From: an uncultured Candidatus Saccharibacteria bacterium
GTDB lineage: Bacteria; Patescibacteriota; Minisyncoccia; Phycocordibacterales; JACOZG01
NCBI GenBank assembly: GCA_964567425.1
Contig: CAZMMP010000003.1
Span: 1-32,059 of the forward strand
Direction of reading: 5' to 3'
Length of the DNA: 32,059 bases
Shown here: piece after piece, positions 1 to 32,059 of the stretch
Layout of the letters: each line of letters opens with the position of its first letter
Position numbering within the stretch: the stretch's first letter is position 1
Position numbers and translations under genes: made by a program
Notes under the pieces: model-generated
What the model saw: only the letters and a program-made list of their open reading frames with translations
Database searches by the model: none
What the model was told of the DNA's origin: nothing

Positions 1-80
1 CTCTTCCTTAAAACTTCACCTTGCTCGACCATAGTGGGCGCGTGCGCAATAAATAATTAGTAAATTAATTTATCTATCCC

Positions 81-338
81 ATGCCTGTCTCACCCGGCTA
101 TAAATATGCCACCTGGATTTTGGCGATCGTGGTTGTAGTTCTGATCGTGGTGATTGCGGTTCAGCCTAAGAGCGCCACTGACCAATTTGCTACGGCTCAA
201 AAGCAGCTTAATCAATGTGCCCAAAAGCTCAATGCCTGGCGCGCCACGGCGGCTACTAGTACCACCGCGCAAGCCGATCTCAACAACATTTTGGCTTCGT
301 GTCAAAACGATCTCTCGGTGGCCTCGGACGCGCTCTAA
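81..338 (+). CDS. small membrane-anchored hypothetical protein (85 aa)
   Basis: ATG ORF with an N-terminal hydrophobic helix (WILAIVVVVLIVVIAV) and a Q/A/T-rich helical tail. No family recognised. Confidence 0.4.
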   Translation: MPVSPGYKYATWILAIVVVVLIVVIAVQPKSATDQFATAQKQLNQCAQKLNAWRATAATSTTAQADLNNILASCQNDLSVASDAL

Positions 339-388
339 GCTCAAGCGGTATGCTTCGTCTCGAGGACGTGGCATGGTAGGCTAGAGGG

Positions 389-1336
389 ATGCCACGATCT
401 CTGGCACCCCATCTTGTGATTATTGTTTTAGGAGTGATGGCGCTCTATGCCGCTAAGGGATGGGTGACGCCAGTACCGCTTCGAACCATCGCGCCCGCCG
501 CCACCGTAGTGGCGGCGGCGCCCGTTCTCTCTGGCGCTAAACTCATTGGTCACGAGGCGCCCCTTGATCTACCGGCTCGGGCCTTTCTTTCATTGTATCT
601 TTCGCCGACCGGCGAGCGCGAAATTTTGATTGAGCGGGGGAGCGAGCAGCCACTCCCCATTGCAAGTTTAACTAAATTAATGACCGCGCTCGTCGTGTTT
701 GAAAATTACAATCCAGCAACTATTCTCACGGTTGCTCCCGCTGACCTGCAAGGTCCAACCGATCCTTCAGGGTTGCGGGTGGGCGATAATCTTACGGTTG
801 AGTCGCTCGTGCGCTCACTCTTGGTGGAGTCGAGTAATTGGAGCGCCCAAACCTTAGCCAACGAATATGCTGGCATGGGGACGCCTCGTTTCGTTGAGGC
901 GATGAATAGCAAAGCAACTGAACTCGGTTTAACCTCGACTCATTACGTTAATCCATCGGGCCTCGATAGTGGCGGAGGACTGCCTGTTAATTATTCTTCG
1001 GCGCGGGACTTGGCTTTTTTGGCGCAGGCTATTTTAGCCACCCAGCCCGAAATTTTAGCCGTGACGCGAACGGCGGCTGCGACCATTAACTTAGCTCAAG
1101 GCCACTTTCATCACGTGGCTTTGAGCACCGACAAACTGCTGGGCACCTCGTTTGGCGGAGCGGAGATTGTGGGCGGCAAAACGGGTACCACCGACCTTGC
1201 CAAGCGTAATTTACTCCTGGTGCTTAAAGATAAAAAATCTGGCGGCTATCTTATTACTGTCGTCTTAGGAAGTGATGATAGTTTTGCGGCAATGAAATCA
1301 CTGATCGACTGGACCTACCGTAACTACGAGTTTTAG
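389..1336 (+). CDS. D-alanyl-D-alanine carboxypeptidase (peptidase S11, PBP5-like), membrane anchored
   Basis: All three penicillin-binding motifs occur in order: SxxK (ASLTKLM), SxN (ESSNWS) and KTG (GGKTGTT). An N-terminal TM helix is present. Confidence 0.9.
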   Translation: MPRSLAPHLVIIVLGVMALYAAKGWVTPVPLRTIAPAATVVAAAPVLSGAKLIGHEAPLDLPARAFLSLYLSPTGEREILIERGSEQPLPIASLTKLMTALVVFENYNPATILTVAPADLQGPTDPSGLRVGDNLTVESLVRSLLVESSNWSAQTLANEYAGMGTPRFVEAMNSKATELGLTSTHYVNPSGLDSGGGLPVNYSSARDLAFLAQAILATQPEILAVTRTAAATINLAQGHFHHVALSTDKLLGTSFGGAEIVGGKTGTTDLAKRNLLLVLKDKKSGGYLITVVLGSDDSFAAMKSLIDWTYRNYEF

Positions 1337-1338
1337 AG

Positions 1339-1411
1339 TGGACCATACCGGAATCGAACCGGTTACCTCTCCCATGCCATGGGAGCGCTCTACCAAGTGA
1401 GCTAATGGCCC
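1339..1411 (-). tRNA. tRNA-Ala (anticodon GGC), 73 nt, no encoded CCA
   Basis: The reverse complement folds as GGGCCAT-TA-GCTC-ACTTGGTA-GAGC-G-CTCCC-ATGGCAT-GGGAG-AGGTA-ACCGG-TTCGATT-CCGGT-ATGGTCC-A. It has the G3:U70 Ala identity pair and the T-loop TTCGATT. The discriminator A is followed by CTC, not CCA. Confidence 0.93.
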
Positions 1412-1441
1412 ATTTGTCATTAATGGCCCGTATGGTTATTT

Positions 1442-1487
1442 AAACAAAAACAAAGCTCCGTGTCGAGATGAAATGACGCCGGAGCTT
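1442..1487 (-). terminator. Rho-independent terminator downstream of the 1503..1952 gene
   Basis: An 8-bp stem pairs AAGCTCCG (1453-1460) with CGGAGCTT (1480-1487). On the minus strand it is followed by TTGTTTTTGTTT (complement of 1442-1452). Confidence 0.55.
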
Positions 1488-1502
1488 AAGAGGAGAGATG
1501 AT

Positions 1503-1952
1503 CTATTCTTCCACTGCGTACAGGGGAATGGAGAGTTGTCGTACCACATCCTTGCTAACCTCCGTCTTGACCGCACCGATGCCTATCACGTGCCCGCCCG
1601 ACTTCCTAATTGCACTGCAAAGTTTGTCTAAATATCCCACTCGGGTTTCGTCGATATGGCTAGTAACAAACAGGATTTTACTCCCTTTAACTTCTGGCGG
1701 TAATTCATACGCCGTTGGAGGACCGGCACCGTTGCAATGAGGGAGTTGGCCGTGAGAGAGGTGCTTCGCGGGTCGGCCAGCGCGATTGTAGGTGTCGGCT
1801 ACATACAGAGCTAAGCCGATATCCGCGGGAGTTAATCCAACACAGAGTGCTCCACTAAAGTCGTCGGGTCGGCCCAAACTCCAGAGACGTCGAAAAATCA
1901 TCTCTGCTAGGCTCCAAATGATGCCCGGCGTATTAATTTGCCAGCCGTTCAT
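1503..1952 (-). CDS. hypothetical protein, possibly a degenerate phosphoribosyltransferase-like fold (149 aa)
   Basis: Strong SD (AAAGGAGAAGG) lies 3-4 nt upstream of the ATG. The layout loosely resembles type I PRTases (GALCVGLTPADIGLALYVA ... KILFVTSHIDETRVG), but the acidic PRPP-loop pair is absent. Confidence 0.55.
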   Translation of the reverse strand: MNGWQINTPGIIWSLAEMIFRRLWSLGRPDDFSGALCVGLTPADIGLALYVADTYNRAGRPAKHLSHGQLPHCNGAGPPTAYELPPEVKGSKILFVTSHIDETRVGYLDKLCSAIRKSGGHVIGIGAVKTEVSKDVVRQLSIPLYAVEE

Positions 1953-2028
1953 GATCCTTCTCCTTTCTCTTTAAAAAGGTCTTGATGGTGAACCATTCAC
2001 CAGCCGCTTTGATCGTAACACAAATCTC

Positions 2029-2037
2029 TGATAAAGT
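2029..2037 (+). promoter_or_regulatory. extended -10 element TGaTAAAGT, 7 nt upstream of ATG 2045
   Basis: TG at 2029-2030, hexamer TAAAGT at 2032-2037, spacer atagtcc, then ATG. No SD. Confidence 0.4.
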
Positions 2038-2044
2038 ATAGTCC

Positions 2045-2266
2045 ATGTTCAAAAATTTTTTGGTTAAAAAGATGCTCAAGAGTCAAGGCGCTAGCGAGGA
2101 GCAAGCCGAGCTGATTATCAAAATTATGGAGAAGAATCCCGGGCTATTTCAGCAAATTGCCGCGGAGATTAAAACCAAAGTCGACGGCGGCATGCCCCAG
2201 CAAGAGGCGGCCATGCAGGTGATGATGGCTCACGAAGCGGAGCTTAAACAACTCGCCCAAAACTAA
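2045..2266 (+). CDS. small helical hypothetical protein (73 aa)
   Basis: ORF whose stop lies 1 nt before the ychF ATG, suggesting co-translation. Charged helical sequence with no recognisable family. Confidence 0.5.
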   Translation: MFKNFLVKKMLKSQGASEEQAELIIKIMEKNPGLFQQIAAEIKTKVDGGMPQQEAAMQVMMAHEAELKQLAQN

Positions 2267-2267
2267 C

Positions 2268-3272
2268 ATGGCTCTCTCTATCGGCATCGTTGGGCTCCCG
2301 AATGTGGGTAAGAGCACGCTGTTTAATGCGCTCACCAAAAAGAGTGTGCCGGCGGAGAATTATCCATTTTGTACCATTGACCCATCGGTTGGTGTGGTCG
2401 CGGTGCCCGACGAGCGGCTGCAAAAATTAAGTGATTTTTCAAAGTCGGCTAAAACCATCCCGGCGGCGGTGGAGTTTGTGGATATTGCTGGACTGGTTAA
2501 GGGCGCGGCCCAAGGTGAGGGCTTGGGTAATCAATTCCTCTCCCACATTCGCGAGGTGGACGCGATCGCGCACGTGGTACGCACCTTCCAAGACGGCAGT
2601 GTTATCCACGTCGATAACAAAGTGGATCCGGCGCACGATGCTGATGTCATTAATCTCGAACTCGCGCTTGCGGACGGGCAAACAGTCACCAAGCGCTTGC
2701 AAAATCTTGGTCGGGAAGTAAAGCGGGGTGATAAAGCGGCTCTCGCCGAAGAGGTGGTTTTAAAAAAGTTGAACGAGGCGCTCGAGGCGGGTCGGCCAGC
2801 GCGGAGCGTGAGCTTGAGCAAAGACGAACAAGCGATCGCTAAGCAACTTAATTTGCTCACGGCCAAACCGATGCTCTATGTGCTTAACACTTCCGAGGCG
2901 TCGGAGAATGTGAGTGTGGCACCAGCCCAACTAGGAGAGGTGAGCTTGCTCGTCAAAGTCGACCCGGTGTTTGGCACCGGCTTTGATGAGCTGATCAAAA
3001 AGAGCTATGAACTGCTCGGCCTCATTACCTACTTCACCACCGGCGCTGACGAAACCCGCGCCTGGACAATTAAAGAGGGGTGGACGGCGCCCGAGGCAGG
3101 GACCGCGATCCACACCGATTTTAAAACTAAATTTATCCGAGCCGAAGTGATTAATTGGCAAGAGCTTCTCTCCGCCGGCAGTTACGGCGCGGCGCGAGAG
3201 AAGGGCCTACTTCGAGTGGAAGGAAAAGAATATGTCGTCAAAGACGGCGACGTGATTGAGTTTAAAATTTAG
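2268..3272 (+). CDS. ychF: ribosome-binding ATPase YchF (Obg-like GTPase family)
   Basis: Contains G1 [10 protein letters not shown]3 DIAGLVKGA, YchF-typical NQFL in place of NKxD, and a C-terminal TGS-like end ([19 protein letters not shown]). Confidence 0.95.
3255..3272. repeat. direct repeat copy 1 (ATTGAGTTTAAAATTTAG), the last 5 codons plus stop of ychF
   Basis: An exact 18-nt match occurs at 4499-4516. Flanking codons are also related (KDGDV versus EDGSA). Confidence 0.85.
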
Positions 3273-3282
3273 GAAAAATTTG

Positions 3283-3291
3283 TGCTAAAAT
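3283..3291 (+). promoter_or_regulatory. extended -10 element TGcTAAAAT, 6 nt upstream of ATG 3298
   Basis: TG at 3283-3284, hexamer TAAAAT at 3286-3291, spacer aaattt, then ATG. No SD. Confidence 0.45.
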
Positions 3292-3297
3292 AAATTT

Positions 3298-3777
3298 ATG
3301 AAAAACTTTGCATTCATTGATGCGCAGAATGTCCATCTTGGCATTAAATCGTTGGGTTGGAAACTGGACTGGAAAAAGTTTCGCGTATATCTCAAAGAAA
3401 AACATTCGGTTGAGGAGGCCTATCTCTTTATCGGCTATATGCCTTCAAATCAGGAGCTTTATTCTTTTCTTCAGAAGTCTGGTTACATTTGCATTTTTAA
3501 ACCGTTGATTTATGACGGTGAGGGAAAAGTCAAAGGTAATTGCGATGCTGACTTAGTGCTTCATGCAATTTTGAAAATCAACGAATATGATAAAGCAGTT
3601 ATTGTTTCAAGCGACGGCGATTTTTACTCGCTGGTTCGCCATCTCTACGAAAACAACAAACTGCTTTTCGTCTTCAGTCCCTATGTCCAAACTTGCTCTA
3701 AGCTTTTGCGAAAAGAAGCAAAAGAGAAGATTTACTCGATGGATAACTTGCGGAAGAAGGTCGGCTATAAAGAGTGA
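3298..3777 (+). CDS. NYN-domain (LabA/DUF88-like) predicted ribonuclease
   Basis: Shows the N-terminal AFIDAQNV motif, NCDADLV and VSSDGDF acidic motifs typical of the PIN-like NYN fold. GC is visibly lower than in flanking genes. Confidence 0.8.
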   Translation: MKNFAFIDAQNVHLGIKSLGWKLDWKKFRVYLKEKHSVEEAYLFIGYMPSNQELYSFLQKSGYICIFKPLIYDGEGKVKGNCDADLVLHAILKINEYDKAVIVSSDGDFYSLVRHLYENNKLLFVFSPYVQTCSKLLRKEAKEKIYSMDNLRKKVGYKE

Positions 3778-3795
3778 AAGCGAGTGAAAATGAAA

Positions 3796-3838
3796 ACGCA
3801 CCGCGTGGACACGAGAGACCACGAGATGCGTTTTCTTA
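3796..3838 (+). terminator. Rho-independent terminator after the NYN gene
   Basis: ACGCACCGCGTGG (3796-3808) pairs with CCACGAGATGCGT (3819-3831) as a 13-bp stem with 2 mismatches, followed by TTTTCTT. Confidence 0.6.
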
Positions 3839-3892
3839 TGGATGATTCCAGTATACACCTGCCAAGATTAAAGTCAATTACACTACGAGGTG

Positions 3893-3921
3893 TTGACAAT
3901 TTCTAGCTATTAGTATACAAT
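3893..3921 (+). promoter_or_regulatory. sigma-70-type promoter TTGACA-17 nt-TACAAT
   Basis: TTGACA at 3893-3898, an exact 17-nt spacer, and TACAAT at 3916-3921, upstream of an SD-bearing start at 3967. Confidence 0.65.
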
Positions 3922-3966
3922 TCTAGTTTTGTAAGTGGTCTTTTGGTCTTTAAGAAAGGAGAAGCC

Positions 3967-4368
3967 GTGAGACTTACAGCAAATTACAGAAATTCAAACA
4001 TCCGAAAATTGTCAAACATCGTCGCCGTCTTTCAGGGTGTTGACATGGTGATTCGTACCCGTCCGCTGTTCAGTCAGTTAGTCAATGATCTCGGTGAGAA
4101 AGAAGAAGATGTTTTTCTGCATTGGATCATTACCAACGAGATGTTTTCGGAAGAGGGTGTGAAGTCGGGGTACTATAAGCTGTGCTTCGAATTGTGCAAG
4201 GTAAGCACAACGCCTCCTGGCTTCACGGTCATTGCGCGCAACTGGAAACACTTGGACGAACCTTCGGAAGAGGTGGCGTTTAAAGGACCAGTGTTCCCTG
4301 ACAACGATGTGGAGTGTGCGGACTTCGTTCTTTCTGAACTCGGATGTGTGGTTCCGCACCACCCATGA
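3967..4368 (+). CDS. hypothetical protein (133 aa from GTG 3967; the ORF track opens at TTG 3943)
   Basis: GTG 3967 is preceded by AAAGGAG (3955-3961) at 5-nt spacing. ATG 4045 is an alternative start. No recognisable family. Low GC like the NYN gene. Confidence 0.55.
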   Translation: MRLTANYRNSNIRKLSNIVAVFQGVDMVIRTRPLFSQLVNDLGEKEEDVFLHWIITNEMFSEEGVKSGYYKLCFELCKVSTTPPGFTVIARNWKHLDEPSEEVAFKGPVFPDNDVECADFVLSELGCVVPHHP

Positions 4369-4384
4369 ATCGATTTTTCTGACT

Positions 4385-4412
4385 AAACCCCGAACCGAAA
4401 GGAACGGGGTTT
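4385..4412 (+). terminator. hairpin, possible terminator
   Basis: AAACCCCG (4385-4392) pairs with CGGGGTTT (4405-4412) across a 12-nt loop. The T run is short and partly inside the stem. Confidence 0.4.
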
Positions 4413-4498
4413 AACTTTGCTTGCTATATAAGGCCGTCTTGGTATGCTGTACTTATCGGCGTTTTCGGTAATTTTTAATTTTAGAAGATGGCAGTGCT

Positions 4499-4516
4499 AT
4501 TGAGTTTAAAATTTAG
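4499..4516. repeat. direct repeat copy 2, an orphan ychF C-terminal remnant (..ILEDGSAIEFKI*)
   Basis: Exact 18-nt copy of 3255-3272. The upstream in-frame codons GAA GAT GGC AGT GCT resemble the ychF codons AAA GAC GGC GAC GTG. An in-frame TAA lies at 4469-4471. Confidence 0.8.
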
Positions 4517-4542
4517 TTGTGCACAAGTGCTAGACCGGGCTC

Positions 4543-4551
4543 TGGTACAAT
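4543..4551 (+). promoter_or_regulatory. extended -10 element TGgTACAAT (leadered; ATG at 4593)
   Basis: The 9-mer is identical to the one at 26780-26788. A perfect 10-bp palindrome TTGTGCACAA lies at 4517-4526, just upstream. Confidence 0.45.
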
Positions 4552-4592
4552 AATTACTGATGAGCTTTGCTTATTAGTAATTTTTATTTTCC

Positions 4593-5453
4593 ATGAAAAA
4601 GATAAGTTTGGTTCTTATGTTTCTCCTTATCGTCGGTAGTGCTCAAACAGTCAGTGCCCAAGAGGCGAGTTCCACTCCACCATTTACCATCACCGCTTCA
4701 GCGCCAGCTGCTGGGGCAATGAGTGTGCCAGTAACAGTGATCCCGACCTTGACCTTCTCTAATCAGATCAAGAGTGCGGGGGCAACGAGTACTCATGTTC
4801 AGCTTCGAGACTTTACTTCTGATGCTCCAGTTTTACTTAATATTTCTCCTTCTGGCGATGGCTTACTATTAACGCTTCAACCCACAGACGGTCCCTTGGG
4901 CTATAGTCAAAAATATTATTTTTACGTTGATGCGACAGTGAAAGATATTTATGACCAGGGGATGTCGGGTTGGGTTAAATCAAATAAAGATAATCATGCC
5001 TTTACTACCGAAGCAGCCCCTATAATTCCACCCGACGCCACTTCGACTCCACCCGAAGCTACCTCAACTGTGCCTGCCGAACCAACTGCTACGTCCACGG
5101 CGAGTGAAAAAGATACTCCGCGATACGATACGAGCGGTTTCTATCGGCGCAACGGAGGCAGATCGAAAAGCGTTTCAGTGGCTACGCCCAAAGTGCTCGG
5201 TGCGGTTACGTTTGTTGCCTCTGACGTTCCGACGCTCGGCTTGTTCGCGACTAATCTCGGCTTAGGCAGCGTTGGCCCGATGGTGTTGGTGCTCCAAGAG
5301 CGGCTGGTGGGGGAGAATCTTTACCACGGCGCGCTCGATAGTCACTTTGGTCCGCAACTCGCAGTGGCGGTACGAGCCTACCAACTCGCTCACGAGTTAC
5401 CCGTCACCGGTTTCGTCGGAGTTTTGACTCGAGCGGCCTTGAACGCCGAGTAA
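4593..5453 (+). CDS. secreted protein with an SbsA/Big_5-like Ig domain and a C-terminal peptidoglycan-binding domain (PG_binding_1)
   Basis: Signal peptide ends in SAQTVSA-QE. Then come an Ig-like segment, a T/S/P-rich linker (ATSTPPEATSTVPAEPTATSTAS) and a C-terminal PG-binding motif (GPMVLVLQERL...HFGPQLAVAVRAYQLAHELPVTGFVGVLTRAAL). Confidence 0.85.
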   Translation: MKKISLVLMFLLIVGSAQTVSAQEASSTPPFTITASAPAAGAMSVPVTVIPTLTFSNQIKSAGATSTHVQLRDFTSDAPVLLNISPSGDGLLLTLQPTDGPLGYSQKYYFYVDATVKDIYDQGMSGWVKSNKDNHAFTTEAAPIIPPDATSTPPEATSTVPAEPTATSTASEKDTPRYDTSGFYRRNGGRSKSVSVATPKVLGAVTFVASDVPTLGLFATNLGLGSVGPMVLVLQERLVGENLYHGALDSHFGPQLAVAVRAYQLAHELPVTGFVGVLTRAALNAE

Positions 5454-5474
5454 CTTGGCTTAGCCCGCTTCGCT

Positions 5475-5483
5475 TGGTATAGT
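5475..5483 (+). promoter_or_regulatory. extended -10 element TGgTATAGT, 6 nt upstream of ATG 5490
   Basis: TG at 5475-5476, hexamer TATAGT at 5478-5483, spacer ttagct, then ATG. No SD. Confidence 0.5.
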
Positions 5484-5489
5484 TTAGCT

Positions 5490-6023
5490 ATGAAAAATTT
5501 CAACATCCTGAAATGGGCTTTGGTCGTGGCGATTGTGGTTGTGCTCAACTTGCTCTTTAACGTCAGTACCAGTCTCATCTTCGAACAGCCGCAATATGAC
5601 CAGTTTTGCAAAGCCGAGCCGCTCCAAATTCAACCCGAAACCGCCAAGTTGTGTGTCGAACAGGGTGGCCAGTGGAATGGTCCTGCCGTCCCCGTTCAGT
5701 CTCCGAGCGTTGAGTCGACTCCCAAACCAGTGGGCTACTGCGATCTCCAATTCACCTGTCGGCAAAAGTTTGAGGACGCGCAAACAATCTACAATCGCAA
5801 TTCGTTTGTCGTGCTCGTGGTTTTGGGAGCACTCGCGATTATTATCGGCTTCTTTGTTAGCGCCAGCGCCGTTTCGCTCGGGCTCACGCTCGGCGGCGTA
5901 CTTAGCTTGATTATTGCCTCGATGCGCTACTGGAGCTATATGCAAGAGTACTGGCGTTTTGGAGTCCTGGCCGTAGCTTTAATTGCCCTCTGTTGGCTTG
6001 GCGTCAAAAAGATTAAGGAGTAG
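5490..6023 (+). CDS. integral membrane hypothetical protein (177 aa)
   Basis: One N-terminal and about three C-terminal hydrophobic helices flank a Cys-containing extracytoplasmic loop. The antisense ORF 5484..5945 is judged a shadow. Confidence 0.6.
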   Translation: MKNFNILKWALVVAIVVVLNLLFNVSTSLIFEQPQYDQFCKAEPLQIQPETAKLCVEQGGQWNGPAVPVQSPSVESTPKPVGYCDLQFTCRQKFEDAQTIYNRNSFVVLVVLGALAIIIGFFVSASAVSLGLTLGGVLSLIIASMRYWSYMQEYWRFGVLAVALIALCWLGVKKIKE

Positions 6024-6037
6024 GCTAGGGAACAACG

Positions 6038-8341
6038 GTGGAGAAATACGATCACAAAAAAATAGAGGCCAAGTGGCAAAAAACCTGGTACGAACAGCAC
6101 GCTAACCAGGCTGAATTCCCTTCGACGAAACCGAAGCAGTATCTCTTGGTGGAGTTCCCGTACCCTTCGGGTGATGGCTTGCACACTGGTCACGTCCGCT
6201 CCTACACCGCGATGGACGCTATTGCTCGCAAGCGCCGGATGGAGGGCTATAATGTGCTTTACCCCATCGGGTGGGACGCCTTTGGCTTGCCGACCGAGAA
6301 CTACGCGCTCAAGACCGGCCGACCGCCGGTGGAGATTACGCGGGAGAATACCGATACTTTTAGGCGACAATTACAAGCATTAGGACTCTCGTTTGATTGG
6401 TCGCGCGAGATTAACACCACTGATCCAAATTATTATAAATGGACGCAGTGGATCTTTCTCCAGTTTGTTAAACAGGGTTTAGCCTACAAAAAGAAGACGG
6501 AGATCAATTGGTGTCCTAAAGATTTAATCGGTCTCGCTAATGAAGAGGTAGTGGGCGGCTGCTGCGAGCGCTGTGGCACCCCGGTAGAGAAGCGCGAGCG
6601 CGAGCAGTGGATGCTCGCGATTACTAAGTATGCCGATCGGCTCGATAAAGATTTGGACGCGGTGGATTATTTGCCGCCGATCAAGATCCAGCAACGTAAT
6701 TGGATTGGACGCTCTGAAGGTGCCGAATTTGATTTTAAGTTAAAAGATAAAGAAGGAGCGATCACTGTTTTTACCACTCGGGCTGATACTATCTTTGGCG
6801 TTACCTTTGCGGCGGTGTCGCAAAAATACGCTAAGGAAGAGCTTGGTTTAAATTACGACTTTGCTGAATCGAAGGAGGGAGGTGAGGAAAAGTTGGGTTT
6901 TGATACTGGTCTTAAGGCGATCAATCCCGCGAGCGGCGAAGCGGTGCCCGTCTGGTGCGTTAATTATGTGCTCAACGACGTCGGCACCGGCGCCATCATG
7001 GGCGTGCCCGCGCACGATGAACGTGATTTTGCCTTTGCTAAAAAATATCATTTACCGATTAAAGAGATCGAACTAGAATCAGTCGAAGAAATAATTAAAA
7101 AATTTGGGCGGCCGAAGACCACCTACAAACTGCGGGATTGGATTTTTAGCCGTCAGCGCTATTGGGGCGAGCCGATCCCGATGATTAAATGCGAGCACTG
7201 CGGGTGGGTCCCGGTGCCGGAGCAGGATTTGCCGGTCAAGCTACCGGAGGTCAAGAATTACCGGCCGACGCAGACGGGCGACTCACCGCTCGCGGCCATT
7301 ACTGACTGGGTAAACACCACCTGTCCCAGCTGTGGCGGCCCGGCCAAACGCGAGACGGACGTGATGCCCAACTGGGCTGGCTCCAGCTGGTATTATTTGC
7401 GCTATTGCGATCCCAAAAATGGAGAGCAATTTGCTTCGCCCGAGAGCTTAAACTACTTCACGCCAGTTGACTGGTACAACGGCGGCATGGAGCACACGAC
7501 GCTCCACCTGCTCTACTCGCGCTTTTGGCACAAGTTCCTCTTCGACCAAAAGTTGGTGCCGACAAGCGAGCCGTACGCGAAGCGCACCTCGCATGGTCTG
7601 ATCCTCGCCGAAGGCGGGGAGAAGATGAGTAAGTCGAAAGGGAATGTGGTCAATCCCGACAAGATCGTGGAGCTCTATGGTGCCGACACGTTGCGCGTCT
7701 ACGAAATGTTTATGGGTCCGTTTGACCAAGCGATCGCCTGGAGCACCGAAAGTTTAATCGGACCCCGGCGCTTTTTGGAACGTATTTGGAAATTAGGGAT
7801 CGCTCTGTCAGAAAAGGATTCTTCGGAAACCCGCCCGAACGACCGTTCGGTCGGGCGGGGAATCCCCAGACCACTCCAAAATCCTGAACTGACTTCGCTA
7901 GTCCATTACACCATCAAAAAAGTGAGCGAAGATATTGAGGCGATGAAGTTTAACACCGCGATTTCGGCGTTGATGGTGTTCACCAAAGCGCTCGAAGAGG
8001 CGGCGGAGGTGGGAGTGGAGGAGTATAAAGTTTTACTCCAGCTCCTCGCGCCGTTCGCTCCTCATGTAACCGAAGAATTATGGCAGAGCTTGGGCGAAAC
8101 AAGCTCGATTCACCGGGCGGCGTGGCCCAGTTTTGACCCTGTCAAGATCCAGGGCGAGCGTAAAATCATCATCCAAATCAACGGGGTTAAACGCGACGAA
8201 ATGGCTTTAGAGAGCGATATTTCGGAGGCGGAGCTTGAGGCAAAGGCGCGGACGCTCCCAGGCGTGGCCAAGTGGCTCGAGGGCAAGAGCGTAAAGCGTG
8301 TCGTTGCGGTGCCGGGCAAACTGCTGAACTTTGTGGTCTGA
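6038..8341 (+). CDS. leuS: leucine--tRNA ligase (compact, 767 aa, GTG start)
   Basis: Contains the typical N-terminus (EKYDHKKIEAKWQKTW), the HIGH motif (HTGH), the KMSKS motif (KMSKSKGN), a CP1 editing region (TTRADT ... GTGAIMGVPAHDERD) and a zinc-type CxxC pair. Confidence 0.97.
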   Translation: MEKYDHKKIEAKWQKTWYEQHANQAEFPSTKPKQYLLVEFPYPSGDGLHTGHVRSYTAMDAIARKRRMEGYNVLYPIGWDAFGLPTENYALKTGRPPVEITRENTDTFRRQLQALGLSFDWSREINTTDPNYYKWTQWIFLQFVKQGLAYKKKTEINWCPKDLIGLANEEVVGGCCERCGTPVEKREREQWMLAITKYADRLDKDLDAVDYLPPIKIQQRNWIGRSEGAEFDFKLKDKEGAITVFTTRADTIFGVTFAAVSQKYAKEELGLNYDFAESKEGGEEKLGFDTGLKAINPASGEAVPVWCVNYVLNDVGTGAIMGVPAHDERDFAFAKKYHLPIKEIELESVEEIIKKFGRPKTTYKLRDWIFSRQRYWGEPIPMIKCEHCGWVPVPEQDLPVKLPEVKNYRPTQTGDSPLAAITDWVNTTCPSCGGPAKRETDVMPNWAGSSWYYLRYCDPKNGEQFASPESLNYFTPVDWYNGGMEHTTLHLLYSRFWHKFLFDQKLVPTSEPYAKRTSHGLILAEGGEKMSKSKGNVVNPDKIVELYGADTLRVYEMFMGPFDQAIAWSTESLIGPRRFLERIWKLGIALSEKDSSETRPNDRSVGRGIPRPLQNPELTSLVHYTIKKVSEDIEAMKFNTAISALMVFTKALEEAAEVGVEEYKVLLQLLAPFAPHVTEELWQSLGETSSIHRAAWPSFDPVKIQGERKIIIQINGVKRDEMALESDISEAELEAKARTLPGVAKWLEGKSVKRVVAVPGKLLNFVV

Positions 8342-8420
8342 TTATCCACCTGGCAAGGCCCTTGACTCTTTAAACGCCAAATGATAGAACAATACCAAGT
8401 CTAACGACACACCATTCATC

Positions 8421-9455
8421 ATGATTAAAGAAACCATCACCTTTAAGCCGAAGAAAGTGGTCAAGGATTTGCTGGCGGCCGTCCCGGAACGGGCGCAAAA
8501 AATTATCCGAATGCGCTACGGTTTGGAGAGTGGCGAACGGATGACGCTTGAGGCAATCGGCAAAATTTACCAAATTACTCGCGAACGAGTGCGCCAGATC
8601 GAGGACTTTACCATTAAGTCCATCAAGAAGGGGCAGGTGATGGCCGGGATGACGGATGTGTTTACGGAGCTCCAGGCGGCAATGGAGGAGTATGGCGGCA
8701 TTGTCCATGAGGCCGACTTTTTGGAATACCTCTCACCTAAGGATTCTGTAACGAAAAATAATATTCATTTTCTCCTCGTGCTCGGCGACGCTTTCTCTAA
8801 GCTGAAGGAGGATGAGGGGTTTCATCATCGCTGGACGGTGGATGAGGGCGTGGCTCACTCGATCCACGAGTCAATTAAAAATCTCTGCACCGAACTCTCT
8901 GAAAATGATTTGCTGACCGAACAGGAGATCGTCGACGCCTTCCTCAAAAATCTTCATGAGGATGTGGATAAAAAGGAGGCGGAAGAGCACGCTCGCCGCT
9001 GGCTCCGTCTCTCTAAGGATATCGGTCAGAGCCCGATCGGAGAGTGGGGTCTCACCAGCTCGCCGAATGTCCACGTCCGCGGTATCCGCGATTACGCCTA
9101 CCTCATCATGCGCAAACACGGTTCGCCGATGCACTTTACCGAAGTCGCGAAAGCGATCGAGACCACTTTTAAGCGCAAAGCTAACCCGGCCACCTGCCAT
9201 AACGAACTCATCAAAGACCCTCGTTTTGTCCTCGTCGGTCGAGGCATCTACGCGCTCGCGGAGTGGGGCTACGCCAAGGGCGTGGTGCGTGACGTTATCC
9301 GCGACTTAATCGAGAAGCATGGTCCGATGACCAAGGAGGAGGTGATGGAGAAGGTGCTCAAAGAGCGTTACGTTAAGGAGAACACTATCTTGGTCAACCT
9401 TAAGAATCCGAAATACTTCAAGGAGTCCAAGGAGGGCAAGTTCTCGGTAGCGTAA
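8421..9455 (+). CDS. sigma-70 region-4 HTH plus HARE-HTH domain protein (no sigma region 2)
   Basis: The N-terminal segment RMRYGLESGERMTLEAIGKIYQITRERVRQIE matches sigma-70 region 4.2. The C-terminal segment (DYAYLIMRKHGSPMHFTEVAKAIE...VLVGRGIYALAEW) resembles the HARE-HTH of the RNAP delta subunit. Confidence 0.75.
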   Translation: MIKETITFKPKKVVKDLLAAVPERAQKIIRMRYGLESGERMTLEAIGKIYQITRERVRQIEDFTIKSIKKGQVMAGMTDVFTELQAAMEEYGGIVHEADFLEYLSPKDSVTKNNIHFLLVLGDAFSKLKEDEGFHHRWTVDEGVAHSIHESIKNLCTELSENDLLTEQEIVDAFLKNLHEDVDKKEAEEHARRWLRLSKDIGQSPIGEWGLTSSPNVHVRGIRDYAYLIMRKHGSPMHFTEVAKAIETTFKRKANPATCHNELIKDPRFVLVGRGIYALAEWGYAKGVVRDVIRDLIEKHGPMTKEEVMEKVLKERYVKENTILVNLKNPKYFKESKEGKFSVA

Positions 9456-9481
9456 ATACTCTTTACGATTAAAATTTAAGA

Positions 9482-9490
9482 TGGTATATT
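9482..9490 (+). promoter_or_regulatory. extended -10-like element TGgTATATT
   Basis: Motif match only. It lies immediately upstream of the 9491-9516 hairpin and could drive the SD-bearing 9558 gene. Confidence 0.3.
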
Positions 9491-9516
9491 CAACACGGCG
9501 TGGGCCGTGTTGTTTG
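9491..9516 (+). terminator. Rho-independent terminator after the 8421..9455 gene
   Basis: A perfect 9-bp stem pairs CAACACGGC with GCCGTGTTG around the loop GTGG, followed by TTTGG. Confidence 0.65.
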
Positions 9517-9557
9517 GTCCTTAACAATTCACTGGTTTCTGTTTTTGGAGAGCAATC

Positions 9558-10319
9558 ATGGTAACAAGGAAGAGCGGATGGTCACTGGGGTTTATCTGTC
9601 TGGTGGGTATCTTCAGCACCCCTGTCCGAGCGGCGAATTCAATCAATGAGGATTTCAATTCTTCTCAAGCGTCCCCCTTGCTGAATATTCCCTTGAATTA
9701 TAATTGGGGTCCTCGAGCTTCTCCTCCAGGGAGTATCTACCGAACAACAAAAGGTCATTCCGGAAGAAATTATGTCATCACAACCGCCTCTGATTACAAT
9801 TCCGTCGATTTTCGCTACGACCTTGATTTCACTATGAACGGTCGAGATGGGATGGGGTTGTTATTTATGGGTATCGGGTCAGGGCAACCAAATTCAGCTT
9901 TCTTTCAAGAGCCAGATTATTCAGCTTATTTTCTGGTGTGGCCTTCAGAAAAAGTATTTTTTGATGTGGCGTCGGGGTGGGATTTAACTACCGGTCCGCA
10001 GGGTGCAATTCCCATCGAAACAGGATTTGGTCCAGCGCCCCGGGATGGGCAGTTAGCTCGCGCTCGAATCGAGAAAATTGGTAACGCTATCATGTTCAGT
10101 TATCAAATGGTCTATGCGGGCGGACCGTATGTCCCTGATTACACGATCTCTAAAAATATTACTTCGTTGCCCTTTCTTGACGGCACCAACAGCCATCTCT
10201 TCTTTGGTACTGACTCCGACAGCAGCACCGTGGATAATCTAACTATCACCATGTTGCCCGAGCCGGTCTCATTGAGTTTCTTTGGGCTCGTAGCAGTCTT
10301 GCTATCTCGTCGTCGTTAA
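9558..10319 (+). CDS. secreted lectin/jelly-roll-like protein with a PEP-CTERM sorting signal
   Basis: SD GGAGAG lies 5 nt upstream. Signal peptide (..FSTPVRA-AN), a concanavalin/LamG-like middle region, and a C-terminus LPEPVSLSFFGLVAVLLSRRR. Confidence 0.8.
   Translation: MVTRKSGWSLGFICLVGIFSTPVRAANSINEDFNSSQASPLLNIPLNYNWGPRASPPGSIYRTTKGHSGRNYVITTASDYNSVDFRYDLDFTMNGRDGMGLLFMGIGSGQPNSAFFQEPDYSAYFLVWPSEKVFFDVASGWDLTTGPQGAIPIETGFGPAPRDGQLARARIEKIGNAIMFSYQMVYAGGPYVPDYTISKNITSLPFLDGTNSHLFFGTDSDSSTVDNLTITMLPEPVSLSFFGLVAVLLSRRR
10257..10316 (+). other. PEP-CTERM motif (PEP, hydrophobic helix, RRR)
   Basis: PEP is encoded at 10257-10265, followed by VSLSFFGLVAVLLS and a terminal RRR directly before the stop. 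Confidence 0.75.
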
Positions 10320-10358
10320 TCCTTGCTCCACCTCTCGCTGTTCCTTTCGATAGTCTGG

Positions 10359-10394
10359 GCCTAGTTCACTGTATGCGAACTGGGCTTTTTCTTT
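10359..10394 (+). terminator. Rho-independent terminator after the PEP-CTERM gene
   Basis: GCCTAGTTC pairs with GAACTGGGC (9 bp including one G-U), with a 9-nt loop, followed by TTTTTCTTT. Confidence 0.65.
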
Positions 10395-10414
10395 CGTCTC
10401 AATTTGTTTTGTTA

Positions 10415-10420
10415 TACAAT
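10415..10420 (+). promoter_or_regulatory. -10 hexamer TACAAT, 8 nt upstream of ATG 10429
   Basis: Motif and spacing only. There is no clear -35 and no SD. Confidence 0.35.
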
Positions 10421-10428
10421 AAAGAGTA

Positions 10429-11682
10429 ATGACGGCTGTGCTGTACTCACTCTACGGTCCCATCCTTTTTAATTTTTGGCGGCTATTTGTGGCGTCGTCG
10501 GCCGTCTGGCTCCCGATCGTGCTGTGTTACTTAGCGGTGTGGCTCTGGCTCTTTCGCGCCCGCGCTCGGTATCTTAAAAACATCCAGTGGTTAACCTTGG
10601 AGATTAAGCTGCCTCAAGATGTGGCCAAGACGCCACAAGCGATGGAGCTAGCGCTTTCAGCCTTCAATTTGATGGGCCGCAAAGACCTCATCAATAAATG
10701 GATCAAGGGTGAACTGGCGCCGTGGTCGTCGCTCGAAATTGCTTCGCTCGGTGGGCAGATTCATTTTTATATTCGGATTGAGAAACGTTTTAAGAATAAG
10801 GTAGAAGCAGCGCTTTACTCGCAGTATCCCAACATCGAGATTTTTGAAGTTGAGGATTACACCAATCGAGTGCCTTATGGTTTGCCCGGCTCCGATTGGC
10901 AGTTGTGGGGATTTGAACTTAAATTTGTGAGGCCTGATGCCTATCCCATTAAGACCTATATTGATTATGGGATTGATAAACCCAGCTCGCCGGAAGAGGG
11001 AGAGAGTCGAGTGGATCCGATCACGCCGATGATTGAGTTCCTGGGTACGCTTAAGCCGGAGGAGCAGATGTGGATCCAGATTTTAATTAAAGAGACGACC
11101 GAGCGTTTCCCTAAGGCTAAAAAATGGGAAGAGATTTGGTGGAAACCGAGTGAGTGGTTTAAAAAGCAGGACTGGGTTAAGGAGGCGGAAAAAGAAATTT
11201 CAAAATTACGTAAAGAGGATAAAGAGCACGAAGGGAAATTCGTGATGCTCTCACCCGGTCAGACTGAAGTGTTGAAGTCCATCGAGCGGACGCTGGGAAA
11301 GCTTGCGTTCGATTGCGGCATCCGTGCTCTATATCTTGGACCGAAGGAGGTGTTTAGTCCTAACAACTACGGAGGTTTAGTCGGTACGCTGGTGCAATTT
11401 AATTCGCCCGCACTCAACAGCTTTAAACCGGAAAATACTACCACGGTCACCTATCCCTGGCAGGACCTCACGGGGCGCAAGCTGGCAATTAAAAAAGCGG
11501 TGATGTTTGATGCCTACCGTCGCCGGAGCTACTTTTATCCGCCGCATGTTCGCAAGCCGATGGTTCTCTCGGTGGAGGAGTTGGCGACCATTTACCACTT
11601 TCCGGGCCGGGTCGCCGCGACACCGAATTTGGAGAAAATTGAGTCGAAGCGCTCCGAGCCGCCGGTTAACCTGCCTCTCTAA
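10429..11682 (+). CDS. conserved-looking membrane protein of unknown function (417 aa)
   Basis: Two N-terminal TM helices precede a large soluble domain. The C-terminal segment reads LSVEELATIYHFPG. Its stop overlaps the mltG start (TAATG). Confidence 0.7.
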   Translation: MTAVLYSLYGPILFNFWRLFVASSAVWLPIVLCYLAVWLWLFRARARYLKNIQWLTLEIKLPQDVAKTPQAMELALSAFNLMGRKDLINKWIKGELAPWSSLEIASLGGQIHFYIRIEKRFKNKVEAALYSQYPNIEIFEVEDYTNRVPYGLPGSDWQLWGFELKFVRPDAYPIKTYIDYGIDKPSSPEEGESRVDPITPMIEFLGTLKPEEQMWIQILIKETTERFPKAKKWEEIWWKPSEWFKKQDWVKEAEKEISKLRKEDKEHEGKFVMLSPGQTEVLKSIERTLGKLAFDCGIRALYLGPKEVFSPNNYGGLVGTLVQFNSPALNSFKPENTTTVTYPWQDLTGRKLAIKKAVMFDAYRRRSYFYPPHVRKPMVLSVEELATIYHFPGRVAATPNLEKIESKRSEPPVNLPL

Positions 11683-12560
11683 TGAAATCGTCTTGGTGGT
11701 ATTTTTCCGGCCTGCTCATTTTTATTGCTCTTGTTTTGGTGATGGCTTGGGTCTCTTTGCCGCCGCGCAACTTCCCAGTCGGGCAAATAGTTGAAATTGA
11801 ATCGGGGGCCGGCCTTAATCTCGTAGCCTCGACTTTGAAGAGTCGCCACATTATTACCTCCCGCTTATTTTTTATCACTTTGATGCGCCTTGAAGGGAAG
11901 CAAACGAGCATTAAAGCAGGCCTGTATGAGTTTGAGCGGCCGCTCTCGGCACCGGTAGTTGCCACGCGCCTGGCGACAGGTAATTTCGCCGCGTTCCCCG
12001 CCAAGTTTGTGGTACCCGAGGGTTTACGGGCCTCGGAACTGGCAAAAATTATTGTCGCCGCCTTTCCTCATCTCGATCCGGCCGAGGTAGGGCCGCTCGT
12101 CGAGTCGAATCAAGGCTATCTCTTCCCCGCGACCTATGAGTTGCCGCCGCACGCTACGGCCGAACAGGTGGTCAGAGCGATGCGTCAAAACTTTGACCGC
12201 GCGATGCAGCCTCTCCAACCCGCATTTGCCGCCTCGCCCCACTCGCTCGCCGAGATTATTACGATGGCCTCGCTGGTGGAGGAGGAGGCCGCTAGCTCCA
12301 CTGATCGGAGTTTGATTGCCGGGATCTTGTGGAAGCGGCTCGCCGCCGGGCAAAAATTAGAGGTGGATGTGGCCACCAGCACCTATGCCACGACGGGTCT
12401 GCCCGCAGCTCCGATTGCTAACCCTGGGCTTGATTCCATTAAAGCGGCGCTGGCGCCGCGGTCGAGCGACTACTGGTTTTATCTCTCCGACAAGCATGGT
12501 ATTATTCACTACGCTAAAGATTATGAAGAGCATAAAAGAAACATCGCTCGCTTTTATTGA
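11682..12560 (+). CDS. mltG: endolytic murein transglycosylase MltG (YceG-like)
   Basis: N-terminal TM helix, a LysM-like segment, and the YceG catalytic region (ASLVEEEA ... LEVDVATSTYATTGLPAAPIANPGLDSIKAAL). Confidence 0.85.
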   Translation: MKSSWWYFSGLLIFIALVLVMAWVSLPPRNFPVGQIVEIESGAGLNLVASTLKSRHIITSRLFFITLMRLEGKQTSIKAGLYEFERPLSAPVVATRLATGNFAAFPAKFVVPEGLRASELAKIIVAAFPHLDPAEVGPLVESNQGYLFPATYELPPHATAEQVVRAMRQNFDRAMQPLQPAFAASPHSLAEIITMASLVEEEAASSTDRSLIAGILWKRLAAGQKLEVDVATSTYATTGLPAAPIANPGLDSIKAALAPRSSDYWFYLSDKHGIIHYAKDYEEHKRNIARFY

Positions 12561-13062
12561 TCTCGAAACGACCGGCTTTGATCCGGAGAAGCACGAGATC
12601 ATTGAGCTCGGCTGTATCGTGGTCTCCCAACCTGATTTAAAAGTGCTTGCCGAATTGGATTTAAAAATTAAACCCGAGCATATCGAGACGGCCGAGCCGG
12701 AGGCCTTGCAAGTGAACGGTTACAATAGTGGCGACTGGCTCTTTGCTGTTGATCTTGCGCAAGCGCTCAAAGCGCTCAACGAAAAGGCGGAGGGAGCGAT
12801 CATGGTCTCGCATAACATCACTTTTGACTGGCCTTTTCTCCAACATGCTTTTGCTAAAACGAAAGTGGAAAATAAGTTAGCCCGCGTTCGTCTCGACCTG
12901 CTCTCGATGGCGTTTATCAAACTCTGCCGCAACGATCGAGTCCAGCGCTTTAATTTGGGTGCGCTCGCCGAATTTTTTAACTTGAAAAACGAACAAGCCC
13001 ACACCGCCATGGCCGACATCCGCGTCAGCCTCGAAATTTACAAAAAGTTACTGACTTGTTAA
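12523..13062 (+). CDS. DEDDh 3-prime-5-prime exonuclease (DnaQ/epsilon-like), 179 aa
   Basis: Exo I is FIDLETTGFDP, Exo II is SHNITFDWPFL and Exo III is HTAMADI. The start is placed at ATG 12523, because the ORF-track start 12367 would read through mltG out of frame. It overlaps mltG by 38 nt. Confidence 0.8.
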   Translation: MKSIKETSLAFIDLETTGFDPEKHEIIELGCIVVSQPDLKVLAELDLKIKPEHIETAEPEALQVNGYNSGDWLFAVDLAQALKALNEKAEGAIMVSHNITFDWPFLQHAFAKTKVENKLARVRLDLLSMAFIKLCRNDRVQRFNLGALAEFFNLKNEQAHTAMADIRVSLEIYKKLLTC

Positions 13063-13067
13063 CCGTC

Positions 13068-14390
13068 ATGAACTACGCCGACCACTTTCACGGTAAAAAG
13101 ATCACCGTCATGGGTTTGGGGCTGCTTGGGCGGGGAGTGGGGGATATTAAATTTTTGGCTGAATGTGGCGCCAAATTGATCGTGACGGATTTGAAGACAG
13201 AGGAGCAGCTCGCTGATTCGTTAGCCCAACTCAAAGATTTTAAAAATATCGCTTATCGTTTAGGTGGTCATAATTTAGAAGATTTTAAGAATCGTGATTT
13301 TATTTTGAAAGCGGCGGGCGTACCGCTCGATTCACCCTACATCGCCGAAGCGAAGAAAAATAATATTCCGGTCGAGATGAGCACGGCGCTCTTTGCGCGA
13401 CTCTCGGGAGCCATGATCGTGGGCGTAACGGGTACGCGCGGTAAGTCCACCACGACGCATCTCATTCATCATATTTTGGAGACTAATAAAGAATGGTTGG
13501 GTGAGCGCCGTGTTTGGCTGGGCGGCAACGTGCGGGGTCTCTCAACGCTTGCCCTGTTACCCGAAGTGAAGCCAGGAGATATTGCCGTACTCGAGCTCGA
13601 CTCCTGGCAATTGCAAGGCTTTGGCGAAGCTAAACTCTCGCCGCATGTCGCGGTGTTTACTAATCTTTTGCCGGACCATCTTAATTATTATGGCGGCACC
13701 CCGCCTAATCATCGGACAGGCATGGAAAAATATTTTGCCGACAAAGCTAATATTTTTAAATTCCAGACTGAAACTGATTTTTTAATTTGCGGGACGGAAA
13801 TTGCTCCCCAAATCGAAACCAGAGGAAAAAAAATCGTGGCCGATGAGCTGCCCTCGGGTTGGGAAATCAAGCTTCCCGGTGAGCATAATCGCCGCAATGC
13901 TGCGCTAGCCCTTGAAGCGTGTCGCGTTATGGGTCTCTCGGATGAAGCGATCAGATCCGCTCTGGCCACTTTTTCGGGCGTGGCGGGACGGCTCGAATTT
14001 TTACGAGAAGTACGAGGAGTTAAAATCTATAACGACACCACTGCCACTACTCCCGATGCGACACTCGCGGCCTTACACGCGCTCGGTAAAAACATCGTTT
14101 TAATCATGGGCGGGGCCGACAAAAATTTGGAGATGAGCAAATTACTGGCCGAGATGCCGGAGTATTGTAAAGGGGTTATTTTATTGCCGGGTACTGGTAC
14201 TGACAAGCTACCTCCTCTGGCGGGCGCGCTTAAAGTTTCTAATTTAACTGAAGCGGTGGATCAGGCGATGAGCGTGGCCCAGGCGGGCGATAGTGTCGTG
14301 CTTAGTCCCGCCTTTGCCTCCTTTGGCTTGTTTAAAAATGAGTTTGATCGCGGCGATCAGTTCGTGGAGTTGGTGAAAAAGTTAGGCTAA
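13068..14390 (+). CDS. murD: UDP-N-acetylmuramoyl-L-alanine--D-glutamate ligase
   Basis: N-terminal Rossmann segment (ITVMGLGLLGRGVG...VTDLK) and Mur ligase P-loop (GVTGTRGKSTTT). ATG 13068 is preferred over the ORF-track TTG 13056. Confidence 0.92.
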   Translation: MNYADHFHGKKITVMGLGLLGRGVGDIKFLAECGAKLIVTDLKTEEQLADSLAQLKDFKNIAYRLGGHNLEDFKNRDFILKAAGVPLDSPYIAEAKKNNIPVEMSTALFARLSGAMIVGVTGTRGKSTTTHLIHHILETNKEWLGERRVWLGGNVRGLSTLALLPEVKPGDIAVLELDSWQLQGFGEAKLSPHVAVFTNLLPDHLNYYGGTPPNHRTGMEKYFADKANIFKFQTETDFLICGTEIAPQIETRGKKIVADELPSGWEIKLPGEHNRRNAALALEACRVMGLSDEAIRSALATFSGVAGRLEFLREVRGVKIYNDTTATTPDATLAALHALGKNIVLIMGGADKNLEMSKLLAEMPEYCKGVILLPGTGTDKLPPLAGALKVSNLTEAVDQAMSVAQAGDSVVLSPAFASFGLFKNEFDRGDQFVELVKKLG

Positions 14391-14393
14391 CGG

Positions 14394-14399
14394 TATACT
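14394..14399 (+). promoter_or_regulatory. -10 hexamer TATACT, 6 nt upstream of ATG 14406
   Basis: Motif and spacing only. No SD. Confidence 0.35.
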
Positions 14400-14405
14400 G
14401 GGATC

Positions 14406-15311
14406 ATGAAACTGCTGATCGGCATTGGTGTGGCAGCGCTTGTTATCATTGGGGTAGTGGTGGCGCTTGAGCAGCGTGCTCCGGCCATTACCCCACTGCC
14501 TCCGGTGAACGAAGAAGCTCCATCCGATGAATTTTCGGCCGCTGATGGCACGCGCCTGTCGTGGGAAGGAGGCGCGATTAACATTCATCGGAGCAATCTC
14601 GGCGCCCGACAAAAGTTGACGCAGACCCTGTATCTGGGCGCTGGCACTGATGCTTCCGTGGCGCTGCGATCTTCTAATCCTGACGTCACCTTGGCGTTAA
14701 CGTCACCGAGCGGGGCAGCGGTCAAACCGGAGCTCGTGGTAGCTACTGATGAACAGACGGGAGAAACGATTAAAATTTATAAAGTGCCGCCGCACCGAGA
14801 GAGTGGGGAGTGGCACGTGACGGTTACCAACCCTAATCCCGAGGCGAGCTCAACCGTCGATATTTCTACCCCCGGCGCCACGCCCCCGCTCGCGGTAATC
14901 CCCGGGACGCCGCCGGTTAATCCGCCCCCGCCGCCGGGCGGCGGGGTAGTGCTCTCCATTTCGGTCGAGGAGAGCGGCGGTCCGGGCGGCCTCACCGTTA
15001 AGACGGTGAGCGGAGCTAAAGTGACAGCGATCGTCACCGCTCCGGACGGAAAGGTGACAGAGGTGCCGCTGACGGAAGATCCCCACAATCCGGGCACGTA
15101 CACTGGTGTGTATCCAGGGCCGGTGATCCCTGGCGTTTATCATGTTGAGTATATTATTGAAGGCAAAACTTCGGACGGCCAAGACTTTACTCAAATCACG
15201 CAAAGTGATTTTGCGGTAACGGGCACGCCCGGGGCCAGCTCGACGCCGTCTCAATGGAACAAAAAATATGACATCAACCGTGGCGATGCCGTTGATATTA
15301 TCGGCTATTAA
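14406..15311 (+). CDS. membrane-anchored extracytoplasmic protein with a Pro-rich hinge and Ig-like beta-sandwich segments
   Basis: N-terminal TM helix, a PPVNPPPPPGGG tract, and beta-rich segments (VTAIVTAPDGKVTEVPLTEDPHNPGTYTGVY). RGD lies near the C-terminus. No family recognised. Confidence 0.65.
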   Translation: MKLLIGIGVAALVIIGVVVALEQRAPAITPLPPVNEEAPSDEFSAADGTRLSWEGGAINIHRSNLGARQKLTQTLYLGAGTDASVALRSSNPDVTLALTSPSGAAVKPELVVATDEQTGETIKIYKVPPHRESGEWHVTVTNPNPEASSTVDISTPGATPPLAVIPGTPPVNPPPPPGGGVVLSISVEESGGPGGLTVKTVSGAKVTAIVTAPDGKVTEVPLTEDPHNPGTYTGVYPGPVIPGVYHVEYIIEGKTSDGQDFTQITQSDFAVTGTPGASSTPSQWNKKYDINRGDAVDIIGY

Positions 15312-16587
15312 ACGAGTGCATTTTGTGGGTATCGGGGGCATTGGGGTTTCCGCTATTGCCCGGATGTTTTTAGAGGAAGGGAAAACGGTGAGCGGCTCTG
15401 ATCGAGCTCGATCGCGGATTACCGATGAGCTTGCTGCTCGGGGCGCCCAAATTTATTTTACCCACGAGGCGACGAATGTTGCTCCCGAGGTTGACTTAGT
15501 GGTCTATACCATTGCGGTACCCACCGATAACGCTGAATTGGTTGAGGCGAGACGTCGAGAGTTACCAATCATTAGTTATCCTCAATTGCTCGGTCAAATT
15601 TCGGCTACCAAGTCCACCGTGGCGGTGGCAGGGACGCACGGCAAAACCACTACCACCGGCATGCTTGCTAAAATCTTTCTTGATGCCGAGCGTGACCCGA
15701 CGGTAATTATTGGGAGTTTGCTCTTAGACCTTGAGTCTAACTTTGTGGCCGGGCAGGGGAATGATTTTATTGTTGAGGCCTGCGAATACCGCCGTTCATT
15801 TTTAAATCTTTTGCCGCGGATCGCCGTGATTACTAATATTGACGCTGATCACCTTGATTATTATCGTGATCTGGCGGAGATCCAAACTGCGTTTGCCGAG
15901 TTTGCCGCTAAGATTCCAGCGGACGGTTTTTTAATTTGCGACCCAGCGCATCCGAACCTTACTCCCGTTCTCGCCGGACTCAACTGCCAGATTATTGATT
16001 ATACGAAAGAGAGTTTAGAGGGTTTGACGCTCCAAATGCCAGGTCAGCACAATCGCCAAAATGCGCAAGCGGCGCTCGCTGCCGCTCGCGCCGCCGGTCT
16101 CGACGGAGACCAAGCGCGCCAGAGTCTTGCCACGTTTCGCGGTACCTGGCGCCGCTTCGAGCTCAAGGGAACTCTTGCTTCCGGCGCTCTTTTGTATGAC
16201 GACTACGCTCACCATCCCAGCGAAATTGTCGCCACGCTCCAGGGCGCCCGGGAGCGTTTCCCCGGCAAAAAACTCCTTGTTATTTTTCAACCACATCTCT
16301 ATAGCCGGACCCGGGAGCATTTGGCCGAATTTGCCGCCGTGTTGGCAACGGCCGACGAGGTCTGGCTACTCCCGATTTATGCCGCGCGGGAAGTGCCAGA
16401 TTCAGCCATTTCTTCCGAGCGCTTGGCTCAAGCGATTAACGATCAAGCGGCGGGGCGAGCCGCGGTGTACCCCGATTTTTCGCAGCTGGCCGAGGCGCTT
16501 CTGGCCCGCAGGGTAGGGGAGGAGACGGTGGTAATCAGCATGGGGGCGGGGGATATTTCCGAATTGCCGGCACTTTTGTTACACTAG
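15268..16587 (+). CDS. murC: UDP-N-acetylmuramate--L-alanine ligase
   Basis: Contains HFVGIGGIGVSAIARMF and the P-loop AGTHGKTTTT. The start is ambiguous (ATG 15268 or 15286), and both overlap the upstream gene. Confidence 0.92.
   Translation: MTSTVAMPLILSAIKRVHFVGIGGIGVSAIARMFLEEGKTVSGSDRARSRITDELAARGAQIYFTHEATNVAPEVDLVVYTIAVPTDNAELVEARRRELPIISYPQLLGQISATKSTVAVAGTHGKTTTTGMLAKIFLDAERDPTVIIGSLLLDLESNFVAGQGNDFIVEACEYRRSFLNLLPRIAVITNIDADHLDYYRDLAEIQTAFAEFAAKIPADGFLICDPAHPNLTPVLAGLNCQIIDYTKESLEGLTLQMPGQHNRQNAQAALAAARAAGLDGDQARQSLATFRGTWRRFELKGTLASGALLYDDYAHHPSEIVATLQGARERFPGKKLLVIFQPHLYSRTREHLAEFAAVLATADEVWLLPIYAAREVPDSAISSERLAQAINDQAAGRAAVYPDFSQLAEALLARRVGEETVVISMGAGDISELPALLLH
16577..16585 (+). 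promoter_or_regulatory. extended -10-like element TGtTACACT, 6 nt upstream of ATG 16592
   Basis: Motif and spacing only. It lies inside the murC 3-prime end. Confidence 0.3.
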
Positions 16588-16591
16588 CCCC

Positions 16592-16777
16592 ATGATCAAC
16601 AAAGAAGCCAAAAATTGGAACAATTTTTTTCTGGGACTGCTCGTCGCTATCATTCCCTTTATTGGTATCCCGCTTAGTGCTAAAAAAATTACCCTTCTCA
16701 TTATTGGTTTACTGATTGCGCTCTTCTCGCTGGCCCGGCTCGACCGATCTAAACGAGGGCATGAATCGGTGGCTTAA
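16592..16777 (+). CDS. small two-helix membrane protein (61 aa)
   Basis: Two hydrophobic helices (FFLGLLVAIIPFIGIPL and LLIIGLLIALFSLA). Confidence 0.45.
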   Translation: MINKEAKNWNNFFLGLLVAIIPFIGIPLSAKKITLLIIGLLIALFSLARLDRSKRGHESVA

Positions 16778-18017
16778 AACCGGCGGCTGGATCGTTGGCG
16801 GTGCCGTGTTAGTGGCGGCGCTCGGGTTTAGTTCCGTTCTCGTTTTCCCCCGGTGGTGGCAAGCGCCCGAGTATTTAGCGGCCACTAGCGAATTGGCCGC
16901 CACCAGCACTCCGAGCGCTACCTCTTCGGTGCCGAGCGTCGAGCATCTTTCCACGCCCGAGCCACTCCGCGCGCTTTATCTCACGCAATGTGCGGCGGCC
17001 AGCCCGGCGCTCCGCGAGCACGTGCTCGGACTGGCCACCACGACGGAGATTAATGCGATTGTGGTGGATCTTAAAGATTACAGCGGCACTGTCATTTTCC
17101 CTTCCGCTACCGCGGTGCCGGGCGGCAAAGGGTGCACCGACAGCCAGTTTCGTGCTCTGGTCAAACGGATGCATGAGGCGGGGATTTATGTGATTGGTCG
17201 CTTAACCGTCTTTCAAGATCCACTCTATACCAAAGTTCACCCCGAGGAGGCCGTCCAGAGCAACAAACGAGCAAACGCAGCGACGGCGCTCGAGCGCGTC
17301 TGGCGCGATCGCAAAGGCCTGGCTTTTGTAGATGTCTCAAGCGAGCCCTTCCATACCTATATTGCTACGCTCGCTAATGAAGCGATTGCGCTCGGCGTCG
17401 ACGAAATTAATTTTGATTATATCCGCTACCCGTCCGATGGTGATATGGAGGACACTCGCTATATTGATACGGGTCGTTCTCATGCTGAAAATCTTGAACG
17501 TTTTTTCCAGTTTTTATCAGACAATGTTCCGGCTGTTCGTTCGGCGGATTTATTCGGCATGACGGCGTCAAATTATGATGATCTGGGGATCGGCCAGGTG
17601 CTCGAGCGAGCAATGCCCTACTTTGATTATGTGGCCCCAATGGTATACCCCTCCCATTATCCGAAAGGTTTTAATGGTTGGTCTGATCCCAATCAACATC
17701 CCTACGATATTATCCACTTTTCCCTGTCACGCGCCGTCGCTCGAGCCAGGGCCACCACGACGCTTATTGCTGCTCTCTCCTACCAGCCGCTTGATCCGGC
17801 GGCTACCACCACGCCGCGGGTGTACCAAAAACCGAGCTTCCTGCCCGGCAAAATCCGCCCCTGGCTTCAAGATTTTAATTACCCCATCACGTACACTCCC
17901 GAGATGGTCGAGGCCCAAATTCAAGCAACCTATGATGTTGGCCTGACGAGCTGGATGCTCTGGGATCCGGCCAACCGCTACACCGCCTCTGTTCTAAAAA
18001 CTTATCCCCGGCCTTGA
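16761..18017 (+). CDS. putative glycoside hydrolase, DUF4015 (GH-like TIM barrel) family, membrane anchored
   Basis: Contains INAIVVDLKDYSG, IYVIGRLTVFQDP and EINFDYIRYPSDG. ATG 16761 gives an N-terminal TM helix (WIVGGAVLVAALGF). The ORF-track start is 16716. Confidence 0.8.
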   Translation: MNRWLKTGGWIVGGAVLVAALGFSSVLVFPRWWQAPEYLAATSELAATSTPSATSSVPSVEHLSTPEPLRALYLTQCAAASPALREHVLGLATTTEINAIVVDLKDYSGTVIFPSATAVPGGKGCTDSQFRALVKRMHEAGIYVIGRLTVFQDPLYTKVHPEEAVQSNKRANAATALERVWRDRKGLAFVDVSSEPFHTYIATLANEAIALGVDEINFDYIRYPSDGDMEDTRYIDTGRSHAENLERFFQFLSDNVPAVRSADLFGMTASNYDDLGIGQVLERAMPYFDYVAPMVYPSHYPKGFNGWSDPNQHPYDIIHFSLSRAVARARATTTLIAALSYQPLDPAATTTPRVYQKPSFLPGKIRPWLQDFNYPITYTPEMVEAQIQATYDVGLTSWMLWDPANRYTASVLKTYPRP

Positions 18018-18038
18018 TCGCTAGCCGAGCAGTAAACC

Positions 18039-18047
18039 TGCTATACT
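18039..18047 (+). promoter_or_regulatory. extended -10 element TGcTATACT, 9 nt upstream of ATG 18057
   Basis: TG at 18039-18040, hexamer TATACT at 18042-18047, spacer tattagtga, then ATG. No SD. Confidence 0.45.
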
Positions 18048-18056
18048 TATTAGTGA

Positions 18057-21000
18057 ATGAAATTTTCCCGCCCTCTGGTGATTGTTCTGCTCGTGCTGGT
18101 GGGTGCCTTACCCGTACTCGGTGCTGTTTTTCCTCCGCTTACTGCTAAATTTACCGGACACGATACTGGTCCGAGCGTAACACAGCTTCAACAAATGCTC
18201 GCGGCGGATGGCGTTTACTCTGCTACCCCGAGCGGTAGTTACGACCAGGTAACCACCGAGGCGGTGGCGCGGTTCCAACAAAAATATAATTTACCCACCA
18301 CCCCCGAAACACTCGGTTTTGCTGGCCCTAGTACCCGCGCTAAATTAAATGCGCTGTATGCCGAAGGTGGCAGTCCTCCTGTTCCGTCCTCAACTTCTGG
18401 TGGGTCGGCTCCCGCTTCAGCTAACACTGAAGCTCTGGTGCAAACCCTGCGATTGCAGCTGCTCTCGCTGTTGCAGCAGCTGCTCGGCTTGCTTCAAAAA
18501 GGCAATCAGCCACTTCCACCGCTTCCCACGGCTAGTTCAACGGTTCAAGTTAGTCCAACCGTGACGCCAAGTGGTAGTACCTCGGCCGTAGTTACTTCCA
18601 GTCTTCATCAGATTACTGCCTCGACCGGCGCTGGCGGCCGCGTCACTCCTCTTGGTCAAATCAAGGTCGAAGATGGCAAAGACAAAACCTTTACCATTAC
18701 AGCCGATGCAGGCTTTACCATTGATCGGGTAACGATTGATGGTCAGGCGATTGCTTCGGCCGAGCTTGGTGCCGGCGGGGCGAGTTATACCTTTAAAAAG
18801 GTTAAAACTGACCATACTATTAATGTAACGTTTAAAACGACTACGACCGCCGCCCCCGCTGACACCGTTACCTTGACCACTACGGCGCAAGACGGACAGA
18901 TTACCCGCTCTTCGACTCAATCCGCGTATCCGACTAACACCACGATTACGTTAACAGCTGTCCCAAATGCCGGCTTTCAGTTTGTGGGTTGGTCCGGCGA
19001 TGCGAGCGGTACCAGCAATCCCTTGAGCGTGGTGCTTAACAAAAATAAATCAATCACGGCTAATTTTTCGCCGCTTTCGTACGCTATTGTAGCGAGCGCC
19101 GGCAGCGGCGGGGCGATTAGTCCGGCGGGGAGTACGCCGGTGCAAGCGGGAGCAAATCAGACCTTCACCATCACGACCACTACAGGTTATAGTATCGCGA
19201 GCGTTTTAATTGATGGACAAGCCGTAGCGATCGCTTCGACGTACACGTTCCAAGATGTTCGCGCTAATCACGCGATTGCAGTTACTTTTTCAACGACCAC
19301 CACGACACCCGTCGAATCGCCTTCAGTAACGTATCCGACCGGCACGATCTTGCCCGCGGGGAGCGGTTTTAGCGGCGCAACCGCGCAGCCGGCGACGCGC
19401 GGCTCCTCCTCCCAAACCGGCTATGACGCTAAAGCGATTGCTCGCTGGGACGTGATTCCGTATCAAACCTTTGATACCACCTTTAATGTTGGTGTCGTCG
19501 CCTTCCACATTGCTGATATTGATCGCGTCGAGTTTTCCGCCAATGGGGGAGCGTGGACGGCGATTGATCGGATGACCACCAACCCCCAGTCGGGAGTGAA
19601 AGAGTATTGGGCTACGGTCCGAGCAAGCGATTTCCCTGACGGGCAGATTGAATTACGCGCGGTGGTGTATCCTAAGGTTGGTATACCGCGCGTCCTAGCC
19701 GGCGCGATTACCTCGGCATCCAGCGCGCTCGGCGAGCATTCCATCTTTCTGTTTGCTAACGCCAACCACAGCTTTGTCTCCCAAGCGGTCTATGTCGGCT
19801 TGAGTGGTGCCGATACGAATCCCGGCACGGCTGTAGCGCCGTTTGCCACGATTAAAAAAGCGCTTAGCGTCGTTAAAGACGGCGGCACCATTATTTTGCT
19901 TGATGCCGGTTCTTACGCGGTCGACGGGCCCAGCACCTATGTGCGGCCTACGCGCTGGATTACGATCAAGCCCCGTGATGGCTTGACGCGCGATCAAGTG
20001 GTAATTGCCCAACCCACGCGAACGGGCATTCGGCCCTTTGTTAACCTGCTTAAATGGCAAGGCTTAGCTTTCGACTTTCATACTGTGGCCCAATATTATG
20101 GCGAGGCTGGTTCCTTGCTCTGGTTTGATAACGTGCATTGGTATGACTCGGGCGGCTGGACCTCAATTTACACTGGCAACACCGGACGGGTTAGCGCCTA
20201 CGTTGCGGCGACCTACGTTACCGATTCGCTGGCGGAAGAAATGGAGTATGGATTTACCAGCACGTCGCTCTTGCGCAACTCCCACATGTACCGCATTTCA
20301 GGCGACGCTTTCCAAAACTCGCGCCTCATTCTTAACTCGGATGTTGATACAATGGCCACGGTGATTTGTTGGACGAACGCCTCGGGCGCTAAAGAATGCA
20401 CCCATAATGATATCTTGCAGTATTGGAGTAGTGCTACCAACAACATTATTATTTATGGCGTCGAAGCGACGAATATTAAGGAAACGCAAGGAGTCTTTAT
20501 TACCGGCGAACCGCTGCAAGACGTTGCGGTCGTTAATGTGGATTTGGATACTAACGATCCCGGCGGCGGCCCTGCCTTTTCGCAAATGGGAGGTACTAAT
20601 AAGCACTATCTCTTGATTAATCTCCAGTTGCCGAAGCAGAAATTTATCATTCGCAACGATGCGTTATTGTCCACGACGAACGTGCTCTTTAAAGATTGTA
20701 CTTTGTATGAAGCGCTGGGGACGCTCCCGCCCAATGTCACGGTTAAAAATTGCGTGGACCGAACCGGGAAGTCGATTGATGGGATTGGTTTGCCGCCGGA
20801 CACGATTGCTCCCACCGCGCCGACTAATCTAGCGGTAACTTCTACCAATGCGAATGCGGTGGCCTTAAGCTGGTCGGCTGCCACCGATAACGTTGCCGTA
20901 ACTAATTACAAAGTCTATCGCGATGGTACGGCTGTGGCCACGGTCAATAAAACGACGTACACCAATACTGGTCTCACGCCGCTCACTACCTATCGGTACA

Positions 21001-21884
21001 CTGTAGCGGCCGTTGATAAGGCGGGTAATGTATCTCCGCTTTCGGGTGAGGTGAGTGCGACCACGTTGGACGCCGCCTCGGGCACAACGGCTCCTTCGGT
21101 GAGCGATCACGATGCCTCGTTAGGCTTGTTGGGACGCTGGTCGTTTGATTCAGGCTCCGTGGCGGGGACCACGGCGCAAGACGACTCTGGTAACGGGAAT
21201 GATGCCGAACTTGCCCAAATCCCCACCTTGCCCTCAGGTAAAATTGGCCAAGCCCTCCAGCTTGATGGCAGTACCCAGTGGGCGGAGGCGCCGGCCAGCG
21301 GTTCGCTCAATGTTTCTTCATCGGTTACGGTAGCTGGTTGGGTTAATGCCGCTAACACGACTGGAGGGGTGATCTTGGCCCGAGGCTGCACCTATTCCGG
21401 CGCTTCAGCGGAAGATTACGCTCTCTTCTTATATTCCGGGAATCGCCTCAAAATGGATATCAGCGACGGCTCGAGCGTCTCTTCGGTACTCTCTCCCACC
21501 AGCCAGGCGGCCGGTACCTGGTATCACGTGGCCGGCGTGTATGACGGCAGTAGCGTGACACTCTATCTTAATGGAGTGCAAAGCGGGACTACGGCGACGA
21601 CGCTTACTCACCTCAACTCAACGACGGGTAAAAAAATCGGCATTGGCCGCGACCTGACCTGCAGCCGCGCCACTCTAACGGGTTTGCTTGATGATGTGCG
21701 GGTCTACAATACCGCTCTGTCGGCAAGCGAGCTCCAGGCGCTGTACGCCCAGGCGCGAAGTGCCCACGTTGATCCACTGGCCCAGATCAAGCCAGCCAAT
21801 AATCTGGCGGCCAGCTATTCAGCCTTTGAAATATTCTGGCTTTGGCTCAAGCAGCTCCTAGTTGGTCTGGGTCAACGATTATAG
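18057..21884 (+). CDS. large surface protein: PG-binding domain, Leu/Gln zipper, three InlB-B-repeat/Ig-like modules, right-handed beta-helix (pectate-lyase-like), FN3, LamG
   Basis: Signal peptide. PG_binding_1 (GPSVTQLQQMLAADGVY...GPSTRAKLNALY). Modules of the type FTITADAGFTIDRVTIDG...HTINVTF and AVPNAGFQFVGWSGDASG. Beta-helix entry motif APFATIKKALSVVKDGGTIILLDAGSY. FN3 (VALSWSAATDNVAVTNYKVYRDG). Laminin_G_3 (LLGRWSFD...WYHVAGVYDGSSVTLYLNG...LDDVRVYNTALS). Hydrophobic C-terminal tail. Confidence 0.9.
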   Translation: MKFSRPLVIVLLVLVGALPVLGAVFPPLTAKFTGHDTGPSVTQLQQMLAADGVYSATPSGSYDQVTTEAVARFQQKYNLPTTPETLGFAGPSTRAKLNALYAEGGSPPVPSSTSGGSAPASANTEALVQTLRLQLLSLLQQLLGLLQKGNQPLPPLPTASSTVQVSPTVTPSGSTSAVVTSSLHQITASTGAGGRVTPLGQIKVEDGKDKTFTITADAGFTIDRVTIDGQAIASAELGAGGASYTFKKVKTDHTINVTFKTTTTAAPADTVTLTTTAQDGQITRSSTQSAYPTNTTITLTAVPNAGFQFVGWSGDASGTSNPLSVVLNKNKSITANFSPLSYAIVASAGSGGAISPAGSTPVQAGANQTFTITTTTGYSIASVLIDGQAVAIASTYTFQDVRANHAIAVTFSTTTTTPVESPSVTYPTGTILPAGSGFSGATAQPATRGSSSQTGYDAKAIARWDVIPYQTFDTTFNVGVVAFHIADIDRVEFSANGGAWTAIDRMTTNPQSGVKEYWATVRASDFPDGQIELRAVVYPKVGIPRVLAGAITSASSALGEHSIFLFANANHSFVSQAVYVGLSGADTNPGTAVAPFATIKKALSVVKDGGTIILLDAGSYAVDGPSTYVRPTRWITIKPRDGLTRDQVVIAQPTRTGIRPFVNLLKWQGLAFDFHTVAQYYGEAGSLLWFDNVHWYDSGGWTSIYTGNTGRVSAYVAATYVTDSLAEEMEYGFTSTSLLRNSHMYRISGDAFQNSRLILNSDVDTMATVICWTNASGAKECTHNDILQYWSSATNNIIIYGVEATNIKETQGVFITGEPLQDVAVVNVDLDTNDPGGGPAFSQMGGTNKHYLLINLQLPKQKFIIRNDALLSTTNVLFKDCTLYEALGTLPPNVTVKNCVDRTGKSIDGIGLPPDTIAPTAPTNLAVTSTNANAVALSWSAATDNVAVTNYKVYRDGTAVATVNKTTYTNTGLTPLTTYRYTVAAVDKAGNVSPLSGEVSATTLDAASGTTAPSVSDHDASLGLLGRWSFDSGSVAGTTAQDDSGNGNDAELAQIPTLPSGKIGQALQLDGSTQWAEAPASGSLNVSSSVTVAGWVNAANTTGGVILARGCTYSGASAEDYALFLYSGNRLKMDISDGSSVSSVLSPTSQAAGTWYHVAGVYDGSSVTLYLNGVQSGTTATTLTHLNSTTGKKIGIGRDLTCSRATLTGLLDDVRVYNTALSASELQALYAQARSAHVDPLAQIKPANNLAASYSAFEIFWLWLKQLLVGLGQRL

Positions 21885-21903
21885 TAGACTTAGTAAAAAC
21901 GGG

Positions 21904-24774
21904 ATGAAACGGACTACCGCGATTGGACTCGGAGTGATGATAGGGGTTTTGGCGCTCGCTACTGCGGCTTGGGCCGGAGTGGTGTGCACCTTCACTGGCA
22001 GTGCAGGCACTGATCTCTCCAGCTACTCGCAATCCGGCGAACCTACCTGGACGGAGCACGCTAACTATACTTCGGGCGCGATAATTTTAGATAATGCCAA
22101 TCGCGCTCGCCCCAATTCTGGCAATATCAGCGTTTATTATTCTAGCGATGTGCCCGCCTCGGCTGATTATTCGGTGGAGGCGGATCTGGTGTGGGTTACT
22201 AACGTCGGCTCATATTATGGTTTGATCGCCCGCGCGAGTACCACCGCCTCCACTTTTTACCAAGCGCTGTATTATCAAAATGAATGGCGGATTTACCGCG
22301 TCATCTCTGGCACAGCGACGCTCTTGGGGGCATACCCGGAGGTGGTGACGAGCGGCACACATCACCTGCTCTTCACGGCTCGGGGGATCAATTTAACTTT
22401 GGCGGTTGATGGCACCGAGCGAGTGCATGTGCTGGATTCAAATATTACTACCGCCGGGTTTGGCGGGCTCACCAGTTGGGGTGCCGCTCTCTCGGACTCT
22501 ACCGGCATTCATTTTGATAATTTTCAAGAGACTGATCTCGCCACTGCCGGAGTGGGAACGAATATCACCATCACCAGTCCCGAGGCGTATCAGATCATTC
22601 AGCGCGGCAGTAATAATACGGCGAGTATTCCCATCACTGGTACTTACACCGGATCGCCCACGGCGATTGAAGCGCGCTGGAATAATGGCGCTTGGACCAC
22701 AATCGTAGCGAGTCCTGCGGGCGGTACCTTTAGCGGCACCTTAACCGGCCAAACTGCCGGACAGGGCACGCTTGAGGTGCGGCACGCCAACAATACGGCT
22801 AACAACGCTTCGGTGAGCAATGTCGGCGTCGGCGAGGTTTTTGTGGTGGCGGGCCAATCAAATGCCGAGGGGCAGGGGACGTATATGCAGCAGTGGATAA
22901 ACAACGGTTTTGTGCCCGGGTTATTTGGCAATGACAATCATTGGCGCTTGCTCGCCGATCCCTTTGATAGCTCGTACAACCAAGTGGATTCGGTGAGCAA
23001 TGACACGACCTTGCCAGCGGGAAGCGTTTGGCCTTTGGTGGGCAGTTATCTCATGGCCACCACCAGCGTGCCGGTGGCCTTCGTGCCCACTCCTAAGGGC
23101 GCCACGGCCATTTCCGCGTGGCAGCCGAGCGCTAATCATCTTGACCGCTCGACGCTCTATGGTTCGATGAACTATCGCGCCAGTTTGTTAAGCGCGGGAG
23201 CGCGCATGGTGGTGTGGTGGCAGGGCGAGACCGACGCCACGGCAGGCACTACCCAAAGTGCTTACAATAGCGCGCTCGATACGCTGGCCAATGCCATCAA
23301 TAGCGATCGTGGCCTCAAGCTCATGGCCGTCCGACTCCAAAATTCGAGCGGCCTCACCGACGCTAATGAGGACGCGATTCGAGCGGCGGTGGTTGAGGCG
23401 GCCAATGATAATGCGAATGTTTTACTAGGCCCCGATCTCTCTGATTTAAATACGGACGACACCCTCCACCTGAAATCAAATGCTAATTTAGCGACTGCGG
23501 GCGGGCGCTGGGCCGCCTCCATCTTGCCGTACTTGCCGCCTGTCGCACCCTCGGGTCTCACGGCGAGCACTACCTCGGCCACGGCGGTTGCCTTGCAATG
23601 GACCGATAACTCCGCCTACGAGACGGGTTTTACAATTGATTACAGCAGCTCAAGTGCTTTTACGAGCTTTGCCACCACGACTGCCGCGGCCAACGCCACC
23701 AGCACAACCGTTACTGGCCTATCACCGGCCACGACGTATTATTTCCGAGTAAAAGGGACTAATACCGCTGGCGCTTCTTTTAATTCCGCTTCCACCAGCG
23801 CCGTGACTAGTGTTGCACCCGACAACACACCCCCCACGCCGGGCTCCATTACTTTCTCTAGCGTTACCACGACCAGCATCACCGCTTCTTCCACAGGGGC
23901 GACAGATGCCGGTGGTTTAGCGGCCACTCCCTTTATTTATCATGCTACGAGCACCGGCTTTGGCAGCTTTAGCGCCGCGACCAGCACGGCCGTAACGTTT
24001 ACCGGCTTAACGCCTAACCGCACCTATTACTTTGAAGTCGGCGTGCAAGATGCGGCGGGCAATTGGGCGACCAGCACGGTGTATGGCACCAGTACGCTGG
24101 CACTAACCCACACGATTACGGCCACGGCCGGTCTCCATGGGAGCATTAGTCCATCGGGCTCGGTGGTGGTAAACGATGGTGACTCGCAAGCGTTTACGAT
24201 CACTCCCGACGGTGGTTATAGTCTAAGCGGACTTACGGTTGACTCGAGTCCGGTCACGACCGCTTCGAGCTATACCTTTTCTTCAGTCGTAGCTGACCAT
24301 ACGATTGCGGCTACGTTTACTGTCATTCCTGATTCAACTTCGACAACCACTTCGTCCACAAGAACCTCTTCGTCGGGCGGCGGCGGAGGCAGCCGCCCGA
24401 AACCGGCGGTGATTCCGAGCGCGGCTCTCCCAGCGCCAGTCCCTCTCCCTTCGGGTCTGACTCATATCTTCCCTCCGTTACTTACTCCGCTTGCTCTCGG
24501 CCAACAAAGCCCGAGCGTTACTCAATTGCAGCAAATGTTAACAGAGATGGGTATTTATCACGGTCCGATTACTGGTTATTATGGCGTTTTAACTAAAGCC
24601 GCCGTGGGAGTCTTCCAAGGTCAGGCGGGGATTATTACGACCGCCGAAACTAAAGGGCTGGCCGGACCCCAAACCCGGGCCGCTTTAAATCGCTGGTATT
24701 TAGGGGCGTTACAACAGCAGCTCCAGACCCTTCAACTGCAGTTGACGACGCTCTTGGCGAGCCCGCCTAAGTAA
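21904..24774 (+). CDS. large surface protein: jelly-roll lectin-like domain, SASA/DUF303-type carbohydrate O-acetylesterase, two FN3, InlB-B-repeat-like module, PG-binding domain
   Basis: ATG 21904 gives the signal peptide MKRTTAIGLGVMIGVLALATAAWA (the ORF track opens at TTG 21862). The SASA catalytic motif VFVVAGQSNAEGQG has GQSN at 22851-22862. FN3 domains span about 23536-24100. C-terminal PG_binding_1 (SPSVTQLQQMLTEMGIY...GPQTRAALNRWY) is followed by QQQLQTLQLQLTTLL. Confidence 0.9.
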   Translation: MKRTTAIGLGVMIGVLALATAAWAGVVCTFTGSAGTDLSSYSQSGEPTWTEHANYTSGAIILDNANRARPNSGNISVYYSSDVPASADYSVEADLVWVTNVGSYYGLIARASTTASTFYQALYYQNEWRIYRVISGTATLLGAYPEVVTSGTHHLLFTARGINLTLAVDGTERVHVLDSNITTAGFGGLTSWGAALSDSTGIHFDNFQETDLATAGVGTNITITSPEAYQIIQRGSNNTASIPITGTYTGSPTAIEARWNNGAWTTIVASPAGGTFSGTLTGQTAGQGTLEVRHANNTANNASVSNVGVGEVFVVAGQSNAEGQGTYMQQWINNGFVPGLFGNDNHWRLLADPFDSSYNQVDSVSNDTTLPAGSVWPLVGSYLMATTSVPVAFVPTPKGATAISAWQPSANHLDRSTLYGSMNYRASLLSAGARMVVWWQGETDATAGTTQSAYNSALDTLANAINSDRGLKLMAVRLQNSSGLTDANEDAIRAAVVEAANDNANVLLGPDLSDLNTDDTLHLKSNANLATAGGRWAASILPYLPPVAPSGLTASTTSATAVALQWTDNSAYETGFTIDYSSSSAFTSFATTTAAANATSTTVTGLSPATTYYFRVKGTNTAGASFNSASTSAVTSVAPDNTPPTPGSITFSSVTTTSITASSTGATDAGGLAATPFIYHATSTGFGSFSAATSTAVTFTGLTPNRTYYFEVGVQDAAGNWATSTVYGTSTLALTHTITATAGLHGSISPSGSVVVNDGDSQAFTITPDGGYSLSGLTVDSSPVTTASSYTFSSVVADHTIAATFTVIPDSTSTTTSSTRTSSSGGGGGSRPKPAVIPSAALPAPVPLPSGLTHIFPPLLTPLALGQQSPSVTQLQQMLTEMGIYHGPITGYYGVLTKAAVGVFQGQAGIITTAETKGLAGPQTRAALNRWYLGALQQQLQTLQLQLTTLLASPPK

Positions 24775-24803
24775 GCTCTGCCTTGTCCGTCTTTATTAGC
24801 CGA

Positions 24804-24812
24804 TGATATAAT
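24804..24812 (+). promoter_or_regulatory. consensus extended -10 element TGaTATAAT, 7 nt upstream of ATG 24820
   Basis: TG at 24804-24805, hexamer TATAAT at 24807-24812, spacer ttacggt, then ATG. No SD. Confidence 0.55.
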
Positions 24813-24819
24813 TTACGGT

Positions 24820-26721
24820 ATGAAAAAAGAATTATTGAGAGACTTAATTGTCCTGCCGGTTGCATTGCTGATAATTGTTGTGTTGTGCGCCAGTCGCGGT
24901 AAAGCTGACTCTTCGATCCCCACCGCTAATCTGGTGCTTGATCTCCAGGCCGGGGTGGGAGTAGTTAAAGATAGCTCCAATCAAATTCTTTCCATCGCCG
25001 ATCAGAGCGGGGCGGGCAATAACGTCACCGGAGCGACGGATAATAGCAGCAAGCCGATTGATACGGTTGACGCTGATGGTAAACCGGTGATCCGTTTTGC
25101 CTGGGCTTTTTCTTCTAACCACCCTAAGGGCTACTTAGTGCTCCCGAGCACGCTCACGGGTATTAATCCTCGTAATACTTCCGTGTATGTTGTGGCGGCT
25201 CCACGGACGGTTGACTATCAGTCTTCAATTGTATCTTTCTCCGGGCCGTATAACTTTATGAGCCTTAACTCGATCGGCTCCACGCCGCCGGTGCTCTGGC
25301 TGACCACTCTGGCGAGCAACCCCAAGTTGTATGTTCCTAATAACAAAGCGGTGCTTGCCACTGTCGGCCGTTCTAACGGGGGAGTGGTACGATGGAATGA
25401 CACGCAACGAACGACCACGGCTCCTGGCGTAGGCAATCTCACGGGTGGAGCGATTGGTCGTCACGGCGATAACGCGTCGCAACATTTCTCCGGCGATGTG
25501 TATCGCGTTTTGATTTACAATACCGCTCACGATGACGCTACTATTGCGGCGATCACTGCCCAATTGGAGGCGCAGTATGGCGTGGTTACGACGTATACCA
25601 AGCAGGTCGTGATTGAAGGCGATAGTTTGACGGCCGGTGCCTACAGCACCAACTTGCAAGACTGGCCCAATCAGCTGCGGATGGCGCACCCTGACTGGCT
25701 GGTATGGAACGAGGCGTTGTCAGGAGCGCAAATTGGGGTGGCCACCACCAGTGGTACCATGGCCGCCGAGGCGCCCGTGCAAGTAGATCAACTCTACAAT
25801 CCTTCGCTTTCTCGCAATGTTTTAGCGCTCTTGGGAGGGACTAATGATATCGGAGTAGGAGGTCAAAGCGGTTCGCAGACTTTCACGCGGCTTGTTAATT
25901 ATCTCACGGCGCGCAAGGCCTTAGGCTACGAAACTTGGGTGATTACCGTCCCGGATCGCGGCAGTTTTGACACGCAAGTGCATGATTACAACGCGCTCAT
26001 CCGTTCGGGTAACCCCATGATTGATAAGGTTATTGATGTGGGTAAAGATTCTCCGACGGAAACTCGGCTCTCCAATTCAGCCAACAGCACCTATTATTAT
26101 GTTGACCAGCTCCACTTGGTTAATGCGGGTTACGGCGTAATTGCTGAATTGGTTGGCCAAGCGCTCGGTGGAGTCGTCACGCCTCCTCCGCCGCCAACCG
26201 ATACCACGGCCCCAACCATTAGCGCCATTAGTTCGGGGACGCCGGGCCAAAGCACAGCCACGATTACCTGGACTACTGATGAACCGGCGGACACGCAAGT
26301 GGAGTATGGCCTAACCACCAGCTACGGTTCCAGCTCAACATTGGCTAGTGCATTAGGGGCGAACCACAGCGTGACGCTCAGTGGCCTCAGTGCCGGGACA
26401 AGCTATCACTTTAGGGTTAAATCGCGCGACGCGGCAGGTAACTTAGCTATCTCGGCTGATCAGAGTTTTATGACGGCCGCTGCTAATACTCCGCCGCCTC
26501 CTTCCGCCGCGACTCGGGGAACCTGTGTCTTAAGCGTTGGTAATTGTACGGTAGCCACCACCGCCATTGGTGTTAATTCTTTAGTGCTGCTCACGGCGCA
26601 GGACACTGATTCGGCGGGCACTCTCTACGTGGCCAGCCGGACGCCCGGCACCTCCTTTGTGGTAATGTCTCACGATGTTGGCGATCATGGCGTAGTGGCG
26701 TGGGAAATTCTTGAGCCCTAA
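24820..26721 (+). CDS. surface protein: LamG-like domain, SGNH/GDSL hydrolase, FN3, small Cys-containing C-terminal domain
   Basis: N-terminal TM/signal segment. LamG-type end FSGDVYRVLIYNTAHD. SGNH blocks are GDSLTAG (from 25618), GGTNDIG and DQLHLVNAGY. FN3 (ATITWTTDEPADTQVEYG...SYHFRVKSRDAAGN). Confidence 0.9.
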   Translation: MKKELLRDLIVLPVALLIIVVLCASRGKADSSIPTANLVLDLQAGVGVVKDSSNQILSIADQSGAGNNVTGATDNSSKPIDTVDADGKPVIRFAWAFSSNHPKGYLVLPSTLTGINPRNTSVYVVAAPRTVDYQSSIVSFSGPYNFMSLNSIGSTPPVLWLTTLASNPKLYVPNNKAVLATVGRSNGGVVRWNDTQRTTTAPGVGNLTGGAIGRHGDNASQHFSGDVYRVLIYNTAHDDATIAAITAQLEAQYGVVTTYTKQVVIEGDSLTAGAYSTNLQDWPNQLRMAHPDWLVWNEALSGAQIGVATTSGTMAAEAPVQVDQLYNPSLSRNVLALLGGTNDIGVGGQSGSQTFTRLVNYLTARKALGYETWVITVPDRGSFDTQVHDYNALIRSGNPMIDKVIDVGKDSPTETRLSNSANSTYYYVDQLHLVNAGYGVIAELVGQALGGVVTPPPPPTDTTAPTISAISSGTPGQSTATITWTTDEPADTQVEYGLTTSYGSSSTLASALGANHSVTLSGLSAGTSYHFRVKSRDAAGNLAISADQSFMTAAANTPPPPSAATRGTCVLSVGNCTVATTAIGVNSLVLLTAQDTDSAGTLYVASRTPGTSFVVMSHDVGDHGVVAWEILEP

Positions 26722-26779
26722 AGGATAACCGGCTCAACTATTTATCCACTGTTTGTGTCTCTGGTTTGAGCTGGAGTGG

Positions 26780-26788
26780 TGGTACAAT
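26780..26788 (+). promoter_or_regulatory. extended -10 element TGgTACAAT, 10 nt upstream of ATG 26799
   Basis: Same 9-mer as at 4543-4551, then spacer tataagtacg, then ATG. No SD. Confidence 0.45.
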
Positions 26789-26798
26789 TATAAGTACG

Positions 26799-29700
26799 AT
26801 GAAGCATTGGGTCGTTGGAATCGGGTGGACGGTAGGCGCCCTCTTTCTCCTGTGGGGAGCAACCGTTCCCTTGCAGGCAGACGCTGCTGTTTGTACTTCT
26901 CAAGGTACGGGTAACTGGAATACTAGTGGCACCTGGGATTGCGGCCATGTCCCGACCTCGAGTGACTCCGTAGTGGTTGCTAATACGCATACAGTAACCG
27001 TGGACGTTAATACGGCCACGGTTACTGCTATTACCATCAATAGCGGCGGCACCTTAACCGAAGACGGCAACGGCCGGACCATCACTGAATCGGGCGGCTG
27101 GACCAATAACGGTACCTTTACGGCCAATCAAAGTACGGTTAAGTTTGCGGGCAACCAAACCTTTACCGGCAGCACCACCTTTAAGAACCTTACTATTGAT
27201 ACCAACTCAAACTCCGGGCTTTCGGTGACCATGACCGGCTACACCGCTACCACGACTGGGACGTTTACTTTCAATAACTCCTTAAGTGGTGCTATGCGTT
27301 TGATCGGAGGTACGGTGGCCGCGCAGGGGAATATTGTCTGGGACGCAGCTGATTCTCCGACTAACATGACGGGCACCTTGCTGGTCAGTGGTTCGGGAAG
27401 CCAGACCCTCACTACCAGCAATGCCACGCGCACGACCGGTAACTTGATGCCCTTGGTGGTAAATAAAACCGGCACGCTTACTCTCTCTGGAGATGTCCGA
27501 TCGGAATATGATTGGACGCTCACCGCCGGTTCGATTGATGCTACTACCAATACGACTACGGTAGTGTTGGGGAGCACTGGCAATCTCACTGTTACCGGTT
27601 CTCAAACTTTTTATAACTTAACGCTTGACCCTAACTCAACCGGGACTCGGGGTTATACTATCGCTAGTGGTTCGACTCTTACGGTTAGTCACAATTTTAT
27701 TCTCCAAAGCAGTTCAGTGGGGGCAGGAATAACAGGTATCGCCACTGGCAATCTGGTTTTGCAAGGCGACATTACCTGGGATAATGATGACACTAATGGA
27801 GGCACTCAATCAGCCGTCGTCACAATCTCCGGCTCTAATAGTCAGGCGCTAACGTTTGTCGGAGGGAATGTAACTACCGGCCGCTTTGCTTCGACAACGA
27901 TTAATAAAACCGGAGGCACGTTAACGGTTTCGGGTATTGCCCGGATGAATTCTCACTTCGCTCACCTGGCGGGTACGGTCGACTGGACTACTGGTAGCAG
28001 TACCTTGGTTTTTTCAGCGAGCACCGCGATTACTGTTAATCCGGCGGCCAGTACCACCTACAATAATGTCCGATTCGATCAAAATAGCGCTTCCTCGCAA
28101 GTGGTGACGATGCCCTCCGGCACCACCATGAAAATAGCGGGCACTTTAACGATTGATAATACTTCCAGCGGCGCGATTCGGATGGATGGTGGTACGCTCG
28201 AAGCGCAGGGAGATATCGCAGTGGATACCGCTAATCTTTTTAGTACTTTTACGGAGAATTTGTTAATTGATGGTTCGGCAACGCAAGCTCTAACAGTCAC
28301 GGGCGGTTCGACCACTGCCGGCAATTTTGCTTCCACTACCATTAATAAAACCGGCGGTACTTTGACCGTCTCCGGCACGCTCCGGACGACGCGAAACTTT
28401 ACCGTTACTGCCGGCACTGTTGACTGGACAACCAACAGCACCACCCTTTCCTTAGCGGGGACTCTTAACTTTAATCCGGCGGCGGGTAATACCTATAGCA
28501 ACGTATATGTTGATACCACTGGTGCGGTTACCCTTCAAAATAATTTAGCGCTCGCGGGTAATTGGACGAATAATGGTAGCTTTACTTCTGGCTCCAATAC
28601 GGTGACTTTCACTGGCACGGGCACTAGCACGGTGATTACGGGAGGGACGAGCGCCACCAAAGATTTTCAAACCTTTACTGTTAACAAATCAGGGAGCGGG
28701 ACCGTCGTCCTCTCCGCTAACGGTCTAGATGTTGACGGCACTCTCACTGTTTCAGGCGGCACGCTTGATCTAAATGGGCAAAGTGTCACGACCACCACGA
28801 CTTGTTCGGTCACCGGAACTCTAAAATTGACAGCCGGCGAGTCAGTCTCATGTACCCCCACCTTCAATGCCGGTTCTACCGCCGAATATTACGCAACAAC
28901 CACTGTTTCCCGAGCGATTAATAATTGGACTTACAAAAATCTTAAGTTTTCCGGAGTTTCGGGCGGCACTTTTACTGATGGTACCTCCCGCACAGTCGCG
29001 GAGACTCTCGTCGTAACTGCCGGGACGTTCCAGCCTACCGCCACTCTCGCAGTTACTGCCACGACCACGGTCTCCGGAGGAAGCTTGTCAGCTGGTTCCG
29101 CCACCCTTGATCTAAATTCCGATGTTGTAATTTCGGGCGGAGTCTTTACCGCTCCTTCTGGTACAGCAACGGTAGCGGGTAACTGGACTAACTCTAGTGG
29201 AACGTTTACTCACAATTCGGGCACTGTTACGTTTGATGGAACCAATCAAATTATTAGTGGCAACAACTCCTGGAATAACTTAACCAAGTCGGTGACAACT
29301 GCCCGCTCGTTGACGTTTGATCACACGGCCACTCAAACCGTTGCCGGTCTCTTAACATTGAGTGGCACGTTAGGCAATCTTCTTACTCTCCAATCTGATA
29401 CTGCTGGGCAGTATTGGGGGTTAACCGCCAATGGCACCTTTGCTATTACGTACGTTACCGTGTCAGATTCGAATGCCTCTGGAGGGAGTCAAGTCACCCA
29501 AACCAATAGTACTGACGGCGGGCACAATCTTAACTGGACTTTCAACCAAACTCCCACCGTCTCCTCGCTCGGCCCTACCCAGTACGTCAACGGCAGCTAC
29601 ACCACCGACAATACTCCGACGCTCGCGTTTACCACCGCGGATGGCGATGGCGACACGCTGGCATACCAGCTCCAGATCGACAACAACTCTAACTTTGGCT

Positions 29701-32059
29701 CGCCCGAAGTGGACACCACCTCGAGCTATCATTTCGGCACGACGGAAAGTTACACTCCCTCCACGCTCTCCGACGGTTCCTACTACTGGCGGGTGAGAGT
29801 GGGCGATGGTACCGCCACCTCCAGTTACAGCACTGCTAATGCCGGAGCTGTGGCGTTTATTGTCGACACCGCTGTTCCTACCGCGGGTAGCATTACCTTT
29901 ACTAGCCTAGCGGCGACTAGTCTTACAGCAAGCTCTACCGGTGCCAGCGACGCGGGGGGTTTGGCCGCAGCACCGTTCCTTTACTACAATCAGACTCGGG
30001 GCACTTACTCGGGTGCGACCAGTACCGCCTGGACCGAAACCGGTCTTACACCAAACACGAGCTATACCTACGTGGTAGGGGTGACCGATGGCGCTGGCAA
30101 CTCGGCTACCAGCACTACCTATAGCACTACCACGCTGGCTAATATTCCCTCCAGCGCTAGCGCTACTCCCAATTCGCGCACTGCTATTACGGTGAGCTGG
30201 GGTGCCAACTCCAACCCGGGCAGTACCGAGTATTTTGTCACCGATACCGACACTAGCCAGACTTCTGGCTGGCAGACCGCCACCAGCTGGCAAGAGACTG
30301 GACTTTCGGCGGGGACCACCTACCATTACACCGTCAAGGCGCGCAACTCTGCCGGAGCGATGACCGCCACGGCGAGCTCTTCCGGTACCACTCCCGCCAA
30401 CTCCACCCCCACCGTCTCCTCGCTCGGCCCTACCCAGTACGTCAACGGCAGCTACACCACCGACAATACTCCGACGCTCGCGTTTACCACCGCGGATGGC
30501 GATGGCGACACGCTGGCATACCAGCTCCAGATCGACAACAACTCTAACTTTGGCTCGCCCGAAGTGGACACCACCTCGAGCTATCATTTCGGCACGACGG
30601 AAAGTTACACTCCCTCCACGCTCTCCGACGGTTCCTACTACTGGCGGGTGAGAGTGGGCGATGGTACCGCCACCTCCAGTTACAGCACTGCTAATGCCGG
30701 AGCTGTGGCGTTTATTGTCGATGCGACTGACCCTTCGGTCTCGCTCACGGCACCGACGAACGGGAGCTATGCTAGCGGTACGGTGGCGCTTGCTGCCACG
30801 GCGAGCGATACCATCTCTTTAGTTGGCGTTCAGTTTGTGCGTGATACGAACACTCTGATTGGCAGCGAGGATACTTCCAGCCCATTTACCGGCAGTTGGG
30901 ATACCACCGCGGTTGCTGATGGGTCTCATACGCTTCAGGCGGTGGCGCGAGATGCTGCCGGTCATTATGCTACTTCCAGTATTACCGTCACCGTCGACAA
31001 CACCGCCCCCACTCTTTCGGGTGAATCGCCGACTGGTACTCAACCGGCCGGCACCACCCAAGTCTCATTAGCAGTTACCACCAACGAGGCGGCTACTTGT
31101 AAGTACGCGACCTCATCTGGCGTTGCCTATGCTTCAATGACGGCCTTTGGCACCACTGGTAGTACCAGTCATAGTCAAACAATTACCGGTCTTTCTAATG
31201 CGCAGAGCTATAACTACTATGTAAAATGTCGCGATGGAGCCGGCAACACGAGCATTGAAGATCATATTGCCTTTGATGTAGCAGAAGGGGGAGCGCCTGC
31301 AGTTTCCTTAACTGCGCCGACGAATGGTACCACGGTGACCGGTGCAAGCGTGACGCTCTCGGCTACGGCGAGCGATGATGGGACAGTGATGGGTGTCCAA
31401 TTTAAGCGTGATGGCACAACAAATATTGGTGCCGAAGATACAAACGCGCCCTATAGCGTCAGCTGGGATTCGACGGGAGTAAGTGATGGTTCCCATACGC
31501 TCCAGGCGGTGGCGCGAGATAATGATGGCAAGTATGCCACTTCGACGATTACCGTCACGGTTGATAATACGGCCCCGATCATTTCCTCGATTGCCACGAG
31601 CTCGGTGACTGGCACCAGCATTGTCATTAGTTGGAATACGAACGAAGCGGCCACCTCGCAAGTAGAATATGGTCTTACAGCTAGTTATGGTTCGGCTTCC
31701 ACTCTCGACTCTTCATTGGTCTCGAGCCATACTGTAACCTTAAGCGGCCTGACTCCGTACACGGCCTATCATTATCGGGTTGCTTCTACTGATGGCGTGG
31801 GTAATCATGCCAGCTCGAGTGACCAAACCTTTACCACACTCGACAGCACAGCACCCACACCCGGTTCCATCATCTTTAGCGGAGTAAGCACTACTGGCAT
31901 TACGGCCAGCTCAACCGGCGCGAGCGATGCCCAATCAGGACTCGCTCCTGCTCCGTTCAATTACCACAACATCACTCGCGATACTTCCTCGGGAGCTACT
32001 GCGACAAACTGGAGCGAAACCGGTCTAACGCCAAATACGAGTTACAGTTATGAAGTCGG
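26799..32059 (+). CDS. giant secreted beta-helical adhesin-like protein (5-prime partial view, more than 1753 codons, runs off the window)
   Basis: Not in the supplied ORF track because it has no stop in the window. I translated the frame codon by codon from ATG 26799 to 32057 and found no stop. Signal peptide is MKHWVVGIGWTVGALFLLWGATVPLQADA. A T/G/N/S-rich parallel beta-helix-like region extends to about 29550, followed by FN3 and Ig-like modules. Confidence 0.9.
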   Translation, partial: MKHWVVGIGWTVGALFLLWGATVPLQADAAVCTSQGTGNWNTSGTWDCGHVPTSSDSVVVANTHTVTVDVNTATVTAITINSGGTLTEDGNGRTITESGGWTNNGTFTANQSTVKFAGNQTFTGSTTFKNLTIDTNSNSGLSVTMTGYTATTTGTFTFNNSLSGAMRLIGGTVAAQGNIVWDAADSPTNMTGTLLVSGSGSQTLTTSNATRTTGNLMPLVVNKTGTLTLSGDVRSEYDWTLTAGSIDATTNTTTVVLGSTGNLTVTGSQTFYNLTLDPNSTGTRGYTIASGSTLTVSHNFILQSSSVGAGITGIATGNLVLQGDITWDNDDTNGGTQSAVVTISGSNSQALTFVGGNVTTGRFASTTINKTGGTLTVSGIARMNSHFAHLAGTVDWTTGSSTLVFSASTAITVNPAASTTYNNVRFDQNSASSQVVTMPSGTTMKIAGTLTIDNTSSGAIRMDGGTLEAQGDIAVDTANLFSTFTENLLIDGSATQALTVTGGSTTAGNFASTTINKTGGTLTVSGTLRTTRNFTVTAGTVDWTTNSTTLSLAGTLNFNPAAGNTYSNVYVDTTGAVTLQNNLALAGNWTNNGSFTSGSNTVTFTGTGTSTVITGGTSATKDFQTFTVNKSGSGTVVLSANGLDVDGTLTVSGGTLDLNGQSVTTTTTCSVTGTLKLTAGESVSCTPTFNAGSTAEYYATTTVSRAINNWTYKNLKFSGVSGGTFTDGTSRTVAETLVVTAGTFQPTATLAVTATTTVSGGSLSAGSATLDLNSDVVISGGVFTAPSGTATVAGNWTNSSGTFTHNSGTVTFDGTNQIISGNNSWNNLTKSVTTARSLTFDHTATQTVAGLLTLSGTLGNLLTLQSDTAGQYWGLTANGTFAITYVTVSDSNASGGSQVTQTNSTDGGHNLNWTFNQTPTVSSLGPTQYVNGSYTTDNTPTLAFTTADGDGDTLAYQLQIDNNSNFGSPEVDTTSSYHFGTTESYTPSTLSDGSYYWRVRVGDGTATSSYSTANAGAVAFIVDTAVPTAGSITFTSLAATSLTASSTGASDAGGLAAAPFLYYNQTRGTYSGATSTAWTETGLTPNTSYTYVVGVTDGAGNSATSTTYSTTTLANIPSSASATPNSRTAITVSWGANSNPGSTEYFVTDTDTSQTSGWQTATSWQETGLSAGTTYHYTVKARNSAGAMTATASSSGTTPANSTPTVSSLGPTQYVNGSYTTDNTPTLAFTTADGDGDTLAYQLQIDNNSNFGSPEVDTTSSYHFGTTESYTPSTLSDGSYYWRVRVGDGTATSSYSTANAGAVAFIVDATDPSVSLTAPTNGSYASGTVALAATASDTISLVGVQFVRDTNTLIGSEDTSSPFTGSWDTTAVADGSHTLQAVARDAAGHYATSSITVTVDNTAPTLSGESPTGTQPAGTTQVSLAVTTNEAATCKYATSSGVAYASMTAFGTTGSTSHSQTITGLSNAQSYNYYVKCRDGAGNTSIEDHIAFDVAEGGAPAVSLTAPTNGTTVTGASVTLSATASDDGTVMGVQFKRDGTTNIGAEDTNAPYSVSWDSTGVSDGSHTLQAVARDNDGKYATSTITVTVDNTAPIISSIATSSVTGTSIVISWNTNEAATSQVEYGLTASYGSASTLDSSLVSSHTVTLSGLTPYTAYHYRVASTDGVGNHASSSDQTFTTLDSTAPTPGSIIFSGVSTTGITASSTGASDAQSGLAPAPFNYHNITRDTSSGATATNWSETGLTPNTSYSYEV
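29553..29866 (+). repeat. perfect 314-bp direct repeat, copy 1 (encodes a ~105-aa YYWRVR-type Ig/FN3-like module)
   Basis: By eye it is nucleotide-for-nucleotide identical to 30408-30721. As corroboration, the antisense ORFs 29463..29732 and 29907..30587 share an identical first 60 aa. Confidence 0.9.
30408..30721 (+). repeat. perfect 314-bp direct repeat, copy 2
   Basis: The offset from copy 1 is 855 nt (285 codons), so both copies are in the same reading frame. Confidence 0.9.

Follow-up and report, generated by a model that had tools for sequence, protein, structure and literature searches.

Do the large proteins encoded side by side in this locus act together at the cell surface, and if so, on what kind of polysaccharide? 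The DNA analyzed here, a stretch of 32,059 nucleotides referred to below as the window, comes from the chromosome of a member of the Patescibacteria (CPR), of the Paceibacteria/Parcubacteria type. The homologues of its gene g1 are named Kaiserbacteria, Paceibacterota or Parcubacteria, and the genes neighbouring g1-g5 have housekeeping and cell-wall functions; the source bacterium is tiny and probably symbiotic. The original prediction described five consecutive same-strand genes as a coordinated surface toolkit. All five are present as open reading frames on the + strand, and each product begins with a single hydrophobic signal or anchor segment, signal peptides being judged by hydrophobicity alone.

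g1 belongs to a conserved cell-wall gene block

The first gene, g1 (16761-18017, + strand, 418 aa counted from the ATG), encodes a membrane-anchored TIM-barrel protein, and its predicted DUF4015 identity is borne out by a score of 257 bits against Pfam PF13200 (cut-off 27). It is 60-66% identical to its Patescibacteria homologues, and its sequence suggests a putative glycoside hydrolase; the only relative with a solved structure, 4s1a, is itself uncharacterised. Between murC and g1 lies a conserved, hydrophobic ORF of 61 aa (16592-16777, + strand), which is 75% identical to a 70-aa ORF at the equivalent position in a relative (L001). This small ORF and the g1 ATG overlap by 17 nt, and because the overlap is conserved we take the ATG as the start of g1; the small ORF also ties g1 to the mur genes. 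The order murD, X, murC, small ORF, DUF4015, TrwB-like ATPase recurs across Patescibacteria: of 80 relatives, 39 have murC on the same strand no more than 4 kb upstream of DUF4015, and 72 have the ATPase downstream of it (70 within 3 kb). In about 90% of relatives this TrwB/VirD4-like ATPase comes directly after DUF4015, with the glycosyltransferase genes of a surface-glycan cluster behind it. g1 thus closes the block of murD, X, murC, small ORF and DUF4015 that relatives conserve, and lies outside the island formed by g2-g5.

g2-g5 form a lineage-specific island

Where relatives have the TrwB-like ATPase, g1 is followed here by at least 14 kb holding g2-g5, and no such ATPase was found in the 14 kb after g1. 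Homologues of g2-g5 occur within 10 kb of DUF4015 in none of the 80 species-representative relatives, 58 of whose loci include at least 5 kb of sequence downstream of DUF4015. Modules of the g2 or g4 type are co-encoded with a g3-type esterase in 0 of 80 loci, and where another Patescibacteria-like genome encodes a related protein of the g2 type, its gene stands alone within the ribosomal-protein operon. g2-g5 are a lineage-specific (strain-specific) insertion and not a conserved new system. With g1 in a separate conserved block and the other genes scattered in relatives, the idea of a coordinated five-gene toolkit falls; such scattering is what the original prediction had itself named as evidence against its proposal.

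The tetranucleotide signature of the island is closest to that of its own upstream region and of close relatives, which argues against a chimeric assembly. Each of g2, g4 and g5 has its own -10-like element beside the start codon, so that a single operon is not required, and a promoter scan places a strong -10/-35-like site of g4 at 24783-24812. Modules are shared within the island (the FN3 domains of g4 and g5 are 45% identical, the PG-binding domains of g2 and g3 37%), and modules common to g2-g5 are also found in P0016, a protein from a Patescibacteria-like genome.

Domain composition of the island proteins

The 1275-aa product of g2 (18057-21884, + strand) has a hydrophobic N-terminus read as a signal peptide (aa 1-23), a PG_binding_1 domain (aa 37-97) with a Leu/Gln-rich helix next to it, InlB-type B-repeats found with Pfam (aa about 183-413), an Ig-like sandwich joined to a right-handed beta-helix (aa 430-915; 19344-20801, + strand), an FN3 domain (aa 921-999) and a Laminin_G_3 domain (aa 1070-1226). 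The PG-binding, FN3 and LamG domains score above the curated Pfam cut-offs and the beta-helix is modelled by AF2 with a pLDDT of 93.2, in agreement with the original prediction.

The Ig-like and beta-helix region has 299 homologues, the best of them 42-45% identical. The helix family is uncharacterised and occurs in Phycisphaerae, Planctomycetes and Patescibacteria-like genomes, frequently in Phycisphaerae/Planctomycetes proteins that bear dockerin, CBM6/35 or PA14; one homologue (P0001) adjoins a Wzy/flippase/glycosyltransferase exopolysaccharide cluster. By sequence profile as well as by fold, the family is matched best by PL9 lyases and the GH120 enzyme XylC, and Foldseek gives 5olq/5olr (PL9), 3vst (GH120), 1ru4 (Pel9A), 5mqp and PL6 structures as best PDB matches, with probabilities of 0.9-1.0 and TM values of 0.24-0.34. 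The g2 helix shares with Pel9A (1ru4), BT4170 (5olq) and XylC (3vst) the right-handed parallel beta-helix with a DUF1565-type N-terminal cap, but it is only 10-14% identical to them, reaches 18.2 bits against Pfam Pel9A (below the gathering cut-off of 25.2) and carries an additional N-terminal Ig-like domain. The motifs RISGDAFQN and THNDILQ…NNIIIYG contain polar residues that the family conserves; H354, D356 and N367 are invariant and R311, D321, Q359 and Q382 nearly so (fragment numbering). Unlike PL9/GH120, the family thus conserves His, Asp, Asn, Gln and Arg, and no invariant Lys was found in its alignment. As modelled, the g2 beta-helix is a candidate polysaccharide-cleaving module, which may be a lyase or a hydrolase or have a binding-only role.

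g3 (21904-24774, + strand) encodes 956 aa counted from the ATG; its domain positions are numbered on the 970-aa TTG ORF that starts at 21862. A signal peptide (aa 15-39) precedes a CBM66-like concanavalin-type lectin (aa about 41-235), an Ig-like domain (aa about 236-320), a SASA (CE6-like) O-acetylesterase domain (aa 325-550; 22834-23511, + strand), two FN3 domains (aa 562-745), an InlB-type B-repeat (aa about 752-822) and a PG_binding_1 domain (aa 883-942) followed by a Leu/Gln-rich helix. The SASA, FN3 and PG-binding domains that had been predicted exceed the curated Pfam cut-offs, and the predicted lectin is corroborated by its family profile, which matches the CBM66 of B. subtilis levanase (4azz, 4b1l, 4b1m) with E 5.5e-7. 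The B-repeats of g2 and g3 had been overlooked. The g3 family comprises 4823 representatives (643 at E<=1e-30), and relatives of the esterase module often bear LamG_3, PG_binding_1 or fn3. The SASA motifs GQSN (with the Ser nucleophile), WWQGETD and DDTLH are all intact, and the domain aligns with PDB 2apj at its motifs GQSNM and WYQGESD; among 38 family members G291, Q292, S293, N294, G415, E416 and H496 are invariant, and D418 and D493 nearly invariant (>=90%).

g4 (24820-26721, + strand, 633 aa) combines a signal or anchor segment (aa 1-29), a weakly LamG-like domain (aa 30-262), an SGNH esterase (aa 267-438; Lipase_GDSL_2), an FN3 domain (aa 470-552) and, at aa 564-631, K1-lyase_C, a phage-tailspike C-terminal domain (E 6e-16). 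The esterase and FN3 domains are above the curated Pfam cut-offs, as foreseen; the predicted LamG domain is weak, with no Pfam match in g4, an hhalign probability of 42% (E 2.7e-4) against the LamG of g2, and a Laminin_G_3 match in one of six members of its family (8e-4). The AF2 model of g4 is poor (pLDDT 52). The motifs GDS, the block II region (invariant N297 and a nearby Gly), GxND and DxxH are kept, and G267, S269, N297, N342, D343, D429 and H432 are invariant in eight sequences. With the motifs of both esterases intact on alignment, the loss of catalytic residues that the original prediction had set as an objection to itself is not seen.

A search of 5.8 billion proteins yielded only seven homologues of g4. 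The closest of them, with 45% identity over the esterase core, lies in a phage tail module after a beta-helix gene and with a tape-measure-like protein; another lies near a Mu-type portal, and distant relatives are on IMG/VR viral contigs. The K1-lyase_C domain, a Pfam family named after the Klebsiella K1 capsule lyase, had gone unnoticed in g4; it is 44-47% identical to the C-termini of Ralstonia phage proteins. The beta-helix of the phage module has no detectable relation to that of g2, and the N-terminal signal or anchor of g4 is absent from the phage homologue P0242.

g5 starts at 26799 (+ strand) and is open at the window end, beyond 32059, giving more than 1753 aa. A hydrophobic N-terminal segment read as a signal peptide is followed by a G8 domain (aa 45-119), by a region rich in Thr, Ser and Gly whose repeats have a period of 147 aa (aa about 120-900) and, C-terminal to this, by an array of Ig_Rha78A_N/Big_13-like, FN3 and Big_7 domains. 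The Big_7, Big_13 and Ig arrays had also escaped earlier notice. Thr makes up 20% and Ser 12.5% of the protein, a 300-nt segment is duplicated with 99% identity (29543-29842 and 30398-30697), and the N-terminal 900 aa have no match among PDB sequences. From its sequence, g5 appears to be an adhesin-like protein with a putative beta-helix fold.

A proposed joint function and its alternatives

The lectin-type modules, the one lyase-like fold and the two deacylase folds that had been predicted were all recovered by Pfam, profile or fold search. The label 'wall-anchored' suits g2 and g3, but not g4, in which Pfam finds no PG-binding domain; the C-terminus of g5 lies beyond the window. We propose, with a probability of roughly 0.55, that the lineage-specific g2-g5 island encodes mosaic enzymes, exported through Sec and in part tethered to the wall, and an adhesin-like protein, all of which act on a surface polysaccharide bearing O-acetyl groups. 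The mosaics would have been assembled from a shared module pool, with PG_binding_1 and the Leu/Gln-rich helix as a wall tether in g2 and g3 only, InlB B-repeats, FN3, Big_7 and Ig domains as stalks, LamG_3, the CBM66-like concanavalin-type domain and the LamG-like domain as lectins, and the PL9/GH120-like beta-helix, the SASA esterase and the SGNH esterase as three catalytic modules. Once exported, g2 and g3 would be held non-covalently by peptidoglycan and the lectin modules would dock on the O-acetylated polysaccharide; both esterases would then remove acetyl groups, and the g2 beta-helix enzyme would cut the exposed backbone, with g5 as a long fibrous adhesin-like protein. Adjacency and plausible complementary chemistry, and these only, suggest that the g2-g5 proteins cooperate. 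Because the esterase core and C-terminal domain of g4 are of phage tail spike/fibre type, the likeliest substrate would be a polysaccharide of a cell surface, be it capsule, exopolysaccharide or wall glycan. The target glycan could be that of a host or partner cell or the organism's own, the PG-binding domain of g2 and g3 could have the host wall as its ligand instead of the own wall, and the island may play a role in episymbiosis.

The same enzymes could be a nutritional CAZyme cluster, a small wall-tethered degradative apparatus on the cell surface that feeds the cell by removing acetyl groups from plant, algal or microbial polysaccharide in the environment (for example pectin/rhamnogalacturonan-like or acetylated exopolysaccharide) and breaking it down. 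We consider this rather unlikely. Esterases of the SASA (CE6-like) and SGNH types are well-known accessory enzymes on acetylated glycans, the g3 lectin is akin to the levanase CBM66, and the g2 helix resembles PL9 rhamnogalacturonan/pectate lyases, the GH120 xylosidase, the RG-II enzyme BT_1002 and PL6 alginate lyases, besides belonging to a family common in the dockerin, CBM6/35 and PA14 proteins of Phycisphaerae/Planctomycetes. However, the 32-kb window has no sugar transporter, regulator or catabolic gene, relatives do not conserve the cluster with uptake genes, and the g4 esterase core is nearest to phage tail modules, not degradative loci. The SGNH family also includes O-acetyl-peptidoglycan esterases, and the island adjoins murD, murC, DUF4015 and MltG/YceG, encodes PG_binding_1 in g2 and g3, and occupies a position that in relatives leads into the surface-glycan glycosyltransferase cluster; its enzymes might therefore de-acetylate and trim the cell's own peptidoglycan or a secondary wall polymer. 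Such self-envelope remodelling is improbable, given that none of the 80 relatives in which the mur-DUF4015 block is kept has the island, which speaks against a core wall function, that Pfam finds no muramidase, amidase or transglycosylase domain in the island, and that the relatives of g4 are phage tail proteins.

That phage kinship raises the question of whether g2-g5 are tail-fibre or tailspike receptor-binding genes, left behind or carried by a prophage or a phage-tail-like particle. The genomic neighbours of the g4 homologues, the viral contigs, K1-lyase_C and the similarity of beta-helix folds to phage tailspikes all point this way, but g2-g5 all carry the N-terminal signal or anchor that P0242 lacks, two of them contain PG_binding_1, PHROG matches in the island are confined to modules of shared type (FN3, LamG, PG-binding, C-terminal), the phage-module beta-helix has no detectable relation to that of g2, and the 32 kb contain no gene for a capsid, portal, terminase, tape measure or integrase; we give this origin very little credence. 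It is also quite unlikely that four unrelated surface-protein genes lack a joint function altogether, having piled up at a permissive insertion site by module duplication and shuffling, with two esterases, one glycanase and one adhesin each acting alone on different targets. The lack of co-occurrence at the 80 DUF4015 and 80 g3-type loci, the separate promoter-like elements, the shared modules and the singleton mosaic relative fit such an accumulation. Against it stands the coherent, if circumstantial, chemistry of two acetylesterases, a glycan-cleaving fold and three lectin-type modules in four adjacent genes, the module set that a pathway of de-acetylation followed by cleavage needs.

Relation to known systems

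No named system is known to have this composition, as the original prediction had held; the kind is nevertheless described for CPR bacteria. Absconditicoccaceae and groundwater CPR encode very large exported proteins with FN3, concanavalin-like lectin and adhesin repeats, for which host recognition was proposed (PMC13059738). Surface proteins of lectin type are among those that CPR genomes 'typically encode', and genes for concanavalin-like lectins occur in CPR phages as well (bioRxiv 10.1101/2025.02.25.640227). g2-g5 belong to this kind of large exported mosaic protein, with a signal peptide or transmembrane segment, FN3 and concanavalin-type lectins. They differ in that three of the four also bear enzyme modules whose active-site residues are intact or conserved, in that two use PG_binding_1 and not SLH or other anchors, and in that any host of this organism is putative.

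With phage tailspike and tail-fibre depolymerases or deacetylases, g4 shares its esterase core, its C-terminus and its layout of glycan-binding module, enzyme and C-terminal module; unlike them, it begins with a signal or anchor peptide, includes an FN3 spacer, has no N-terminal virion-attachment domain, and is chromosomal with no phage structural genes nearby. g3 resembles SASA/CE6 acetylesterases such as Arabidopsis At4g34215 (2apj; PF03629) in passing the Pfam cut-off and keeping GQSN, QGExD and DxxH, but here the domain is one part of a putatively wall-tethered mosaic of 956 aa that also contains an Ig-like domain and a CBM66-like lectin. The order of signal peptide, PG-binding module, spacers and catalytic domain recalls Gram-positive wall-tethered enzymes with non-covalent anchors (PG_binding_1, LysM, SLH); here, by contrast, the organism is a Patescibacterium, with a poorly known envelope, and the catalytic modules are glycan esterases and a beta-helix instead of peptidoglycan hydrolases.

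The DUF4015 gene belongs to a conserved mur block

The five consecutive plus-strand genes on which the original prediction was built are real open reading frames, and comprise g1 (16761-18017, 418 aa), g2 (18057-21884, 1275 aa), g3 (21904-24774, 956 aa), g4 (24820-26721, 633 aa) and g5, which starts at 26799 and is still open at the end of the window (more than 1753 aa). The product of each gene carries one hydrophobic segment, at its N-terminus, of the kind expected for a Sec signal peptide or a signal anchor. The genes in the window are almost all on the plus strand, and the 16 kb upstream of g1 carry genes for a D-Ala-D-Ala carboxypeptidase, tRNA-Ala, YchF, an NYN protein, a Big_5/PG_binding_1 protein, LeuRS, a sigma-70 region 4/HARE-HTH protein, YceG/MltG, an RNase T-type exonuclease, MurD, a 301-aa protein and MurC; this gene content identifies the window as bacterial chromosome. 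The best-supported reading of the locus is that g2-g5 are an island specific to this lineage, whose mosaic proteins are exported and in part tethered to peptidoglycan.

The assignment of g1 to DUF4015 was borne out by a match to the whole Pfam model (PF13200, positions 1-313 of 313) at 257.1 bits, against a gathering cut-off of 27. Homologues are plentiful in Patescibacteria (7732 matches, the closest 60-66% identical), and one paper mentions DUF4015 solely where it is fused to YkyA domains. We surveyed the gene neighborhood in 80 species-representative genomes; murC lies 5' of DUF4015 on the same strand and within 4 kb in 39 of these, and close relatives share the order murD, a protein of about 300 aa, murC, an ORF of about 70 aa and DUF4015. 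On the 3' side, a TrwB/VirD4-like ATPase gene follows DUF4015 in 72/80 relatives (within 3 kb in 70/80), and GT4 glycosyltransferases come after the ATPase in 44/80. The DUF4015-ATPase pairing is strikingly conserved across Patescibacteria species. The ATPase gene is absent from the 14 kb that follow g1 in the window, and homologues of the g2-g5 modules are absent from the 80 DUF4015 loci, 58 of which have at least 5 kb of downstream sequence, except for generic FN3/Ig domains in one locus (L008) and a PG-binding segment in another (L080). Thus g2-g5 constitute an insertion of at least 14 kb in an otherwise conserved gene order, and g1 is part of a different unit. We rejected a chimeric assembly on the tetranucleotide usage of the island, which is closest to that of its own upstream region and of close relatives. 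Fragments 97-99% identical to g1 and g3 occur in other samples.

Several features of the mur-DUF4015 block were observed in addition. The ATPase that directly follows DUF4015 in the relatives (L001-L003, L007-L086) is of the coupling-protein type, has about 540-700 aa and often has a run of GT4 genes behind it. Between murC and DUF4015 the window holds a small plus-strand ORF (16592-16777) for a hydrophobic, two-helix protein of 61 aa, which shares 75% identity with its positional counterpart in the related locus L001 and overlaps the DUF4015 start by 17 nt in both; it would seem to be a conserved small membrane protein of the block that annotation has missed. The 301-aa protein (14406-15311, plus strand) between murD and murC belongs to no Pfam family and gives faint MG2/CBM48-like matches; relatives have a counterpart at this position (302 and 306 aa), the copy in L001 being 46% identical. 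The site between murD and murC is the place of ftsW and murG in most bacteria.

Domain structure and catalytic motifs of the island proteins

The g2 protein combines a PG_binding_1 domain (47.3 bits), InlB-type B-repeats (Flg_new_2), a DUF1565-type beta-helix cap, fn3 and a Laminin_G_3 domain (aa 1070-1226; 98.4 bits against a Pfam cut-off of 27.6). Residues 430-915 belong to a sizeable uncharacterised family (299 matches, the best 42-45% identical). An AF2 model of this region, built from a 43-sequence alignment, has a pLDDT of 93.2 and contains an Ig-like sandwich and, after it, a right-handed parallel beta-helix, in agreement with the lyase-like beta-helix that had been predicted. The best solved structures in a Foldseek search of the helix were PL9 rhamnogalacturonan/pectate lyases, GH120 XylC, BT_1002 and PL6 alginate lyases; for 5olq, 5olr and 1ru4 the match probability was 0.99-1.0, but the TM-scores were low (0.24-0.34). 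Matches to PDB sequence profiles were confined to the N-terminal cap, and the cap alone accounts for the match of aa 430-915 to the Pfam Pel9A-like_beta_helix family, at 18.2 bits against a cut-off of 25.2.

In the alignment of the g2 helix family a His, an Asp and an Asn (H784, D786 and N797 of full-length g2) are invariant, and an Arg (R741), an Asp (D751) and two Gln are nearly so; these residues belong to the motifs RISGDAFQN and THNDILQ…NNIIIYG and come on successive turns, a pattern that suggests an active-site groove. No Lys is invariant or nearly invariant in this alignment. Given this, and the Pel9A score below the cut-off, we call the domain a PL9/GH120-like fold and not a member of PL9: it shares the beta-helix of the Pel9A-like pectate lyases but falls short of their family at the level of sequence. 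In an unrelated genome, a member of the g2 helix family neighbours an exopolysaccharide cluster (Wzy, flippase, glycosyltransferase), and the likeness of the helix to phage pectin-lyase-fold proteins is generic.

The g3 protein carries a SASA/CE6-like acetylesterase domain (PF03629; 76.8 bits against a cut-off of 24.8), two fn3-type domains and PG_binding_1 (41.7 bits). The esterase aligns with PDB 2apj through GQSN, which contains the Ser nucleophile, and W(W/Y)QGE(T/S)D. Among 38 family members there is no variation at G-Q-S-N, at G-E or at the His of DxxH, and the Asp of QGExD and that of DxxH are nearly invariant. The Ig-plus-SASA module is part of a large family with 4823 representatives; relatives often carry LamG_3 (10/38), PG_binding_1 (7/38), fn3 (7/38), Big_7 or LysM, and this type of architecture is recurrent. 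The N-terminal domain of g3 has no Pfam match and no similarity to the g2 LamG domain by BLASTP (hhalign probability 12%). A profile of it built from 12 homologues of the full architecture matches the CBM66 of Bacillus subtilis levanase (4azz, 4b1l, 4b1m) with an E-value of 5.5e-7, which supports the earlier designation of this domain as a lectin.

The g4 protein consists of an N-terminal domain, an SGNH/GDSL hydrolase (Lipase_GDSL_2, PF13472; 43.1 bits against a cut-off of 32.9), fn3 and a C-terminal K1-lyase_C domain that had previously been overlooked. Across eight sequences the GDS, GxND and DxxH motifs of the hydrolase (G267-D-S269, N342-D343 and D429-x-x-H432) are invariant, as is N297 of block II; the Gly three residues after N297 varies. 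Catalytic residues are therefore not missing from either the SASA or the SGNH domain, as alignment of both families shows, and both esterases look active. A PDB sequence search with the SGNH domain returned no relative, and an AF2 model of g4 from an eight-sequence alignment was judged unusable (pLDDT 52). Searches with the N-terminal domain gave no Pfam match and nothing meaningful among PDB profiles; its hhalign comparison with the g2 LamG domain (probability 42%, E 2.7e-4) and a Laminin_G_3 match in one of six family members (E 8e-4) make it only weakly LamG-like.

In g5 we found G8 (aa 45-119; 28.7 bits against a cut-off of 22.9), two copies of Big_7, fn3, Big_13 and Ig_Rha78A_N. The N-terminal 900 aa show G8 and repeats with a period of 147 aa, and have no match among PDB sequences; G8 and the repeats are the sole evidence for the putative beta-solenoid fold of the predicted beta-helical adhesin. 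Two 300-nt stretches of the gene (29543-29842 and 30398-30697, plus strand) are 99% identical, lie 855 nt apart and each code for the same Ig_Rha78A_N/Big_13-like module, about 100 aa long; they are either a recent intragenic duplication or a possible point of assembly collapse or expansion.

The description wall-anchored holds for two of the five proteins, g2 and g3, which have PG_binding_1; this domain is missing from g1 and g4, and from g5 as far as it can be read (1753 aa). In both g2 (18420-18510, …LRLQLLSLLQQLLGLLQKG) and g3 (24690-24771, …LGALQQQLQTLQLQLTTLL), on the plus strand, PG_binding_1 is followed by a Leu/Gln-rich helical segment, and the two together may be a composite tether or oligomerisation module. 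An exported 286-aa protein encoded 12 kb 5' of the island (4593-5453, plus strand) has a Big_5 Ig-like domain and a C-terminal PG_binding_1; the wall-tether module of the island is therefore used elsewhere in the genome too.

Kinship of the g4 esterase with phage proteins

A search of 5.8 billion clustered proteins detected only seven homologues of the N-terminal domain and SGNH core of g4. An exact-protein look-up with g4, and pattern scans with it of genome and metagenome collections, gave no match. The nearest homologue (P0242) shares 45% identity and lacks a signal peptide; its gene follows those for a protein of 719 aa and a beta-helix protein of 481 aa, at the end of a run of small genes without Pfam matches, one of whose products matches tape-measure PHROGs. 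The next homologue lies near a Mu-type portal, and a scan of IMG/VR viral contigs with three query sequences found further distant relatives with the same two-domain core. The K1-lyase_C domain (PF24146; C-terminal 68 aa, 59.1 bits against a cut-off of 27) shares 44-47% identity with the C-terminal ends of Ralstonia podophage proteins that bear the annotation polysaccharide deacetylase, and also matches a Streptomyces phage minor tail protein. With homologues in phage contigs and a K1-lyase_C end, g4 thus has the appearance of a receptor-binding enzyme of phages to which a signal peptide and an FN3 spacer were added; an origin in the opposite direction is just as possible.

The phage-like contigs that carry the closest homologue (L087, positions 1-11407, L088 and L089) have a GC content of 57-58%, and encode in order a short, tape-measure-like protein of 340 aa, proteins of 262, 72 and 719 aa, the 481-aa beta-helix, the 441-aa LamG-like/SGNH esterase, and proteins of 123 and 1168 aa. 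The 481-aa beta-helix of L087 has no relation to the g2 helix detectable by tblastn.

We rejected a prophage or phage tail module as the main reading of the locus: the upstream 16 kb are housekeeping genes, phage structural genes are absent from the window, and the PHROG matches of g1-g5 are limited to shared modules.

The island genes are mosaics without a conserved gene set

We looked for the g2-g5 combination at other loci. At the 80 metagenome loci with the nearest g3-type esterases there are no g2- or g4-type modules. P0016, a protein with the g2-type helix from another Patescibacteria-like genome, joins this helix to Big_7, FN3 and PG_binding_1, and stands alone inside a ribosomal-protein operon, adjoining toxin-antitoxin genes. 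Within the island, modules of different genes resemble each other (g4/g5 FN3, 45% identity; g3/g5 FN3 pairs, 41%; g2/g3 PG-binding, 37%). A -10-like hexamer lies 11-16 nt 5' of the ATG in each of g2, g4 and g5, and that of g4 is the best promoter-like match in the region. The picture is one of mosaic genes arising from module shuffling, not of a conserved operon.

The ribosomal-protein operon that holds P0016 (S10 … L4, L23, L2; L004/L005, 10001-12553 and 19197-22427) is interrupted by the gene for this Big_7/beta-helix/FN3/PG_binding_1 protein, by toxin-antitoxin genes (HicA, MazE/PemK) and by the gene for a second PG_binding_1 protein (1076 aa), which a sister contig encodes in two pieces, a beta-helix protein of 459 aa and a protein of 797 aa.

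The genes and most of the domains of the original prediction stand, with the LamG domain of g4 and the beta-helix of g5 as putative calls. Taken together, these observations retain one part of the proposed interpretation, that of surface-directed, glycan-active proteins with intact catalytic motifs. The other part, a coordinated and conserved five-gene toolkit, is contradicted by the absence of g2-g5 near DUF4015 in 80 relatives, by the 80 esterase loci without g2 or g4 modules, and by the solitary P0016. We infer cooperation among g2-g5 only from their adjacency and complementary chemistry.

Proposed role of the island

The island proteins would bind and de-acetylate an O-acetylated polysaccharide and probably cleave it, with g5 as a putative long adhesin-like member. 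The phage-tail kinship points to a cell-surface glycan as the target, which may belong to a host cell, the environment or the organism itself. A more specific proposal is that the organism is an episymbiotic Patescibacterium whose wall bears modules of the phage-tailspike type, comprising a LamG-like/SGNH deacetylase that ends in K1-lyase_C, a SASA esterase and a beta-helix depolymerase. It would employ them in the manner of a phage, to recognise, de-acetylate and cut the capsule or wall glycan of its host and so reach the host surface, the modules being exchanged between cells of the Candidate Phyla Radiation (CPR) and their phages. We regard this proposal as unlikely, and continue to favor the reading of g2-g5 as a lineage-specific island of mosaic proteins.

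Apart from type IV pili, little is known of how CPR bacteria recognise partner cells and become attached to them. The island offers expressible, testable candidates for the recognition and processing of surface glycans, namely two motif-intact esterases, three lectin-type modules and a beta-helix domain whose model is of high confidence and whose His/Asp/Asn site is conserved, and the kinship of the g4 esterase with phage tails suggests that cells and phages share modules that target such glycans. Exported proteins of large size that contain FN3 and concanavalin-like domains have been described as a hallmark of the CPR cell surface and as candidate host-recognition factors (PMC13059738), CPR phages reportedly carry concanavalin-like lectin genes (bioRxiv 10.1101/2025.02.25.640227), and peptidoglycan-binding proteins and carbohydrate esterases were noted in the genome of a Parcubacteria epibiont (bioRxiv 10.1101/2022.04.20.488981). 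The locus is one strain-specific island of this protein class, without a conserved gene set; what it adds to the exported FN3/concanavalin-like proteins is a specific combination of enzyme modules and, for one module, a clear link to phages.

Gene starts in the window

The RNase T-type exonuclease ORF, read from its first ATG (12367-13062, plus strand), overlaps YceG/MltG (11682-12560, plus strand) by about 190 nt, and its true start is probably further 3'. A TAnnnT hexamer begins 11-16 nt 5' of the start codon in 10 of 19 plus-strand genes, a position window picked after seeing the data; the starts surveyed include 18057, 24820, 26799, 3298, 5490, 10429 and 14406. Against a background of 8-12%, the binomial p for the 19 starts is about 4e-7 to 2e-5, to be read with the post hoc choice of that position window in mind. 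The placement of the hexamer suggests that transcripts of this genome have no leader or a very short one.
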